The notes under the pieces: generated by a model
Seen by the model: the letters and a program-made list of their open reading frames with translations, nothing else
Databases searched by the model: none
What the model was told of the DNA's origin: nothing
From: an uncultured Actinomycetes bacterium
Lineage (GTDB): Bacteria; Actinomycetota; Thermoleophilia; UBA2241
Length of the DNA: 64,000 nt
Assembly (NCBI GenBank): GCA_963767005.1
Contig: CAVYCN010000006.1
Coordinates: forward strand, 1-64,000
Direction of reading: 5' to 3'
Shown: positions 1-64,000 of the stretch, piece by piece
Layout of the letters: every line of letters begins with the position of its first letter
Numbering within the stretch: position 1 is the first letter of the stretch
Translations under genes and position numbers: made by a program

Positions 1-603
1 GGCCGGCTGCACGGTGGCGAGGTCGGGGGTGAAGGCGCCGGCGGTCCAGCGCGGCGAGTCTGCGACGCGCCGCGCCGCGCCGGCGTCGAGCGCCCGCAGG
101 CGCTCGCCCAGGCCGTGGCGTTCGAGCAGGGCGATCGCCTCGCGGTCGGGTCCGGCCTGCCACTCGCCGGCCTGGCCGTAGAGGATGCCCTCGTGGTGGA
201 GCTCGATGTCGGCGCCGTGGCGCTCGCACCAGGCGCCGAGCTCGTCGACGGCGTCGCCGACGGCGGTCGCCCAGCGCAGCCCGGCCTCGTCGCCGAAGCG
301 CCGGCAGATCTCGCCCACGCTCAGCCACGACGACGAGAAGAAGCCGCCGTTGGCGCCGCTGCCGCCGGCGCCGCAGACGGCGGCTTCGAGCAGCACGACG
401 GAGAGGCTGGGCTCGCGCTCGGTGAGCTCGCAGGCGGTCCACAGACCGGCGAAGCCGCCACCGACGATGCACACGTCGGCATCGACCGTGCCCGTGAGCG
501 GCGGGCAGGGCGCACCGGGGTCGGTTTCGAGCGCCCTGTCGAGCCACCAGCTCCGCGCCCCTACCGGCGGCGCCTGCACGCCGCCCCACCCGTCACCAGC
601 CAC
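1..603 (-). CDS. FAD-dependent oxidoreductase (DAO/PuuB-like), runs off the window edge
   Basis: Absent from ORF track. Manual translation from GTG at 603 (GGAGG RBS): SWWLDRAL...DADVCIVGGGFAGLWTA...LLEAAVCGAGGSGANGG, a Rossmann GxGxxG plus GxSxxNGG motif. Confidence 0.85.
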   Translation of the reverse strand, partial: MAGDGWGGVQAPPVGARSWWLDRALETDPGAPCPPLTGTVDADVCIVGGGFAGLWTACELTEREPSLSVVLLEAAVCGAGGSGANGGFFSSSWLSVGEICRRFGDEAGLRWATAVGDAVDELGAWCERHGADIELHHEGILYGQAGEWQAGPDREAIALLERHGLGERLRALDAGAARRVADSPRWTAGAFTPDLATVQPA

Positions 604-693
604 CGTCGTCCTCCGTGCTCCGCTTGCCCCACATCCTACCAACCTGCGGCCGCCGACCGCCCGGCCCACGGCGTCCGGCAGGCCACTCCGACG

Positions 694-915
694 TCACTTG
701 CCCCCGTCGGGCACGCGCAGCTCGACCTTGCCGCAGGCGCGGCAGGCGAGCATCTCGAGCGGGATCATGTCTTCGCCGAGCTCGGCGAACTCGCCGAACA
801 TCATCTTCCAGCCGCCCGTGGTGCCGCCCACGCGGAACTCCTGCTGACCAAAGCTCCAGAGCGGCTGCTGGCAGCGCAGGCAGGTATCGGTGGTCTGCTG
901 CGGCCCCTTGCTCAC
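694..915 (-). CDS. Small zinc-ribbon protein
   Basis: 73 aa with CLRC...CRAC pairs and coding-like composition. Confidence 0.7.
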   Translation of the reverse strand: MSKGPQQTTDTCLRCQQPLWSFGQQEFRVGGTTGGWKMMFGEFAELGEDMIPLEMLACRACGKVELRVPDGGK

Positions 916-974
916 GAGTCCCCCAGTGTCGATGTCGGCGAAGGCCGCGCCCGCTGCGGACGCTTGACCGCGGC

Positions 975-1409
975 CTACAGGTCTGCGGCGATGCTGCCCT
1001 GCATGAGGCGGGCGAGCAGCGCGGCGTTCGCGGCGATCTCGCGCTCGACCGCAGCGACGTCGGTCTCGACGCCGCCGACCGCCGCCTGGCGGTACCCGAG
1101 CGGCCCGCTCGCCGAGAAGTCGTCCTCGGCGATCAGCACGCCGAAGGTCCGCTCGACCGGCGGCTCGACGACGTCGTCGAGCGGGTTGTGCTCGCGCTCG
1201 GCGGCGTCGATCGCCAGCAGCTGGCGCGCCTGCTCGGCCGACGCCTCGGTCAGGCCGATGACGATCACCTCGCGCGGGTCGGCCGCGTTCAGCACGGTGA
1301 GCATGCGGTTGGACACGCCGAAGCCGGTGGTGTGATACCAGGCTCTGCGGAAGTCGTCGTAGGTCTTGCCCTCGCGCAGCCTGCGCCTGAGGATCGCCGC
1401 CGTGATCAC
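975..1409 (-). CDS. Hypothetical protein
   Basis: Frame with natural composition (RRLREGKTYDDFRRAWY); probable GTG start at 1409; TAG stop. Confidence 0.65.
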   Translation of the reverse strand: MITAAILRRRLREGKTYDDFRRAWYHTTGFGVSNRMLTVLNAADPREVIVIGLTEASAEQARQLLAIDAAEREHNPLDDVVEPPVERTFGVLIAEDDFSASGPLGYRQAAVGGVETDVAAVEREIAANAALLARLMQGSIAADL

Positions 1410-1649
1410 GCGATCACCCCTTTCGGCTCGCCGACCGCCGCCACTCACGGCCACGATACGGCGAAGCCCTCGGTTGCGGGGACAAGCCTACGGCTCACGA
1501 AGCAGTTGGTCGAGGAGCCATGCGCGAGGGTTCGCGCTGCGATGGGGCAGGTTTCGCTCGGCAGGCGACGGCGGCGCGGCGGTCAGGTACCGCTCACCTC
1601 GAAGCCCGGCAGCTCGGCGACCACGCCCTGACGCGCGCTCTGGCCATGT

Positions 1650-2402
1650 CTAGGGCACCGTGAAGATCGCCGCCCCGTTCGGGCCGTAGGCGGTGATGCT
1701 GAACTCGTTGCCCTGCAGCGTGTATTGGTACTGACCCGGCCCGGTGCCCGGCGTCATGGCCTTCCCCGTGTACGGGTCGGTCGGCCACTGCTCGACGTAC
1801 TGCGCGACGTCGCCGCCCGGCACGACCATGTAGGGCGGCGGGTAGGCGTCCTCATGCTTGACGGCCCACGTCTGCACGGCGATCTGGATGTCGTGCACCC
1901 CCGCCATGATCTGGTCGGCGCAGGCGCTCGCGTCGGGCGTCGGCGTCGGCGCCGACGACGGGATCGGCTTCAGGGTCTCGACCACGTCGGGCGCCCCGGC
2001 AGTCGAGCTGGGAGCGGTGAGCACGACGTGGCCGTGCTCCAGTGAGAGGACACCGGTCCCGCCGGTCCCGGAGCTCGCCGCGACGAGCTTGCCGTTCGCC
2101 AGCAGGAACCGGGCAGACTCAATCGCGACCGGGATCGTTACAAGGAACTCGGAGCCGCTTCGCGTGATGTCGACCTCGTACCACGCGTTCATCTGCGGGC
2201 CGAAGGCTTTCCAGCGCCCGACGAAGGCGCCGCCTGGTCCGGCGTCGTGAACGCTCTGACCGCCCGGTGCCGGCCGGCTCGCCGGTCTGGCGGCAAAGGC
2301 CATGGCGACGGCGGCGATCGCCAGGCAGACGACCACGAGGATCAGCAGGTCTCGTTGCGACAGCCGCACCGTGCCCCCAAGTCGCATGGTATGACGTCCC
2401 AC
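1650..2402 (-). CDS. Membrane-anchored/secreted protein with pilin or pseudopilin-like C-terminal domain
   Basis: N-terminal hydrophobic helix, Pro/Thr linker, C-terminal IQIAVQTW...YP...WPTDPYTG...YQY similar to GspG-like domains. Confidence 0.55.
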   Translation of the reverse strand: MGRHTMRLGGTVRLSQRDLLILVVVCLAIAAVAMAFAARPASRPAPGGQSVHDAGPGGAFVGRWKAFGPQMNAWYEVDITRSGSEFLVTIPVAIESARFLLANGKLVAASSGTGGTGVLSLEHGHVVLTAPSSTAGAPDVVETLKPIPSSAPTPTPDASACADQIMAGVHDIQIAVQTWAVKHEDAYPPPYMVVPGGDVAQYVEQWPTDPYTGKAMTPGTGPGQYQYTLQGNEFSITAYGPNGAAIFTVP

Positions 2403-2497
2403 GTATCGTCACGGAGCCACGGCGACTTGAAGGGTCGGCTCGGAGGCTCAGACCCTGACCGGCGGCCGGGCCGCAGGCCCGGCCGCCCTCCGGCGCC

Positions 2498-3082
2498 TCA
2501 GACCCTCACGAGCGCCCGCGCCGCGGCGATCAGGTCGTCGCGGCCCTGCCAGTCGCCGGCGTCCTGCAGCCCGGTGGCGACGAGCTCGCCGGCCGGCTTC
2601 ATGCCGAGCCAGCTCATGCCGTAGGCGATCGTCGAGTAGACCTGCAGGCCGAAGAAGACCGGGGTGTCGGCCTGCGTCGTGATCACGTAGAGCGGCTTGC
2701 CGGGGGCGATGCGCGGCACGGGCTGCTCGCCGGCGGGCACGCCCTCGAAGGGCATGAGCGCGTAGCAGCGGTCGACGATCGCCTTGATCTGGGCCGTGAG
2801 GCCGTAGAAGTAGACGGGGCTCGCCAGCAGCAGCGCGTCGCAGTCGCGGATGGCGGCGTAGACGGCGTGCATGTCGTCCTTTTGCACGCAGACCGCGTCG
2901 GCGGCGCGCTTGCACGATTCGCAGGCCAGACAGCCGGCGACCTTCAGGTCGCGCGCCGCCACGACCTCGGCGGTCGCGCCGCGCTCCTGGGCACCCTCGA
3001 CGGCATGGCGCATGAGTGCCGTGCTGTTGCCGTTCCTGCGCGGGCTCCCCGCAATCGCCAAGAGCTTCACCGTCGCCTCCAC
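2498..3082 (-). CDS. Flavodoxin-family iron-sulfur flavoprotein / NADPH-dependent FMN reductase
   Basis: GSPRRNGNS, CLACESC...CVQKDDM, ASPVYFY, KAIVDR motifs. Confidence 0.85.
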   Translation of the reverse strand: MEATVKLLAIAGSPRRNGNSTALMRHAVEGAQERGATAEVVAARDLKVAGCLACESCKRAADAVCVQKDDMHAVYAAIRDCDALLLASPVYFYGLTAQIKAIVDRCYALMPFEGVPAGEQPVPRIAPGKPLYVITTQADTPVFFGLQVYSTIAYGMSWLGMKPAGELVATGLQDAGDWQGRDDLIAAARALVRV

Positions 3083-3139
3083 TCCCCGTCGTTCACGAAC
3101 GTTCGGCAGTGTATACCGGGCGACGAGATGGACGCGGAC

Positions 3140-3556
3140 TCACACCCCGATGACGTCGAAGCCGAGCGCTGCGGCCGCGCCGGCGAGCTTCGTGTCGTGC
3201 GTGGCGAAGGCGAGCGAAGGCTCACGGTGTCCGCGCCACTCCAGGGCGGTCGCCAGGTGGATGGCGTCGAGCGTGGGCAGCGGCGCAGGCAACGGCCCCG
3301 CGGCGCGCTCGAGGATCTCGGGCGTGATCAGGACGCGTTCGGCCCGCCGCAGCTTGTCGTAGACGGCCCGGCGCCGAGCCAGGTACTCGTCGTGCCCCAT
3401 GGGGCCGGTCAGTCGCAGGTTCTCGACGGCGCGCAGGCACTCAGCTTCGGCCAGGACCGACGTGACCAGCCCATCGCAGCGGTCGAGATCGGTGAGCTGG
3501 CCGGGCTGGTCGAGCACGAAGCGCAGAAACACCGACGAGTCGACATAGGCGATCAC
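3140..3556 (-). CDS. vapC: PIN-domain toxin (VapC family)
   Basis: YVDSS N-terminus, TLDAIHLATA, FATHDTKL. Confidence 0.9.
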   Translation of the reverse strand: MIAYVDSSVFLRFVLDQPGQLTDLDRCDGLVTSVLAEAECLRAVENLRLTGPMGHDEYLARRRAVYDKLRRAERVLITPEILERAAGPLPAPLPTLDAIHLATALEWRGHREPSLAFATHDTKLAGAAAALGFDVIGV

Positions 3557-3837
3557 CCGGCGGCGTCGCTCGCGTCGCTGCGGTCTTCCCGCCCCTCGCG
3601 GATGAGCTCGACGGCGTCGGGTGCGTCGGCGTGCCCACCGTACACCGGTGCAGACAACGGGGGCGCCGCCGGGTCGGGCGGGATCGACTGGAGACCGTCA
3701 TCGCCGGAGATGTCGTGCGGCCCGAGCGTGGCCACGGGGATGTCCCGACTCACGACCGTGAACGACCTGCCCGCGCGCACCTCGCGCAGGTAGTGACTGA
3801 GCCTGGACTTGAGCTGAGCGACGGTCACGCGTTCCAT
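3553..3837 (-). CDS. Phd/YefM-type antitoxin
   Basis: MERVTVAQLKSRLSHYLREVRAGRSFTVVSRDIPVA; overlaps the toxin start by 4 nt. Confidence 0.85.
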   Translation of the reverse strand: MERVTVAQLKSRLSHYLREVRAGRSFTVVSRDIPVATLGPHDISGDDGLQSIPPDPAAPPLSAPVYGGHADAPDAVELIREGREDRSDASDAAG

Positions 3838-3871
3838 GGTCACAGTATGACCAGAAATGGTCAAGTTGACA
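3837..3871. promoter_or_regulatory. Toxin-antitoxin autoregulatory operator (TGGTCA/TGACCA inverted repeats)
   Basis: TGGTCA-cagta-TGACCA-gaaa-TGGTCA-agt-TGACAA directly at the antitoxin start. Confidence 0.7.
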
Positions 3872-3907
3872 ACGAGCCGCGGGTCGCCGCGCCGCCCTGA
3901 GGCCGCC

Positions 3908-4504
3908 CTACCTCGCCACGATCACTCTGGCCGGCCGCAGCAGGCGGCCGTGCAGCAGATACCCCGCCTCGAGCACGGCCACGATCGCACCCTCCGAGTA
4001 CTCGTCGGACTCCTGGGCGACGACCGCCTCGTGGACGTTGGGGTCGAACGGCAGGCCGGGGGCGGCCGGCACCTCATCGAGGCCGTGACCCTCGAGCACC
4101 GAGCGCAACTGCCCGGAGACGATCTCCACGCCCTTGATCAGTTGCCCTTCCTGGTGCTGCTCCGCCGCCTCGAGCGTGCGCGCCATGTTGTCGAGCACCG
4201 GCAGCAGCGACTCGATCACGCCCTCGCCGGCGCGCAGCACCAGGGCCTCGTTGTCGCGCTGCACGCGCTTGCGATAGTTCTCGAACTCGGCCTTGAGGCG
4301 CAGGAGCTGGTCGAGGTAGTCCGGGGTCGACCGGTCGGGCTGGACCGAGCAAGCGGGCTCAGCCGACCGGTCGAGCTCGACCTCTCGGACGGGGGGAGCG
4401 TCCGCGTCCTCGTCGCCTGCCTCGGCGGTGTCGTAACTGGCGAGCGCCTCCTCCAGGACCTGGCGCAACTCGCTCGTCGCCGCCCAGGGCTCGCACGAGG
4501 TCAT
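3908..4504 (-). CDS. grpE: Nucleotide exchange factor GrpE
   Basis: LRLKAEFENYRKR, LLPVLDN, FDPNVHEAV, GYLLHGRLLRPARVIVA. Confidence 0.9.
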   Translation of the reverse strand: MTSCEPWAATSELRQVLEEALASYDTAEAGDEDADAPPVREVELDRSAEPACSVQPDRSTPDYLDQLLRLKAEFENYRKRVQRDNEALVLRAGEGVIESLLPVLDNMARTLEAAEQHQEGQLIKGVEIVSGQLRSVLEGHGLDEVPAAPGLPFDPNVHEAVVAQESDEYSEGAIVAVLEAGYLLHGRLLRPARVIVAR

Positions 4505-4573
4505 CGCGCTACCTCGCCGCGGTCTTTGTCGCGGCGGTCGGCGACCCACGGAGCACGATGGACCGCCCCCGCG

Positions 4574-5884
4574 TCATGTCTGGGAGAAGCGCGCGAACAC
4601 GGCGCGGGCCTGCTCGAAATCGGCGCGGGCCTCGGCGGTCCGGCCCAGGGTGGACAGCACCTTGGCCCGGCTCATGACGCAGCGGGCCGCCTCGACCTTC
4701 TGGTCGTGCTGCTCGTAGAGCGAGCGGGCCTCCTCGTAGGCGGACAGAGCCTCGGTGGAGCGGCCGAGGTTGCGCAGAGCGTCGGCGTTGCCCAGCTTGC
4801 AACGGGCCACTTCGAGGTCCTGGCTGAGACGCCGGTAGACGGCCTCGGCCTCCTCGAAGAGAGATGAGGCCTCGCCGAAACGCCCGAGACTGGCCAAGGT
4901 GCTCGCGCGCTGGACCGTGCAGCGGGCTTGCCCGCTATCGTGGCCGTGGCGCTCGTAGATCGCGCGCGCCTCTTCGTAGCCTGCCAGCGCGTCCTGATAA
5001 TGTCCCAACGCCGCGTGAACGACGGCGCGATTGGCCAGACAGGCAGCCGCCTCGGCCTCGCAGCCGCAACGCTCGAGCACCGCCTGGGCGGCGTCGTACC
5101 CGGCCATCGCTTCGGAGAGACGTCCAAGATTCGCCAGCACGTTGGCCCGGTTGGCCGTGCAGCGCGCGGCGTCGACCTCGCCACCGAGGCGCACCAGAGC
5201 CTCCTCCGCCTTCTGGTAGGCGGCGAGCGCGTCGTCGAAGCGACCCAGATTGGCCAGTGCGACGGCGCGGTTCATGACGCAGCGCGCCGCGTCGACCTCG
5301 CAACCAAGGCGGGCAAGAACGCCCTGGGCGGCGTCGTAGCCGGCCAGGGCCTCCGCGAAGCGGCCCGCGGCCGCCAGCACGTTGGCCCGGTCGGCCGCGC
5401 AGCGCGCCGCCTCGATCTCGGCGCCGGCGCGCAGGTAAAGTGCTTGCGCGTTCTCGTAGGCGCCGAGGGCGTCCGCGTAGCGGCCCGCGGCCGCCAGGCG
5501 GTGTGCCAGCTTCCGGGCCGCCGTCGCGCCGTGGGGGTCGCTGTGCGGCTGGGCGGGGCTGCCGTCCTGGGCCGCCGCAGGCTCGGTCGTCTGTGTGCGG
5601 CCGCCGGGGGTGCCTCTGCCGTCGCGGTGGGCGGCGGCGCGACTGCGCCGGCGAAACGCAAAGACCACGTGCCGGCGCTGCCCGTCACGATCGTCGGGGA
5701 CGCTCCTGAGCCTCTCACACTCACGTTCGGCGCTCAGTGGTCTGCAGTCGTCGACCATGGTCATTGTTCTGCTCCTTGCCACGACACTCTTGCTCTGTAT
5801 TTCGGCACCTCGCGGCAGGCGCTCAATGGGCATCGCACCCAGTCGCTCTAGGTACTGCGCCCCGACTTTGGGCGCAATCGTCAA
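4574..5884 (-). CDS. Tetratricopeptide-repeat protein (true start uncertain, probably downstream of 5884)
   Basis: About 7 repeats of ~40 aa (ARCxxNRAxxLxxLGRFxEALxxYxxA). Confidence 0.8.
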
Positions 5885-5916
5885 CTTGGTCGAGACGGTT
5901 GCCGATTCTTCTTGGC

Positions 5917-6267
5917 ATGAGCGACTTCTACCAGATCCTCGGCATCGCGCAGCAGGCGTCGGAGAGCGAGATCCGCACGGCGTATCGCAGGCTGGCGCGC
6001 CAGTATCATCCCGACCGCAACCCGGGCGACTCGACCTGCGAGGCGAAGTTCGTCGAGATCAACGAGGCCCACGCGACGCTCGCCGATCCCGAGAAACGCC
6101 GCAAGTACGACACGCTCCAGCGCCTGCACCTGCGCGACGCTCGCAGCGGCCGCCCGCAACCGCGCACCGCTACGACGCAGTTCGACCAGCGCCTCTTCCA
6201 CCAGGGCAGCCGCGTCTTTCAGATGGGGAAGTTCGCCGACGTGCTCGCCGGTCTGAGCGAAGCGTAA
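5917..6267 (+). CDS. Small J-domain (DnaJ-like) protein
   Basis: [10 protein letters not shown]...[13 protein letters not shown]...[21 protein letters not shown], with HPD motif; no zinc finger or C-terminal domain. Confidence 0.85.
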
Positions 6268-6268
6268 G

Positions 6269-6314
6269 GGCGCGGGGGCGCGGCGGTCGCGAGCGACCGC
6301 CGCGCCCCCGCGCC
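6269..6314. terminator. Perfect 22-bp inverted repeat between convergent genes (bidirectional terminator)
   Basis: GGCGCGGGGGCGCGGCGGTCGC-GA-GCGACCGCCGCGCCCCCGCGCC. Confidence 0.7.
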
Positions 6315-6322
6315 ACCGTCTC

Positions 6323-8392
6323 CTACTCGATCTTCGGCAACCGCCGCTCGGCGACCTCGGCGCTGATCTCGCTCACGAACTGCTCGACCGGTACCGAGCC
6401 GGTCTCCTCGCCGCGCGCCCTCACGGAGACGGCGCGGGCCTGCTCCTCGCGGTCGCCCACGACGAGCAGGTAGGGCACCTTCTGGAGCTGGCCGTCCCTG
6501 ATCCTCTTCCCCACGCTCTCGGAGCGGTCGTCGAGCTCGGCGCGCAGACCGGCGACGCGCAGCGCCTCCATGACGCCGGTGGCGTAGCCGGCGTGGCGAT
6601 CGCTCACCGGCAGCACCAGGGCCTGCACCGGCGCGAGCCAGGTCGGCAGGTTGCCGCCGTAGTGCTCGAGCAGGATGCCCATGAAGCGCTCGATCGAGCC
6701 CAGCATGGCGCGGTGGATCATGACCGGGCGGTGCTCCTCGTTGTCGGCGCCGGTATAGGTGATGTCGAGGGTCTCGGGCATGGCGAAGTCGACCTGGATG
6801 GTGCCGCACTGCCAGCTGCGGCCCATGACGTCGCGAATGTGAAAGTCAATCTTGGGGCCGTAGAAGGCGCCGTCGCCGGGGTTCAACTGGTAGGCCATCG
6901 GCACGACCATGCCGGCCGGGTCGCGCAGCGGCTCGCCGTCGGGCCCGCGCTCGGGCTCGGCTTCGAGCACGTGGCGCAGGGCGTCTTCGGCTGAGGCCCA
7001 CATCTCGTCGGTGCCGATCGAGCCGTCGGGCCGGGTCGAGAGCTCGATGTGCACGTCGGAAAAGCCGAAGTCGGCGTAGATGTGCAGCATGAAGCGCAGC
7101 ACGCCACGCACCTCGTCTTCGAGCTGCTCGGGGGTGCAGAAGATGTGGGCGTCGTCCTGGGTGAAGTAGCGCACGCGGAACAGACCGTGCAGCACGCCGC
7201 TCATCTCGTGGCGGTGCACCTGGCCGAGCTCGGCCCAGCGCATGGGCAGGTCGCGGTAGCTGCGCCGCCGGCTCTTGTAGACGAGCAGGCCGCCGGGGCA
7301 GTTCATGGGCTTCACGGCAAAGGGCGCGCCGTCGATCTCGGTGAAGTACATGTTGTCGCGGTAGTGGTCCCAGTGGCCCGAGCGCTCCCAGAGCTCGCGG
7401 CGCAGGATCTGCGGGGTGCGCAGCTCCTCGTAGCCGGCCTTCACGTGCTCCTCGCGCCAGTAGTCGATGATGGCGTTCCAGACGCGCATGCCCTTGGGGT
7501 GGAAGAAGGGGAATCCGGGACCCTCGTCGTGGAAGCTGAACAGGTCGAGGTCGCGGCCGATGCGGCGGTGGTCGCGCTGGCGCGCCATCTCCAAGGCCGC
7601 GAGGTGGGCGGCGAGCTCCTCCTTTTTGGCGAAGGCGGTGCCGTAGATGCGGGTGAGCTGGGCGTTCTTCTCGTCGCCGCGCCAGTAGGCGCCGGCCAGG
7701 CTGGTGAGCTTGAAGGTGCCCTTGCCGATGCGCCCGGTGCTGGGCAGGTGGGGCCCGCGGCAGAGATCGACGAACTCGCCCTGGGTGTAGACCGAGATGG
7801 TCGGCACCGGCTCGCCGGCCGCCTTGGCGGCCGCCACCAGATCCTGCACGAGCTCGACTTTGAAGGGCTGGTCGAGGCCGGTCCGCAGGCCCTGCTCGGA
7901 AGCGCCGACGTCGGCCGGGCCGAAGACGAGCATGGCCTCGTCGACCGGCAGCTCGTGGCGAGCCACCGGCAGGTTCTCGGCGACGACCTTGGCCATCTCC
8001 TCTTCGATGCGCGGAAAGTCGGCGTCGGAGACGGGCTGAGCGAACTGGAAGTCGTAGTAGAAGCCGTTCTCGATGGTCGGCCCGATCGAGTACCTGGTCT
8101 CGGGCCACAAGCGCATGACCGCCTGGGCCAGCACGTGCGAGCAGCTATGGCGCAGGATGTCGAGACCGTCCGGCGAGTCGAGGGTGATGATGGCGACCTG
8201 GTCGCCGTCGCGGAGTGGGTGGGTCAGGTCGACGAGGCGAGGGGCTTCTGAGTGCCCGTCGTGCGCCGCGACTGCGGCAGCTACCGCCGCCTTCGCCAGT
8301 CGCGGCCCGATCGCCTGCGCGGCGTCGAGCGCGGTTGCGCCGTCGGGGAGTTCGAGCGGGGAGCCGTCGGGCAGGGTGACGTGGAGGGGCAT
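6323..8392 (-). CDS. thrS: Threonine--tRNA ligase
   Basis: TGS domain, HSCSHVLAQAV, DLCRGPHL, RDHRRIG, KPMNCP, GAFYGPKID, WQCGTIQVDF, HRAMLGSIERF. Confidence 0.98.
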   Translation of the reverse strand: MPLHVTLPDGSPLELPDGATALDAAQAIGPRLAKAAVAAAVAAHDGHSEAPRLVDLTHPLRDGDQVAIITLDSPDGLDILRHSCSHVLAQAVMRLWPETRYSIGPTIENGFYYDFQFAQPVSDADFPRIEEEMAKVVAENLPVARHELPVDEAMLVFGPADVGASEQGLRTGLDQPFKVELVQDLVAAAKAAGEPVPTISVYTQGEFVDLCRGPHLPSTGRIGKGTFKLTSLAGAYWRGDEKNAQLTRIYGTAFAKKEELAAHLAALEMARQRDHRRIGRDLDLFSFHDEGPGFPFFHPKGMRVWNAIIDYWREEHVKAGYEELRTPQILRRELWERSGHWDHYRDNMYFTEIDGAPFAVKPMNCPGGLLVYKSRRRSYRDLPMRWAELGQVHRHEMSGVLHGLFRVRYFTQDDAHIFCTPEQLEDEVRGVLRFMLHIYADFGFSDVHIELSTRPDGSIGTDEMWASAEDALRHVLEAEPERGPDGEPLRDPAGMVVPMAYQLNPGDGAFYGPKIDFHIRDVMGRSWQCGTIQVDFAMPETLDITYTGADNEEHRPVMIHRAMLGSIERFMGILLEHYGGNLPTWLAPVQALVLPVSDRHAGYATGVMEALRVAGLRAELDDRSESVGKRIRDGQLQKVPYLLVVGDREEQARAVSVRARGEETGSVPVEQFVSEISAEVAERRLPKIE

Positions 8393-8526
8393 GCTGACAC
8401 CGGTCCTTTCGTGCCTCGCGCCCGCGCACGTTGCGGGGGCTGTTGACCGGGTGAGTGTAGCAGAAGGCGGTTACTCAGAAGGAGGACGCGAGACCCACAG
8501 GAATGTAGTATCCATTGTCAACCGCC

Positions 8527-9612
8527 ATGGTCTTCCAGCCCGACATCCGGCCCGGCAGCGAGCTCGACTCAAAGGACCTCAACAGCATCTTCAGAGGTCA
8601 ACAGCAGGGCGGCATGCGGTACTCCAAGGCCACGAACAGCCTGGTGTTGGTCACCGACCGGAAGAAGCTGTCCGGCACATCGATCTACGGCGACGAGTGG
8701 ATCGACAACGCCCTGCACTACCGCGGGACCGGTCAGCGCGGCGACCAGAGCCTCGAGTTCGCCGGCAACGCGAAGCTCATGCACGCACAGAGGGACGACA
8801 CGGGCGTGTTCCTCGTTGAGCGAACCAGGCACGCTCACTATCGATACCTGGGTCGAGTGGAGCTTGCTGGCGATCCGTACCGGCGCAATGAGCCGGACGC
8901 CGACGACAGGATGAGGCTCGTCTGGGTCTTCCCGCTTCGCTCCGTCGACGCCGAACCGCCGGTGCTTGAGGAGGCCGCTGCCACCAACGTCGAGGTTGCG
9001 CCAGCGCTCTCGTTGCTGCCGTCTGATGAGGCGGTAGCGGTCGAGGTTCTGGCACAGGAATCCGGCACCACGCACGAGTCGATTCAGCTCGCGCTCCTCC
9101 AAATGGGGGCGGGCCTTGGCCTCGACGTCTGGGTGGCCAAGAACGACCGGGGCAAGATCGTCGACGGCCAGCCCTTCGCGTCTTTGCCGCGCATGCGGGA
9201 CGCACTTCCTCACCAATTCGACCCCCAGGTCACGAAGATCATCGAGAACATCGATGTGATCTGGCTTCGCGGCAACGGCATTGAGGCTGCCTTCGAGATT
9301 GAGCACACAACGTCGATCTACTCGGGGCTGCTCAGAATGGCCGACCTGATTACGCTGCATCCCAACTTCTTCATCCGGCTCTACGTGGTAGCACCGGACA
9401 TTCGGGAGAAGAAGGTGCTGCAGGAGATTGCCAGGCCTACCTTCGAGGGACTTCCCCGCCCACTCCGAGAGATCTGCGGGTGCATCACGTACTCGCGTCT
9501 GCTTGTGGAGGCCGAGGCGGTCAAGAAGTATGGCAGCCAGCTCAAGCCTGGTTTTCTTCAGGACATCGCTCGCTTCTCTGAGTCACCGGAAGCGTCAGCG
9601 ACGATGGCCTAG
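8527..9612 (+). CDS. Putative modification-dependent restriction endonuclease (SRA-like N-domain plus PD-(D/E)xK-like C-domain)
   Basis: N-terminus GGMRYSKATNSLVLV...YGDEW...LHYRGTGQRGDQ...GN; C-terminus IDVIWL...AAFEIEHTTSIYSGLLRMADL; visibly lower GC than the flanks. Confidence 0.7.
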   Translation: MVFQPDIRPGSELDSKDLNSIFRGQQQGGMRYSKATNSLVLVTDRKKLSGTSIYGDEWIDNALHYRGTGQRGDQSLEFAGNAKLMHAQRDDTGVFLVERTRHAHYRYLGRVELAGDPYRRNEPDADDRMRLVWVFPLRSVDAEPPVLEEAAATNVEVAPALSLLPSDEAVAVEVLAQESGTTHESIQLALLQMGAGLGLDVWVAKNDRGKIVDGQPFASLPRMRDALPHQFDPQVTKIIENIDVIWLRGNGIEAAFEIEHTTSIYSGLLRMADLITLHPNFFIRLYVVAPDIREKKVLQEIARPTFEGLPRPLREICGCITYSRLLVEAEAVKKYGSQLKPGFLQDIARFSESPEASATMA

Positions 9613-9662
9613 CCTCGACCGGACGCTTCCAGGCGCGCTCAAGTCTGGCGCGCCGGATGGCC

Positions 9663-9992
9663 TTACTTCGCCGGCAGAGTGTCCACAAAGGCAAGGCCCA
9701 GCTCGATCCACTCCCGTAGTTGAGCCTCGCTCGCGATGCCGGGCGGGTCGACGTAGACGTACCCGCGCATCGGCCTCCCGCTGAAGTCCATGATGCGGGC
9801 GTGCGGCCGCGCCATGGCCTCGTCGTGGGCCTCCTTGCCGACGCGCACCATCAGCGTCTCGCCCTGGATGCCGGCGAACATGTTGCCGTGCGCCAGCAGG
9901 CAGAGGCCGCCGAACATCGGCTTCTCGTCGATGTCCTTGCGGCCCTCGACCAGCGCGCGTACGCGCTCGGCGAGCTGCTCGTCCCAGGCCAT
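9663..9992 (-). CDS. TfoX/Sxy N-terminal domain protein
   Basis: EKPMFGGLCLL..GNMFAG...MDFSGRPMRGYVYV. Confidence 0.85.
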   Translation of the reverse strand: MAWDEQLAERVRALVEGRKDIDEKPMFGGLCLLAHGNMFAGIQGETLMVRVGKEAHDEAMARPHARIMDFSGRPMRGYVYVDPPGIASEAQLREWIELGLAFVDTLPAK

Positions 9993-10080
9993 GCCGCCTC
10001 CTCTCCCCTTGCCACAGACTACCGGCGTCGTTCCCCGGGTACAGGGTGCAGCAGTCCGCCACCGGGTGTCGGGAGGCATC

Positions 10081-10677
10081 ATGGCAGAGGTGCTGCTGTT
10101 CCACCACGCGCAGGGTCAGACGCCGGGCTTCCACGCCTTCGCCGACGAGCTGCGCCGCGCCGGCCACACCGTGCACACGCCCGACCTGCTCGACGTGCGC
10201 ACCTTCGCCAGCATCGACGAGGGCATGGCCTACGTCGAGCAGCTCGGCTTCGGCACCATCATCGAACGCGGCGAGCAGGCCGCCCACGAGCTGCCGAGCG
10301 AGCTCGTCTACGCCGGCTTCTCGCTCGGCGTCGTGCCGGCGCAGAAGATGGCGCAGACCCGCGCCGGCGCCCGCGGCGCCCTGCTCTTTCACTCCTGCGT
10401 GCCGCTCTCGGGGTTCGGCGGGATCTGGCCACCGGAGGTGCCGGTGCAGGTCCACGGCATGGACCACGATCCCTGGTTTGTCGACGGCGGCGACATCGAC
10501 GCCGCCCGCGAGCTGGTCGCCGCGGCCGAGCACGGCGAGCTCTTCCTCTACCCCGGCGATCAGCACTACTTCGCCGACTCGAGCCTGCCCTCGTACGAGC
10601 CGTCGGCCGCCGCCCTGCTCACGCGCCGTGTGCTCGCCTTTTTGCGGGCGGTCGACGCGGAGGCTCGCGCCGCCTGA
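10081..10677 (+). CDS. Dienelactone hydrolase family protein
   Basis: LLFHHAQG, GFSLG nucleophile elbow, YPGDQHYFAD. Confidence 0.85.
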   Translation: MAEVLLFHHAQGQTPGFHAFADELRRAGHTVHTPDLLDVRTFASIDEGMAYVEQLGFGTIIERGEQAAHELPSELVYAGFSLGVVPAQKMAQTRAGARGALLFHSCVPLSGFGGIWPPEVPVQVHGMDHDPWFVDGGDIDAARELVAAAEHGELFLYPGDQHYFADSSLPSYEPSAAALLTRRVLAFLRAVDAEARAA

Positions 10678-10863
10678 CGGTCCTCGTCGCACGCCGGCGT
10701 CGGTGCCGGCGCGTGCGACGCAGGAGCTCGCGGGCGTCCGGCCAGGTAGGGCGGTCCGCCGAGGTCTCGTCGCCATGCGCGGCGTCGCGCGATAGGCTTG
10801 GCTTAAGCGGGCGGCGGGGCGGCGCAGCCGCCCCGCCGCCGGATACACGCGGGAGGGGGGACC

Positions 10864-12318
10864 GTGTCCGATACCACGACGCGCGCCCGGAGCGGCGCGA
10901 GCTGGCCCTACCGACGCGTCTCGGGCGACGAGTGCCAGAGACTCCACGAGGCGGCCGTCTCGATCCTGCAACGCACGGGGGTGCGACTCGAGCTGCCGCG
11001 GGCCGTCGCGCTACTGCGCGCCGCCGACTGCGCGGTCGACGCGGACGGCATCGTCCACATCCCGCCGGCGCTCGTGGAGTGGGCGCTCGAACGGGCGCCG
11101 CGCTCGTTTACGATCCACGGCCGCGACGGCGCCCCGGCGATGGTCCTCGACGGCACCCGCACCTACTACGGACCCGGCTCCGACTGCCTCTCCATCGTCG
11201 ACCACCGCAGCGGCGAGCGGCGGCGGCCCACCATGGCGGACGTCGGCGAGGGCGTCGGCCTGGCCGACGCCCTCGCCGACGTCGATTTCGTCATGTCGAT
11301 GTTCCTGCCCGCCGACGTCGACGACCGCATCGCCGACCGGCACCAGCTCCGCGCGATGCTGACCGGCACGCGCAAGCCGCTCGTCTTCGTGACCTACGAC
11401 GCCTCGGGCTGCCGCGACGCCGTCGCCATGGCCGAGGCGGTCGCCGGCGGCGCCGAGGCCCTCACGACCAGGCCCTTCCTCGCCTGCTACGTGAACTGCG
11501 CGAGCGGCCTGCTGCACAACGCCGACGCGCTCGAGAAGCTCATCCTGCTGGCCGAGCGCGGGCTGCCGGTGCTCTACGTCCCCGGTTCGCAGGCCGGCGT
11601 GACCGGCCCGGCGACGCCCGCCGGGGCGGTTGCCGTGTTCTGGGCCGGCGTGCTCGCCGGCCTCGTGATCGCCCAGCTCGTGCGCGAGGGCACGCCCTTC
11701 GTGGCCAAGGGCTGGGGCGGTGGCGGCCTCGACATGAAGACGATGGTCTACGGCTACGCCGGCCCCGACCAGCGCGCGACGGCGACCGCCCTGGCGCGTC
11801 ACGTCGGCCTGCCGACCTTCTCGCTGGCCGGCGCGAGCGACGCCAAGACCGTCGACCAGCAGGCCGCCGCCGAGGCGGCCCTCACGCTCGCCGTCGAGAC
11901 GCTCGCCGGTCCCGACCTCGTGCACGACCTCGGCTACCTCGAGTCCGGGCTCACGGGCTCGCTCGCCCAGCTTGCGATCTGCGACGAGATGGTCGGCTGG
12001 CTCCGTCACTTGAGAGCCCCGCTCGACACCGGCGATGAGGCCCTCGCGCTCGACGTCGTCGACGAGGTCGGCCCCGACGGCCAGTTCCTCGCCACGCGCC
12101 ACACGGCGCGCCACTACCGCGAGCTGTACTACCCGACGCTCTTCGAGCGCGCCACGCGCGAGGCCTGGGTCACGGCGGGCTCGTCGACCTTGGCCGAGCG
12201 CGCCGGGCGGTGGGTCGAGGAGCTTCTCGCCGCGCGGCCCTCACCGGAGCCGCTCGCCTGTGACGACCGGCTCCGCGCGATCGTGGCCGCGGCCGAGCGA
12301 GGCGTGGCGACTGCCTAG
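10864..12318 (+). CDS. Trimethylamine methyltransferase superfamily protein, non-Pyl (MtgB-like)
   Basis: MttB fold throughout. At the Pyl-equivalent site it reads LPTFSLAGASDAK with no in-frame TAG; VHDLGYLESG, EVGPDGQFL. Confidence 0.9.
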   Translation: MSDTTTRARSGASWPYRRVSGDECQRLHEAAVSILQRTGVRLELPRAVALLRAADCAVDADGIVHIPPALVEWALERAPRSFTIHGRDGAPAMVLDGTRTYYGPGSDCLSIVDHRSGERRRPTMADVGEGVGLADALADVDFVMSMFLPADVDDRIADRHQLRAMLTGTRKPLVFVTYDASGCRDAVAMAEAVAGGAEALTTRPFLACYVNCASGLLHNADALEKLILLAERGLPVLYVPGSQAGVTGPATPAGAVAVFWAGVLAGLVIAQLVREGTPFVAKGWGGGGLDMKTMVYGYAGPDQRATATALARHVGLPTFSLAGASDAKTVDQQAAAEAALTLAVETLAGPDLVHDLGYLESGLTGSLAQLAICDEMVGWLRHLRAPLDTGDEALALDVVDEVGPDGQFLATRHTARHYRELYYPTLFERATREAWVTAGSSTLAERAGRWVEELLAARPSPEPLACDDRLRAIVAAAERGVATA

Positions 12319-12356
12319 GAGCGCGCGTCGGCGTCGCCCTGCGGCGCCCTCTCGCC

Positions 12357-13220
12357 TTACGCCGCCCGTTCGGCCCGCTCCGAGCCGCTCCCCGGCTCCA
12401 TCTCGCCGTTCAAGAACGGCAGCACGGTCGGCACCAGCGCGGGTGACGCGAACACGTCGTAGTGCGTCCGGCCGGGCAGGATCGCCAGGCGGTTGCGCGA
12501 CATGTTTTCGCCCGCCCAGCCGCCGTCGCGCAGGCCGCCGCCGAGCAGGTGGTAGAACTCGACCATGTGCTCCGGGCGGTACATGTCGCTGTCGCCGTAG
12601 ACGAGCATGACCGGCATGCGCAGGCCCTTCGCGTCGTCTGAGTAGTCGAAGTCCTGGCGCATCATGTCCCCCATGCGGTCGAGCAGCCGCGGGAAGTCCT
12701 CGGGGTGCGGCGCGACCGCGACGTAGTGCTGGTACATGGGCGTGCCCTTCATCCTCTCGGCGGCGGCACTGCCCATCTGCGCCTGCTGGGAGCGCATCTC
12801 GGCGTAAAAGCCGTCGGGGCGAAAGCCGGCCGACACCAGCACCAGGCGCCGCACCATCGCGGGGTGCTGCGCGGCCAGGCGAAAGGCGACGCCGGCGCCC
12901 AGCGAGTAGCCGATCGCGTCGACCTGGCGGTAGCCGAGCCGTTCCAGCAGTATCGCCATGTCGTCGCCCATGTCGATCAGGCTGATCGGGCGGTCGCCGA
13001 GCGGCGTGCGGCCGTGACCGTGCAGGTCGACGGCGATCACCTGGCGGCCCGCGCCGAGCAGGGCATGGCTCGGTCCGAAGAGGTTGCTCGAGCCGAGTCC
13101 GCCGTGCAGCACGAGCAGCGGCTCGCCCTCGCCGTGGATCTCGTAGTAGTAGTCGATGCCGTTGGCGTTCACGCGCCCGGCTTCGACGGGCGTGGGGTTC
13201 GACAGGGATCCGGCTTCCAT
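12357..13220 (-). CDS. Alpha/beta hydrolase
   Basis: LHGGLGS, DLHGHGRT, GYSLG, GDSD, LPGRTHY. Confidence 0.9.
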   Translation of the reverse strand: MEAGSLSNPTPVEAGRVNANGIDYYYEIHGEGEPLLVLHGGLGSSNLFGPSHALLGAGRQVIAVDLHGHGRTPLGDRPISLIDMGDDMAILLERLGYRQVDAIGYSLGAGVAFRLAAQHPAMVRRLVLVSAGFRPDGFYAEMRSQQAQMGSAAAERMKGTPMYQHYVAVAPHPEDFPRLLDRMGDMMRQDFDYSDDAKGLRMPVMLVYGDSDMYRPEHMVEFYHLLGGGLRDGGWAGENMSRNRLAILPGRTHYDVFASPALVPTVLPFLNGEMEPGSGSERAERAA

Positions 13221-13435
13221 GATCACTGCCCTCCTTCTCGCGGGCGCGCGGCCGGCCTGATCGCCGGCCGCGCGTCGCGTCTCGTCCTTGTGAGTGCTGC
13301 CGAAGAGTGTTCCCGCGCGCCATCGGTTGCCTGCGGCCCGGCTCCGGGTACCCGCATGACGAACGGATTGTGGGCCGGCAGTGCCCGGCGGGGCGTTGTC
13401 TGCCCGTGGTTGACCAGCACGAGAGGGTGATCGAC

Positions 13436-13864
13436 GTGAACGAGAGCACAAGCCAGGAGCTGTACCGGCGGGTGACCCAGGACGCGTTCAGCAAGGGCGA
13501 CCTGAGCGTCCTCGACGAGACGATGACCCCCGACTTCCAGGAGCACGAGGGGCTCCCAGGGACCCGGTCCGGACGTGACGGGGTCAAGGACATCGTCACG
13601 ATGATGCGGTCGGCCTTCCCCGACCTGAGCGTGCGGATCGAAGACACCTTCGAGGCCGGCGATCAGCTCTGCGCGCGGGCCACCTTCATGGGGACCAACA
13701 CCGGGTCGTTCATGGGCAACCCCCCGACCGGCAAGCACGTCGAGTGGGAGGCGATCGACGTCATCCGGGTGCGCGACGGACGCTGCGCCGAGCACTGGGG
13801 TCAGATGGACATGGTCGGGCTCCTCACGCGGCTCGGCCTCGTCGATATGCCGATGGCAGCGTAG
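13436..13864 (+). CDS. SnoaL-like ester cyclase
   Basis: AFPDL...GTNTGSFMGNPPTGK...EHWGQMD. Confidence 0.9.
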   Translation: MNESTSQELYRRVTQDAFSKGDLSVLDETMTPDFQEHEGLPGTRSGRDGVKDIVTMMRSAFPDLSVRIEDTFEAGDQLCARATFMGTNTGSFMGNPPTGKHVEWEAIDVIRVRDGRCAEHWGQMDMVGLLTRLGLVDMPMAA

Positions 13865-13910
13865 CAAGCGGCGCGCCGGGCGTTCGGGCGGCGGGCCGCA
13901 GGCCCGCCGG

Positions 13911-14744
13911 TCACTCCAGCTCGAAGGCGGTCTCCATGAGTTGGATGAGGCGTCGCAGGAACCGCGCGACCGGCACGCCGTCGACCACCTCGTGATCGAA
14001 GAGCACGGTCAGGCTCACGAACTCGCGCGGCTCGGCCGGCTCGTCGCTCAGGCCGGCACGACGCCCGATGGCGCCGATCGCGACCACGAGCGGATGGATC
14101 GCGATCGGGATCCCCCAGCCACCGCCGCCGGAGCGGCTGGCCACCGGCACCGAGGTGACCATGACGGTGCCCATCGTCGCCTTCACGCGCCGCGGGCTGC
14201 GCAGCAGCGGCTCCCAGTAGAGCCACCTGCGCAGAGCGAAAGGCGCCCTGAACGCCAGCGGCAGCACCCAGGCGGGCGGGCTGAAACCTCGCGCCTCGAG
14301 CACCTGCTCGCCGGGCGCGAGCGGCATCGTCTGCACACGGCGCACCTCGGCGCTGATCTCGGCGACGCTCCGCTGCTCGGCCTTGCGCAGCACGAAGGGC
14401 ATCGGCAGGCGCTCGTCTGAGTCGTCGTCGGAGAGGCGCCGGTAGACCGCCAGGGCGGTGTCGACGTCTTCGAAGACGACCAGGTTGCGCCGGCCGCGCC
14501 GCAGACCGTGCACGCGGCGGTGCTCGGCGGCGGCCTGAGCGACGCACTTCACGACCCAGGCGGTGAACGACAGATCGAGGCCGGCGCGCTTGTGCTCGGC
14601 GAGCGCCGCCCGCGCGTCGGTGACGTCGACCTCGAGCAGGACCGGCACGTAGTGCTTGCCCTTGGCTATGCGGAAGAGGTCGAGGCCCGCGGTCCGCGCC
14701 AGCGGGTAGGGCAGCTCCTCGTAGCGACCGAGCAGGTCGTCCAT
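13911..14744 (-). CDS. Stand-alone 2-oxoacid dehydrogenase E2-type acyltransferase catalytic domain
   Basis: LEVDVT, SFTAW, DHEVVDG motif; no lipoyl domain. Confidence 0.85.
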
Positions 14745-14765
14745 GGGCGCATCGTACCCCATGGC

Positions 14766-14812
14766 CGGCGGGGCGCGGCGGCGAGCTTGCCAGCTCGCCG
14801 CCCCGCCCCGCC
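14766..14812. repeat. REP-like palindromic element, copy 1
   Basis: GGCGGCGAGCTTGCCAGCTCGCCGCCCCGCCCC. Confidence 0.7.
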
Positions 14813-14914
14813 ACGCGACCCGCCCCGCCCCGCCCAACGCGTTTTCTACCGGCCGTCGCGGGCAGCCCCTTTGGTACGCCCATCGTCCATACCGCTCGCT
14901 CAAGGAGGCACCCC

Positions 14915-15757
14915 ATGAGCATGTTCACGACCAAAGACGGCACCCGCCTCTACTACAAGGACTGGGGCTCGGGGCAGCCGATCGTCTTCAGCCACGGCTG
15001 GCCGCTCAGCTCCGACGCCTTCGAGGACCAGATGTTCTTTCTGGTCAACCACGGTTACCGCTGCGTCGCCGCCGACCGGCGTGGGCACGGGCGCTCGAGT
15101 CAGCCGTGGCACGGCAACGACATGGACACCTACGCCGACGACCTCGGCGAGCTCATCGACTCACTCGACCTGCGGGACGCCATCCTCGTCGGTCACTCCA
15201 CCGGCGGCGGTGAGGTCGCGCGCTACATCGGCCGTCACGGCACGGAGCGCGTGTCTGAGGCGGTGCTGATCGGCGCGGTGCCACCCATCATGGTGAAGTC
15301 GGCTGCGAACCCCGAGGGCACGCCGATCGAGGTCCTCGACGGCCAGCGCGAGAGCATCCTGGCCGACCGCTCGCAGTTCTGGAAGGACCTCTCGCTGCCG
15401 TTCTACGGCTTCAACCGGCCCGGCGCCAAGGTGTCGGAAGGCCTGCGCCAGTCGTTCTGGCTGCAGGGCATGATGGCGGGCATGCCGGCCTCGTACGACT
15501 GCGTCAAGCAGTTCTCCGAGACCGACTTCACCGGGGACCTCGAGCGCATCGACGTGCCCACCCTGATCATCCACGGCGACGACGACCAGATCGTGCCGAT
15601 CGCCGACGCGGGCATGAAGTCGGCGAAGATCGTCAAGGACGCCGAGCTCAAGGTCTACGCCGGGGCGCCGCACGGCCTGTGCTCGACGCTCAAGGACCGC
15701 GTGAACCAGGACCTGCTCGAGTTCGCGCAGCGCGCCAGGATGCGGCGCGCGGCCTGA
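14915..15757 (+). CDS. cpo: Non-heme chloroperoxidase / perhydrolase (alpha/beta hydrolase)
   Basis: [40 protein letters not shown]. Confidence 0.9.
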
Positions 15758-15773
15758 GCCGCGGCGCGGTCGG

Positions 15774-15814
15774 CGCGGCGGGGCGGCGACCTTGCAGCTC
15801 GCCGCCCCGCCGCG
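15774..15814. repeat. REP-like palindromic element, copy 2
   Basis: GGGGCGGCGACCTTGCAGCTCGCCGCCCC. Confidence 0.7.
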
Positions 15815-16003
15815 ACGCGCTCAGTCGGCGGTCGCGCCCGTCTGGCTTGCCCGCTGCGAGGTCGAGTCAACCACGCCCGAGGCGAGGTAGACCGACCAGC
15901 CCATCACCGTGCCGGCCGGCACGTCGATCCTGGCCAGGGCCGGATCGACGACCACCGACTCCTCGCCGAGCAGAGCCGGCAGTACCAGAGGCTCGCCGCA
16001 GAC

Positions 16004-17170
16004 CTAGGGTGTCCGCAAGACCGGGTCAACTCCAGCGCTCAGCCCAACTCCACTGACCGCACAACTCGCGTAGCAGCTCGACCAGCCGTAAGCAACAGCC
16101 GTATAGGATGCGATGAACTCAAGCTCGTCGCCCACTCTCACGGGAACCGCCGCGTCAGTCACGTCGAGGACCAGGTGGTCGGAGCTTGCTCCGACGATGA
16201 AGCTCCCGGCGAGGCTGGGCCGCATGAACTGAACGCCGGCGTCGAGCTCGCCCATCGACAGGACGGCGCGCCGCCGCACGCCCAGATCGGGCCACGTGTT
16301 GACGCGCATGAACGCGTCGGTCGCCACTTCGCCGTCGGGCGTCGAGGGCTTGTGCTTCACCTCGATGACCTCAGCGTAGATCGTGAACGTGTCCATGTGG
16401 GCGTCGGGAACCTCGATGTTCCTCACGCTGTCGATGCCGAAGAGGATGGCCTCTCCCAGGCGGAGGTGTGTGAAGCGCTTGGGCATCTCGCCGCTCATCA
16501 GGAACTGCAGATCGGCGGTGTTGCCGGCCGAGACCATAGGGAACCGATAGCCCAGCTCATCCTCGAGCTGCGCCACCTGCCGCGCGAAGGCCGCCTGGCT
16601 TTCGGCGGACGAGAGCACGCCGCACAGACAACCGAGGTTCGTCGCCACGCCTGCCAGAGAGAGCCCGGGAAGCTCCAGGACCAGGCGGCACAGGGCTGCG
16701 GCGTCTTCGGGCATCGTGCCCTCGCGACGGTCGCCGCTCTCCACGATCACGAGCACGCCGTGGCGACGCTCCGCGGCGACCGCGGCCCGCGAAAGGGCGC
16801 GCACGACGTCTGCCTCGGAGTTGAAGCTGTACTCGGCCAGCCAGACGACGTCATCGGCCTCGCTCAGCGCCGGCAGGCGCAGCAGCATGACCTCGCAGGG
16901 GATGCCGGCGTCCCTGATGCGGCGGATGTTGTCGAGGCGGGACTCGCCGACGATGCGCACACCACCGCTGACCATCGCCTCGACGATCTCGGGCTCGCCG
17001 CGCACGACCTTGCTGACGCCGATGACCGCGACATCGTGCGCGGCGCACAGTCGCACGACGGCGGCGGCGTTGACTGCGATCTTCGCCGCATCGGCGACTA
17101 TGCGCACGGCTGAACCCGGCCGGTACCCGCGATAGGCCCGCCTACTGTCGCCATCAAGAGTGCAGGACAA
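16004..17170 (-). CDS. PLP-dependent alanine/ornithine racemase family protein (Orr/YhfX-like); start may be 17107
   Basis: GVSK PLP lysine, ESRLDN, GDRREG, TNLGC, SAGN, LRLGEAILFG, GASSDHL. Confidence 0.85.
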   Translation of the reverse strand: MSCTLDGDSRRAYRGYRPGSAVRIVADAAKIAVNAAAVVRLCAAHDVAVIGVSKVVRGEPEIVEAMVSGGVRIVGESRLDNIRRIRDAGIPCEVMLLRLPALSEADDVVWLAEYSFNSEADVVRALSRAAVAAERRHGVLVIVESGDRREGTMPEDAAALCRLVLELPGLSLAGVATNLGCLCGVLSSAESQAAFARQVAQLEDELGYRFPMVSAGNTADLQFLMSGEMPKRFTHLRLGEAILFGIDSVRNIEVPDAHMDTFTIYAEVIEVKHKPSTPDGEVATDAFMRVNTWPDLGVRRRAVLSMGELDAGVQFMRPSLAGSFIVGASSDHLVLDVTDAAVPVRVGDELEFIASYTAVAYGWSSCYASCAVSGVGLSAGVDPVLRTP

Positions 17171-17414
17171 GCAGGAGACACCTTGACCTCCCCAGCCTTC
17201 ATCCGCTCCAACGCCCGTATGTTACTGGACCTGGGGGTGGAGTGAGTGGCGCGTTCATGGCATGCCCCCGCGACCATGGGCAGTCCGGGGGCCGGCATTC
17301 AACCAGGGAGGTCTGAATGCGCTACGAGTGTAACCCTGCGAGCCACCGGGTCAAGCGATTGCACCGGCGTCGCTGAACGTCGGCGATCGGTCGCCGGATG
17401 TCCCGGCGGAAACG

Positions 17415-17452
17415 GAGGGCGGCAGAGGGCTCGAAGCCTCTGCCGCCCCCCC
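17415..17452. terminator. Stem-loop downstream of the APC permease
   Basis: GGGCGGCAGAGG-gctcgaag-CCTCTGCCGCCC. Confidence 0.6.
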
Positions 17453-17495
17453 ATGCCGAGACGTGGTCCCGGTCAGAGACGCGCAGCGAGGATCG

Positions 17496-19007
17496 TCACT
17501 CCTGCTCGGTGACGACACCCTCGATGACAGCGTCCTCAGCGACCGCGCCCTGCGTACGACCGTAGGCCCAGAAGCCCACCGCGATGAGCGTAAGGACGGC
17601 GAACGTGCCGAGGTCCATGAGCTCGAACCGCAGCCGGGACATGCCCCAGCTGTCGGTGATCGAGTAGCTGTGGCCGAGCATGTTGTCGAGCAGCCCCGGC
17701 CAGAGCAGGGTAATGCAGGTGATGACGGACAGGATCCAGGTGATCGCCGCGCAGGCCCACAGGAAGGCGGCGCCGCCCGGCACGACATACGGCCGGTGGA
17801 CGTGCGGGTGCGTGGTGCGCAGACGCACGATCGCCGGGACCAGGAGGACGTAGACGATCACCGTCAGCGAGGTGTCGAGGGCGATCATCACGCCGATGAA
17901 CTCCTTGAGGCTGCCGCTCGTCACGAGGAAGACGATCACGCACATGATCGAGCTGACGACGCCCGAGATGATGGCCATCACCGCCGGCGTGCCCTGCTTG
18001 GAGAACATGCCGAGCACGCGCGGGGCGGAGCCGTCGAGGGCGGCTACGGCCTGGACGCGGCAGGCGCCCAGCAGCCAGATCGAGCCGGAGCTCACGTACT
18101 GCAGGATGAAGAGGACGCCGAGGAAGTAGCCGAGCGCCTTGGCGGTGCCGCTGCCCACCGCGTCGGCCATGACGGCCTGCACGGCGGACGGGATGCCCGA
18201 CGCCGCGGTGAGGTCCTTTTCCTTGAGCACGAGCAGCATGCACAGCATGACGACGACGTACATGACCGTCGTGATGGCGCCGCTGGTGAAGATCGAGCGC
18301 GGCACGTCCTTCTGCGGGTCGACCATCTCTTCGCCGGCCGAGGACTGCAGCTCGAAGCCGAACCAGAGGAAGCAGATGACGCCGATGATCCCGAGGAAGC
18401 CGGTGACGGTGGGCTTGTACGAGCTCGCGGGGGCGATGCCCTTGGGCACGCCGTGGCGGGCCAGGAAGAGGATCGCGAGGATCGCCATCACGACCATGAT
18501 GATGCCCTTGAAGATGGTGCCCAGGTTGCCCGTCCACTTGCCGTACCTGAGGTTGATGATGGACAGGACGATGACCACCCAGGTGTAGACCAGGCCGACC
18601 ACGATCGAGGCCGCTGTGCCGAGCGGGTGGCTGGGCGTGAAGAAGACGTCGATGACGCCGATGGTCACGGCGGTGAGCGTGCCGCCGATCCAGACCGGGT
18701 TCGAGATCCAGTAGTAGAACGTGGTGATCTCGCCAAACAGCTTGCCGTAGGTCATGCGGCACCAGGCGTACACGCCGCCCTCGGCCGGGAAGGCGGCCGT
18801 GGCCTCGGACAGGAGGAGGCCCAGCGGGATGAGGAAGATGAAGAAGGTGATGATCAGCCAGGTGATCGCCTGGCCCAGGCCGACCGACGTGGTGTAGGCC
18901 AGCGAGTCGAACCCGATGATGGCGCAGGCGGTGAACAGGGCCATGTCCCACCGGCGCAGGGTCTTGGTGAGTTTGGCCTTCTCGGTTGCCATTTCGATGT
19001 CTGGCAT
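17496..19007 (-). CDS. APC-family amino acid/amine permease
   Basis: About 12 TM helices; FPAEGGVYAW, GFELQSSAGEEM, RPYVVPGG. Confidence 0.9.
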   Translation of the reverse strand: MPDIEMATEKAKLTKTLRRWDMALFTACAIIGFDSLAYTTSVGLGQAITWLIITFFIFLIPLGLLLSEATAAFPAEGGVYAWCRMTYGKLFGEITTFYYWISNPVWIGGTLTAVTIGVIDVFFTPSHPLGTAASIVVGLVYTWVVIVLSIINLRYGKWTGNLGTIFKGIIMVVMAILAILFLARHGVPKGIAPASSYKPTVTGFLGIIGVICFLWFGFELQSSAGEEMVDPQKDVPRSIFTSGAITTVMYVVVMLCMLLVLKEKDLTAASGIPSAVQAVMADAVGSGTAKALGYFLGVLFILQYVSSGSIWLLGACRVQAVAALDGSAPRVLGMFSKQGTPAVMAIISGVVSSIMCVIVFLVTSGSLKEFIGVMIALDTSLTVIVYVLLVPAIVRLRTTHPHVHRPYVVPGGAAFLWACAAITWILSVITCITLLWPGLLDNMLGHSYSITDSWGMSRLRFELMDLGTFAVLTLIAVGFWAYGRTQGAVAEDAVIEGVVTEQE

Positions 19008-19260
19008 GCGACCCCCCTTGCCTCGTCCCCCCGCCAATGCCCTCAGCGTCCACAAGGCACGGAGGGAACACTACAGTGACCCGACCATCGTACAGCAAGT
19101 CCTGGTGAGGCGGGAGGCACCCGGGAGGCCGGTCCTGCCGGCCGCTCACGGCGTTCAACCGGGCCCCAGCGGGCAGCCTGCCTTCGTCACACCACACGGA
19201 CAGGCCGAGCCATCGCCTCGGCTCGTCCCGCGACCGCACCGCGAGCCCACGGAGGCGCCC

Positions 19261-19848
19261 ATGAAGACCTACAAGGTCGGCTACCTGATCGGCAGCCTGT
19301 CGTCCACCTCGATCAACCGCGTCCTGTCCAAGGCGCTCGTCATGCTGGCGCCGGCCGACTTGGAGATGATCGAGATCCCGATCCGCGACCTCGGGCTCTA
19401 CAGTCCCGACCACGACCCCGACTACCCGCCCGAGGCGCGGGCGCTCAAGGAGCGCCTCGCCGCGGTCGACGCGGTGCTCTTCATCACGCCCGAGTACAAC
19501 CGCGGCCTGCCGGGGCCCCTGAAGAACGCGATCGACTGGGCGAGCCGCCCCTGGGGCCAGAACTCGTTCGCGCGCAAGCCGAGCGCCATGATCGGCGCCT
19601 CGATCGGCAAGATCGGCACCGCCGTCGCGCAGCAGAACCTGAAGAGCGTGCTGAGCTTCTGCAACGCCCCGCAGATGAGCGCGCCCGAGGCCTACATCCA
19701 GTTCACGCCCGGCCTGTTCACCGAGACCGGCGAGGTGACCGACCCGACCACGGCCCAGTTCCTGACCGACTACATGATGGCCTTCCGTGGCTTCATCTGC
19801 CGCGTGCTGGCGGTGGTGAAGGACAGCGGCGAGGTCGAGTCCGCCTGA
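19261..19848 (+). CDS. NADPH-dependent FMN reductase (ChrR/YieF-like)
   Basis: GSLSSTSINR, TPEYNR, LKNAIDWASRPWG. Confidence 0.9.
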   Translation: MKTYKVGYLIGSLSSTSINRVLSKALVMLAPADLEMIEIPIRDLGLYSPDHDPDYPPEARALKERLAAVDAVLFITPEYNRGLPGPLKNAIDWASRPWGQNSFARKPSAMIGASIGKIGTAVAQQNLKSVLSFCNAPQMSAPEAYIQFTPGLFTETGEVTDPTTAQFLTDYMMAFRGFICRVLAVVKDSGEVESA

Positions 19849-19879
19849 GCGGCGTCCGGTCCGCCTGGGCGCCCACCCC

Positions 19880-21715
19880 CTACGTCACCACCGCCGCCTT
19901 CTCGTCGATCCCGCTCGCGCCCGACGGGAACGTGCCCTGCGGCGTCGTGATCTGCAGCGCTCCGGTGCCGTCGTAGGCGCGTACGGCAAAGACGTGCTCG
20001 CCGCGGCTGAACGGCCACAGGTAGCGCCAGATCACCCAGGTGAGGTGCGACAGCGGCGCGCGCAACTCGGCCGGCTGCCAGGGCCCGCCGTCGACCTGCA
20101 CCTCGACCTTCGAGATGCCGCGGTCGCCGGCGTGGGCGATGCCGCCGACCGGCACGTAGGTGCGGCCGCCGCTGCGCACCAGGTCGTTCGTCGCCACGAC
20201 GTCGACCACCGAGGTCGTCTTCATGATCGCCTGCGCGTCCCAGCCGCGTGAGACCCAGTAGCCCGGGGCCGCGTCGGGCAGGAGCACGATCTCGGTGATC
20301 CACTTGGGCTGCTTCATGCCGTAGTGGCCGGGCCGGTAAAGGCGCAGCGGGAAGCCGTGCGCCGTGGGCAGCGGCTGCCCGTTCCAGGTGTGACACAGGA
20401 TGACGCGCGGGTCGCCGTCGACGGTCGCGAGGTCGACCGCCTCGCCGAAGCCGTCCTGCGACAGCAGGTGGGCGTAGGCCGCCTCTGGCTTGACGCCGAC
20501 CGCGGCGAGCACGTCGCGGAAGGGCGGCCCCGTCCAGAGCGTGGTCGAGATCAGCGGACCGCCGACCGGGTTGGACACGCACGACAGGGTGGCGAACTCG
20601 TCGGTCGCGGCGAAGCGCGCCTTGAGCTCGTCGAGCGTGAGCGAGACGGGGCGCTCGACCAGGCCCGAGATCTTCAGGCGCCACGAGGTCGGGTCGATCG
20701 AGGGCGGCTCGAGGTCGATGTCGACGCGGTAGAAGTCGGCGACCGGCGTGTACTCGAGGCGGGTGCCCGGCACAGGCTTGACCGGCGAGTCCGCGTTGGG
20801 GAACGGGATCGGCGCCTTGATCGGCGCCGGCGTGGCGAGCCCGGCCTCGGCCATGAGGATGTCGCTCACCTCGGCGCCGAGCACGACGATCGTCGCCGCG
20901 GCGCCGCCGACGCGGATCAGGAAGTGACGGCGGTCGAGGGTGGCGGCCTCGGCAGCCGGCTCGAGGCGGCCGGGCCGCTCGAGCGGGATGTAGGCGCTCG
21001 GCGAGTCGGGCGTGGCCGGCACGGCGAGCGGCGCCGGCCCGCCGCGTCGCGCGACCGCCAGCCGCAGCCGGGCGAGCGCCCAGCCCCAGACGAAGACCGA
21101 GCCGACGATCCAGAGCGCCCAGACGGCGTGCGAGCCGAAGGTGGCCGGCGGCGACGCCGCGAGGGCGATCAGAAAGCAGGCGACGCCGAGCGCGACGCCG
21201 AGCAACTCGCCGGCGCGCGTCACCCACAGGCGATCCTCGCTGTCGACGAGCACGAAGAACAGCAGACCGACCACGGCGCCGGTGACGAGCAGGCCCGTGA
21301 GCGCGAGGGCGATCTCGGTCGCCTTGCCGGTGTCCTTGATGTTCAGGCCAAGCCCCTCGAGCACGCGCAGCGTGGTCTCGAGGCCGAAGATCACAAGGCG
21401 CCCCGGCAGCACGCGCGTGAGCCACTCGAAGATGGTGTACGGGATCGAGGGCGCGCCGTAGTGCGCGCCGATCACCGACACGGCGAGCAACGCCGCCGTG
21501 AGCAGCGCGCCGGCGGCGAGGCCGGTCAGCGCGCGGCGCAGGAGAGGGTGGCGCGGGTGGCCGGGGCGGGCCGGCCGGGCCGAGCGGCGCGGGCGACTGG
21601 AGCGACTCGCGCGGGCGGAGCGGCGCGACGCCGCGGCCCCGGCATCACCGTCCGGCGGACCGTCGCCGGTCGGCGGCCCGCCTGACCCCTGCTCTCCGGA
21701 TGGTTCGTCGCTCAT
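19880..21715 (-). CDS. Membrane-anchored sulfite-oxidase-family molybdopterin oxidoreductase
   Basis: TM N-region, internal RRHFL twin-Arg-like segment, FYRVD, LSCVSN (Mo-Cys), HGFPLRL, YGMKQPKW, GYWVSRGW. Confidence 0.9.
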   Translation of the reverse strand: MSDEPSGEQGSGGPPTGDGPPDGDAGAAASRRSARASRSSRPRRSARPARPGHPRHPLLRRALTGLAAGALLTAALLAVSVIGAHYGAPSIPYTIFEWLTRVLPGRLVIFGLETTLRVLEGLGLNIKDTGKATEIALALTGLLVTGAVVGLLFFVLVDSEDRLWVTRAGELLGVALGVACFLIALAASPPATFGSHAVWALWIVGSVFVWGWALARLRLAVARRGGPAPLAVPATPDSPSAYIPLERPGRLEPAAEAATLDRRHFLIRVGGAAATIVVLGAEVSDILMAEAGLATPAPIKAPIPFPNADSPVKPVPGTRLEYTPVADFYRVDIDLEPPSIDPTSWRLKISGLVERPVSLTLDELKARFAATDEFATLSCVSNPVGGPLISTTLWTGPPFRDVLAAVGVKPEAAYAHLLSQDGFGEAVDLATVDGDPRVILCHTWNGQPLPTAHGFPLRLYRPGHYGMKQPKWITEIVLLPDAAPGYWVSRGWDAQAIMKTTSVVDVVATNDLVRSGGRTYVPVGGIAHAGDRGISKVEVQVDGGPWQPAELRAPLSHLTWVIWRYLWPFSRGEHVFAVRAYDGTGALQITTPQGTFPSGASGIDEKAAVVT

Positions 21716-21774
21716 CGTTTCGTGAGCGAGTGTAGCGCCGGCCAAACGCCGGCCGCGGCGCCGTGAGGCGGTCG

Positions 21775-22130
21775 TTACAGTCCGAGTGGCTCAGCTTCAT
21801 CCCTCAACTGGGCGAGGGCGTCGGCGACCCCGAGCGCCGCCGCCCACTGGTCGAGATAGGCGTGGTCGAGCACTGCGGCCTGCAACTCGTAGACGCGCAA
21901 GGCATCGGCGAGCTGCTTCTCGCTGCCGCCGTGGCGCCGTGCCCGACCGACGCGAGGGCGCCCTGCTCGTCGAAGAACACCCGCGGCTCGCCCGCGAGGC
22001 AGACCGACAGGCGCGGCACGTCGGCCGGCGAGATCTCGACCACGAGGTCGATGTCGTGACTCGCTCGAGGCTCGCCCCGCAGGCTCGAGGCGAGCGACCC
22101 CGAGACCATGAACGGGGCGACCCTCAGGCC
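21775..22130 (-). pseudogene. Degraded nucleotidyltransferase-fold gene
   Basis: FMVSGSLASSLRGEPRASHDIDLVV, then a frame change to GSEKQLADALRVYELQ...LDHAYLDQWAAALGV. The middle and a clean start are missing. Confidence 0.6.
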
Positions 22131-22939
22131 GCGCTCGACCGTTCGGCCGCCGGGCCGAGGAACTCGATCAGCACGGGAGCGATCGCCGACGCCGCGACGG
22201 CGTGCCGTTGCCCGGGGATCGTGTGCCACGTCCCGCGCTCGACCGTCTCGGCGATCGTGCGCGCCGTGGCGCACATGTAGGCGGGGCTCTCACCGCCGCA
22301 GACGGCGAGCACCGGGACGGTGATGCCGGCGAGCCTGTCCGTCGGTACGGCGAGCGTCGAGCTCATGATCCCTGCGTGATCGTAGGCAAGCGTCGGCGCC
22401 AGCGTCTCGAGGGCGGGCCAGTACGGCGACTCGCGCAGCGCGTCGATCTGCTCGGCCGGCTGGCCGACGTAGCTCATGAAGAGCGTGACGGCATCGCCGC
22501 GGCGACCGTCCGCAAGCGCCTCGGCGAGTCGCCGCAGGTAGTCGCTCCAGCGCCCCTGCACCGCGGGGTCGTCGTTCCAGGGCGCCTCGTAGCTGCTTAC
22601 CGCCGCGATCTGGTCGGCGCCGAGCCACGCGGCGGCCAGCAGCGCGAGGCAGCCGCCGGAGGAGTGCCCGAAAAGGTACGCCCGGCCGCCGGCCTCCTCG
22701 ATCAGGGCCGCGATGTCCTCGATCTCGCGCTCGACCTTGTAGGGCTGCGTATCGCCGCTGGCGCCGCGGCCGCGGCGGTCGTAGCCGTACACGCTGAAGT
22801 AGGGGGCCAGAAGCGCCACGAGCTCTGGCCGCCACTGGCTCCTGCGTGTCGTCAGGGCGCCGTCGACGAGGATCAGCGGTGGGCCCACGCCCTCGACGTC
22901 GAAGGCGATCGTCGTGTCATCGTGCGAGGTGATGTTCAT
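22124..22939 (-). CDS. Alpha/beta hydrolase
   Basis: YDRRGRGASGD, FGHSSGG, LAPTLAYD, PGQRH. Confidence 0.88.
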   Translation of the reverse strand: MNITSHDDTTIAFDVEGVGPPLILVDGALTTRRSQWRPELVALLAPYFSVYGYDRRGRGASGDTQPYKVEREIEDIAALIEEAGGRAYLFGHSSGGCLALLAAAWLGADQIAAVSSYEAPWNDDPAVQGRWSDYLRRLAEALADGRRGDAVTLFMSYVGQPAEQIDALRESPYWPALETLAPTLAYDHAGIMSSTLAVPTDRLAGITVPVLAVCGGESPAYMCATARTIAETVERGTWHTIPGQRHAVAASAIAPVLIEFLGPAAERSSAA

Positions 22940-23049
22940 GGGACTACCCTCCCGTCGCGGTCGCCGCGGCATGTCCGCGCCGGCCACCCGTGTAATACCC
23001 ACCTCGCCCGCGGACAGGAGCATGTAGAGTCCACCGCGACGAGGGGGCC

Positions 23050-23631
23050 ATGAACGAGCACGCACAGGCGCGAGAGGAGCGTTTCACGCGACTCTTCGAC
23101 GCCCACTACTCCGCGGTGCGCGCCTACGCCTGGCGACGCGACCCCGACGGGGCCGACGACGTCGTCGCCGAGACCTTCACGATCGCCTGGCAGCGGCTCG
23201 ACGGCGTGCCCGACGAGGCCCTGCCCTGGCTGATCGGCGTAGCCCGCAACGTCCGGCTCAACCACGAGCGCGGCGAGCGCCGCCGGCGCGAGCGGGAACG
23301 GCAGTCGGCTCGAGACGACGCCGTCCCCTCGTTCCTCGAAGCGCTCGAGGCGCACTCCACCCTGGCCGACGCCCTCGGCCGCCTCTCCCCCGCCGACCGC
23401 GAGATCCTGCTGCTGGCCGCCTGGGAGCGGCTCGACCGCGCCGGCCTGGCCGCTGCGCTCGACTGCTCGAAGGCGGCCGCGGCCGTGCGCCTGTTCCGTG
23501 CCCGGCGGCGCCTGGCCGCCGCGCTCGCTGCGGCCGAGGAGCCGGACGACCACCCCCACACGGCGAGGCCGGCCGAGCAGCTCCCCACCCTGAGCCCCGA
23601 GCGAGGAGGTCTCCTCGATGAACAGCAGTGA
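23050..23631 (+). CDS. ECF RNA polymerase sigma factor
   Basis: ADDVVAETF..AW, LPWLIGVARN, DREILLLAAWE, VRLFRARRRL. Confidence 0.92.
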   Translation: MNEHAQAREERFTRLFDAHYSAVRAYAWRRDPDGADDVVAETFTIAWQRLDGVPDEALPWLIGVARNVRLNHERGERRRRERERQSARDDAVPSFLEALEAHSTLADALGRLSPADREILLLAAWERLDRAGLAAALDCSKAAAAVRLFRARRRLAAALAAAEEPDDHPHTARPAEQLPTLSPERGGLLDEQQ

Positions 23632-25306
23632 CGCAGTTCCGACGCCTGCGCCGCGCCGATCCGGCGGCCGCCATGCCGCGCGACGACGAGCACGATCGCG
23701 AGCGGCTGCGCCGCGCGATCGTCGCCACCCCGCTCGATCCCAAGGCGGCCACCCGCAGGCGCCGACTCCTGCGGCGCCCCGCCGCGCTCATCTTCGTCGG
23801 CGCCGCCGTGTGCTGCTCGGCGCCGGGGCCGTGTACGCCAGGACCTTGCTGCTGGCGCCGATCAACCCCGTGCCGAACCAGGTTGTCAGCTCCGCGCAGC
23901 TGCGTGCCGAGTACAACGACTGGGCCCGCCAGATCACGCTGCCCAGCGGGGTGCGCTGGCGCGGTTATCACTCTACCGGCATCGGGCCCAAGGGCGGCGG
24001 TCACTTTGCGGCCGCCCTCGAGTCGATCGGCGACTGGAGCGTCGCCTGGCTGCGGGCCGCGGCCGACGGTGATGCGGCAGGCGTGACCAGGGCGCGCACG
24101 TGGGCCCAGCGGCTCAGCGCCACCATCCCGACGATCACCCCGGCGGACGAGAGAAAGGCCTTCCACAGCGCGGGCGGCACCGAGGGGGGGGAGGTCGGGT
24201 ACGGCGGCCTCGACCAGGCCATCGCGGCAGCCCGCCACGGCCACTTCGTCCTGCTCGTCGACAGGGCCGCGTGGGACGCGAACTGGGGGTTCAGTGGCGT
24301 CAAGCATGAGTACGTACGTGACCCGGGCGAGGCGCATGCGGTGACGTGGACGTGGACGCTCGACGGCGTGACCCCGAGCGATACCCCCGTGGGCCTGCAG
24401 CACAGCCCTGCGGTGAGCCGCGCCCGGGCGCGCGCCGAAGGCGACGCGGTGATCGACAAGGTCGGGCAACCCGCCGGCCTCGATCTGGCGAGCAGGCTCT
24501 TCGACGGTGTACCTCCGGGCGTGGACCCCACCCCCTTCCCGCCCGGCGCCCTGGCAGAGGACGGTCAACACGACCTGGGCGACGACTTCGAGGAGACCTT
24601 CTCAAACCTCTGGGTCGCCTGGTGGACAGAGTGGATCGCGGCCGCCGCGGCGGGCGACCGGCAGGGCGTGACGGCCGCGACTGCCGCAACGGCTCGCCTC
24701 GAGAGCCTGCTGCCGGCGACGCTCACGTTCGACGGGCACACCATGCTCATCGACCTCGCCGCCACGCCGACACGCCGCGACCTGCACGACATCGCGGCAC
24801 AGGCGCGGGCCGGCGACTTGAGCGCGATGAAGTCATGGCTTGCCTTCCAGCACGCGTATTGGTCGGTCCGACTCGAGTGGCGTGCCGCCAACATCTGGCT
24901 GGATGCATGCGGCGACGTCCTCTGCCCCGTGAGCTGGTCGGCGCTGGATGGCTCGAGCGCCGTACCCAGCGCCGGGTTCGCCTTCGAGCGGACCAGCGAG
25001 CGCCGGTGGCTGGCCTGTTGGCGGGCCTGGTATGCGGCGATCGCCGCCGGCGACACGCAGAAGGCGGCCGCCGAGACGCGAGTCTCGAACACCCTGCGCG
25101 AGCGCATGGCGCGGGGCTGGCCCGCCGACCGCTCGGCCGGCAGCCCAGCTCAGGTCGCGCTCTCGCCGGCGACGCTGCGGCAGTTCGACCGCCTCGCCGC
25201 GCAGGCGCGGCGCGGCGACGCAAGCGGCCTGCAGGACTGGCTGATCTACCAGGTCCTCTACGAGACCGCGATCGGCAAGATGGCGCTCACCGGCATGACC
25301 GGCTGA
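23618..25306 (+). CDS. Probable membrane-anchored anti-sigma factor with large extracytoplasmic domain; N-terminal frameshift(s)
   Basis: Coupled to the sigma gene. The plausible N-terminus (RRLRRADPA...RERLRRAIVA...TM start) is in the 23628 frame up to ~23810, and the rest is in the 23618 frame. Three internal repeats W..W..A..AGD. Confidence 0.6.
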   Translation: MNSSDAVPTPAPRRSGGRHAARRRARSRAAAPRDRRHPARSQGGHPQAPTPAAPRRAHLRRRRRVLLGAGAVYARTLLLAPINPVPNQVVSSAQLRAEYNDWARQITLPSGVRWRGYHSTGIGPKGGGHFAAALESIGDWSVAWLRAAADGDAAGVTRARTWAQRLSATIPTITPADERKAFHSAGGTEGGEVGYGGLDQAIAAARHGHFVLLVDRAAWDANWGFSGVKHEYVRDPGEAHAVTWTWTLDGVTPSDTPVGLQHSPAVSRARARAEGDAVIDKVGQPAGLDLASRLFDGVPPGVDPTPFPPGALAEDGQHDLGDDFEETFSNLWVAWWTEWIAAAAAGDRQGVTAATAATARLESLLPATLTFDGHTMLIDLAATPTRRDLHDIAAQARAGDLSAMKSWLAFQHAYWSVRLEWRAANIWLDACGDVLCPVSWSALDGSSAVPSAGFAFERTSERRWLACWRAWYAAIAAGDTQKAAAETRVSNTLRERMARGWPADRSAGSPAQVALSPATLRQFDRLAAQARRGDASGLQDWLIYQVLYETAIGKMALTGMTG

Positions 25307-25382
25307 ACGGCCACCGGCTCCGCAAGGAGCACCCGGAGACAACCGGCCACCAAGGACCCTGGCCGGAGCTCCGGGCCGAAGC

Positions 25383-25419
25383 GGGCGGGGCGGCGAGCTT
25401 GCAGCTCGCCGCCCCGCCC
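25383..25419. repeat. REP-like palindromic element, copy 3
   Basis: GGGCGGGGCGGCGAGCTTGCAGCTCGCCGCCCCGCCC. Confidence 0.7.
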
Positions 25420-25508
25420 CCTCTGCCGGCTCACGCTCGCGGCGCGCGGGGGGCACGCGCCGCCGCCGGTCAGTCGCCGCGCCCGGGGGGAGGTGCGGCG
25501 GACCGACT

Positions 25509-26846
25509 TCAGTGACCGTACGTGCGGCCGGCCTCGATGAAGGCCTTGTAGGCGGCCGGATCGCCCTCGTCGAGCACAACGCCGCTGCTCAGAATGAAGC
25601 CGCCGTCGCCGGCCGCCGTGGCCAGCAGGTCCTTGACGTAGGCGTCCATCTTCTCGGGCGTGCCCATGGTGAAGAGCGCCGCCGGCACGTTGCCGCCGAT
25701 GCACTGGCGGGCCCCGACGATGGCCTTGGCCCGCGCCATGTCGGTGGCGTCGAACATCCAGACCATGCTGTGGGCCGGGATCTCGTCGTCGGCGATCACC
25801 TCGAGGCGCGTGTTGTACGAGCCCTCGACGAAGACCCAGGGCACGAGGCCTTCGGCGATCAGGCCGAGCAGCACGCCCTTGAAGCTCGGCCAGTAGAGCT
25901 CCCTGAAGTCGGCGTCGGACATGAAGCCGTCGGCGCCCTTGTGGATCGGGATGAACACGATCGGATTGCCGGTCATGTTGTTGGAGCGCACGGCCCAGTC
26001 GACGGCCTGCGGCACGAGCCGGTCCATGGCCGCCTTGACCTTCTCGGGCCGGCGGAACTTGTCGAGCATCAGGCCGCGCGTGCCGCGCATCGTGTCGCCC
26101 AGGATGTCGTAGGGCGCCTTGGTGGCGCCGCCCGCGGTCTGCGGGATGCCGAGCGTGGCCATGATCTTGCCGTCGACCGCCATGAACGCCTGCAGCCACT
26201 CCATGGCGGCGTCGCCGGCGTCCATCAGCTTCTGCAGCATCGCCTTGACCGGCGGCGCCGAGAAGCCCGCGAAGAACGGCGCCGAGAAGGGGATCTCGAC
26301 GAGATCGGTCCAGGGCGGCAGCATGGCGAACGGCTCGAGCGCGCCGAACGTGCGCGGCAGGTAGACGCGCTGCCAGTAGTTGCTCGGGTCCTGGATGAGG
26401 AGGTCGTACTCGTCGTCCTTCATCCATTCCTTCTCGTTGTACTGGTAGCTCGTGTCTTCGGGCGTGCCGTGGCCGGGCCAGTCGTACAGCCGGTAGTCGA
26501 GGACGTCGAAGAGCTTGCCCGGCACGATGCCGAGGGTCAGGCCGATGGCGTCGGGCCGCGTGTCGACGTGGAAGCGGTACCAGTCTTCTTTGAACACGTC
26601 GTAGTCGTAGTAGGCGTCGTGGCCGGTGTGGCCGTAGAAGCGGAACGGCAGCAGGCCGATCCAGGGCGCGATCGGCACGGTGGCCGGCTCTTTCAGCTCG
26701 AGCACGTCGCGATAGAGCTGCACGCGGTCGCGGTAGGCCTGCGCCGTCTCGGGCGAGGCGAACTCGATGGGCACGTTCTGCCAGGCGTCGAGACGAAAGG
26801 CGAGGCGCTGCTCCCGCGAGAGCTCGTTCCAGTTGTCAGGCAGCAT
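25509..26846 (-). CDS. Uroporphyrinogen decarboxylase/MtaA-CmuA superfamily protein (putative corrinoid methyltransferase)
   Basis: APYDILGDTMRG, GFMSDADFRELYWP, CIGGNVP, GGFILSSG; coupled to the corrinoid protein. Confidence 0.85.
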   Translation of the reverse strand: MLPDNWNELSREQRLAFRLDAWQNVPIEFASPETAQAYRDRVQLYRDVLELKEPATVPIAPWIGLLPFRFYGHTGHDAYYDYDVFKEDWYRFHVDTRPDAIGLTLGIVPGKLFDVLDYRLYDWPGHGTPEDTSYQYNEKEWMKDDEYDLLIQDPSNYWQRVYLPRTFGALEPFAMLPPWTDLVEIPFSAPFFAGFSAPPVKAMLQKLMDAGDAAMEWLQAFMAVDGKIMATLGIPQTAGGATKAPYDILGDTMRGTRGLMLDKFRRPEKVKAAMDRLVPQAVDWAVRSNNMTGNPIVFIPIHKGADGFMSDADFRELYWPSFKGVLLGLIAEGLVPWVFVEGSYNTRLEVIADDEIPAHSMVWMFDATDMARAKAIVGARQCIGGNVPAALFTMGTPEKMDAYVKDLLATAAGDGGFILSSGVVLDEGDPAAYKAFIEAGRTYGH

Positions 26847-27480
26847 CGCGCGCACCTCCCACCCAGGTCCTGACCAGCTCGACCGCGCCGACCGCGTCCT
26901 TGGCCCAGCCGTCGGCGCCGGTGAACGCCTGCACCTCGTCGGTGACGGGCGCGCCGCCGACCATGATCTTGACGTCCTTGCGCAGGCCGGCCTGCTCGAG
27001 CGCGACGACCGACGCCTTCATCGAATCGAAGGCCACCGTGAGCAAGCCGGATAGACCGACGACCTGCGGCTGGACCTCGCGCACCTTGGCGACCAGCGTC
27101 TCGACCGGCACGTCGACGCCGAGGTCGACCACCTCGAAGCCGCCGATGTCGAGCATGGTGGCGACGATGTCCTTGCCGATGTCGTGGATGTCGCCCTTGA
27201 CCGTGCAGAGCACGACCGTGCCGACCTTCTTCGAGCTGGTCGAGCCGGCCAGGTGCGGCTTCAGCCGGACGGTGATGCCCTGCATGATCTCGCCGGCCAT
27301 GATCAGCTCGGGGATGAACGCCTCGCCACACGAGAAGCGCCGGCCGATCTCGTCCATCGCCTCCTTGCAGGTCTCGACGATGGCGAGCGGGTCGGTACCG
27401 CCGTCGAGCAGCCGCTCGGTGATCGCCAGCGCGTCCTGTTCACGCAGGCCGATCACCGCTTCCTTCAGTTCGTCCGTCAT
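26836..27480 (-). CDS. Corrinoid (cobalamin-binding) methyl-acceptor protein, MttC/MtbC-like
   Basis: Cap domain plus GDIHDIGK (DxHxxG), DLGVDVP, GLSGLLT, VGGAP. Confidence 0.95.
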   Translation of the reverse strand: MTDELKEAVIGLREQDALAITERLLDGGTDPLAIVETCKEAMDEIGRRFSCGEAFIPELIMAGEIMQGITVRLKPHLAGSTSSKKVGTVVLCTVKGDIHDIGKDIVATMLDIGGFEVVDLGVDVPVETLVAKVREVQPQVVGLSGLLTVAFDSMKASVVALEQAGLRKDVKIMVGGAPVTDEVQAFTGADGWAKDAVGAVELVRTWVGGARDAA

Positions 27481-27555
27481 CGCTCCTCCTTGCCGGGTCC
27501 TCAGGCGATGCAGCCACCGCAGGCGGTGCGACCGCCGTCGCGCCGTCACAGGTGC

Positions 27556-27592
27556 AATGTCAATATATATAGATATATACTCTGCCATGCAA
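27556..27592. promoter_or_regulatory. AT-rich near-palindromic operator/promoter between the divergent corrinoid and GntR genes
   Basis: TGTCAATATATATAGATATATAC in a ~70% GC background. On the minus strand, TTGCAT-N17-TATATA overlaps it. Confidence 0.65.
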
Positions 27593-27628
27593 GACCTGCT
27601 CGCTGCGATTGGTAGGATGCGAAGGACC

Positions 27629-28384
27629 GTGGCTGCGTCGGAGACATTGGCCGGGCTGAAGCCCATCGACCGCTCGTCGTTCGAGCCCGCCTACATCCAG
27701 CTCGTCAACATCCTCAGCCACGCCATCGCCCGCGGCGACTACCGCGCCGGCGACCAGCTCCCCACCGAGGCCGAGCTCTGCGCCGCCTTCGACGTCAGCC
27801 CGATGACCGTGCGCCGCGCCGTCGGCGTGCTGCTCGATCGCGGCTTCGTGAGCACCACCCGCGGCCGCGGCACGTTCGTCAAGCCGCTGCACATCTCGGC
27901 CGCGAGCTTCGAGCTGAGCGAGTTCCACGACCTGCTCGCCGACCCCGCCGTCACCGCGCGCGTGCTCGAGGCGCGCGTCATGCCGGCCGGCGCGCGCGCC
28001 GCCGCCAACCTGGGTGTGTCCGAGGGCACGCGCGTGATCAGCATCCGCCGCCTGCTGCAACGCGGCGACGAGCCGCTCTTCTACCATCGCGAGTCGCTCG
28101 CCTACGATCCCGAGCGACCGACGGTCGAGGCCGAGCTCGGCGTGACGGCGCTGCGCGACCTCTTCGAGGGCGGCGGCGCGGCCGGGCCCAAGCGCGGCGA
28201 GCTCGTCGTGCACGCGTCGGTCCTCACCGGCGAGGAGGCCCGCTATGTCGGGCGCCCCGCCGGCAGCGCCGCGCTCGTCGTCGAGCACCTGTTCTTCGAC
28301 TACGACGACAAGCCGATGAGCTGGGGCCGGTTCGTCTGCCGCGGCGACCTGCTGCAGCTCCGCGCCGTGATCGGTGCCCGGTGA
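27629..28384 (+). CDS. GntR (HutC/UTRA) transcriptional regulator; start uncertain
   Basis: QLPTEAELCAAFDVSPMTVRRA, RGRGTFV, C-terminal UTRA-like domain. Confidence 0.92.
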   Translation: MAASETLAGLKPIDRSSFEPAYIQLVNILSHAIARGDYRAGDQLPTEAELCAAFDVSPMTVRRAVGVLLDRGFVSTTRGRGTFVKPLHISAASFELSEFHDLLADPAVTARVLEARVMPAGARAAANLGVSEGTRVISIRRLLQRGDEPLFYHRESLAYDPERPTVEAELGVTALRDLFEGGGAAGPKRGELVVHASVLTGEEARYVGRPAGSAALVVEHLFFDYDDKPMSWGRFVCRGDLLQLRAVIGAR

Positions 28385-29076
28385 AGCCCGGCGACCGACT
28401 CGATCCGTCGTCGCTGCCGGGGCTGATCGCCGCCCTCGACGAGCGGGCGTCGCTTGCCGAGGTACGCCGCCGCGTCGCGGCCGGTGAGACGCCGCTCGCC
28501 GTCATCGCCGACTGCCGCGTGGGCATGGACTACGTCGGCCGTCACTACGAGAGCGGCAAGTACTTCATCGGCGGGCTCATCATGGCCGGCGAGATCTTCC
28601 GCGAGGCGATGGAGATCCTCGAGCCGCTGATGCCGGGCGACGAGCCGGCGGCCGGCGCGGCGCCGGCGGGCGCGCCCGCCGGCGCCGCGCCGGCCGCCGG
28701 CGTCCTGGTGTGCACGGTGCGCGGCGACATCCACGACATCGGCAAGAGCATCCTCGTCATGCTGCTGCGCGCCCAGGGTCACGTCGTGCACGACCTCGGA
28801 GTCGACGTGCCGCCCGACGAGGTCGTGCGCCGCGCCTTGGAGCTGCGCCCCGACGTCGTCGGGCTGTCCGGTCTCCTCACGGGGGCGCACCCGAGCATGC
28901 GTGAGACGGTGGCCGAGCTGCGGCGCGTGGCGCCGCAGCTCGGCCACCGTCTCGTCGTCGCGGTCGGCGGCTCGTCGGTGAACGAGCAGGTCTGCGCCTG
29001 GACGGGCGCCGACCTGTGGGCCGACGAGGCGGTGCGCGGCGTCGAGCTCATCGCCGGCGCGCTCGCGCGGCGCTGA
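28381..29076 (+). CDS. Second corrinoid protein
   Basis: GDIHDIGK, DLGVDVP, GLSGLLT, VGG; GTGA overlap with gntR. Confidence 0.92.
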   Translation: MKPGDRLDPSSLPGLIAALDERASLAEVRRRVAAGETPLAVIADCRVGMDYVGRHYESGKYFIGGLIMAGEIFREAMEILEPLMPGDEPAAGAAPAGAPAGAAPAAGVLVCTVRGDIHDIGKSILVMLLRAQGHVVHDLGVDVPPDEVVRRALELRPDVVGLSGLLTGAHPSMRETVAELRRVAPQLGHRLVVAVGGSSVNEQVCAWTGADLWADEAVRGVELIAGALARR

Positions 29077-29219
29077 GTCGACCGACGCGGGCCGGCCGCA
29101 GGGGCGCGCCGAACGGCTTCCCTCCGTCCCCTCGGGCGAGTAGCCTTGGAGGGCATCGCCCGCTCGCGCCGGCACGTCGCGCCTGCCCCGCGAGCTCGCG
29201 CACCGATCGGGGGTAGCCC

Positions 29220-29864
29220 ATGGCCGAACCGCGCTCCAATCCCTACGTCTGGGTGACCTGGCTCACCAAGCAGCTCGCCGGCGAAGACTCCTGCCGCTGG
29301 AAGCTCTGGTTTCGTGCCAACCACACCTACGGGCGCGTGCCCAGCGACTTCGACCTCGCGCGCTGGACGGCCGACCACACGCAGCTCCTGCACGCCCAGG
29401 CCGATGAGCTGCGCGACCAGGGCTACGCCGTCTACCTCGAAGGCCAGAACGACTTTCGCCTGAAGGGCGCGAACGGAGCCACGCTGGCCGGCAAGGCCGA
29501 CATCGTGGCGATCGGCCCGCACGACGCCGTCGTGATCGACTGCAAGACCGGCAAGGAACGCAACTCCGACAAGCTCCAGGTCCTGCTCTACATGCTGGCG
29601 CTGCCGCTCACCGCCGCGCACTGCCGCGGCCGGCAACTGCGCGGCGAGGTGCGCTACCGCGAGACCGGCGTCGGCGTGGCTGCTTCGACGGTCGACGACG
29701 AGTTCCGCGCCATGGTCAAGGAGGCGATGGACCTCGCCGCCGCGCCGGTCGCTCCGCTCAAGACGCCGAGCGCCTCCGAATGCCGCTACTGTGACATCAC
29801 GGCGGCCGACTGTCCCGATCGCGTCGACGAGCCCGCCGCGGTCACCGACACCGACCTGTTCTAG
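29220..29864 (+). CDS. Solo Cas4/RecB-like PD-(D/E)xK nuclease
   Basis: N-terminal Cys (DSCRW), GKAD..IDCKTG..QVLLY, C-terminal CRYC...C. Confidence 0.8.
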   Translation: MAEPRSNPYVWVTWLTKQLAGEDSCRWKLWFRANHTYGRVPSDFDLARWTADHTQLLHAQADELRDQGYAVYLEGQNDFRLKGANGATLAGKADIVAIGPHDAVVIDCKTGKERNSDKLQVLLYMLALPLTAAHCRGRQLRGEVRYRETGVGVAASTVDDEFRAMVKEAMDLAAAPVAPLKTPSASECRYCDITAADCPDRVDEPAAVTDTDLF

Positions 29865-30025
29865 GCACGCCGCCCAACGCGGGCTGTTTCACGCCGCACG
29901 TTCGTCCGGCGGCCCATCGCGCCTTGCCGCGGCCGGCCGCCAAGACGGCCGGTCGGCATCGAACCCGCCCCGCCCCGGGAACACCTGCTCCGAACAGGAC
30001 GACGCCGAAGTCGAGGAGGGGCGGC

Positions 30026-30613
30026 ATGACCGAGCAAGAGGTGTTCGTGCTCGCCGACCGGGCGCTGCAGCGCGTGGTCGAGCAGGTGAGCGACGACCAG
30101 TGGGAGCGCCTGGTGCCCGACGAGATGACGCCGCGGCAACCGGGCTCGATACTGCGCCAGGTCGTCAGCTATCTCGCCTACGACGAGGCCTGGGTGCCCG
30201 ACGTGCTCGCCGGCCGCACGATCGCCGAGGTCGGCGCGGCCCACGACGGCGACCTGCTGGGCGACGACCCGAAGGCCGCCTTCGCCCGCCTGATCGAGGT
30301 CGCCTGCGACGCGGTGAGCCGCTTCGACGAGCTCGACCGGCCGGTCCACCTGACCTACGGCGACTGGCCGGCGCGCGAGTACCTCAGCCACATCACGTTC
30401 TTCCGCGCGCGCCGCGTCTACGACATCGCGCGCTTCATCGGCGCCGACCCCACGCTGCCTTCGGCCCTCGTCCAGGGTCTGCTCGACGAGCTCGACCCGC
30501 GGGCCGAGCAGTGGCGCCAGTACCACGTGATCGGCGCGCCACTCGAGCCGCCGGCCGACGCGACGCCGCAAGAACGCTGGCTCGCGCTTACGGGGTACGA
30601 GCCGCGACCGTGA
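30026..30613 (+). CDS. TIGR03086/DinB-superfamily protein
   Basis: AWVPDVLAG.TIAEVG...DGDLLGDDP, VHLTYG, YDIAR, LALTG. Confidence 0.75.
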   Translation: MTEQEVFVLADRALQRVVEQVSDDQWERLVPDEMTPRQPGSILRQVVSYLAYDEAWVPDVLAGRTIAEVGAAHDGDLLGDDPKAAFARLIEVACDAVSRFDELDRPVHLTYGDWPAREYLSHITFFRARRVYDIARFIGADPTLPSALVQGLLDELDPRAEQWRQYHVIGAPLEPPADATPQERWLALTGYEPRP

Positions 30614-30643
30614 ACCGGCGGACGGCCGCGCTGCCCGGTGCCG

Positions 30644-31000
30644 TCAGGCGGCGCGCCGCGACACGAAGTCGCGCGCCTCGTGAGCCAGGGCGAGCCACTG
30701 CGGCTCGGCGAGCTGCGGACCGACCGTCACCCATTCGCGCATAAGCCTGCCGCCGCCCGGATCGTAGCGCTCCCCCTCGCCCAGCGTGACCAGCGTGTCG
30801 ACGCGGTGTTGGGGCAGCTTGACCACGAGCCAGCCCTTCACGAGCATCGCGAAGATCCGGTCGTCGACCTTGAGCGCCGCGGCACCGAAGCCGGTGCGGC
30901 GCGGACCGTCGTCGGTCTCCCTGCTGACTGCCGGGTCGGTGAGGAAGGTGCGGCAGAGGGTCTCGAAGCGTTCGTCGGAAGCAACGCGCGGGTCGGTCAT
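30644..31000 (-). CDS. TfoX/YjbR-like small protein
   Basis: FGAAALKVDDRIFAML...VVKLP...GRLMREWV. Confidence 0.7.
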   Translation of the reverse strand: MTDPRVASDERFETLCRTFLTDPAVSRETDDGPRRTGFGAAALKVDDRIFAMLVKGWLVVKLPQHRVDTLVTLGEGERYDPGGGRLMREWVTVGPQLAEPQWLALAHEARDFVSRRAA

Positions 31001-31177
31001 GGGCGGACCACCTCTCTCAAAGCTCGCCGTGGAACCGTTCATCAGGACTCGTTCTTACCACGAACGGCGACTCCTCTGACAAGACGGTCCGCACGAGCGC
31101 CCCGACACCCGGTCCGTCTCCCTCTCGGCGCGCATGTTCGCGTCACACGCTCCGGCTGGTCGCAGCGGCCCCGCACG

Positions 31178-32389
31178 TCACGCGTCGCGGAGCGCACCCA
31201 CTTCGGCCGCCGACCGCCTCAGGCGCAGCACGCCGGGCAGCATCACGACCGCCGCGACGGCGCCGGCGCCGGCGCCGAGCACGTAAACGCCCTGCGCTCC
31301 GATCGCGTCGATCAGATAGCCGGCGCCGGCGAAGGCGACCAGGCTCACCATGCAGCCCGCCGTGGTGGTCACGGCGAAGACCCGGCCGCGCACGGCGTCG
31401 GGGCTCAACCGCTGCACGACGTTGTCGCTCGCCACAAGACCGATGTTGTCGACGAGCGCCGAGACCGCTTGTCCGACCAGCACGAGGCCGAACGCCGTCG
31501 TGACGCCGACCAGCAGATAGCCGAGCGCGACGCCGACGATGCCCAGCAGGATCGCAGCCGCCTCGCGGCGGCGGGTGAGCCGGCGCGCGAGGAGCGCGCC
31601 GGCCACGGCGCCGGCGCCGAAGGTCGCGTCGATCAGGCCGAAGCCGATCGAGCCTACGCCGAAGTGCTGGGCGAGCGGCGGGTCGGCTGGGATGGCGATG
31701 TTCATCGCAAACCAGATGACGGTCGTGCCGCAGAACAGCGGTAGCAGCACATCGCTGTGCAGGATGTGGCGCAGGCCGGCGCCGAGGCCACGGAACTCGC
31801 CCGCGTCGGCGGCCCGCCCCGGCGCCGTGTAGTCGCCGGTCGCCGACCAGATCAGCGCCGCCGAGACGAGGAACGAGGCGGCGTTCAGCGCGAACGTCAC
31901 GGGCCCGCCGGCGAAGGCCACGAGCAGGCCGCCGATCGCCGGCCCCATGGTCGCCCCCACGCTGCGGCCGAGCGAGATCTGGCTGTTGGCCCACGCCAGG
32001 TCCTCGGGTTGCGCCAGGTTGGGCACAGCCGCCGCCGAGGCCGCGTAAAACGGTGCGCCCGCGAACGAGCCGGCGAACGCGCACGCGACCATGAGCCAGG
32101 GGGCACGCACGAACACGAGCGCGGCCCACGCGGCCCCGTTCAGCAACTCGGAGACGATCATCAGGCGCCGGCGGTCGGACCTGTCGACCAGGGCGCCGGC
32201 GAACGGCTGCACGAAGCCCATGACGCCGAAGGTGAACAGGTAGAGGACCGACACCCAGACCGCCGAGCCCGTGCGCCGGTAGATAACGTAGGCGAGCGCG
32301 ACGCCCGCCGCATTGCTGCCCGTGATGCTCACCAGGCGGCTGACGGCAAGACGCTTGATCGCGCGACGGTTGGTGGCACTGTCAGGCAC
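31178..32389 (-). CDS. MFS transporter
   Basis: 12 TM; GALVDRSDRRRLM motif A, RGRV. Confidence 0.92.
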   Translation of the reverse strand: MPDSATNRRAIKRLAVSRLVSITGSNAAGVALAYVIYRRTGSAVWVSVLYLFTFGVMGFVQPFAGALVDRSDRRRLMIVSELLNGAAWAALVFVRAPWLMVACAFAGSFAGAPFYAASAAAVPNLAQPEDLAWANSQISLGRSVGATMGPAIGGLLVAFAGGPVTFALNAASFLVSAALIWSATGDYTAPGRAADAGEFRGLGAGLRHILHSDVLLPLFCGTTVIWFAMNIAIPADPPLAQHFGVGSIGFGLIDATFGAGAVAGALLARRLTRRREAAAILLGIVGVALGYLLVGVTTAFGLVLVGQAVSALVDNIGLVASDNVVQRLSPDAVRGRVFAVTTTAGCMVSLVAFAGAGYLIDAIGAQGVYVLGAGAGAVAAVVMLPGVLRLRRSAAEVGALRDA

Positions 32390-32424
32390 TGGCCTCCCCC
32401 CGACGAAGCGACGATACTATCACC

Positions 32425-33303
32425 ATGGCACAAAGCCCACAGCGGGCAGTCGTCGACCTCGTGAACGCGCGCTACTCGTGTCGCGCGTACCGCGACGAGC
32501 CGATCGCCGCCGACGCGCGAGCCAGCCTCGCCGCGCACCTGGCGACGCACACCGTGGGGCCGCTCGGCTCACGGGCGCGCTTCGCTCTGGTCGCCGCGGC
32601 TCCCGAAGACTCGGCCGCGCTGCGTCGCCTCGGCACCTACGGCTTCATCAAGGGCGCCCAGGGGTTCCTCGTCGGCGCCGTGCGGCGCGGCCCGCACGAC
32701 CTCGAGGACTACGGCTACCTGGTCGAACAGGCCATCCTGCAGGCGACCGGTCTCGGCCTCGGCACCTGCTGGCTGGGCGGCACGTTCACCAGGGGCAGCT
32801 TCGCTCAGCGCCTCGGCGACCTCGAACGCGGCGAGATCATGCCGGCCGTAGTGTCGCTCGGCTACCCGGCCGGTGACGGCAGCGCGCGCATCCGCGAACG
32901 CGAGGCGGGCAGCCGCAGGCTGCCCGCCTCCTCCCTGTTCCTCGCCGAGCGCCTCGGCGAACCGCTCGAGCTCGCGGCCGGCGATCCCTGGACCACGGCG
33001 CTCGAGGCGGTGCGCATGGCGCCCTCGGCCAGCAACAAGCAGCCCTGGCGCGTGCTGCGGCGCGGCGCCGACTGGCACTTTCTGCTGGAGCGCACGAAGC
33101 GCTACGGCAAAGGCAGCGCGCTCTTTGCCGTGCTGCGCCTGGCCGACCTGCAGCGCGTCGACCTGGGCATCGCCCTCTGCCACTTCGAGCTCGTCGCGCG
33201 CGAACTCGGCCTGGGCGGCGGCTGGGTGCTCGACGAGTCGGCGGCCGCCGTGTCGGGCACCGGCCTCGAGTACGTCGCGACCTGGCGCGGCCACAGCGCC
33301 TGA
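32425..33303 (+). CDS. Nitroreductase family protein
   Basis: RYSCRAY, GLGTCWLGG, APSASNKQPWR, DLGIALCHF. Confidence 0.9.
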   Translation: MAQSPQRAVVDLVNARYSCRAYRDEPIAADARASLAAHLATHTVGPLGSRARFALVAAAPEDSAALRRLGTYGFIKGAQGFLVGAVRRGPHDLEDYGYLVEQAILQATGLGLGTCWLGGTFTRGSFAQRLGDLERGEIMPAVVSLGYPAGDGSARIREREAGSRRLPASSLFLAERLGEPLELAAGDPWTTALEAVRMAPSASNKQPWRVLRRGADWHFLLERTKRYGKGSALFAVLRLADLQRVDLGIALCHFELVARELGLGGGWVLDESAAAVSGTGLEYVATWRGHSA

Positions 33304-33309
33304 GCGGCG

Positions 33310-33984
33310 CTACCCGGCCCGCTTCCCTTGCTCGCGGCGCAACGCCGCCTCGAGGCCGTCGAGCAGCACCGTCACGTGGAACTCGAAGGCCTCGTCCAGA
33401 GTGAGCAGCCAGGCCTGTGTGGGCACCGTGGCAAAGGCGCCGCCCGCCGCCTGGAGCGTGGCCTCGTCGACCTGCGCCTCGGGCACGTCGCGAAAGACCG
33501 CGGGATCGCCCGCGGCCAGCAGAAAGCCGTTCAGCGCGGTAAAGAACGACGACAGGGCCTGCGCGCTCGCGGCGGCGCCGAAGCCGGCGTTCTGGAGTCG
33601 CTCGATGAGCACGGCGCCACGCTCGAGCAGCGTGGCGCCGGCCGTCGAGCGGGTCGCCAGCAGCACGAAGGCGCCCGGATGTCGCCGGGCGAGATCGCGC
33701 CAGGCGTGCGCGGCCGCCGCGAGGCAGTCGCGCCAGCCGCCGGCCGGCGGCTCGGGCAGCTCGCGTGCCAGGGCGTCGGCCATGACGTCGAGCAGCGCCG
33801 CCTTGGACGGCACGTGATGGTAGAGCGACATCGCCTCGACGCCGAGCCCCTCGGCCAGGCGGCGCATGCTCAGGGCGTCGAGCCCGTCACGGTCGGCGAT
33901 CGCGATGGCCTGGCGGGCGATGCGCTCGACCGACAGCGCCGGCCGCGCGGGACGCCCGACCCCGCGCTCCTTCTTCTCAGTCAT
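33310..33984 (-). CDS. TetR family regulator
   Basis: GLDALSMRRLAEGLGVEAMSLYHHVPSK. Confidence 0.92.
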   Translation of the reverse strand: MTEKKERGVGRPARPALSVERIARQAIAIADRDGLDALSMRRLAEGLGVEAMSLYHHVPSKAALLDVMADALARELPEPPAGGWRDCLAAAAHAWRDLARRHPGAFVLLATRSTAGATLLERGAVLIERLQNAGFGAAASAQALSSFFTALNGFLLAAGDPAVFRDVPEAQVDEATLQAAGGAFATVPTQAWLLTLDEAFEFHVTVLLDGLEAALRREQGKRAG

Positions 33985-33992
33985 GGTTGACA

Positions 33993-34039
33993 CCTTACGC
34001 CGTAAGGACTAGTCTGGCAAGCGGACCTTACGCCGTAAG
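33993..34039. promoter_or_regulatory. Tandem TetR operators
   Basis: Two copies of the palindrome CTTACG-C-CGTAAG (33993-34007, 34026-34039) in the 73-bp divergent gap. Confidence 0.85.
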
Positions 34040-34057
34040 ATATCGACCGGGGGGCAC

Positions 34058-34795
34058 ATGGCACAACGAGACGACATCAGAGACCTGCCGCAGGACGGCG
34101 TCGTCGAGCTCGGCGCCGCGCAGGCCGACGGCCGCATCCTGCGCTCTGTCCGCACCGACGCGCTCCAGGGCCGCGACGCTCGCTTCAACCGCCTCTACGA
34201 CCGTCTGGCTCCGCTCTACGACTGGAACGAACAGATCGGTGGCCGTGTTTTCGGCGTCGACGCCGGGAGGGAGCGCGCGGCCATCGTCGAGCGTCTCGGG
34301 CTGCGGCCCGGGATGAGCGTGCTCGAGGTCTCCCCCGGTCCCGGTGTCTACCAGGGCCTCATCTCCGAGCGGCTCGGAGCCGCCGGGCGGCTGGTCGAGC
34401 TCGATCTCTCGATCGGCATGCTACGCGCCTGCGCCCGCCGCGCGCGGCGCGGCGGGCGTCACCCCCTGCTGGTCCAGGCCGACGCCGCCCGTCTACCCTT
34501 CGTCGACGACGCGTTCGACGTCGTGTTCCACTTCGGCGGCGTCAAGCTCTTCAATGAGCCGCAGCGCGCACTCGCCGAGTTCGTGCGAGTAGCGCGGCCC
34601 GGGGCGACCGTCGTGTGGGGCGACGAGGGCTTCGGGCAGGGGGCGCCGCGCGGCTGGCGCCGGCGCGCCCTGCAGCGCATGAACCCCGGCTTTCTCGAGC
34701 CCGTCCCGCCGTCGCCGGCGGGCCTTGCCGACGAGCGTCGGTACGAGATCATGAACGGCTGTGCCTGGCTGATCGTCGCGCGCAAGCAGGCCTGA
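34058..34795 (+). CDS. Class I SAM-dependent methyltransferase
   Basis: VLEVSPGPG, LDLSIGML, ADAARLPF.DDAFD, RVARPG. Confidence 0.88.
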   Translation: MAQRDDIRDLPQDGVVELGAAQADGRILRSVRTDALQGRDARFNRLYDRLAPLYDWNEQIGGRVFGVDAGRERAAIVERLGLRPGMSVLEVSPGPGVYQGLISERLGAAGRLVELDLSIGMLRACARRARRGGRHPLLVQADAARLPFVDDAFDVVFHFGGVKLFNEPQRALAEFVRVARPGATVVWGDEGFGQGAPRGWRRRALQRMNPGFLEPVPPSPAGLADERRYEIMNGCAWLIVARKQA

Positions 34796-34856
34796 CGCCC
34801 GGTCAGCCGATCGACTTCGTCGTCGGCGCTCAGGCGGACGTGACTTCGCTGCGCGC

Positions 34857-36710
34857 CTAGCGCAACGCGGCCAGGCGCGGGAAGCGGCTCTGCACCGCGG
34901 CGACCTCGCGCATGGCCTCCTGCAGGGTGGCCCGCGTGAGCGGCCGCAGCGTGTTCACGTCGATCTCGTTGTCGATCTTGCGGCCGTTGCGGATGGCGAA
35001 GGCGTGGTGGCGTAGCTGCAGGTGCGCCATGCTCGTGTAGGCCTCGCGCAAGGAGCGCTCGGCCGCCGTCTCCTCGCCATCGGACTCGCGCACGGCGATC
35101 AGGCGCTCCACCGTCGAGTGGGCGCTGATGCCGCGCGCGAAGGCACGATAGCGGGCCATGTTCTGGATGGGCACGAGGCCGTGCTTTTTGATGTCGATCG
35201 TGCCCTCGACGCGCTGCCGGAAGCCGAGCGGCAGGCGCGTGCGCGCGGCGAGCTGAGCAAGCCCCTGCATGAAGCTCTTGTGGTGCGGTGCCTCGCGCAT
35301 GATCTCGGTGAGGGCGAGGTCGATGTAGAGCTCGCCGGACACCTGGCGAAAGTCGAAAGCCACGCTGGCCCGCGCCAGGCGCTCGAGGTCGCGGCCCTCG
35401 AGGCAATCCTCGAAGACCCGCTGCCAGGCCGACAGCGACATGCGCCACTGCTGGTAGCGCGCCAGCACGCCGTGCGGGTCGGACTCGTAGCCGCAGAGCT
35501 CGAGGCCCTGGTTCACGTCGTCGGCGAGGGCCTTGAAGTACTGGTCGATGGCCGGGTCGTCGCTGTCGGCGTAGGCGAGGCCGTTGTCCTGGTCGGAGGC
35601 CAGGGTGAGCTCGCTGCGGGCGCTGCTGCCGAAGGCGAGCCAGGCGAAGGGAACCGGTGGATCGCCGTGGGCCGCGATCGAGAGCTCGAGCAGACGCGCG
35701 ATCATGGCGTCGTTCAACACAGTGAGCACGCGCATGAGCTGCGGCGCGTCGAGATGAGCCTCGAGCAGGTCGACGAACAGGTGGGGCACGTCGGCCGCGA
35801 AGCGCACGAGGTCGTCGCGGGTCGCCGCCGTCTGCAGCGAGCGGCGCAGCGCGAACGGGCTGCGGGCGTCGAGCGTCATCAGGTTGCTGGCCGACAGGAT
35901 GCCGAGCACCTCGCCCTCGGCGTCGAGCACCGGCAGGTGGTTCACGCCCGCGGTCATCATCGCGATGCTGGCCTCGGGGGCGAGCACCTCAGCGCCGATC
36001 GTGTGCACCGGCGTGGTCATGATGGCCGACACGGGCGCGTCGCGCGACACGCCCGCGAGCACCACCTTGTCGCGGAAGTCGAGGTCGGTGACGATGCCGA
36101 GGCCGTCGCGCAGGCGCACGAGCAGGGCGCTGCGCCCGGCATCGGACAGGATGCGGGCCGCCTCGTGGATCGGCGTGTCGGGCTCACAGAACAGCGGCGC
36201 GCTGCGCACGACCGAGGTCACTGCGCGGTTGCGCACGTCGGGCAGCGAGCGCATGGTCCGGGCCGCCTGGATCAGGCGCTCGCGCTGGTTGCCGGAAAGC
36301 CACGTGAGGCCCTCGGGGTGGCGCAGCAGATCGAAGGTCACGTCCTTGGGGATGCAGTACAGGATGGACTCGACGCTGGCTCGCACGGTGAACTCGGGCG
36401 ACAGGCCGGTCAGCAGCGTGGTGTGGCCGAACACCTCGCCGCGCGTGACGATCGCCACGACGGCCTCTTTGTGCACGAGCTCGAGCGTGCCCTGGTAGAC
36501 GACGTAGAGCTCGGTGCCCGGCACGCCGCTCTCGACGAGCACGGCCTCGCCGGCCGGCGCGCTGCGTTCGACGATCGAGCTCGCGACGCGCTCGAGCTCG
36601 AGCTTGCTGAGCCCGTTGAAGGGCTCGATGTCGGCCAGAAAGCGCATGCGCAGCTTGACCTGCTCGGCGCCGGGGGCCGGCTTGGTGGTGCGCGGCGTGC
36701 GGGGCGACAT
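34857..36710 (-). CDS. cNMP-binding / CBS / DUF294 nucleotidyltransferase signalling protein
   Basis: cNMP domain (GEVFG), CBS pair, FGSSARSELTLASDQDNG, DIKKHGLVPI. Confidence 0.9.
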   Translation of the reverse strand: MSPRTPRTTKPAPGAEQVKLRMRFLADIEPFNGLSKLELERVASSIVERSAPAGEAVLVESGVPGTELYVVYQGTLELVHKEAVVAIVTRGEVFGHTTLLTGLSPEFTVRASVESILYCIPKDVTFDLLRHPEGLTWLSGNQRERLIQAARTMRSLPDVRNRAVTSVVRSAPLFCEPDTPIHEAARILSDAGRSALLVRLRDGLGIVTDLDFRDKVVLAGVSRDAPVSAIMTTPVHTIGAEVLAPEASIAMMTAGVNHLPVLDAEGEVLGILSASNLMTLDARSPFALRRSLQTAATRDDLVRFAADVPHLFVDLLEAHLDAPQLMRVLTVLNDAMIARLLELSIAAHGDPPVPFAWLAFGSSARSELTLASDQDNGLAYADSDDPAIDQYFKALADDVNQGLELCGYESDPHGVLARYQQWRMSLSAWQRVFEDCLEGRDLERLARASVAFDFRQVSGELYIDLALTEIMREAPHHKSFMQGLAQLAARTRLPLGFRQRVEGTIDIKKHGLVPIQNMARYRAFARGISAHSTVERLIAVRESDGEETAAERSLREAYTSMAHLQLRHHAFAIRNGRKIDNEIDVNTLRPLTRATLQEAMREVAAVQSRFPRLAALR

Positions 36711-36778
36711 GGCGTTCCTTCGGTCGGATGCGAGGCTGACGGTGGGGTGTTCGGCCGGCGGGCGACCGCTCCTGCCGC

Positions 36779-37561
36779 CTAGTCTACGTGAGGAGCGATC
36801 GGCAGGAGCTCGTTGGCCCGCAGGTAGGCGAGACTGGCCAGCACGTCGGCCTCGCTGGTCATCTCGAGGGCGATGGTGGCCCCGGCCGCGCGCGCCGCGG
36901 TGAGCACAGGGCCGGCGTCGACCACACCGGTGCCGAGCGGCCGGTGGCTGTCGCCGTCGCCGCGCCCGAGGTTGTCGTGCAGGTGCACATGGACCACGTC
37001 GGCCTGCGGCTCCGACAACCACTCGGCGAGCGTGCCGGTGAGGGCGGCGTGACCGGCGTCGAGCACGACCCCGAGGCCCTGCAGGTCGAGGTCGCCGGGC
37101 CGCGTGAAGTGCGACTGGCGCTGGAACGGCATGTTCTCGACCGCCACGCGCACGCCGAGCTCGTCCTGCATCTCGCGCAGACGCGCGAACGAGCGCTGCA
37201 GAGCGAGGGCCACCCGGCGGCTCCAGGGCCGCGGCCGGCGCTGGATGTCGGGGTGAACGATGTACAGGAAGGCGCCGTGCTCGGCCGCCACCTCGAGGTG
37301 GCGCCGGTGCACCTCGAGGGCCGTCCGGTGGCGGCCGTTCGAGGCGCCGGCGAACTCGAAGTGCGTGAACGGCCCGTGCACGCTGAACGGCAGACCCGCG
37401 GCGGCGAGCGCCTGTCCGTTGCCGGGCTCGGTCAGCGAGTGCTGCCCGAACGAGAAGACCTCGGCCGCTGGTGCGATCTGGGCGATGCGGGCCAGGGCGT
37501 CGGCGAGCGGCAGTCCGGCGTAAGCGCCGGTCGACACGCCGATGTCGGAGTCGTGCTGCAC
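36779..37561 (-). CDS. Sugar phosphate isomerase/epimerase (AP endonuclease 2 TIM barrel)
   Basis: SVHGP, VENM, LDAGH, HLHDN, HRPLGTG, LE. Confidence 0.85.
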   Translation of the reverse strand: MQHDSDIGVSTGAYAGLPLADALARIAQIAPAAEVFSFGQHSLTEPGNGQALAAAGLPFSVHGPFTHFEFAGASNGRHRTALEVHRRHLEVAAEHGAFLYIVHPDIQRRPRPWSRRVALALQRSFARLREMQDELGVRVAVENMPFQRQSHFTRPGDLDLQGLGVVLDAGHAALTGTLAEWLSEPQADVVHVHLHDNLGRGDGDSHRPLGTGVVDAGPVLTAARAAGATIALEMTSEADVLASLAYLRANELLPIAPHVD

Positions 37562-37714
37562 GCGGCCTCCAGTATATGTGACCCGGAGTATGCCCCGCCG
37601 CGCGCGGCGACACGACACCACCGGCCGTCCTATCATGGGCGCAGGTGACGACAGCTTGACGAGGGTCGCCACCGGCTCGAAGCGACGAACGACGAAGGCG
37701 ACGATGGAGCGCAG

Positions 37715-37861
37715 GTGCCCGCAACCAGCGACGACGCGCCCGGCAGGCGCGTCCTGCGCCTGCGCGACCTGAACCGGGCGACGCTCGCGTGGCAGCTCCT
37801 GCGGCCGCGCGTGGCGCTCGGCGACGAAGCCACGCGCGTCGCGGTGGTCATCGCCGGGTGA
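37715..37861 (+). pseudogene. Remnant of an AlkZ/YcaQ (HTH_42) winged-helix DNA glycosylase gene
   Basis: 48-aa ORF after an RBS, containing VLRLRDLNRATLAWQLL, the family N-terminal signature LNRATLARQLL. Confidence 0.5.
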
Positions 37862-37998
37862 GGGCGCCTTCGGCCCCGCGCCGCCTCGCGCTCCGCCAAG
37901 ACGTGGGTGCGAGGCCGGCTCGCGACGGCGGACAGTTTGCGCGGCACGTTTCTGGTGAAAGAATCGGTGAAACATCTGCCCGGGCAAAAGGAGACCAC

Positions 37999-38274
37999 AT
38001 GGCAAAGACAGGGCAAGCGCGGGACTATCTCAAGCCGAGAGACCCGGCGACGATCGCGCCACGTCGAGGGCGCAGGGCTTCCACATTCTATCCCGACCTC
38101 GTCGCCGCGTTCCTGGACGCCGGTGAGAAGGCCATGGACGTCGACGTGGCAAAGATCGGGCGCAAGCCCGAGACGGTGCGTTCCGCCCTGAGAAAAGCGA
38201 TTACTACGATGGGCGTGCAGGGCAAGGTGCGCGTGTCGCTGCTGGGCGACGAGGTGGTGCTGATCGCGCGCTGA
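37999..38274 (+). CDS. Small basic hypothetical protein, possibly DNA-binding
   Basis: AGGAG RBS; 91 aa, Arg/Lys rich; AT-rich upstream region with GGTGAAA direct repeats. Confidence 0.75.
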   Translation: MAKTGQARDYLKPRDPATIAPRRGRRASTFYPDLVAAFLDAGEKAMDVDVAKIGRKPETVRSALRKAITTMGVQGKVRVSLLGDEVVLIAR

Positions 38275-38292
38275 CCGCGCAGGAGGGCGCCC

Positions 38293-38371
38293 GCAGAAGG
38301 CGCCGCCTCTCACGCGGGCCGGCGGTCAGAAGGCGCCGCCTCTCGCGCGGGCCGGCGGCGGCGCCTTCTGC
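38293..38371. repeat. Tandem ~34-bp duplication with inverted arm between convergent genes
   Basis: CAGAAGGCGCCGCC..TC.CGCGGGCCGGCGG twice, then GGCGGCGCCTTCTG. Confidence 0.6.
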
Positions 38372-38384
38372 CGCCGGCCGCCGG

Positions 38385-39779
38385 CTAGCCGGCGAACGAC
38401 TCGTCGATCGAGCGGGCGGCGCGGCGGCCCGCGCCCATCGCGCTGATCACGGTGGCCGCCCCGGTCACGACGTCGCCGCCGGCCCATACCCCGGGCCGCG
38501 ACGTGGCGCCGGTCTCTTCGCTTGCCACGATGTTGCCCTTGCGCCCCACCTCGAGGCCCGGCGTGGTCATGGGGATCAGCGGGTTGGGGCTGTTGCCGAT
38601 CGCGCAGACCGACGCGTCCATCTCCATGATGAACTCCGAGCCGGGCACCTCGACCGGCCGGCGCCGGCCCGACTCGTCGGGCTCGCCGAGCTCCATGCGA
38701 CGGCACTCGATGCTCGCCAGGCGCCCGGCCTCGTCGCCGATGAGCTGCACGGGCAGCGTGAGAAAGTCGAAGATCACGCCCTCTTCCTCGGCGTTCTCGG
38801 CCTCTTCGGCGCGCGCCGGCAGCTCGGCGCGCGAGCGCCGGTAGACGATGTGCACCTCGTCGGCGCCCAGGCGCAGCGCGGTGCGCGCCGAGTCCATCGC
38901 CACGTTGCCCCCGCCGAACACGGCGACCCGCGCCGGCCGCTTGAGCGGTGTGTCGTAGGCCGGAAAGCGAAAGCCGCGCATGAGGTTGCAGCGCGTGAGG
39001 TACTCGTTGGCCGAAAAGACGCCGTTCAGGTTCTCGCCGGGGATGTCGAGGAACCACGGCAGCCCGGCGCCGGCGCCCACGAAGACGGCGTCGAAGGTCT
39101 CGAGCAGGCGTTCGATCGTGCGCGTCTTGCCGACCACGAAGTCGAGCCGCAGCTCGACCCCGAGGCCGCGCACGTAGTCGACCTCGCGGCGCACGATCGC
39201 CTTGGGCAGGCGGAACTCGGGGATGCCGTAGGTGAGCACGCCGCCGGCCTCGTGCAGCGCCTCGTACATCGTCACCGCGTGACCGCGCAAGGCGAGGTCG
39301 GCGGCCACCGTGATGCCGGCCGGCCCCGAGCCCACGATCGCGACGTGGCGGCCGGTCGGCGGCGGGAGCGGCGCAGCCGCTCCCGCCGCCTCGCCGGCCG
39401 CCGCCTCCCAGTCGGCCACGAAGCGCTCGAGGCGGCCGATCGCCACCGGGTCGCCCTTCTTGCCGAGGATGCAGCGCGCTTCGCACTGCTCCTCCTGCGG
39501 GCAGACGCGCCCGCAGACCGCCGGCAGCGCGTTGGTCTGCTTGACGGCGCGCACGGCGGCGGCGAAGTCGCCCTCGGCCACGAGGCCCACGAAGCGCGGG
39601 ATGTCGACGCTCACCGGACAGCCGTCGACGCAGCCCGGCTTCTTGCACGACAGGCAGCGCGCCGCCTCTTCGCGGGCAAGCTGCTCGGTGTAGCCCAGGG
39701 CGACCTCGTCGAAGTTGCGCACGCGCTCGGCCGGCGCCTGCTTGGGCATGGGCCGCCGCACCAGGTCGACCTTGGCCAC
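38385..39779 (-). CDS. nfnB: NfnB/SudA (GltD-like) transhydrogenase large subunit
   Basis: RCLSC...CVDGCP, CGRVCPQEEQCE, GSGPAG, YGIPEFRL, GGGNVAMD, GGDVVTGAATVISAM. Confidence 0.9.
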   Translation of the reverse strand: MAKVDLVRRPMPKQAPAERVRNFDEVALGYTEQLAREEAARCLSCKKPGCVDGCPVSVDIPRFVGLVAEGDFAAAVRAVKQTNALPAVCGRVCPQEEQCEARCILGKKGDPVAIGRLERFVADWEAAAGEAAGAAAPLPPPTGRHVAIVGSGPAGITVAADLALRGHAVTMYEALHEAGGVLTYGIPEFRLPKAIVRREVDYVRGLGVELRLDFVVGKTRTIERLLETFDAVFVGAGAGLPWFLDIPGENLNGVFSANEYLTRCNLMRGFRFPAYDTPLKRPARVAVFGGGNVAMDSARTALRLGADEVHIVYRRSRAELPARAEEAENAEEEGVIFDFLTLPVQLIGDEAGRLASIECRRMELGEPDESGRRRPVEVPGSEFIMEMDASVCAIGNSPNPLIPMTTPGLEVGRKGNIVASEETGATSRPGVWAGGDVVTGAATVISAMGAGRRAARSIDESFAG

Positions 39780-39819
39780 TACGCCCTCCCCCGCCCGCTG
39801 CCGGCCGCCGCGCCCATCG

Positions 39820-40653
39820 TCAGAACCTCGCCGAGCAGCCGCTGCGGTGCAGCGGTTCGACCTCTTCCTGGTGGTAGCCCTCGCGCCGGGCGAGGAACTC
39901 GTCCCAGTCGACCTCGTGGCCGTCGAACTCGGGCCCGTCGACGCAGGCGAACTTCGTCTCGCCGCCGACGCTCAGGCGACACACGCCGCACATGCCGGTG
40001 CCGTCGATCATGATCGGGTTCATGCTGACGATCGTCTTGATGCCGAGCGGCCTGGTCGCGTTGGCGACCGTCATCATCTGAAAGGTGCAGCCGTGGGCGA
40101 TCACCCGGTCGGGGACGATCTTCTCGTGGGTGAGGATCTCGGCGAGACGGGTGACGTGGCCGCGATAGCCTTTGCTGCCGTCGCGGGTCACGACGATGAG
40201 GCGCTCGACGACCGCCGCCATGCGGTCCTCCCAGTACAGCACGTACGAGCTGCGCGCCTCGATCAGGGCGAAGACCCGGTTGCCGGCCTCGCGCATGGCG
40301 CGGGCGATGGGCAGCAGGCTGCCCAGGCCGTAACAGCCGCCGACCAGCAGCACCGTGCCGAACTTGTCGATCTCGGTCTCGTTGCCGAGCGGCCCGGCGT
40401 ACGAGGCGACCGTGTCGCCGGCCTTCAGCCGGGCGAGCTTGGCGGTCGAGGCGCCGACCTGCACGAACACCGAGGTGACGGTGCCGGCCTGCGCGTCCCA
40501 GTCGGCGATCGTGAGCGGGATGCGCTCGCCGCGCTCGTCGGGCCGCAGGATCACGAAGTTGCCCGCCCGCGCGCTCTCGGCGACGTCGGGCGCCTCGACG
40601 GTCAGCAGGTGCACGTTGGGCACCAGCATGCGGCGTTCAACGACCGGGACCAT
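39820..40653 (-). CDS. nfnA: NfnA/SudB transhydrogenase small subunit
   Basis: GERIPLTIAD, GPLG, MIDGTGMCGVCR, CVDGPEFD. Confidence 0.9.
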   Translation of the reverse strand: MVPVVERRMLVPNVHLLTVEAPDVAESARAGNFVILRPDERGERIPLTIADWDAQAGTVTSVFVQVGASTAKLARLKAGDTVASYAGPLGNETEIDKFGTVLLVGGCYGLGSLLPIARAMREAGNRVFALIEARSSYVLYWEDRMAAVVERLIVVTRDGSKGYRGHVTRLAEILTHEKIVPDRVIAHGCTFQMMTVANATRPLGIKTIVSMNPIMIDGTGMCGVCRLSVGGETKFACVDGPEFDGHEVDWDEFLARREGYHQEEVEPLHRSGCSARF

Positions 40654-43177
40654 CTCCACCTCCTCTGGACCGGCGCCCCTTGCGGACGCGGTCACCGGCC
40701 AGCACGGCGCCGCGCGCCGGCCGCCACGAGCCCTGCCAGCTTTCGTCGCGCACGAGGTAGGCCGCGCCGCGCGGGCAGTCGGGGTCGGACCGGGCGGCGA
40801 GGACCAGGTCGGTGCCGTCCAGGCGGACCGTCAGCTCGCCGCCCGGCTCGACCCCGAGCCGGGCGAGATCGTCGGGATGCAGCCCGACGCCCGCTTCGAG
40901 GTGCAGCTCGGCCAAGCCCTCGACCACGCCGGCGAGATCGATGCCGCGGTGGCGGAACGACGCGTGCTCGAGCACGATCGTGAAGCGGCCGCTGTGGACC
41001 GGCACGATGGGTGCGGCCGGGCCGGCCGGCCCGGCCGCACCCATCGCACTCACCGCGACCGGGCTCAGGCGCCGCGGAGCCCGGTCGAGCTCGGCCGGGA
41101 ATCCAGGCACCTCGGCGCGGATCGCGTCGCGCACGGCGCGGGCCGACTCGAAGCCGAGCCCTTTGCGGCCGAGGCGCGCCGCCAGGTCGCTCACGATGCG
41201 CCAGTCGGGCCGCGGCCCGAGCAGGGCGTCGCGCGGCGGCCGGTCGACCGGGCGCAGGTCCTGCACGCGCCCCTCGACGCTCGTCAGCGTGCCCTCGGCC
41301 TCGACCGCGGCGCACGCCGGCAGAAAGACGTCGACGGCGAAGGGCGGCGGGTACATGCTCTGGACGATCACGGTCTCGCAGGGCGGCCGCTCGGTGAGCG
41401 GCGTCTCGCCGATCAGGTAGAGGACGTGCGGCGGCCGGCCGGTCCACAGGCGCTCGAGCCCGTCCTCGGCGGGGCCCGGCCGCGGGCCGGGCAGCACGCC
41501 GGCGAGGACGCCGAGCTCGAGCGCGCCGCGCACGTTGGCCCCCTGGGCGAGCGGCAGCACCGAGGCGCCGGGCAGCGCGGCCACCGCCTCGAGCTCGGCC
41601 ACGAGCTCGCCGGCGCCCTCGCAGTCGAAGACGCGCGGCCCGACGACCACCGACACGGCGCCGGCGGCCTCGCCGTCACCGGCGGCCTCGCCGGCGCTCG
41701 TGGGCGTTGATGCAGCGGCAGCCTCTCCACGGGCAGCGGCACCGTCGCCCGCACGCAGCTCGCGCAGCAGGGCGGCCAGGTCGTGCGCCTCGTCGCCCGG
41801 ACGCGAGCGCAGCCAGCGGTCGGCCACCCGCGCCAGGTTCGACTCGCGCGCATCGACGACCAGCAGGCGCGCGCCGCGCCGCACGGCGCGGCGCACCTGC
41901 ACCCCGGCGACCGAGAACGAGAAGCGCGTGTCGAGGCCGGCGACGACAACGGTGTCGGCCGCGGCCAGACGGGCGAGCGACACCGGCAGCGCGAAGAGGC
42001 GCGACCAGAGGGCGGCGCCGCCGGGCAGCGCCGAGCGGGCCGTGGAGTCGACGGCGGCCGCGAGCGCCTTGCGGGCGAAGCGCTGCGCCGCGTAGAGCGA
42101 CTCGTTGGGCAGGTCGGGCGAGGCGAGCACGAGCACCTCGCCGGGTGGCGCGGTCGCGAGGGCCGCGCCGACGGCGTCGAGCGCCTCGTCCCAGTCGGTC
42201 ACGCGCTCGTAAGGCCCCTTGCGCACGACCGGCCGGCGCCCGCGGTCGTAATGATGGGTGACCTCGGGCAGGCAGAAGCGGCCGCGCAGGCAGAGCTGGC
42301 CGTCGTTGACCTCGAGGTCGGGCGCGGCCCGCACGGCGGAGAGGGCGCCGTCCTTGTGAGCGAGCTCGACCCGGCAGCCCAGGCAGCAGAACGGGCAGGT
42401 GCTCGTCTCGGCGCCGTCGGCCTTGCCGTCCCACTTGGAGACCTTGTCGAAGAGCGCGCCGGTGGGGCACACCGACACGCAGGCGCCGCAGAACTCGCAG
42501 CCGGCGGCCACGTGCGAGACGCCGAACGCCGGACCCACCAGGGTGCGCGGCCCACGGTACTTGAAGGCGAGCACCGACGCGCCGCGCACCTCATGGCACA
42601 TGCGCACGCAGCGCCCGCAAAGGATGCAGAGGTTGTAGTCGCGGTCGTAGAAGGGGTCGTCGTGCTCGGGCTCGAGACCCTTGTAGACGATCGGATAGCC
42701 GACGTCGGTGACCCCGAGCCGCTCGACGAGCGCCTGCAGCTCGCAGTCGCCGTCGTTGGGGCAGCTCCGGCAGCCAGTCGACACGCCCGACTTGCGGATG
42801 GTCGTCAGGCTGCGGCGGCAGTCGTCGCTCTCGCCGCACAGCAGGCAGCTACAGGGGTGCTCCGACAGGAGCAGGCGCAGGATCTCCTCGCGCATCTCGC
42901 GTAGCGCGACCGTGTCGGTCGTGACCGCCATGCCTTCGGTCGCGAGCGTGCTGCAGGCGAGCGGGTAGCCGCGCGCGCCCTCGATCTCGACCGAGCACAG
43001 CCGGCAGCCGCCGAAGGCGCTGAGCTCCTCGTGCCAGCAGAGCGAGGGCACGAACACGCCGGCGAGCTCGGCGGCGCGCAGCACCGTGCTGCCCTCGGGC
43101 ACCGTGACCGGACGGTGGTCGATCTCGAGGTGCACGGCCGGCGCGTCGGGGCGCGGCAGGCGTTCGACCGTGCTCAT
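40637..43177 (-). CDS. NuoG/FdhA-like Fe-S subunit lacking the molybdopterin Cys/Sec ligand
   Basis: ATG at 43177 overlaps the upstream stop. 2Fe-2S, His-ligated and 2x[4Fe-4S] motifs, CPFCCLGC...C. The FDH site DxCARx[CU]H reads DSTARSAL. Confidence 0.85.
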   Translation of the reverse strand: MSTVERLPRPDAPAVHLEIDHRPVTVPEGSTVLRAAELAGVFVPSLCWHEELSAFGGCRLCSVEIEGARGYPLACSTLATEGMAVTTDTVALREMREEILRLLLSEHPCSCLLCGESDDCRRSLTTIRKSGVSTGCRSCPNDGDCELQALVERLGVTDVGYPIVYKGLEPEHDDPFYDRDYNLCILCGRCVRMCHEVRGASVLAFKYRGPRTLVGPAFGVSHVAAGCEFCGACVSVCPTGALFDKVSKWDGKADGAETSTCPFCCLGCRVELAHKDGALSAVRAAPDLEVNDGQLCLRGRFCLPEVTHHYDRGRRPVVRKGPYERVTDWDEALDAVGAALATAPPGEVLVLASPDLPNESLYAAQRFARKALAAAVDSTARSALPGGAALWSRLFALPVSLARLAAADTVVVAGLDTRFSFSVAGVQVRRAVRRGARLLVVDARESNLARVADRWLRSRPGDEAHDLAALLRELRAGDGAAARGEAAAASTPTSAGEAAGDGEAAGAVSVVVGPRVFDCEGAGELVAELEAVAALPGASVLPLAQGANVRGALELGVLAGVLPGPRPGPAEDGLERLWTGRPPHVLYLIGETPLTERPPCETVIVQSMYPPPFAVDVFLPACAAVEAEGTLTSVEGRVQDLRPVDRPPRDALLGPRPDWRIVSDLAARLGRKGLGFESARAVRDAIRAEVPGFPAELDRAPRRLSPVAVSAMGAAGPAGPAAPIVPVHSGRFTIVLEHASFRHRGIDLAGVVEGLAELHLEAGVGLHPDDLARLGVEPGGELTVRLDGTDLVLAARSDPDCPRGAAYLVRDESWQGSWRPARGAVLAGDRVRKGRRSRGGGDGPGR

Positions 43178-45156
43178 GAGGTCGCCCCCGCCGACTCGAT
43201 CACGATGGCGTCGCCGGCGATCGCGTCGAAGCGGCAGATCTCGTAGCACGAGCGGCACTTGATGCACTTGTCGAGGTCGAGGTTGTGGGGCTCGGAGCGC
43301 GGTCCCGTGATGGCGCCCGTCGGACACACCTGCACGCAGCGCTGGCAGCCCGTGCAGCGGCCGGGGATGATCGAGTAGACGACCAGGTCGCGGCACACGG
43401 CGGCACGGCAGCGATGCGCCGTGATGTGCTCGACGAACTCGTCGCGGAAGTACTTGAGCGACGAGAGCACGGGGTTCGGCGCCGTCTGCCCGAGGCCACA
43501 GAGCGAGGCCGCCTTGACCACGCGGGCGAGGCGCTCGAGCCGGTCGAGGTCGGCGAGCTCGCCGCGCCCGGCGCAGATGCCGTCGAGGATGCCGACCAGG
43601 TGGCCGGTGCCCACCCGGCAGGGCACGCACTTGCCGCACGACTCGTCCTGGGTAAAGCCCAGGAAGTAGCGCGCCGTGTCGACGATGCAGGTGTCGCGGT
43701 CGAGCACGATCAGGCCGCCCGAGCCGATGATCGAGCCGGCCGCCGCGAGGTTCTCGTAGTCGATCGGCGTGTCGAGGAACTCCTCGCCCAGGCAGCCGCC
43801 CGACGGCCCGCCGGTCTGCACCGCCTTGAAGTCCTTCGCGAGACCGCCGCCGATGTCGTAGATCACCGCGCGCAGGGTGGTGCCGAAGGGGATCTCGACC
43901 AGTCCCGTGCGCCGCACTTTGCCGACCAGGGCGAAGGTCTTGGTGCCGCGCGAGCCCTCGGTGCCGTGGGCGGCATACCAGGCCGCGCCGCGGCCGATGA
44001 TGGCCGGCAGCGTGGCCAGCGTCTCGACGTTGTCGATGATCGTGGGCCGCCCCCACAGGCCGGACACGGCCGGGAACGGCGGCCGGCTGCGCGGCATGCC
44101 GCGCCGGCCCTCGATGCTCGCGATGAGCGCCGTCTCCTCGCCGCAGACGAAGGCGCCGGCGCCTTCCTTGAGGGTGATGTCGAACGAGAAGCCCGAACCG
44201 AGGATGTCGGCACCCAGGAGCCCCAACTTGCGGGCCGCGGCCATGGCCGAGCGCAGGCGGGCGATGGCGAGCGGGTACTCGGCGCGGATGTAGATGTAAC
44301 CGTGATCGGCGCCGATCGCGTAGGCGGCGATCAGCATGCCCTCGAGGACGGCGTGCGGGTCGCCTTCGATCAGCGAGCGGTTCATGAAGGCGCCGGGGTC
44401 GCCTTCGTCGGCGTTGCAGACGAGGCGGCGCGGCCCCTCGTTCTCGCGGCAGGTCAGCCACTTGCGCCAGGTCGGAAAACCGGCGCCGCCGCGGCCCCGC
44501 AGGCCGGCGTCCTTGATGGTGTCGACGACCTCGCGCCAGCTCAGCTCGAGGCAGCGCTCGAAGGCGCGGTAGCCGCCGCGCGCCAGGTAGTGGTCGACCT
44601 GCTCGGGGTCGATCACGCCGCAGTTGCGCAGCACGATACGCACCTGGTCGCGCAGCATCGGGTGGTCGGCCAGGCGCGCCACGGCGGCGACGGCGTCGGC
44701 CGGCGTCGCGCCGTCGTTTGCGGGCGCGCCATCGCCGGCGGGGGCGCCGTCGTCGCCGCCGGCCGGCGCAAAGCCGCCGTCGAGACCCAGATCGGCGCCG
44801 GGTGCGTCGAAGCGCCCGACGAGGTGCGTGCGCGGCACCTCGCCGGCCAGCAGGCCGTCGAGCACGCGCGGCACGAGCTCTGGCGCCATGTTCGAGTAGC
44901 ACACGCGCGGCCGGCCGGGGAGCTGCACGTCGAACAGCGGCTCGAGATAGCAGGGCCCGATGCAGCCGACCCCCACGACCGCGGCGTCGACGCCGCGCTC
45001 GGCCAGGTACTGGAGCACCGCGTCGTGCACGGCGCCGGCGCCGGCAGCCTTGCCGCACGAACCCATGCCGATGTAGACGACGGGGCGCGGGCTGGCCGCC
45101 AGTGCGGCCCAACGCGCCTCGGCCCGCTTGCGGCGGCGCTCAAGCGTGGCCGTCAC
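43174..45156 (-). CDS. HydB/NuoF-like NADH/FMN-binding subunit (bifurcating type)
   Basis: N-terminal thioredoxin-like Fe-S domain, GLRGRGGAGFPT, CNADEGDPGAFM, CGEETAL, SCGKCVPCR, C-terminal 2x[4Fe-4S]. Confidence 0.93.
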   Translation of the reverse strand: MTATLERRRKRAEARWAALAASPRPVVYIGMGSCGKAAGAGAVHDAVLQYLAERGVDAAVVGVGCIGPCYLEPLFDVQLPGRPRVCYSNMAPELVPRVLDGLLAGEVPRTHLVGRFDAPGADLGLDGGFAPAGGDDGAPAGDGAPANDGATPADAVAAVARLADHPMLRDQVRIVLRNCGVIDPEQVDHYLARGGYRAFERCLELSWREVVDTIKDAGLRGRGGAGFPTWRKWLTCRENEGPRRLVCNADEGDPGAFMNRSLIEGDPHAVLEGMLIAAYAIGADHGYIYIRAEYPLAIARLRSAMAAARKLGLLGADILGSGFSFDITLKEGAGAFVCGEETALIASIEGRRGMPRSRPPFPAVSGLWGRPTIIDNVETLATLPAIIGRGAAWYAAHGTEGSRGTKTFALVGKVRRTGLVEIPFGTTLRAVIYDIGGGLAKDFKAVQTGGPSGGCLGEEFLDTPIDYENLAAAGSIIGSGGLIVLDRDTCIVDTARYFLGFTQDESCGKCVPCRVGTGHLVGILDGICAGRGELADLDRLERLARVVKAASLCGLGQTAPNPVLSSLKYFRDEFVEHITAHRCRAAVCRDLVVYSIIPGRCTGCQRCVQVCPTGAITGPRSEPHNLDLDKCIKCRSCYEICRFDAIAGDAIVIESAGATS

Positions 45157-45610
45157 CGAGCAGCTCCTGCAGCTTGAGGACGCTCATCTGACCGTAGATC
45201 GAGTCGTCGATCGTCACCACCGGCGCGAGAGCGCAGCAGCCCAGGCAGGCGACCCGCTCGAGACCGTACTCGCCGTCGGGCGTGGTCTCGCCGGGCCGCA
45301 CGTCGAGGCGGCGCTCGAGCGTCTCGAGCATCTGCACGCCGCCCTTCACGTGGCAGGCGGTGCCCAGGCAGACGCGCAGGCGATGACGGCCCGGCGGCGT
45401 GAAGCGGAACTGGGCGTAGAAGGTGGCGACGCCGAAGACTTCGTTCTCGGACAGCTTGAGCCAGCGCGCGACACCCGCGATCGACTCGGGCGACAGGTAA
45501 CCGAGGACCTCTTGCGTGCGCTGCAGCACCGGCACGAGGTCGGAGGGCGCACCGGAGAAGCCGCGCCTGATAGCGGGCCAGGGGTCGGAGGTCGGGGCGG
45601 GCGTCGCCAC
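45140..45610 (-). CDS. HydC/NuoE-like [2Fe-2S] subunit
   Basis: GVATFYAQF, CLGTAC, CLGCCALAP. Confidence 0.93.
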   Translation of the reverse strand: MATPAPTSDPWPAIRRGFSGAPSDLVPVLQRTQEVLGYLSPESIAGVARWLKLSENEVFGVATFYAQFRFTPPGRHRLRVCLGTACHVKGGVQMLETLERRLDVRPGETTPDGEYGLERVACLGCCALAPVVTIDDSIYGQMSVLKLQELLGDGHA

Positions 45611-46041
45611 CGGCAGCCCCCCTGCCTTCAGCCGCGCCTGAAGAACGATCCGCAGGCCATATCCCGGAAGCTCCCCTCGTCAGTGTCGACCGACGACCGG
45701 ATGGAGAAACGAGCACAGCGGTGATGCGGCCATGGTAGCACACGGCGGCAAGCTTCCGCCCGCGCCACCGGCGGCACAGCATGCGGCGGAACTGCGGCTT
45801 GACGTCTTCCGCCCCCGCGCGGCAGCGTGCTACGATGCAGGCACGTGGTCCGGCCACGAAGCTTCCGGGTCGCCTCGGGGGGCGGAGGAACTGACGGCAT
45901 GACGTCACACCGGTTCCGTGTGGACAGCGTCGCACCTCGGCCACCGCGCGGCCCGCGAGCCGCAGCAGAGCTCCCGTCCGGACCTTCCCCCGTCCTTCCC
46001 CCTAGCCGCGCCGCCGCGGATCCGAGCGGACTGGAGGCCCG

Positions 46042-46563
46042 ATGAGCACGTGCGCGCATAGCTGGTCCATGACCGACGTCCAGAACGGCTACCTCGTCGT
46101 CGAAGGCTGCTATCACTGCGGCGCGCGCAGCTCGTTCTTCTCGCTCGAGCCCGCGGTGCCGATCGACGAGTACCGCGAGGGTCCGCACTTCTGGGAGCAC
46201 CTCGCCGGCTACCAGGCCGTCAGGTTCAACCTGCGCTGCGACCAGTGCGGCGAGAAGGTCGACCTGCACGACATGATGGGCCTGATGCTCTCCACCTGCG
46301 ACGATCAGGACTGCCCGGTCGGCCGGCTCAGCACCGAGCTCGGCAAGAAGACGTCGGTCTACGTCGCGCTGTGCGCCGACTCGTCGCACACGGCGGGCCA
46401 CTGTGTGAGCGACGCCGGCGTGAAGGCCCTCGAGCAGTACTTCAACCAGCGCCTGCGCACCGGGCGCCGGAAGATCGCGGTCGTGCCCTGCAGCATGTGC
46501 GACCGCATCGACCGCTGCCAGGGCATCGTCCTGGCCGACACCGGTCTGACCGAGTTCTATTGA
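46042..46563 (+). CDS. Cys-rich hypothetical metal-binding protein
   Basis: 173 aa, 12 Cys including three CxxC; GGAGG RBS. Confidence 0.75.
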   Translation: MSTCAHSWSMTDVQNGYLVVEGCYHCGARSSFFSLEPAVPIDEYREGPHFWEHLAGYQAVRFNLRCDQCGEKVDLHDMMGLMLSTCDDQDCPVGRLSTELGKKTSVYVALCADSSHTAGHCVSDAGVKALEQYFNQRLRTGRRKIAVVPCSMCDRIDRCQGIVLADTGLTEFY

Positions 46564-46597
46564 TGCCGCGGCCGCGGTCGCGCACAAAGGGGGTTGC

Positions 46598-46927
46598 ATG
46601 AAGATCTCCGAGGTCGTCGAGAAGACTGGGCTCGAGGCGCTCAACGAGTGGGAAGACGTCGACGTGGCCGGCGTCTACATCTCGGACATGGTGTCCGACA
46701 TCATCACCGGCGCGAGCGGCTGCGGCCTGCTGCTCACGCTGCAGACCCACAAGAGCCTGATCGCCGCCGCCAACCTGGTCGACGTCGAGGCCGTGGTGTT
46801 CGCCCACGGCAAGCGCCCGGCCGACGACGTACTCGAGCTCGCCGGCAAGGCCGGCATCGCCCTGTTCACGACGCCCGACCACACCTGGAAGTACGCCGTC
46901 AAGCTCTTCGAGCTCGGCATGCGCTAA
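46598..46927 (+). CDS. DRTGG-domain protein
   Basis: MKISEVVE..L...YISDMVSD...LTLQTH..LIAAA.L. Confidence 0.8.
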   Translation: MKISEVVEKTGLEALNEWEDVDVAGVYISDMVSDIITGASGCGLLLTLQTHKSLIAAANLVDVEAVVFAHGKRPADDVLELAGKAGIALFTTPDHTWKYAVKLFELGMR

Positions 46928-47269
46928 ATGGAGCTGGCCGACATCGCCGCCGCCCTCGACTGCGCGCCGCTGACCCCACAGGACGGTGTCGGCGACATCG
47001 ACACCGTCGTGGCGTCCGACGGCATGAGCGAGATCCTCGCCTTCCACACGCCGGGCGCGGTCATGCTCACAGGGCTGACCAACATCCAGTCGGTGCGCAC
47101 CGCGGTCGTCGCCGACGTGCACGCCATCATCTACGTGCGCGGCAAGCGCCCGGCCGAGACGGCCCTCACCCTCGCTCGCGAGAAGGGCATCCCGGTGCTG
47201 TCGACCAGGCTCGGCATGTTCGAGAGCTGCGGCATCCTCTACGAGCGCGGCCTCAAGGGGGCGATGTAG
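46928..47269 (+). CDS. DRTGG-domain protein
   Basis: ASDGMSEIL, LTGLTNIQSVRTA, VRGKRP, MFESCGILY. Confidence 0.85.
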   Translation: MELADIAAALDCAPLTPQDGVGDIDTVVASDGMSEILAFHTPGAVMLTGLTNIQSVRTAVVADVHAIIYVRGKRPAETALTLAREKGIPVLSTRLGMFESCGILYERGLKGAM

Positions 47270-47706
47270 TGCCCGAGGAGCTCCTCTCGCGCTCGTTCGC
47301 GGTGCACGGCCGCGACTTCGAGAAGGCCGGCGAGGCGTCGACCGAGATCAAGTCGCTGCTCAAGGAGCTCGAGGTCGACCCGAACGTCATCCGCCGCACG
47401 GTGGTGATCGCCTTCGAGGCCGAGATGAACATCGTGATGTACGCCGACGAGGGCACCGTGAGCTTCACGCTCACCGACGAGGACATCGGCATCGAAGCCG
47501 CCGACCGCGGCCCCGGCATCCCCGACCTCGACCTTGCCCTGCAGGAGGGCTGGTCGACCGCCACCGACGAGATGCGCGAGATGGGCTTCGGCTTCGGCAT
47601 GGGCCTGCCCAACATCCGGCGCAACGCCGACGCGTTCAAGGTCGACACGCGCGTGGGCCAGGGCACCACGGTGTCCACCCGCGTCAGCCTGGACGGCACC
47701 GCGTGA
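47269..47706 (+). CDS. RsbT/anti-sigma-type HATPase Ser/Thr kinase
   Basis: GTG at 47269; DFEKAGEAS, EAEMNIV, DRGPGIPD, GFGMGLPN. Confidence 0.85.
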   Translation: MPEELLSRSFAVHGRDFEKAGEASTEIKSLLKELEVDPNVIRRTVVIAFEAEMNIVMYADEGTVSFTLTDEDIGIEAADRGPGIPDLDLALQEGWSTATDEMREMGFGFGMGLPNIRRNADAFKVDTRVGQGTTVSTRVSLDGTA

Positions 47707-49016
47707 GCGAGGCCGGCATGATCGACTACGCCCACGGCTTTCGCGTGCACGACGACCTCTGCGACGGCTGCCTGGCCTGCATGCGCCTCTGCCCCACCCA
47801 GGCGATCAGGGTGCGCGACGGCAAGGCCAGGGTGCGGGCCGAGCTCTGCATCGACTGCGGCTCCTGCCTGAAGGCCTGCACCCGCGGGGCCATCACGGCC
47901 ACCACGAGCACGCTCGACGAGTTCGCCGACTACGCCTTCAAGGTGGCGATCCCCTCGCCGGTGCTCTACGGCCAGTTCCCGCGCGAGGTGCGACCGGCGC
48001 ACATCGTCCAGGGCCTGCTCAGGGCCGGCTTCGACGCCGTCTGGGACTACGGCATCGAGCTCGGCCTGACGACGCGCGCGATCGCCGACTACGTCGACGA
48101 CTGGGAGGGCCCGCGCCCGCTCGTGAACATGAACTGCCCGGTGATCATCAGGCTCATCCAGGTCTCGTACCCGCGCATGGTCGACCAGCTCCTGCAGATG
48201 CAGCCGCCCCGCGAGCTCGCCGGCCGCGAGATCAAGGCGCGGTACTCGCGCGAGCTCGGCCTGCCGCCCGAGCGCATCGCGGCGATCTACGTGACGCCCT
48301 GCCAGGCGCGCACCATCTCGATCATCCAGCCGGCCGAGGGCGGCCGGAGCTCGCTCGACGGCACGGTCGGAATCCCGCAGGTCTACAACGCCATCCTCGA
48401 AGAGGCGCGGCGCCTGTCGGAGGCCGGCGAGCAGCCCGCCGAGACCTCACTCGTGCGCTCGTCGGGCATGCTGCGCTGGGCCACGCCGCGCGCCTTTCCC
48501 TACGCGCTGCGGCGCCACCGCTACCTGCCGGTCACCGGCCTGTCCAACGTGATCCGCGTGTTCGACGACGTCGAGCGCGGCAAGCTCAAGGACATCGACT
48601 TCCTCGAGTGCTACGCGTGCTGGGCGGGCTGCGGCAACGGCAACCTCACGGTCGACAACGTCTACGTCGGACAGGCCAAGCTGCAGACGATGATGGCCGA
48701 GCTGCCGACGACCGATCCTGTGACCCAGGCCGACATCGAGCGGCGCTACCCGCTCGAGGACTTCACGCTCGAGTTCCCCTTCGCGCCGCGCCAGCGCCCC
48801 GACTCGGGCTCGCTGCGCGACCGCGTGAGCCGGGTGAAGCAGGCCGAGGAGATCCTCGCCCTGCTGCCGGGCTACGACTGTGGCCTGTGCGGCTGCCCGT
48901 CGTGCCTGACCCTCGCCCGCGACGCGGCGGCCGGCGAGGCCGCCGCGACCGACTGCGCCGTGCTGTCGACGCAGCGCATGCGCGAGCTCCGCCGCCTCCG
49001 CCGGCGCGCCTCCTGA
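47703..49016 (+). CDS. [FeFe]-hydrogenase-like Fe-S protein with degenerate H-cluster motifs (putative sensor)
   Basis: N-terminal 2x[4Fe-4S]; NMNCP, TPCQAR, ECYACWAGCGNG; C-terminal LPGYDCGLCGCPSC. Confidence 0.8.
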   Translation: MSEAGMIDYAHGFRVHDDLCDGCLACMRLCPTQAIRVRDGKARVRAELCIDCGSCLKACTRGAITATTSTLDEFADYAFKVAIPSPVLYGQFPREVRPAHIVQGLLRAGFDAVWDYGIELGLTTRAIADYVDDWEGPRPLVNMNCPVIIRLIQVSYPRMVDQLLQMQPPRELAGREIKARYSRELGLPPERIAAIYVTPCQARTISIIQPAEGGRSSLDGTVGIPQVYNAILEEARRLSEAGEQPAETSLVRSSGMLRWATPRAFPYALRRHRYLPVTGLSNVIRVFDDVERGKLKDIDFLECYACWAGCGNGNLTVDNVYVGQAKLQTMMAELPTTDPVTQADIERRYPLEDFTLEFPFAPRQRPDSGSLRDRVSRVKQAEEILALLPGYDCGLCGCPSCLTLARDAAAGEAAATDCAVLSTQRMRELRRLRRRAS

Positions 49017-49182
49017 CCTCACCGGCTTCTCGCCCGAGCCGGCGCGCCGCCTGACCCGCCGGCTTCTCGCCCTACACGCCTACACGGCGACGCCGACCTT
49101 TGTAGCGGCAACTCCTGGCCCGGCGGCGCGCCGCCCGCGCACACCGACGCCGCACCCGCCAACGACCGCCGACGTCCGACTT

Positions 49183-49199
49183 TCACAGCGGACTCTCAG
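49183..49199 (+). promoter_or_regulatory. Possible OmpR/MprA-type direct-repeat binding site
   Basis: TCACAG-N5-TCTCAG upstream of the flavinylation cluster. Confidence 0.35.
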
Positions 49200-49292
49200 C
49201 GATTCTTCATGCGGCCTTCATGCCGGCCGTCCATCTACAGACAAGCCGAACGCGCCGCCACAGGCGCACGACGAGAGAGGCTGGTCGCACAC

Positions 49293-50699
49293 ATGAGCAA
49301 CGACTGGGACAGCGGCGCCCTGGAGGCTGTCGACGAGCACGTGATCGCGCGGGCGCGTCAACGCGCCCGCGCGACCGTCGCGCCGAAGCCCAACCGGATG
49401 TGGGGCACCGTCTTCCGCGTGCTCGCCTGGCTCGGCGGCATCGTCACGCTGGGTCTCGTCGCTCCGACCGTGTCGCCCCGGGACCTGTCCCTGCCGGGCG
49501 GCCTGGCCACCGACCTCGGCCGCGTGGCCGGCATGGTCGGCACCTACCTGCTCATGATCACGGTGCTGCTCATCGGCCGCATCCCGGCGGTCGAACGGGC
49601 GCTCGGTCAGGACACGCTCGTGCGCTGGCACCGGCGCCTGGGACCCTGGGTGATCGGCCTGCTCGTGGCCCACGGTCTGCTGATCACGCTGGGCTACGCC
49701 CAGGCGGTGCGCAGCGGCCTGCTGCACGAGGTCGCGACGCTGATCACCCACTTCCCCGGCATGCTGGGCGCGGTCGTCGGTCTCGGCCTCATCGTGACGG
49801 CCGGCGTCACCTCGTACCGCAACGTGCGCAAGCACCTGCGCTATGAGACCTGGTGGACCGTGCATCTCTACACGTATCTGGCCATGGCGGTCGCCTTCAG
49901 CCATCAGCTCGCCACAGGCGCGCCGTTCCTGGGCCACCCGCTGGCGCGCGCCTACTGGATCGCGCTGTGGCTGCTCACCGCCGGCGTCGTGCTCTCGTAC
50001 CGGGTGCTGCTGCCGCTGGGCCGCAGCCTCTGGCACCGGCCGCGCGTGGCCCGCGTCGAGCAGCACGCGCCCGGCGTCGTGTCGGTCGTCGTGCGCGGGC
50101 GCCACCTGAACGACCTGCCGGTGAGCGGCGGTCAGTTCATGAACTTCCGCTTCGGACGCAGCGGCCTGTGGTGGCGCGGTCACCCGTACTCGGTCTCGGC
50201 CCTGCCGGCCGGCAACGAGATGCGGATCACGGTCAAGGCCTCGGGTGAGCACAGCGCGGCGCTGGCCGAGCTCGAGCCGGGCACGCCGGTGGCGATCGAG
50301 GGTCCCTATGGAGCCTTCACCCACCACGTGCGCGAGACCGACCGCGTAGTGCTGGTCGGCGCCGGGGTCGGCGCGACCCCGGTGCGGGCCCTGCTCGAGG
50401 ACCTGCCACGGCGCGTCGACGTGGTCGTCATCCTGCGCGCCTCGAGCACCCGCGACCTCGTGCTGCGCGACGAGATCCGGCGCCTCGTCGAGCTGCGCGC
50501 CGGCCGCCTGTACCAGGTCGTCGGACCGCGCGAGCAGCGCCCGCTCGACGCCGGCCACCTGCGCCGCCTGGTGCCCGACATCGCCCAGCGCGACCTGTAC
50601 GTCTGCGGTCCGCGGGGCTTCACGGCGCGGCTCATCGACCAGGCTCGGGTGCTGGGCGTGCCCGAGGGCCGCATCCATCACGAAGACTTCGCGTTCTAG
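49293..50699 (+). CDS. Ferric-reductase-like transmembrane protein fused to an FNR (FAD/NAD-binding) domain
   Basis: WHRRLG, YETWWTVH, HPYS, EGPYG, GAGVGATP, YVCGP, EDFAF. Confidence 0.9.
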   Translation: MSNDWDSGALEAVDEHVIARARQRARATVAPKPNRMWGTVFRVLAWLGGIVTLGLVAPTVSPRDLSLPGGLATDLGRVAGMVGTYLLMITVLLIGRIPAVERALGQDTLVRWHRRLGPWVIGLLVAHGLLITLGYAQAVRSGLLHEVATLITHFPGMLGAVVGLGLIVTAGVTSYRNVRKHLRYETWWTVHLYTYLAMAVAFSHQLATGAPFLGHPLARAYWIALWLLTAGVVLSYRVLLPLGRSLWHRPRVARVEQHAPGVVSVVVRGRHLNDLPVSGGQFMNFRFGRSGLWWRGHPYSVSALPAGNEMRITVKASGEHSAALAELEPGTPVAIEGPYGAFTHHVRETDRVVLVGAGVGATPVRALLEDLPRRVDVVVILRASSTRDLVLRDEIRRLVELRAGRLYQVVGPREQRPLDAGHLRRLVPDIAQRDLYVCGPRGFTARLIDQARVLGVPEGRIHHEDFAF

Positions 50700-50779
50700 G
50701 GGGACCCGATGGCGACGACTTCACACGCAATCACCGGGACCCCCGCCCGCCATGGTCATGACGAAGCGGAGGGACGGTC

Positions 50780-51298
50780 ATGAAACGCAAAGCAGTGGCA
50801 CCGGCGGCGGCCATCGTGGCCACGGCCGTGGGCCTGGGAATAGTGCTCGGGTACCAACCCAGCACCAAAGCGAGCGCGAGCCTGCCCGCGAACATCAAGG
50901 TGGGCTCGACCGCCGGCGTGGGCGCCGGCGCGACCGCCGTCGGCACCGACCAGGCGCTGAGCGGTGGTCTCGGCGACATCCAGGTCAGGGTGAGCGCCCT
51001 GAACGGCAAGATCACAAGCGTCGGCTTGGCCAAGCTCAACGTGCGTGGGCCGCAGTCGGCGCAGATCACCGGCAGCGTGATCCCGCAACTGATCAGCGAG
51101 ACGATGGCGTCGAACGGCGGCTCGATCCAGGCCGTGTCCGGCGCGACCTATACGAGCCAGGCGTACGGGGCCTCGCTGCAGGCCGCGCTCGACAAGATCG
51201 CCGCCACAGGAGGGTCCAATGCAGCTCTCGGAACCGGTAATGGGAACGGTAGTGTCGTTGGCAATCCGGGAGGCGGAGGCGGCTTCGGCGACGACTGA
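50780..51298 (+). CDS. Exported FMN-binding (flavinylated) protein
   Basis: Signal/TM segment; flavinylation motif AVSGATYTS. Confidence 0.88.
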   Translation: MKRKAVAPAAAIVATAVGLGIVLGYQPSTKASASLPANIKVGSTAGVGAGATAVGTDQALSGGLGDIQVRVSALNGKITSVGLAKLNVRGPQSAQITGSVIPQLISETMASNGGSIQAVSGATYTSQAYGASLQAALDKIAATGGSNAALGTGNGNGSVVGNPGGGGGFGDD

Positions 51299-52094
51299 GG
51301 GGCGCCGCGGCGCGGCGGCGATCGCCGCCGCGCCGTCCGGCGACCCGTCCGCCGCCTCGTCCGGCGACCCGTCCGTCGCCTCGTCCGCCGTCGCGGCCGC
51401 AGCGGCCCGGGCGATCGCCGTGCTGCACCACGTCGACGAGGTGTTCAGCACCTGGCAGCCCGACAGCCCCATGAGCCGCGTGCGGCGCGGCGAGATCGAG
51501 ATCGCCGCCGCGCCGCCCGAGCTCGCCGCCGTGCTCGAGCTCTGCCGCACGGCGCGCGACGCCTCGGGCGGCTGGTTCGACCCCTGGTCGATGCCGGGCG
51601 GCGTCGACCCGACCGGCCTGGTCAAAGGCTGGGCCGCCGAGCTCGCCGTGGGCCGGGTGCGCAAGGCCGCCGGCGTCGCCGGCGCGCTGATCAACGCCGG
51701 TGGCGACGTCGCCGTCTGCGGCGAGCCCGCGCCCGGTCAGCCCTGGCGTGTCGGTATCCGCCACCCGCTGGCCGTCGACCGCCTGCTCACCGTGGTCACG
51801 CTCGGCGGGCACGACCGTGCCGTGGCCACCTCGGGCAGCTACGAGCGCGGCGACCACGTGCTCGACCCGCGCTCGGGCGCGCCCGCTGCCGGTCTGCTGT
51901 CGGCCACCGTCGTCGGTCCCGATCTGGCCTTCGTCGACGCCCTCGCCACCGGCCTGTTCGCCTCGGGCGGCCGCGCCCTGCCCCGCATCGCCGGGCTGCG
52001 CGGCTACAGCGCCCTGATCGTGCAAGCCGACGGCACGACGCGAGCCACGCTCGGCTTCCCCGCCACCGAGCTCGCCGAGGTACGAGCGGCGTAA
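51219..52094 (+). CDS. apbE: FAD:protein FMN transferase (ApbE family)
   Basis: VMGT, DPTGLVKGWA, NAGGD, ATSGSYERG.HVLDP, DALATG. Confidence 0.9.
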   Translation: MQLSEPVMGTVVSLAIREAEAASATTEGRRGAAAIAAAPSGDPSAASSGDPSVASSAVAAAAARAIAVLHHVDEVFSTWQPDSPMSRVRRGEIEIAAAPPELAAVLELCRTARDASGGWFDPWSMPGGVDPTGLVKGWAAELAVGRVRKAAGVAGALINAGGDVAVCGEPAPGQPWRVGIRHPLAVDRLLTVVTLGGHDRAVATSGSYERGDHVLDPRSGAPAAGLLSATVVGPDLAFVDALATGLFASGGRALPRIAGLRGYSALIVQADGTTRATLGFPATELAEVRAA

Positions 52095-52198
52095 GGGCCC
52101 ACCGACGCGGTGCTCACAGGGCAGCGCCGGAGCGGCACGCAGCCGGGCCCTGAGACCGCCGCTAAAGGGACGGGGCTGCCCACGCCGATGTAGCCGGC

Positions 52199-52822
52199 GT
52201 GGACACGATCCGCGACACCGACGATCGGCCGGCGCCGCGACCCGACCTCGACGCCTGGGCCGAGGCGCTGCGCAGAGCCGAGGGCGAGCGCGCCGAGCGG
52301 CGCTCGGGGCGCGGCCTGTGGGAACACGCCCAGTGGCCGGTCGCCACAGCGGTCGTCGTCGCGCTCGCCGCGCTGACCTACACCCGCAACGGCTGGATCC
52401 CGTTGCTGTCGGGCGCCGACCTCGGCGCCCACGAGTTCGGCCACATGGTCTTCGTGTGGGCGCCCACGATCTGGTATCAGTTCGCCGGCTCGTTCATGCA
52501 GGTCGCGCTGCCGCTCGCGGTGTGCGCCTACTTCTGGCGTCGCGCCGACCGCTTCGCGGCGGTCCTCACGCTGGCCTGGGCGGCCGAGTCGCTCAACAAC
52601 GTCTCGGTCTATATCTACGACGCCACGCGCATGGTGCTGCCGCTGTTCAACGACGACGGCTCCGGTTCCGGGCACGACTGGCACAACATCCTGAGCGAGC
52701 TCGGCCTGCTCGGCTGGACAGACCCGCTCGCCTATCTGGTGCGCGCCCTGTCGATCGCGCTCTTCGCCGTCGCCTTCGGTTTCGCCCTGCGCGCCCTCGT
52801 GCAGGCGCGACGCGCGGCCTGA
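52199..52822 (+). CDS. Membrane protein with HExxH (M50-like)
   Basis: HEFGH, several TM segments, GHDWHNIL. Confidence 0.7.
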   Translation: MDTIRDTDDRPAPRPDLDAWAEALRRAEGERAERRSGRGLWEHAQWPVATAVVVALAALTYTRNGWIPLLSGADLGAHEFGHMVFVWAPTIWYQFAGSFMQVALPLAVCAYFWRRADRFAAVLTLAWAAESLNNVSVYIYDATRMVLPLFNDDGSGSGHDWHNILSELGLLGWTDPLAYLVRALSIALFAVAFGFALRALVQARRAA

Positions 52823-52865
52823 ACGCTCCCGGCGCGCGGCCTGAACGGCCGCGCGCCCCGTTTGC

Positions 52866-54341
52866 TCAGGGTCGCACGGCGGCCAGCTCGCCTTCGGCCT
52901 CGACGATGATCCGCCCGAGCTCGGCCGCGACCGGCGCCGGCAGCGGTGTCGGCACGTGCGTCTCGAGCAGCCGGACCGCCTCGCGCCGCGCGCGTTCGTA
53001 GACCGTCGTCGCACCGTCGGCGGCCCACTCCTCGCGGACCCGGCGATCGATCAACTGCGAGCGCGACTGGCCGCGCATGCCGCGGTAGGTGTCGTCGTGC
53101 GACAGAAAGTCGCGGAACGGCCCGACCTCGGCGATCACATCGACCGAGAGCGTCTCGTCTGAGACCGGGATCCCGGGCACGCAGAACTTGACCATGCGCG
53201 CGAACTCGGCGTCCATGACGAGCTGTGCGTAGTCGATCGTGACGCCCGATTCCAACATCCCCAGCCCGTAGATCAGGTTGGCCCCTGCCAACGCCGGCAG
53301 CAGGCTGGTGAGGGTCTTCTCGTGACCGGATTGGGCGTCGGCCACCTTGGCGTCGCCCTACGCACCGGCGACCCAGCTCGGCAGCAGGTAGAAGCGCGCC
53401 AGGCAGGCCACCCCGGCGCCGATCATGCCGCACTCGGGGCTGCCCACCGAGGCGCTCGCGAAGCGCAGGTCCATGGCCGTCGTCGAGGAGCCGTAGATGA
53501 CGGGTGCGCCGCGCGTCGTGAGCTGCGCGAGCGTGATGCCGGCCAGCACCTCGGCGTTGTGGGTGACGAGCGTGCCGGCCAGGCTGACCGGCGACGAGCC
53601 GCCGGCCATGGCCATCGACAGCACGTTGACCGGCACGCCGGCGCGCGCCCCCTCGATGATGATGTGACAGGCGTCGGCGACCAGCTTGAGCGGGCTCACC
53701 GGGCAGGTCAGGAACGAAAGCAGCGGGCGCCGGCGTAGCGCTTCGCGGCCGCCGGCGATGGCCGCCGCCATGTCGATCATCGCGCGGGCGCAGAAGCCCG
53801 TGAGCGGACCGATCGTCGCGTGCTTCGTGGTGTTCGCGAAGATCGCCTCGGCGTTGTGCAGCGGCGCGGTGTCGGGCGGCACGTCGTGGGCGCCCAGGGG
53901 CCGCTCGACGACGTCGATCTCGGGCAGCGCGTCGATGATCCTCGTGCAGTCGGCGACGTCGCACTTACGCGACTCGTGCAGCTCGCCGGTCCGCGGGTCG
54001 ACGACCTGGATGCCCTCGCCGAAGTTGGTGAAGCCGACGCGGCCGTCCTCGAGCACGACGTCGCGGGCCGGGTCGCGTCCGCAGAGCACGACCGAGGAAG
54101 GCGCCGAGCGGACCGCGTCTTCGACCAGGTGCGCCGGCAGGCGCACCACGCTCGAGTCGCGGTCGACCTCGGCGCCGGCCGCCGCGAAGATGTCGCGGGC
54201 TTCGCCGTCTTCGACGAACACGCCGGTGCGCGCCAGCACCTCGAGTGTCGCCGAGTGGATCTCGTGCAGCTCGTCGTCGGTGAAGACCTCGAGCCGAAAG
54301 CCGCCGCTCGCTCGCGCGCCGGCCCGCGGGTTGCGCCTCAT
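52866..54341 (-). CDS. mttB: Pyrrolysine-containing trimethylamine:corrinoid methyltransferase (491 aa, Pyl at codon 328)
   Basis: ORFs 53358-54341 and 52866-53345 are one frame joined across TAG 53358-53360: LPSWVAGA-TAG-GDAKVADAQSGHEKT. Also GFTNFGEG, CPVSPL, SMAMAGGSSP, GSSTTAMDL, GSPE, IYGLGMLE. Confidence 0.93.
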
Positions 54342-54396
54342 GGCCGCCTCACCCCTCCCCGGTCACTGGTCGTGCCGCGTCCGATCCGCGCGCGCT

Positions 54397-55803
54397 CTAG
54401 CGCACGCGGCTCGTCGGGGCCGTGCGCTCGCGGAACCGCTCGACGCAGTTGATCGGCAGGTCGAGCACCCGGGCGATGTTCACCTTGGCCTCGATCATGT
54501 TCGCCTGCGCCGGCTGGCTGATCGCGTAGCTGTGGATGCGGCCGAAGCCGTGCTCGTTGCGCACGTCGGTCATGACGACCGGGTCGGACAGGTCGAACGA
54601 CGTCACGCCGAGCCTGTCGGCCACGTACTGCTTGGCCTGCGCGAGACGCATGCCGCGGGTCATCTGCGCGCGAGCGACCAGATCTCCGGCCGCCCGCATG
54701 CCGCCCATGCCCGCCGCCTGCGCATGCGCGTTGTGCATGCCGTGCGGATCGCCCGAGCCCACCTACAAGCCGTCGAGGCGCAGCAGGTCGACGAACGACT
54801 TGGCGGCCCTGCAGACGGCGTCGCCCGGCGGATGCACGAACATCGGCACTGCGCCGACGCCCATGCCGGCGTTCATGTGCACGGGGATCGTGGCGACCGC
54901 CATGCAGGGCTTGACGATGGCGATCGCGCGCGCCACGTTCCAGGCGCAGCTCTTACCGGTGTTCACGTTGACGACCGGGCCGAACATGGTGGCGCCGGCC
55001 TGCTGGGCCAGCAGGAGCTGGTCTTTGGGCCACAGGCCGGCCAGGCGCACGCCCTCGTAGGTGAGCTCGCCGTGCATGCCGAGCACGAACTCGCCCGCCA
55101 TGCCGAGCTGCACGCCGAGGTCGGGGTACTTCTGACGGATGATCGCGGTGGCGCGCAGCGCGGCCAGGAACTCGGGGTCGCCCGAGGCGCCGGTCGTGTC
55201 CCAGTCGATCGCGTCGGCGCCGGCCTCGTACTGCGAATCGGCGAGGTGCACCATGTCGAGGACAGCCATCTCGACCGCCTCTTCTTCGGCCGCCCGCGCC
55301 TCGGCGATCTTGCCCAGCGGCAGCAGCTCGTTCCAGTTGTCGCAGGGGCCGTCCGGTTTGGAGTACAGCCCGAGGTTGGGCATCACGCCGTACTGCAGGG
55401 GCGCCACCGTGGCGAGCAGCGCGTCGTGCATGCACTGCGCCTCGTAGGCGAGGATCGTGCGCACGACCTTGAGCGAGTAGTCGCCGACGCACAGCTCGAG
55501 CAGGTCGGCGCCCATCCACTGCTCGTAGGCCTGCAGATCCTGCAGGCGCGTGGCGTGGGTCTTCATGCCGGTGCCGTCGCAGGAGAGCACGACCTCGTCG
55601 CCCACGTCGACGCCGGTGAAGCGCGCCGGCGAGGCGTAGATGTCGAGCAGGTGGTCGATCTCGTCGGCCGCCAGCGGCGCCACCTTGGCGCGTTTGGCCG
55701 CCGCCTCGGACCCCGCCTCGAGGTCGGCCCTGATCTCGTCGCGGGTCATCCGCACGAACATGCCGTCGGCCATACGCGTCGGCACCCTGGGCTCGCCGCT
55801 CAC
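54397..55803 (-). CDS. mtbB: Pyrrolysine-containing dimethylamine:corrinoid methyltransferase (468 aa, Pyl at codon 347)
   Basis: GTG at 55803 with GGAGG RBS. ORFs 54763-55848 and 54397-54762 are contiguous across TAG 54763-54765: RLDGL-TAG-VGSGDP. Also TRMADG, MPNLGLY..PDGP, DTTGASGD, GEFVLGMHG, GMGVG, RAAGDLVAR. Confidence 0.93.
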
Positions 55804-55946
55804 CCTCGTCCTCCCTCCGCTTCGCCGCCGGCGGGCCATCCGCCACACGACCTGCGACCGCGACGGTCCACCCTGTCCGGCGACCGCGGGTCGTTAACCG
55901 ACCGGTCAATCAGTGCGCGCCTATCATCGCGCCGGCCGGGTCCGTG

Positions 55947-56480
55947 TCAAGGGACATCCGCGCCGCGCGCCGGCTCGAGGCGCACGATGGCCTCGCCCTC
56001 CCACTCGAAGTTCACCTTGTCGACCCGCAGGATGTGCCAGGTCTCGGTGTCGGCGATGCCCTCGATCTTCTCGAGCTCCTCGTTCAGAAACCGGTAGAGG
56101 CCCTCGTTGTCGGGCAGGTGGGCCTCGATCAGGATGTCGAAGGAGCCTGTCGTGTAGCCCACGTATGAGACCGCCTCCATGGCCGCCAGGGCGGCCCCCA
56201 CGCCCTTGGCAAAGCCGCGGTGCACACGGATGCCGACCATGGCATCGACGGGGTAGCCGATCGCGGCCGGGTTCACGCGGGCCATGGGCAGGATCGCCCC
56301 CTGGCTGATGAGGCGCTCCACCCGGTTGCGCGCGGTCGGCTCGGACACGCCCACGGCGCGCGCGATGCTCGCATACGAACGCCGCGAGTTGGCGCGCAGC
56401 AGGCGCACGATGTGGCGGTCGAGCTCGTCGAGCTCGACGACCCCGAACGGCGCCTCGCCCGCCCTGATCACGCCGCCCAC
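55947..56480 (-). CDS. Lrp/AsnC family regulator
   Basis: LDELDRHIVRLLRANSRRSYASIARAVGVSEPTARNRV; TTGSFD. Confidence 0.92.
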   Translation of the reverse strand: MGGVIRAGEAPFGVVELDELDRHIVRLLRANSRRSYASIARAVGVSEPTARNRVERLISQGAILPMARVNPAAIGYPVDAMVGIRVHRGFAKGVGAALAAMEAVSYVGYTTGSFDILIEAHLPDNEGLYRFLNEELEKIEGIADTETWHILRVDKVNFEWEGEAIVRLEPARGADVP

Positions 56481-56662
56481 CCCACTCCCGCGGCTCCGGT
56501 CGCCGGGGCACAGGTCAGGCCGTCGGCGTCGGGCATCGCGTCACCCTTTCGAAAGCTGCAGACATCATCGTCATTCCTTTACGATTCTGTGGACTATAGC
56601 AGCTCGACCACATGAAACAAACGGCAAGTCGAGAGCGTGCCACCGAAAGAAACGATTGTGTC

Positions 56663-56691
56663 TTGACAGCCGCCGGACGGGGTGCCATCGT
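56663..56691 (+). promoter_or_regulatory. Putative sigma70 promoter for the non-Pyl mttB operon
   Basis: TTGACA-N17-CATCGT with an extended TG, preceded by an AT-rich tract. Confidence 0.45.
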
Positions 56692-56810
56692 CCCGAGTCG
56701 GTGGGCCCCGGCGCCTGCGACGCTTCGCTCGGACGCGCATCTCGCACGCGCCGGACGCCCACCGGACCGGTCGCGGCACCGGGCGACCACGCGACAGAGG
56801 GAGACCACCC

Positions 56811-58304
56811 GTGAAGGCGAGCACGACCTGGCTCAGCGACGCGGAGAAGAACGCCATCGCCGACCACGCCCTCGAGGTGCTCGCCACCACCGGCATGCGC
56901 TTCGCCGGCTCGCGGGTCCTGCCCCTGCTCGCCGAGCAGGGCGCCGCGGTCGACCGTGCGCGCGGCCTTGCTCGCTTGCCGCGCGAGCTCGTCGAGCGGT
57001 CGCTCGCCGCCTGCCCGCGCTCGTTCGTCATGGGCGGCGCCACGCCGGCCGACGACGTCGCGCTCGGCACCGGCGAGGCCTTTCACTTCACGCCCAGCGG
57101 CTGCGTGGCCAAGACGCTCGACCGGCAGAGCGGCCGGCGCCGCCCGAGCACGCTCCAGGACCTGCGCGACTGCACCGGCCTCATGGACGAGCTGCCCGAG
57201 ATGGACGTCATGTCGACCCAGGTCAGCGCGACCGACGTCGGCCTTGAGCGCCGCGAGCTGCTCGAGTACTTCACCATGCTCACCGAGACCACCGAGCACG
57301 TCTCGTTCATCGACTGCCCGCACGAGGTCGACGCCGTGCTGCGCCTGTGCGACGTGCTCGGCGAGGCCGCCGGCTTTGCCGAGCGGCCGCGCTTCTCCAC
57401 GGTGTGCACCATCGCCTCGCCGCTGCAGGTCGACGGCGGGGCGCTCGACGTGCACCTCGCCCTGGCGCCGCGCGGCGTGCCGGTCGAGGTCTACTCCATG
57501 ACGATCGCCGGCGCGACCTCGCCGGTCACGCTGGCCGGCACCGTCGTCCAGGCGGTGGCCGAGTTCCTCGGCGTGGCCACCGCCTTTCAGGTGGCGGCCC
57601 CCGGCGCGCGCCTCGTGTTCTGCTTCGGCTCCGGCGTGCTCGACATGGTGCGCACGACCTTCTCGCTCGGCTGCGTCGAGAGCGGCCTCATGGCAGCCAT
57701 GGCCACCGAGGTCGGCCACCACCTCGGCGTGCCCACCCTCAACCCCGCGCTGTCGACCGACGGCAAGCACCCCGGCGTGCAGGCCGGCTACGAGAAGGCG
57801 CTCAAGGCGGCCACCGTCTGCGCCGCCAACCCCGACCTCGTGTCGGGCTGGGGCCTGATCGACTCGCACAACACGATGTACCTGCCGCAGTCGGTCATCG
57901 ACAACGAGATCGCCGCCATGGTGCGGCGCCTGTGCGCGCCGGTCGACGTGAGCGAGGCCAGCCTCGCCGGCGACTCGATCGCCCGCGTCGGGCCCGGCGG
58001 CGGCTTTCTGCGCGAGAAGGACACGGCGCGGCGCATCCGCGCCGGCGAGCACTTCCTGCCGACGGTCTCGAACCGGCTCTCCTACGACCAGTGGCTCGCC
58101 GAAGGTCGTACCGAGGTCGACGCCGCCGCCGCGCGAGTCGACGAGCTGCTCGCGCGGCACCACGCGCGCGGCCCGCTGCTGCCCGCCGACCAGCTCGACG
58201 AGATCGCCGCCATCTGCCGGGCGGACCCCGGCAGCGTCCTCTGGGCGCGGCGCGAGGAGCGCCGCGACCGCCCGCGTCCCACGCCAGGAACGGAGGCACC
58301 GTGA
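56811..58304 (+). CDS. Trimethylamine methyltransferase superfamily protein, non-Pyl
   Basis: ASPLQ, AGATSPVTLAGT, VPTLNPALSTDGK..QAGYEK (no TAG), VGPGGGFL. Confidence 0.9.
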   Translation: MKASTTWLSDAEKNAIADHALEVLATTGMRFAGSRVLPLLAEQGAAVDRARGLARLPRELVERSLAACPRSFVMGGATPADDVALGTGEAFHFTPSGCVAKTLDRQSGRRRPSTLQDLRDCTGLMDELPEMDVMSTQVSATDVGLERRELLEYFTMLTETTEHVSFIDCPHEVDAVLRLCDVLGEAAGFAERPRFSTVCTIASPLQVDGGALDVHLALAPRGVPVEVYSMTIAGATSPVTLAGTVVQAVAEFLGVATAFQVAAPGARLVFCFGSGVLDMVRTTFSLGCVESGLMAAMATEVGHHLGVPTLNPALSTDGKHPGVQAGYEKALKAATVCAANPDLVSGWGLIDSHNTMYLPQSVIDNEIAAMVRRLCAPVDVSEASLAGDSIARVGPGGGFLREKDTARRIRAGEHFLPTVSNRLSYDQWLAEGRTEVDAAAARVDELLARHHARGPLLPADQLDEIAAICRADPGSVLWARREERRDRPRPTPGTEAP

Positions 58305-59221
58305 GCAGCACGATCGGCTACATCGGTCTCGGCAGTCTCGGCCGCCACCTCGCCGCCAGCCTGCTGCGGGCCGGCTTCGCGGTCACCGTCAACGACATCG
58401 ACCGCGACGCGGCCGGCCCGCTGCTCGAGGCCGGCGCGGCCTGGGCCGACTCGCCGGCAGCCGTAGCGCGCGCCGCCGGCACGGTGATCACCTGCCTGCC
58501 GTCGCCCGCCGCCGTGGCGAGCGTGGTGGCCGGCCCCGCCGGCGTCCTCGACGACCTCGCCGCCGGCGGCACCTGGATCGACATGAGCACGAACGACGCC
58601 CACGAGCTGCAGCGTCTGGCCGCCCTCGCCGCCGAGCGCGGCGTGGCCACGCTCGAGGCGCCGGTCACGGGTGGCGTGCACCGCGCCGCGGCCGGCATGA
58701 TCACCGTCCTGGTCGGCGGCGACGAGGCCGTCTATCACGCCCACCTGCCGGCCTTCGAGGCGATGGGCGGTCGCGTCTTCTACATCGGCGAGCTCGGCAA
58801 GGCATCGGTGATCAAGGTGATCACCAACATGCTGGCCTTCATCCACCTGGTGGCCGACGGCGAGGCGCTCATGCTGGCCAAGCGCGGCGGCGTCGACCTG
58901 AAGCTCGCCTGGGACGTGATCAAGGCGAGCTCGGGCAACAGCTTCGTGCACGAGACCGAGGGCCAGCTCATCCTGAGCGGCAGCTACAACATCAACTTCA
59001 CCATGGACCTCGCCCGCAAGGACCTGCACTTCGCCCTGGGCATGGGCCACGAGTTCGGCGTGCCACTCGAGCTCGCCGGCTTGACCGAGCAGATCTTCGC
59101 CCGGGCGCGGGCCACCTACGGCGGCGACGCGCAGTCGCCCATGGTCGCCAAGCTGCTCGAAGACGCGGTGGGCACCGACCTGCGCGCGCCCGGCTTTCCG
59201 GCCGAGCTGGCCCCCGAGTGA
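58301..59221 (+). CDS. 3-hydroxyisobutyrate dehydrogenase family NAD(P)-dependent oxidoreductase
   Basis: IGYIGLGSLG, WIDMST, EAPVTGG, KVITNML, ARKDL; GTGA overlap. Confidence 0.9.
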   Translation: MSSTIGYIGLGSLGRHLAASLLRAGFAVTVNDIDRDAAGPLLEAGAAWADSPAAVARAAGTVITCLPSPAAVASVVAGPAGVLDDLAAGGTWIDMSTNDAHELQRLAALAAERGVATLEAPVTGGVHRAAAGMITVLVGGDEAVYHAHLPAFEAMGGRVFYIGELGKASVIKVITNMLAFIHLVADGEALMLAKRGGVDLKLAWDVIKASSGNSFVHETEGQLILSGSYNINFTMDLARKDLHFALGMGHEFGVPLELAGLTEQIFARARATYGGDAQSPMVAKLLEDAVGTDLRAPGFPAELAPE

Positions 59222-59287
59222 CGGCTCGCGGGCTCGATGCACGAAGGCCCCCTGGTGACGGCTCGCGGGTTCGTGCACAGGGGCCCG
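59218..59287. repeat. Imperfect tandem duplication (~38 bp)
   Basis: GTGACGGCTCGCGGG.TCG..GCAC..GGCCC twice. Confidence 0.55.
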
Positions 59288-59393
59288 CGCAAGACGTAGA
59301 ATGTCGTCGCGGCATCCTTCGACGGCAGAAGGTTCGCCGCGAGCGCACACACGACGAATTTTCGGCACATGGCCGGCACGGAAGGAGCGCTTC

Positions 59394-60170
59394 ATGGAGA
59401 TCACCGAGTTCGCGATGGATTTCTTCTCGCTCGCGGGCAGGAACGCCATCGTGACCGGCGGCAACACCGGCCTCGGCAAGGCCTTCGCCCTGGCCCTCGC
59501 CAAGGCCGGCGCCAACGTGCTCGTGCCGAGCATCGTCGACGACGACGGCAGCACCGGAGCGCTCATCGCGGCCGCCGGCGTGCGCTACGAGTTCATGAAG
59601 GCCGACATCACCGCGCCCGGCGTGCCGGCGCGCGTCGTCGACGCCTGCGTAGAGCGTTTCGGCCGCCTCGACGTCCTGGTCAACAGCGCCGGCGTCTGCC
59701 CGCTGGCCGCCGTGCTCGACTTCGGCCGCGAGCTCTGGGACCGCACGATCGCGGTCAACCTCACCGCCGCGTTCGAGATGAGCCACGAGGCCGCGCGCCA
59801 CATGGTGCCCCAGCGCAGCGGCAAGATCATCAACGTCTGCTCGGTCTTCACCTTTTTGGGCGGGCAGTGGTCGCCGGCCTACGCGGCCTCCAAGCACGGC
59901 ATCGCCGGCCTCACCAAGGCCTACTGCGACGAGCTCGCCCAGTACAACGTGCAGGTCAACGGGCTCGCCCCCGGGTACTACGCGACCGAGATCACCCGCC
60001 AGACGCGCAGCGACCCGGTGACCAACCAGCGAGTGCTCGACCACATCGCGACCGCACGCTGGGGCGACCCGGCCGACCTCATGGGCACCGTCGTGTTCCT
60101 CGCCAGCCGCGCGTCCGACTACGTGAACGGCCACGTGCTGCTGGTGGATGGCGGCTACCTCGTCCGCTAG
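59394..60170 (+). CDS. SDR oxidoreductase (YgcW/KduD-like)
   Basis: TGGNTGLG, VNSAG, YAASKH, VNGLAPG, VDGGY. Confidence 0.9.
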   Translation: MEITEFAMDFFSLAGRNAIVTGGNTGLGKAFALALAKAGANVLVPSIVDDDGSTGALIAAAGVRYEFMKADITAPGVPARVVDACVERFGRLDVLVNSAGVCPLAAVLDFGRELWDRTIAVNLTAAFEMSHEAARHMVPQRSGKIINVCSVFTFLGGQWSPAYAASKHGIAGLTKAYCDELAQYNVQVNGLAPGYYATEITRQTRSDPVTNQRVLDHIATARWGDPADLMGTVVFLASRASDYVNGHVLLVDGGYLVR

Positions 60171-60181
60171 GCTGGAACGCG

Positions 60182-61621
60182 ATGGCAGGCACCAAGTACC
60201 TGGTCGGCGTCGACGGGGGCTCGCAGAGCTCCAAGGTCGTCGTCTTCGACATCGGCGGAACAGTGGTCTGCGAGGGCCGTCGCGGGCTGCAGCCCATGAG
60301 CCGGCCGCGCAACGGCATCGTCGAGCACCCCGACGACGACCTGTGGGACTCGATCTGTGCCGCCAGCCGCGAGGCCATGGCGGCCTTCCCCGGCGATCCG
60401 GCCGACATCGTCGGCATCGGCCTCTGCACGATCCGTTGCGAGCGTGCCTTCCTGAAAGCCGACGGCACGCTCGCTGCGCCGGGCATGAGCTGGATGGACG
60501 AGCGCGCCTACCAGCCCTGGACCTATCCGGTGCCGGGCACCGCCTGGGTGACGACCTCGTCGGGCTACATCACGCACCGCTTCACGGGGCGCTTCCGCGA
60601 CACGGCCGCCAACAACATCGAGATCCAGTGGCCGATCGACAGCGACACCTGGCAGTGGAGCGACGACCCGGCCGTGCTCGACGCCTGGCAGATCCCGCGC
60701 GAGATGCTGGTGGAGCTGCAGCTCCCCGGCGAGGTGGCCGGCTACGTCACCCCCGCGGCGGCCGCCGCGAGCGGCCTGCCGGCCGGCGTACCGGTCGTGC
60801 AGACGGCCAACGACAAGGCGGTCGAGGCGCTCGGCGCGGGCTCGCTCGACGACCGCACCGCACTGGTGTCGCTCGGCACCTACATCGCGGCCATGCTGCA
60901 CGGCAGCGAGAACCGCAAGACGCCGACCGAGTTCTGGACGAACTTCGCCTGCGTGCCGCACCGCTACCTCTACGAGAGCCACGGCATCCGCCGCGGCATG
61001 TGGACGCTCTCGTGGTTCCTCGACCTGCTCGGCGACGAGCTCGCCCGGGCGGCCGTCGCCGAGGGCGTGTCGCGCGAGGAGTACCTGGAGCGTGAGGCGC
61101 GCGCGGTGCCGCCCGGCAGCGACGGCCTGATGACCGTGCTCGACTGGCTCGCGCCCGCGGACCACCCCTTCCGCAAGGGCGTCATGCTGGGCTTCGACGC
61201 GCGCCACACGCGGGGGCACGTCTACCGTTCCATCCTCGAGGCCATCGCCGTGACCATGAAGAACCGGGTCGACGCGATGTGCGCCGAGCTCGGCGTCACG
61301 CTCGAGTCGATCGTCGTGTCGGGCGGCGGCTCGAGCAGCCCGCTCTTCATGCAGATCTTCGCCGACGTGTTCGGCATCCCGGCGGCGCGCACGGTCGGCG
61401 CCTCGGGCGCGAGCCTCGGGGCGGCCGTTTGCGCGGCCGTGGCGACCGGTGTCCACCCCGACTTCGGCACGGCCGCCGCCGCGATGAGCGGCGCGCGCGA
61501 GTCGTTCGCGCCGCGCGCCGACGCCACGGCCGTCTACCGCGCCCTGAACGACGCCGTCTACCGCGACATCCGGACGGCCACCGACCCGCTGCTCGAGCGG
61601 TCGTACCCCATCTTCCACTGA
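60182..61621 (+). CDS. FGGY-family sugar kinase (YgcE-like)
   Basis: GVDGGSQSSK, SWMDER, NDKAVE, SLGT, SGGGSSS. Confidence 0.9.
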   Translation: MAGTKYLVGVDGGSQSSKVVVFDIGGTVVCEGRRGLQPMSRPRNGIVEHPDDDLWDSICAASREAMAAFPGDPADIVGIGLCTIRCERAFLKADGTLAAPGMSWMDERAYQPWTYPVPGTAWVTTSSGYITHRFTGRFRDTAANNIEIQWPIDSDTWQWSDDPAVLDAWQIPREMLVELQLPGEVAGYVTPAAAAASGLPAGVPVVQTANDKAVEALGAGSLDDRTALVSLGTYIAAMLHGSENRKTPTEFWTNFACVPHRYLYESHGIRRGMWTLSWFLDLLGDELARAAVAEGVSREEYLEREARAVPPGSDGLMTVLDWLAPADHPFRKGVMLGFDARHTRGHVYRSILEAIAVTMKNRVDAMCAELGVTLESIVVSGGGSSSPLFMQIFADVFGIPAARTVGASGASLGAAVCAAVATGVHPDFGTAAAAMSGARESFAPRADATAVYRALNDAVYRDIRTATDPLLERSYPIFH

Positions 61622-61655
61622 CCAGATCCAGCCCCGAGCCACGGAAGGATCCATC

Positions 61656-63098
61656 ATGCAGCTGAGCCGAGAAGCGATCGTCGAGGGCCTGCAGCGCATC
61701 GTCGGCGCCTCCGACGTGGTCACCGACGCGGCCGTCCTCGCCGAGAGCAGCGTCGACAACTTCCGTAAGCTCGAGAACATCTTCGGCGTGCACACCATGC
61801 CACAGCCAGCGGCCGTGGTCATGGTGCGCAGCACGGAGCAGGTCGCCGCCGTGCTGGCCTTCGCCGACGAGCACGGCGTGAACGTCGTGCCGCGCACCGG
61901 CCACACGGCCACCGAGGGCGGCCTCGAGACACCCGTGCCCGACTCGATCGTGCTCGACGGCTCGCCGATGAACCGCATCATCGACATCGACACCTACAAC
62001 ATGCAGGCGACCTGCCAGTGCGGCGTGCCGCTGCAGGCCCTCGAGGACCGCGCCCGCGAGCTCGGCCTGACGACCGGCCACTCGCCCCAGTCCAAGCCGG
62101 TCGCCCACCTCGGCGGCCTCACGGCGACGCGCAGCATCGGCCAGTTCTCGACCCTCTACGGCGGCATCGAGGACATGGTCGTGGGCGTCGAGGCGGTGTT
62201 CCCCGGCGGCCGCGTGGCGCGCATCAAGAACGTGCCGCGACGCGCGGCCGGCCCCGACATCCGCCACATCGTGATCGGCAACGAGGGCGCCCTCTGCTTC
62301 ATCACCGAGGTGACGGTCAAGCTCTTCCCCTACTTCCCGCAGAACAACAGCTTCCTGGGGTACACGCATCGCGGCATGAAGGTCGGCTTCGAGGCGCTGC
62401 GCGAGGTCATGGTCGGCGGCTACAAGCCGTCGGTCGCGCGCATCTACGACCCCGGCGACGCCGACCTGCACTTCTCGCACTTCATCGCGCCCGGCGACTG
62501 CGTGCTGCTGTTCATGGCCGAGGGACCGGCCGGCATCGCGCAGGCCACGGTCGAGGGCATCGAGGCGATCGTCGCCCGTCACCCCGAGTGTCACCAGGTC
62601 GACGGCCGCTACATCGAGACCTGGTTCAACGACCTCTGCTGGGGGCCCGACAAGATCGCCGCCGAGGACGAGCGCATCAGGCAGACACGCAACGTCAACC
62701 GCACGACCGAGATCTCGGCCAACTGGAGCGCGATCAACGACATCTACGAGGCCGCCATCGGCCGCATCACGAACGAGATCCCCGACCTGACGAGGCTCGG
62801 CGGCCACTCGTCGCACAGCTACATCAACGGCACCAACATGTACTTCAACTACTTCTACAACCTGGTCGACTGTGGCCCCGAGGACGAGCCCACCAGGTAC
62901 TACCTGCCGATCATCAGGATCATCTGCGAGGAGACGCTGCGCTGCGGCGGCTCGATCGTGCATCACCACGGCATCGGCAAGGCACGCGTGCCGTGGGTGA
63001 AAGACGAGTACGGCTCGTCGTACTTCATGCTCGAGACGCTCAAGCGGGGGTTCGACCCGCACGGCATCATGAACAAGGGCACGATCCTGCCGGCATAG
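61656..63098 (+). CDS. FAD-linked oxidoreductase, alkyl-DHAP synthase-like (YgcU-like)
   Basis: GHSPQS, GGL.ATRSIGQFST.YG.IEDM, GNEG, HHHGIG, DPHGIMN. Confidence 0.9.
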   Translation: MQLSREAIVEGLQRIVGASDVVTDAAVLAESSVDNFRKLENIFGVHTMPQPAAVVMVRSTEQVAAVLAFADEHGVNVVPRTGHTATEGGLETPVPDSIVLDGSPMNRIIDIDTYNMQATCQCGVPLQALEDRARELGLTTGHSPQSKPVAHLGGLTATRSIGQFSTLYGGIEDMVVGVEAVFPGGRVARIKNVPRRAAGPDIRHIVIGNEGALCFITEVTVKLFPYFPQNNSFLGYTHRGMKVGFEALREVMVGGYKPSVARIYDPGDADLHFSHFIAPGDCVLLFMAEGPAGIAQATVEGIEAIVARHPECHQVDGRYIETWFNDLCWGPDKIAAEDERIRQTRNVNRTTEISANWSAINDIYEAAIGRITNEIPDLTRLGGHSSHSYINGTNMYFNYFYNLVDCGPEDEPTRYYLPIIRIICEETLRCGGSIVHHHGIGKARVPWVKDEYGSSYFMLETLKRGFDPHGIMNKGTILPA

Positions 63099-63121
63099 AG
63101 CGCGACGCGAGGACGAACGTC

Positions 63122-63961
63122 GTGAGCGAGCTGCGCATCCTGGTGGCGTTCAAGGTGACGCCCGACTTCGAGGCGCTGCGCGACGCCGAGTGGGCCGCCC
63201 TGGCGGCCGGCGCCGGCGACACGCGGTTCGTCAGGCGCGTGCTCAACTGCTTCGACGAGAGCGCCCTCGAGCTGGCGCTGCGGCTGCGCCGCGACCTCGC
63301 GGCCGCCGGCGTCAGCGCCACCCTGGCCGCGCTGTCGGTCGGCGGCCGCGAGGTCGACCCCTTCCTCGCCACGCTACGGGCGCTCGGCTACGAACGCACG
63401 GCGCGGGTCGAACCCGGGCCGCACGCGGCCGCCCTCGACTTCGCGCCGGGCGCCGTGGCGGCGCTGATCGCCGCCTACGCCCGGCGCGTCGCGCGCAGCG
63501 ACCTCGTCGTGCTCGGCAGCCGCAGCGGACCCGGCGACGGCGGCACGGTGCCCTTCCGCGTCGCCGAGGCGCTCGGCCTGCCCTGCCTGGCCCAGGTCAC
63601 CGAGCTCGCGGCCCTGACAGACGGCCGGGTGCGCGTCGCGCGCGCGGCCGACGACGGCCTGCTGCGGCTCACCCTGAACGGCCCCTGCGTGCTCGGCGTG
63701 GGCAACGCCGTGGTCTCGTGCCTGAGCGCGCCGACCCTGAAGGAGCGCCTCGCCCACCACGACGAGCCGCCCGAGGTGCTGAGCGATGCCGAGCTCGGCG
63801 TCGACCTCGACGCCGAGCTCGGGCGCGCCGGCGTGGCGCTGACCGGCCTCGAGACGATCGACCGCTCGCGCGCCGGTGCGCTCGTCGGCGGCGCGACGCC
63901 GGCTGACGCGGCGCGCCGCCTCTACGACGGCTGGCTGCGCCCTCTGCTGGAGAAGTCGTGA
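63122..63961 (+). CDS. Electron transfer flavoprotein beta subunit (FixA/YgcR-like)
   Basis: ILVAFKVTPD, NCFDESALELAL, G.RS..GD.G.VP..VAE.LG.P. Confidence 0.85.
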   Translation: MSELRILVAFKVTPDFEALRDAEWAALAAGAGDTRFVRRVLNCFDESALELALRLRRDLAAAGVSATLAALSVGGREVDPFLATLRALGYERTARVEPGPHAAALDFAPGAVAALIAAYARRVARSDLVVLGSRSGPGDGGTVPFRVAEALGLPCLAQVTELAALTDGRVRVARAADDGLLRLTLNGPCVLGVGNAVVSCLSAPTLKERLAHHDEPPEVLSDAELGVDLDAELGRAGVALTGLETIDRSRAGALVGGATPADAARRLYDGWLRPLLEKS

Positions 63962-64000
63962 GCGGGCGCCACGACCGGCGACTCGGCACTCGTGCGGAGA

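Follow-up and report, generated by a model that had tools for sequence, protein, structure and literature searches.

A candidate readthrough signal downstream of sense UAG codons in a Thermoleophilia genome that also uses UAG as a stop

Dual use of UAG in other systems

Dual use of UAG in bacteria that insert pyrrolysine (Pyl) is already known. TAG stops are frequent in Desulfitobacterium hafniense, Acetohalobium arabaticum, the Olavius delta-1 symbiont and marine Deltaproteobacteria, and Pyl-expressing peat Actinobacteriota are also comparable (PMC10805028). These bacteria have a split PylSn/PylSc, Pyl in methylamine methyltransferases only, TAG otherwise as a stop, and selenocysteine (Sec) as well. 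Zhang and Gladyshev (2007; PMC1976440) expected a bacterial cis element, and the available text of their paper reports that no common structure was found. Two Rfam models, PYLIS_2 (RF02509) and PYLIS_3 (RF02510), come from Have et al. (2013; PMC3639795), whose accessible text describes mttB as without sign of a common structure and no structure as common to the families.

The archaeal mtmB PYLIS (RF01982; Theobald-Dietrich 2005; Longstaff 2007) is a stem-loop 3' of UAG that likely improves suppression; by the available text of PMC12626013 it lies immediately after UAG, is confined to mtmB and is not required. According to the accessible parts of three reports (PMC12626013, PMC13663744, bioRxiv 2024.09.30.615893), neither archaea nor E. 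coli need an insertion element for Pyl. The first of these (PNAS 2025) states in those parts that no targeted mechanism is known for Pyl UAG, and the last (Kivenson et al.) states that dual-message TAG has no validated mechanism and describes archaeal genetic code 34, in which every TAG is Pyl.

We analyzed a window of 64,000 nucleotides (positions 1 to 64,000 of contig CAVYCN010000006.1, assembly GCA_963767005.1) and the Thermoleophilia genome (71% GC) to which it belongs. This genome shares the traits listed above with the other Pyl bacteria and, like the code 34 archaea, combines Pyl machinery with in-frame TAG. It has 16 Pyl genes, compared to 8, the bacterial record as of 2007 given in the available text of PMC1976440. 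Unlike in those bacteria, the pyl genes here are dispersed among housekeeping genes, and there is a candidate cis signal. What is new is this candidate discriminator of sense and stop UAG, a conserved hairpin.

Sense and stop TAGs

We found that UAG has two meanings in the window, stop at gene ends and sense in methyltransferases, as a sequence-only reading had proposed. That reading listed 19 TAG gene ends, and at all 19 coordinates a TAG triplet indeed ends an ORF on the strand given (Table 1). Its gene names also hold for thrS (TIGR00418 above cut-off), grpE (GrpE profiles slightly below cut-off), nfnB (a GltA/NfnB-type flavoprotein, TIGR01316 above cut-off) and a non-Pyl mttB (TIGR02369 at 311 bits, below the cut-off of 525). 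Our own gene calling gave 18 ends in TAG, 35 in TGA and 5 in TAA, together with 2 sense TAGs. Adding the gene with its end at 9612, which was not called, brings the TAG share to about 19/59, close to the one third estimated earlier. The listed end at 54397 is the terminal TAG of the same Pyl-mtbB gene that carries a sense TAG. At the 14 ends grouped in the last rows of Table 1, the next TAA or TGA is 8-246 codons on and none is followed by the hairpin.

Table 1. Positions in the window of the methyltransferase genes, their TAG codons and hairpins, and TAG gene ends
Feature	Position	Strand	Remarks
Pyl-mttB, trimethylamine methyltransferase	52866..54341	-	sense TAG inside, TGA end
mttB sense TAG (Pyl position)	53358..53360	-	preceding Ala codon GCG at 53363-53361
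mttB hairpin	53274..53296	-	+62..+84 after TAG; 9 pairs, one bulged C; loop AGGG at 53286-53283
Pyl-mtbB, dimethylamine methyltransferase	54397..55803	-	one TAG sense, second TAG stop
mtbB sense TAG (Pyl position)	54763..54765	-	preceding rare Leu codon TTG at 54768-54766
mtbB hairpin	54675..54692	-	+71..+88 after TAG; 7 conserved pairs; loop AGAT at 54685-54682
mtbB terminal TAG	54397..54399	-	beyond end of family profile; hairpin absent after it
Lrp/AsnC regulator	55947..56480	-	upstream of mtbB-mttB
thrS	6323..8392	-	TAG end; next TAA/TGA 87 codons on; no hairpin
grpE	3908..4504	-	TAG end; no hairpin
GltA/NfnB-type NADPH flavoprotein	38385..39779	-	TAG end; no hairpin
Non-Pyl mttB	10864..12318	+	TAG end; default codons and no hairpin at homologous place
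Second non-Pyl mttB	56811..58304	+	TGA end; no hairpin at homologous place
Other TAG ends	975, 1650, 9612, 13864, 16004, 19880, 29864		ordinary stops
Other TAG ends (continued)	33310, 34857, 36779, 47269, 50699, 60170, 63098		ordinary stops

The two window genes said to use TAG as sense, mttB and mtbB, were confirmed. Their read-through proteins score 722.8 bits against TIGR02369 (cut-off 525) and 406.6 bits against TIGR02368 (cut-off 369.1), respectively. Genome-wide, 16 methyltransferase genes have a sense TAG, with an in-frame TAG at the Pyl position in 7/41 MttB-family, 8/8 MtbB and 1/4 MtmB matches, and the sense TAG aligns with stops in homologues. Pyrrolysine is probably inserted in vivo at these UAGs.

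The Pyl machinery is present in the genome. tRNA-Pyl with a CUA anticodon lies at C3:242986-243058 (ARAGORN), and its copies in 5 family loci are 89-100% identical. PylSc (TIGR02367, 297.8 bits; cut-off 178.2), PylSn (TIGR03912, 122.2 bits; cut-off 51.2), PylB (428 bits; cut-off 348) and PylD (195 bits; cut-off 150) were identified by profile. PylC was assigned by its place between PylB and PylD and an ATP-grasp match; the gene in the corresponding position in a relative, G044, is 45% identical to it. RF1 is encoded, with PxT and GGQ motifs. Only contigs of relatives were represented in one RNA run.

A stop-codon census, which the sequence-only reading had suggested, gave TAG at 913/2,843 gene ends genome-wide. 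The share per 64 kb ranges from 0.16 to 0.49 (median 0.31; 42 windows). Because relatives that lack Pyl show the same share (22-32% of gene ends), the one-third TAG share is lineage background and carries no Pyl signal. Depletion of the Methanosarcina type, with TAG at ~5% of stops or less, is ruled out by this count.

On comparative evidence, the terminal TAGs are real stops. Most (87/104) are within 5 residues of an orthologue's TAA or TGA end, and a frameshifting indel lies within 60 nt of 20/25 shared TAG ends. Comparison of orthologue ends and 3' flanks revealed no conserved extensions after terminal TAGs. With the Pyl machinery present as well, neither of the two findings that the sequence-only reading had named as refutations holds. 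Genetic code 34, in which TAG is never a stop, is ruled out by the TAA/TGA ends of orthologues and by out-of-frame 3' flanks. There are no backup stops: the median distance to the next TAA or TGA, another check proposed earlier, is 95 codons after a TAG stop compared to 68 after TGA. The genes that end in TAG in this way include thrS, selA, selB, pylSc and pylSn, and 135/913 TAG stops are in frame with the next gene. TAG stops without backup, some of them in frame with the next gene, imply a need for selectivity.

These stops bear on a Methanosarcina-like alternative of constitutive low-level ambiguity, in which every UAG is partly read through, the extensions are degraded, and the hairpin and the preceding codon do no more than tune how much product strongly expressed genes make, a role like that of the archaeal mtmB PYLIS. 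The model published for methanogens, as given in the available text of PMC12626013, is ambiguous decoding that requires no element, and a perfect hairpin is missing in some Pyl genes (below). However, such methanogens mostly keep TAG rare. Here TAG makes up 32% of ends, is not depleted relative to kin without Pyl, is commonest in the top quartile of coding score (0.36 vs 0.28) and lacks backup stops. We regard this alternative as very improbable.

The layout of the pyl genes bears on a second alternative. pylSc, pylSn and pylBCD-pylT are dispersed and do not form one co-regulated operon. pylSc overlaps a cell-wall amidase gene, and overlaps or closely follows one in nearly all family loci; pylBCD is 19 nt behind a leuB-like/DUF3467 run in G024 and G031, and there is a 372-nt gap upstream of pylB in G000. 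The layout suggests housekeeping co-transcription. The scattering of the pyl genes and the overlap of pylSc with the amidase gene also argue mildly against conditional expansion as the sole control. The alternative is that, as in Acetohalobium, pyl genes are on only with methylamines, all UAGs are leaky, and the hairpin is regulatory with no part in recoding. A. arabaticum, a Pyl bacterium, provides the precedent (PMC9723677, available text). The 372-nt gap could hold a regulated promoter, an Lrp/AsnC regulator adjoins 18/144 methyltransferase loci, and TAG is the stop of a smaller share of Pyl genes (32/194) than of genes in the genome at large, as if TAG ends were at some risk with Pyl on. 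We consider it improbable, given this layout and the distribution of the hairpin described next.

A hairpin distal to sense TAGs

We found that sense TAGs are followed by a stem capped by an A-G-(A/G)-N loop, located 72 nt past the TAG in mttB, 78 nt in mtbB and 114 nt in mtmB. By a rule derived from these same genes (loop at +66..+84, at least 5 pairs), the hairpin follows 15/16 sense TAGs, compared to 5/913 TAG stops and 15/1,806 TGA stops. With a wider interval, +60..+120, chosen after mtmB was seen, the counts are 16/16 sense TAGs, 15/913 TAG stops and 97/6,126 random coding anchors. Genes fetched later also had the hairpin (22/22 mttB and 64/73 mtbB); all hairpin sequences are related and come from one class. 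Exceptions to the 5-pair rule were 6/33 mttB and 2/45 mtbB among relatives, with further exceptions in 9/73 later mtbB and 3/17 divergent mttB. The mtmB hairpins are imperfect in 2/4; the mtmB of G044, examined after the idea had formed, has a 7-pair hairpin with an AGGU loop at +114.

The hairpin tracks TAG, not enzyme family. It is absent from non-Pyl paralogues (27/27 mttB and 3/3 mtmB) and from 2/2 close mttB paralogues that lost the TAG, one of which retains an identical peptide. This distribution speaks against control by Pyl supply without a part for the hairpin in recoding. The sequence-only reading had inferred conditional or context-dependent expansion of the code, and the hairpin and the codon before the TAG are direct sequence evidence for the context-dependent part.

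Selection on the loop is visible in codon choice. The loop A is present in 198/198 mttB and mtbB genes, held by rare codons, and is kept in mtmB via Ala GCA, Leu CTA and Val GTA codons. Among representatives at <85% identity, the most extreme rare-codon column of the whole gene is GCA at +24 in mttB (28/28), and in mtbB the most extreme are GGA at +26 (25/25) and TTG/TTA at -1 (24/25). Genome usage of these codons is 2.6% (GCA), 3.3% (GGA) and 2.3% (TTG+TTA). The position just before the sense TAG is also under selection, for TTG/TTA or GCG.

The mtbB stem covaries: 98.4% of 322 cells are paired, with 22 both-side changes (0/500 shuffles), and RNAalifold recovered the hairpin unaided, although 5/7 pairs follow from conserved residues. 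At two synonymous pairs, trees of 123 mtbB genes show both sides changing 14 and 6 times independently. Covariation in mttB is sparse, with 3 cells in 33 sequences. Trees of 75 mttB genes gave 5 both-side changes at one pair, which alter Asn to Ser or Gly; RNAalifold recovered only 3 of the mttB pairs, and the stability of the isolated hairpin is ordinary (z -0.89). G-U is tolerated and C-A rare in the stem, as for sense-strand RNA, and the hairpin probably folds in the mRNA.

The window genes match the Rfam models, mtbB at 57.9 bits for PYLIS_2 (gathering cut-off 36) and mttB at 71.7 bits for PYLIS_3 (gathering cut-off 38); both models are 100-nt coding windows that any homologue is expected to match. 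The PYLIS_2 consensus structure already includes a distal hairpin at these mtbB codons, whereas that of PYLIS_3 lacks the mttB hairpin. The shared loop, rare-codon selection, covariation and the contrast between sense and stop are not reported in the available text of PMC3639795, and we found no report in the literature of an element shared across families. The mtmB of G044 matches RF01982 (79.6 bits; cut-off 70). In contrast to the archaeal element, the hairpin described here is 72-114 nt away and common to three unrelated families.

Possible action of the hairpin

The sequence itself shows the Pyl machinery, TAGs of two classes, and a hairpin that is conserved, covaries and is tied to sense TAG; we infer that the hairpin acts on decoding. 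We lean toward the notion that it is a readthrough signal. Similarly, we slightly favor a model in which UAG is a stop at ~913 ends and the Pyl position in 16 genes, where the hairpin and the preferred preceding codon together would boost readthrough, other UAGs terminating by default. Regulation of Pyl supply may add a further layer.

The ribosome at UAG covers about 12-15 nt. Because the hairpin is beyond this stretch and its distance varies by family, the likeliest route would be a protein that binds the hairpin and loops back to the UAG. The stand-alone tRNA-binding PylSn is a speculative candidate for this binder. We know of no bacterial precedent for a signal 60-110 nt away.

Searches for a dedicated factor gave the following. 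The genome has one selB and no SelB paralogue. There was no EF-Tu-sized match in the whole assembly, so a tuf-like gene may be missing from it. No co-travelling unknown gene or binding factor was found. The only evident RNA-binding protein to co-occur with the hairpin is PylSn.

Alternatively, the hairpin might be tied to sense UAG and yet act on the mRNA. While the ribosome waits at UAG, it could shield the exposed downstream mRNA from Rho or nucleases, pause RNA polymerase, or sense failed readthrough and shut the operon, with the UAG settled by competition between Pyl-tRNA and RF1, aided by the preceding codon. The variable distance of 72-114 nt is easier to reconcile with RNA lying free in front of a stalled ribosome than with contact at the decoding site, major pausing occurs at UAG in M. 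acetivorans (PMC13663744, accessible text), and no dedicated elongation factor was found. Loss of the hairpin upon loss of the TAG is predicted here too. However, 913 unprotected TAG stops would be left open to the same Pyl-tRNA without backup stops, and merely blocking Rho should need no fixed loop sequence. We consider action on the mRNA unlikely, but deserving of weight.

A readthrough signal would resemble the SECIS element of Sec, a hairpin that lies within a coding region on the 3' side of a stop codon with two uses and has a G in its small apical loop (PMC1976440, available text); here a conserved hairpin 3' of the recoded codon separates sense from stop. SECIS sits immediately after UGA and needs SelB, whereas the hairpin here is distant (+72, +78, +114), and in this genome's SECIS candidate for selD the loop differs and sits at about +20. 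A stronger version of the readthrough reading, to which we give slightly less than even weight, is that the hairpin is a true bacterial PYLIS, fitted separately into synonymous positions of three unrelated families. A protein (possibly free PylSn) would bind it and make decoding site-specific, so that the UAG concerned, but none of the roughly 900 stop UAGs, is read as Pyl. Pyl in bacteria would then follow the logic of selenocysteine, although the signal acts from afar and no SelB-like factor takes part.

The rare-codon constraint is visible here because of high GC and many paralogues, and it singles out individual synonymous bases at which the idea becomes testable. If the hairpin acts on mRNA fate instead, it would still be an undescribed element tied to UAG recoding. 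If it drives readthrough, it would revise the view that the Pyl and Sec strategies are dissimilar, and it would provide a transferable tag that directs amber suppression to chosen sites and leaves native UAG stops alone.

UAG as stop and as sense codon

We found that the proposal of two meanings for UAG, which the sequence-only reading had drawn from about 19 genes ending in TAG and two sense TAGs, holds for this genome (3.44 Mb, 71% GC): two classes of TAG can be told apart by sequence. Each of the 19 positions listed for the window, which is C6:1-64000 of the genome, was the TAG end of a gene (19/19). The two sense-TAG genes were mttB and mtbB, with TAG at the pyrrolysine (Pyl) position of each methyltransferase family. 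One of the 19 ends was that of mtbB itself, so this single gene contains both kinds of UAG. The proposal also depended on Pyl machinery in the genome, and contig C3 contained tRNA-Pyl(CUA), pylB, pylC, pylD and the split synthetase genes pylSn and pylSc. RF1 had the PVT and GGQ motifs.

Positions of sense and terminal TAGs in the window, and of hairpins relative to the sense TAG (nt)
Feature	Position	Description
Sense TAG of mttB	53360-53358	read-through gene, Pyl position
Codon before mttB sense TAG (-1)	53363-53361	
Sense TAG of mtbB	54765-54763	read-through gene, Pyl position
Codon before mtbB sense TAG (-1)	54768-54766	
Terminal TAG of mtbB	54399-54397	gene end
mttB hairpin	+62..+84	9 pairs with bulge
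mtbB hairpin	+71..+88	7 pairs

Pyl genes comprised 7 of 41 MttB-family matches, all mtbB matches (8/8) and one of four mtmB matches, and TAG was the final stop in 4 of these 16 genes. Such numbers (41 MttB-family, 8 MtbB and 4 MtmB matches) were found in a genome of 3.4 Mb, and most genomes of the family had several Pyl paralogues. PylSc scored over the cut-off in 32/36 other genomes of the family and in 1/24 from the other families of the class; its relatives were Actinomycetota, several of them Thermoleophilia. Two genomes, G020 and G027 (98% complete), had no PylSc, Pyl-mttB or mtbB matches and served as Pyl-lacking controls. In a sample of the phylum besides this genome, 1/400 had Pyl genes. 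No Pyl genes of other phyla came from viral contigs or plasmids, and metagenome matches were close relatives.

The dual use of UAG here is a system of an already known kind. Passages in published reports describe expression of Pyl-mttB and mtbB in peat Actinobacteriota (PMC10805028), PylRS in two Actinobacteria (PMC9630628), Pyl bacteria with frequent TAG stops (PMC9723677, PMC1976440) and dual expansion in Deltaproteobacteria (PMC8318568).

Selenocysteine (Sec) is also encoded (G000:C4:372074 region; C7:106937), with tRNA-Sec, selA and selB and in-frame TGA codons in selD and a thioredoxin-like gene. A SECIS survey of the genome gave two candidates only. A supposed Sec-coded MttB on contig C10 was rejected, as its TGA lies upstream of the gene. 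The window also contains a 365-aa ORF (8515-9612) with no NCBIfam match at 1e-8, uncalled by the codon model and possibly acquired DNA. Near-duplicate gene sets occur across contigs (window genes also on C9 and C17; C13 and C5), for example window 4574-5668 and C17:2778-3872; these could reflect duplication or the contamination given as 4.9%.

Terminal TAGs and the search for further sense TAGs

A self-trained caller assigned ends to 2,859 genes: 1,806 TGA, 929 TAG (including the 16 sense TAGs) and 124 TAA. For relatives, where self-trained calling covered only 0.58-0.83, TAG shares were taken from homologue-confirmed genes in 100-400 kb samples. Pyl-lacking genomes had 22-32% TAG ends (G027, 51/167; G020, 45/167; G042, 9/41; G048, 26/82) and Pyl-bearing genomes 18-33% (G024, 39/126; G033, 18/100; G031, 19/57; G011, 75/249). 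This overlap rules out TAG share as a signature of Pyl; it is the background of the lineage, and Pyl gain did not change it. The Pyl-lacking G027 (66% GC) had TAA at 49/167 ends, compared to 0-7% in its kin.

TAG ends lay within 5 residues of the orthologue's TAA or TGA end in 87/104 cases (157/209 for the TGA control). Conserved extensions behind TAG ends, which would have spoken against two meanings, were not found: where this genome and its relative G011 shared a TAG end, the flank had a frameshifting indel within 60 nt in 20 of 25 alignable cases. Judged by orthologue ends and flanks, terminal TAGs are real gene ends. There were no backup stops after terminal TAGs, the next TAA or TGA being a median of 95 codons off (68 after TGA), and 135/913 TAG ends were in frame with the next gene. 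General read-through of TAG stops would cost the cell.

Several genes of the two recoding systems themselves end in TAG: pylSc, pylSn, pylC, selA and selB (L001:6049-6912, 10093-10434, 13943-15241; G000:C4:373021-376409). Among family loci this was so for pylSc in 9/14 and pylSn in 6/8. Read-through of the TAG of pylC would give a fusion with pylD, which lies 18 nt on in the same frame. It is possible that TAG ends of pyl genes act as feedback.

When 3,009 junctions were screened for homology to a small reference set of fetched loci, the result was the 16 methyltransferase sites and a single Ser-aligned TAG. The latter (G000:C13:18131, + strand) is in frame in an ABC substrate-binding gene whose homologues have Ser, and has no hairpin; it could be a recent nonsense change, an assembly error or a neutral Pyl. 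Extra sense TAGs from coding-score screens were mostly neighboring in-frame genes, and a TAG in pylSc of G021 was dismissed as a sense codon since it sits at the C-terminal end.

A hairpin downstream of sense TAGs

Rare codons at fixed places were first noticed in the 16 sense sites and were analyzed in 95 Pyl genes from this genome and 63 family loci. Across whole genes, the most extreme columns in mttB were codon +24 (GCA in 28/28 representatives, z -11.6) and also +23, and in mtbB codon +26 (GGA in 25/25, z -12.6) and codon -1 (TTG/TTA, z -12.7). Weaker enrichment, for which the hairpin does not account, was seen in further columns (mttB codons +6, +11, +33 and +42; mtbB +5 and +39).

We found that in both families a stem is capped by four loop bases, A-G-(A/G)-N, of which the fixed A is the first. 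The loop was AGAY in 123/123 mtbB and AGGN in 75/75 mttB genes, compared to 3.9% GGA and 3.0% GCA in the rest of these genes. In mtbB, 98.4% of 322 cells in the stem were paired with 22 both-side changes (0/500 shuffles; far over slid controls), and RNAalifold also recovered the hairpin. In mttB, 94.9% of 297 cells were paired, with only 3 both-side changes, and RNAalifold recovered 3 pairs. On trees built without the hairpin region, from which genes with too little flank were excluded, independent both-side changes numbered 14 and 6 for two mtbB pairs (123 genes) and 5 for a single mttB pair (75 genes). Both covarying mtbB pairs link third positions of different codons; amino acids are therefore no explanation. 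A DNA palindrome is disfavored as an explanation, with G-U commoner than C-A. We are highly confident that the hairpin is a real, selected RNA structure.

The hairpin followed sense TAGs and rarely stops. With a rule of at least 5 pairs and a loop at +66..+84, it was found after 15/16 sense TAGs and after 5/913 TAG, 15/1,806 TGA and 1/124 TAA stops; the 19 terminal TAGs of the window all lacked it. Flanks of the five terminal TAGs with a hairpin were non-coding. Non-Pyl mttB paralogues had none (0/27, from 34 non-TAG matches after exclusion of fragments and a few others). In two close mttB paralogues with Val or Trp in place of TAG, the codons were back to common ones and the hairpin was gone; one peptide was identical. 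Genes fetched once the rule was fixed had it in 22/22 mttB, 64/73 mtbB and 14/17 divergent mttB, and the misses retained the loop A.

The mtmB element of this genome is farther out (loop A at +114, 6 pairs), and the range was widened to +60..+120 only after it had been seen; the widened range gave 16/16 sense TAGs, 15/913 TAG stops and 97/6,126 random coding anchors. In the mtmB of G044, looked at after the widening, a stem of 7 pairs had its AGGU loop at +114. The remaining two Pyl mtmB genes had an imperfect stem in one and a three-base loop at +117 in the other, and non-Pyl mtmB had no hairpin (0/3). The loop A was kept across Ala, Leu and Val codons. An mtbB-like hairpin within selB was a chance match, not conserved there in 29 other selB genes. 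At the level of sequence, these comparisons show that an RNA element under selection goes with the sense TAGs.

G044, from another family of the class, has a compact pyl island (L227, G044:C12:36000-55999) with a divergent tRNA-Pyl (73% identical). Its mttB and both mtbB genes are TAG-ended, and all four Pyl genes have the hairpin.

The codon before the sense TAG was TTG/TTA in 119/123 mtbB genes; in 75 mttB genes it was GCG in 49 and TTG/TTA in 21. We found no structural reason for this preference. Before terminal TAGs, Leu codons were at normal usage (2 TTG/68). Pairing over a long range between the mttB UAG and +86..+91 was discarded: no mtbB counterpart was seen and TTG was left unexplained.

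A possible recoding signal

We suggest that the hairpin and the -1 codon would together raise read-through of the sense UAG. The effect would probably be exerted via a bound protein, because the hairpin is 60-110 nt off and its distance varies. The main rival explanation is that the hairpin acts on mRNA fate rather than on decoding. We lean modestly toward a read-through signal.

PylSn is a speculative candidate for the hairpin-binding protein. No SelB paralogue was found in the genome, and no conserved uncharacterized neighbor gene was seen across 144 methyltransferase loci. Apart from pyl genes, methyltransferases and corrinoid proteins, the only other genes in the G044 island were one for a transporter and a small ORF resembling stress-protein genes. 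The radical SAM gene beside pylSn was set aside as a factor, as the query used did not find it in the Pyl-bearing G024, G031 and G033. Between kin with and without Pyl, RF1 showed scattered differences only. None of 9 translation GTPase hits was an EF-Tu-sized match, and tuf is probably absent from the assembly.

Near the pyl genes there were no riboswitches at Rfam cut-offs and no sigma-70-like sites were seen. The RNA run compared (X1) contained contigs of relatives only. The overlap of pylSc with an amidase gene, and the position of pylBCD closely behind a leuB-like run in two relatives, fit housekeeping expression. A second pylD-like gene lies near 553536 on G000:C4, away from the pyl cluster, and is the best match of several relatives' PylD.

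In the portions of the literature compared, a bacterial cis element was expected but a common structure was not found (PMC1976440); consensus structures were drawn for mtmB and mtbB, not mttB (PMC3639795); and a targeted mechanism for Pyl was described as neither known nor required (PMC12626013, PMC13663744, bioRxiv 2024.09.30.615893). Rfam PYLIS_2 includes the mtbB hairpin, whereas PYLIS_3 does not include that of mttB. Among the titles and text passages compared, none described a shared element with an A-G loop; figures and supplements of Have et al. and Kivenson et al. may bear on priority. The putative recoding signal is a new form of PYLIS/SECIS-type element.

Follow-up and report, generated by a model that had tools for sequence, protein, structure and literature searches.

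The mttB gene at positions 52866 to 54341, on the minus strand of the window (the whole stretch of DNA analysed here, 64,000 nucleotides), appears to be a native and intact gene whose in-frame TAG is likely decoded as pyrrolysine (Pyl) by the organism's own pylT, pylSc, pylSn and pylBCD, and its predicted product is a trimethylamine:corrinoid methyltransferase of 491 aa, a reading to which a probability of about 0.93 is given. Standard annotation cuts this gene into two, and in the list of open reading frames mttB figures as two ORFs of 327 and 159 aa; taken alone, it is an ordinary representative of a family that is well studied. The lineage is what counts, Pyl being nearly universal in one Thermoleophilia family and patchy in one other. 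It contributes a set of split PylRS/tRNA pairs of very high GC content and, in bacteria, a case for the study of dual reading of UAG where TAG stops are common, and its members are likely bacterial methylamine consumers that could divert substrate from methanogens. The features of the gene are the following:

52866..54341, minus strand: mttB, predicted pyrrolysine-type trimethylamine:corrinoid methyltransferase, 491 aa with the TAG as Pyl328
53358..53360, minus strand: in-frame TAG, codon 328, in the column of Pyl334 (frame translation and alignment)
54342..54360, minus strand: purine-rich, ribosome-binding-site-like stretch ahead of the mttB ATG (from the sequence)
53261..53360, minus strand: match to Rfam PYLIS_3 (RF02510), 71.7 bits, gathering score 38

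Translated from 54341 to 52866, the frame runs through 327 residues, the TAG at 53360-53358, 163 further residues and a TGA, with this single internal stop in 491 codons and neither a second stop nor a frameshift. The translation thus confirms the claim of the first-pass annotation that the 327-aa and 159-aa ORFs share one frame and are split only by the TAG at 53358-53360. The amber codon stands in the context LPSWVAGA*GDAKVADAQSGHEKT. Against TIGR02369, the equivalog model for Pyl-type MttB, the read-through product scores 722.8 bits (cut-off 525), and the MttB of Methanosarcina barkeri (PDB 7XCM, 7XCL) aligns to its residues 3-483 with an E value of 4e-125. Its fold follows from these homologs of solved structure. 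In this alignment the stop coincides with the modified residue of the M. barkeri enzyme, in the motif AGS-X-SDAKVPDDQAGHEKT, and the proposed position of the TAG in the Pyl column, opposite Pyl334, is borne out. One stop in 491 codons would be found at the Pyl column about once in 490 cases by chance and, judged on the alignment, chance placement is excluded. The Rfam matches to PYLIS_3 and PYLIS_2 were considered as a decoding signal and rejected, as several base pairs of the model are not formed and the matched region is conserved coding sequence; the PYLIS_3 match probably reflects this coding sequence and not a structure.

The M. barkeri enzyme has Gly110 and Tyr364 as catalytic residues; both are kept in the mttB product, as Gly108 and Tyr358, the latter being encoded downstream of the TAG; Met249 and Gly372 (M. 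barkeri numbering) are also kept. As reported in PMC9842639, Gly110 and Tyr364 are fully conserved in 66 Pyl-MttBs, and Vmax, 48 per minute, falls to 1.7 with the change Y364F. The position of Thr111 is occupied by Glu in the window mttB, a residue present there in 56 of 61 aligned sequences, Desulfobacterota ones included.

A scan of GTDB genomes yielded 56 loci related to mttB, mostly from records titled as Thermoleophilia, Actinomycetes or Actinomycetota MAGs (66-92% identity to mttB), with Desulfobacterota or deltaproteobacterial MAGs among them at 55-65% identity. The suggestion of a very GC-rich, probably actinobacterial host fits these closest relatives. The Pyl column holds TAG in 55 of the 55 related loci with a match of at least 50% identity spanning the site, the 56th locus (L057, 32% identity) falling below this filter and being left out of the count; the first-pass annotation had considered that close homologs might have a sense codon there, and the orthologs have none. 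Moreover, synonymous sites around the TAG vary among the 55 loci while the TAG stays, over many independent assemblies. A total of 59 matches of at least 50% identity span the column, comprising the 55 with TAG, one per locus, and four tandem paralogs with sense codons. Three of these paralogs (L045:7291, L047:759 and L048:5) adjoin amber mttB genes, are 58-60% identical to the window mttB and have Phe for Tyr364 together with Leu, Val or Ala at the Pyl position. They possibly represent a branch that lost pyrrolysine secondarily, and the Phe at Tyr364 makes them a natural control for the pairing of Pyl and Tyr, with the exception of the fourth paralog (L059), which retains Tyr364.

In a quick tree of 33 rows, made up of seven paralogs, two distant outgroups and 24 of the 54 related sequences, the window mttB is placed among Thermoleophilia orthologs with an SH-aLRT of 100. 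This grouping, together with a GC content of 71.7% that is like the 71.4% of the window, argues for a native gene; no donor is claimed, because the tree is without Firmicutes and archaeal rows. Two records titled Deltaproteobacteria and Alphaproteobacteria (L013 and L034) hold an mttB 77-88% identical to that of the window, and in L034 it also has the same neighbours; these contigs are likely mis-binned or mis-titled, or else reflect a recent transfer.

Reads of the source strain over the mttB TAG were also sought in sequencing runs, and none were found, the best runs containing no more than a 0.18 share of the sampled words. All four runs compared with the locus were contigs of related organisms, mostly less than 95% alike, and one of the four is an RNA library of a related organism with pieces across mttB and mtbB. 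These pieces were discarded as proof of the TAG, the transcription or the habitat of the source strain, as they come from related organisms. Since no source-strain reads were found, it is conservation across relatives, and not reads, that confirms the TAG of mttB.

The neighbourhood of mttB comprises these genes:

54397..55773, minus strand: mtbB, pyrrolysine-type dimethylamine methyltransferase, 458 aa (TIGR02368, 402.9 bits, cut-off 369.1)
55947..56480, minus strand: Lrp/AsnC-family regulator (AsnC/Lrp models, below equivalog cut-offs)
56811..58304, plus strand, divergent: non-pyrrolysine MttB-superfamily gene with Ser in the Pyl column (313 bits against the TIGR02369 cut-off of 525)
58301..59221, plus strand: gene of the beta-hydroxyacid dehydrogenase family; many relatives have it in synteny with the locus

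Directly upstream of mttB, on the same strand and 56 bases away, mtbB is a second amber gene, one that the first-pass annotation left unmentioned in this finding. A TAG interrupts it at 54763-54765 and another, at 54397-54399, ends it; if this terminal TAG were read through, the product would gain 16 residues up to a TGA. At the internal site, all 35 matches of at least 70% identity that span it in the 56 loci have TAG, and the amber mtbB and mttB are paired in most close relatives. An arrangement in frame of mtbB-TAG-mttB on contig C18 was also considered; it is absent from the window pair and was treated as chance. In neighbourhood counts over the 56 loci, many of which are short contigs, the Lrp/AsnC regulator has a match of at least 70% identity in 19, and the divergent non-Pyl MttB gene one of at least 62% in 29. 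The Lrp/AsnC-family gene, placed upstream of mtbB-mttB, is likely a local regulator. No corrinoid-protein gene was found beside the window mttB, although in five relatives such a gene separates mtbB from mttB.

The genome assembly (3.44 Mb, 19 contigs, 100% complete, 4.87% contamination), where the window is part of contig C6, contains 16 amber methyltransferase genes, namely seven mttB, eight mtbB and one mtmB. Among 38 MttB-family matches, seven have TAG in the Pyl column, 29 have a sense codon and two do not span it, and one TAG each is present in all eight MtbB genes and in one of four MtmB genes. The non-pyrrolysine superfamily, to which MtgB belongs (PDB 2QNE, related to the window mttB with an E value of 9e-62), thus has about 30 paralogs in this genome with a sense residue in the column, two of which were scanned and reach 311-313 bits, far below the TIGR02369 cut-off. 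Between the seven amber MttBs, identity ranges from 49 to 79%, and all of them keep Tyr364. Three, including that of the window, have Gly at position 110, and the other four have Ser or Asp:

C3:158518, C4:145389, C4:257073 and C11:77878: Gly110-variant amber MttBs (L144, L145, L146 and L148)

These four variants keep both the TAG and Tyr364 and form one group in the quick tree (SH-aLRT 91), and it is possible that they are Pyl enzymes for other substrates.

The alternative that survives best concerns the substrate of the window enzyme itself, which could be a real Pyl enzyme acting on some other tertiary or secondary amine instead of trimethylamine. Seven Pyl-MttB paralogs of such divergence exceed the need of one substrate, the window mttB has Glu for Thr111, and its non-Pyl MttB and hydroxyacid dehydrogenase neighbours are not classic methylamine genes. 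However, Gly110, Met249, Pyl and Tyr364 are all kept in the window mttB, its score lies about 200 bits above the equivalog cut-off, an amber mtbB accompanies it in most close relatives, and Glu111 is the common residue of the aligned sequences, all of which make a different substrate improbable and a trimethylamine methyltransferase the preferred reading.

The first-pass annotation proposed a search of the rest of the genome for pylT, pylSc/pylSn and pylBCD, and all of them were found, the proteins scoring above their cut-offs. On contig C3, the tRNA-Pyl at 242986-243058 (ARAGORN) has a cloverleaf fold with CUA in the anticodon loop, and pylB, pylC and pylD are found just upstream on the same strand. 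On the same contig, pylSc occupies 236.0-236.9 kb and pylSn about 240.1-240.4 kb, with a corrinoid-protein gene between them, inside the pyl cluster. The scores against the NCBIfam models were 297.8 bits for PylSc (cut-off 178.15), 122.2 for PylSn (51.15), 428 for PylB (348.2), 279.1 for PylC (248.3) and 194.7 for PylD (150.05). As a selA gene (C4:373081-374421) and a tRNA-Sec (C4:389248-389345) occur in addition to this pyl set, the organism likely uses 22 amino acids.

The same genes recur throughout the family of the window genome. Of 60 other genomes from the family, 56 were found to have a Pyl-type MttB, with a TAG inside every match listed (77 further MttB matches of this search are outside those listed), and PylC in 54 of the 60; PylSc was found, within the class, in 42/45 genomes of the family, 8/45 of one other and 0/160 of the remaining ten families and, in a sample of the phylum, in 1/300 other genomes, a member of the second Pyl-bearing Thermoleophilia family, all of these counts being samples in which kin are not independent. 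PylSc is also above the cut-off in four of five genomes behind close mttB loci. On the other hand, pylSc, pylC and the Pyl-type mttB are missing together in two near-complete genomes of the family (G020 and G043). Two further genomes depart from this pattern: G018 (L083), a family member 94% complete, has pylSc and pylC and, in the same MttB search, no MttB-family candidate at all, and G047 has pylSc and pylC and no Pyl-type MttB match.

It might still be argued that the TAG is read through as a standard amino acid or that the pyl system is a non-functional relic, as PMC12626013 describes two archaeal pylTS sets that did not complement, so that a complete-looking pyl set can be non-functional. 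Such a situation is very improbable here, given that all the pyl genes are intact and above cut-offs, that they are kept with an amber mttB in about 90% of the family genomes, and that G020 and G043 lack pylSc, pylC and Pyl-mttB jointly. Insertion of pyrrolysine by a working pyl system remains the favoured reading.

How TAG is read in the rest of the genome was examined with gene calls from a custom dicodon gene caller (not Prodigal), in which TAG ends 928 of 2858 called genes, or 745 of 2260 (33%) at a stricter setting. The mean coding score of the next 15 codons is -5.3 after TAG, -6.7 after TGA and -5.3 after TAA, and a further stop is found within five codons after 4% of TAGs versus 8% of TGAs, with no enrichment of back-up stops. 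RF1 is present above its cut-off. As TAG ends about 33% of the genes and RF1 is present, decoding is likely ambiguous and not reassigned; with a third of the genes ending in TAG and back-up stops not in excess, readthrough would come at a cost if it were efficient. A screen of 166 TAG junctions, limited to genes for which there was a paralog or a fetched relative, detected conserved readthrough in methyltransferases only; some of the 16 amber genes escaped it. No difference in the frequency of TAG stops was shown between Pyl-positive (44/176) and Pyl-negative relatives (51/167; Fisher p 0.28), a comparison made on small 20-kb stretches of kin that are not independent, with ten G047 genes left out and a gene caller that was trained on the window's genome and under-calls lower-GC DNA. 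Pyl-decoding bacteria have been reported to use 20-30% TAG stops (PMC4153887) and Pyl archaea 1-27%, in a paper according to which there is no known mechanism of targeted insertion (PMC12626013). The use of TAG here fits the known bacterial Pyl pattern, at its upper edge.

A reassignment of TAG to pyrrolysine over the whole genome, as in the archaeal 'code 34' (bioRxiv 10.1101/2024.09.30.615893), would account for 16 amber methyltransferase genes and for the genes that follow a TAG in frame, such as pylC-TAG-pylD. Nevertheless, this genome does not fit that code: the coding signal falls after TAG as after other stops, RF1 is present, the junction screen, over the genes that it covered, gave conserved readthrough in methyltransferases only, and the pylC-pylD junction is TGA in 27 of 30 relatives, which makes a genome-wide change of code scarcely credible beside ambiguous decoding. 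In the window's genome pylSc, pylSn and pylC end in TAG and pylD is in frame after pylC; among relatives, pylC ends in TGA in those same 27 of 30 and pylSc ends in TAG in 6 of 11. A readthrough fusion or a feedback in the pyl genes was rejected, as these TAG ends are not conserved among relatives.

Outside the methyltransferases, a peptide ABC substrate-binding protein gene (L143, C13:17276-19066) has an in-frame TAG at codon 286. It was discarded as a further Pyl protein, there being no stop in the other listed matches from 12 genomes of the genus, two orthologs of 76-77% identity included; from the sequence comparison, this TAG would be a strain-specific nonsense change or an error, which suppression by Pyl could mask. 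A nonsense mutation or an assembly error in mttB, leaving a pseudogene or two ORFs, could likewise be imagined where many genes truly end in TAG (745 of 2260 called) and an unrelated gene has a strain-specific one in frame, but it is refuted by the conservation of the TAG in the same column at 55 of 55 loci with varying flanking synonymous sites, and the lack of any other stop or frameshift, the Tyr364 equivalent in the downstream part and the full pyl set speak against it too; the early view that mttB is not a pseudogene stands.

For the intact Pyl enzyme that is preferred here, a route of methylamine use can be drawn by analogy with M. barkeri MttB. Pyl328, activated via a water held by the Tyr/Gly pair, would form an adduct with trimethylamine, and the methyl group would pass from this adduct to the Co(I) of a corrinoid protein whose gene lies in another part of the genome, where 18 corrinoid-protein matches are found, four of them above the TIGR02370 cut-off. 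The resulting dimethylamine would be demethylated by the neighbouring MtbB and monomethylamine by the amber MtmB encoded elsewhere in the genome. An activator of the RamA/RACo type may keep the corrinoid cobalt reduced, and the genome encodes a RACo activator. The methyl group may then be handed to tetrahydrofolate by an AcsE/MtqA-like enzyme; an AcsE-like protein scores 245.9 bits on a partial sequence, below the cut-off of 259. Fhs and MetF are both present, and acetyl-CoA synthase (CdhC/AcsB) gave no match to PF03598 in the 100%-complete assembly of 19 contigs, so that oxidation of the methyl group to formate or CO2 is likelier than its conversion into acetate, and acetogenesis is unlikely in this genome if the assembly is complete. 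As TAG is mainly a stop, tRNA-Pyl would compete with RF1. The pyl genes are probably turned up when methylamines are present, by analogy with Acetohalobium arabaticum, whose pyl expression is regulated by substrate (PMC4153887).

A broader and only tentative proposal is that Pyl-MttB radiated into new chemistry in one large, hardly described Thermoleophilia family of Pyl users, with conditional decoding of TAG and burning of methyl groups. In such a scenario, the change of Gly110 to Ser or Asp in four of the seven amber MttBs would mean that Pyl is used on substrates other than trimethylamine, and 16 amber enzymes in a genome where a third of the genes stop at TAG, with no detectable purge, would call for tight conditional decoding. 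In the same scenario, methyl groups may also be burnt without acetyl-CoA synthase, in competition with wetland methanogens for methylamines.

Comparison with known systems places the window mttB close to the M. barkeri enzyme (Pyl334; 7XCL, 7XCM, 7XCN; PMC9842639), with the amber codon in the same column and the motif DAK..D.Q.GHEKT following it. In contrast, it belongs to a bacterial, GC-rich host, has Glu for Thr111 and no adjacent corrinoid gene, and its genome encodes split PylSn and PylSc instead of a fused PylRS; the methyl group here would presumably go to tetrahydrofolate and not to coenzyme M. Split PylSn and PylSc and the joint presence of Sec and Pyl machinery are shared with Desulfobacterota, Acetohalobium and other Pyl bacteria, the dual use of Sec and Pyl having been described for deltaproteobacteria (PMC8318568). 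A nearby regulator, non-Pyl MttB paralogs and TAG as a frequent stop (20-30%, and 33% here) are also features of Pyl bacteria. Unlike the deltaproteobacterial Pyl genomes, for which a full Wood-Ljungdahl pathway is described, this genome of the Actinomycetota gave no acetyl-CoA synthase; a further difference from the Pyl bacteria is the presence of 16 amber methyltransferase genes in one genome.

Pyl in Actinobacteria has precedents, and the novelty that the first-pass annotation implied was overstated. PylRS was listed in two Actinobacteria by PMC9630628, as repeated in PMC11764691, and PMC10805028 reported that some Actinobacteriota MAGs from Stordalen Mire, of the same phylum and class as the window genome, express Pyl-type mttB and mtbB. 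The latter work counts Bog-752 as one of the most active genera. In its supplement, Bog-752 is assigned to Thermoleophilia, UBA2241, and several MtbB genes of one Bog-752 MAG are broken at the position of M. barkeri residue 355. A record titled bog_752 in the GTDB genome scan holds an ortholog 89% identical to the window mttB. In the sections of PMC10805028 covered here, Pyl is called from amber truncation alone, without the pyl cluster, its spread in the family, the use of stop codons or the active sites of paralogs, and those of PMC5424206 and PMC13695967 contain nothing on Pyl in this Thermoleophilia lineage. A literature search with most subscription journals outside its scope found no paper devoted to Pyl in Thermoleophilia. 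Altogether, Pyl-mttB in Actinobacteriota is already in print and the window mttB is a further example; what could be new is the scale of the Pyl trait in the family and the Gly110-variant paralogs.

Two other regions of the window can be mentioned. At positions 25509-29076, a GntR regulator and a gene weakly like MtaA/uroporphyrinogen decarboxylase accompany a pair of corrinoid-protein genes. This pair has a near-copy on contig C9, where other C6 sequence is also repeated at about 88-89%, either through duplication or through strain contamination. Finally, positions 38385-45610, on the minus strand, contain a cluster in which NfnAB-like genes come after NuoE/NuoF/NuoG-like ones of the type known from formate dehydrogenases or hydrogenases; it is a candidate electron-bifurcating sink for methyl oxidation.
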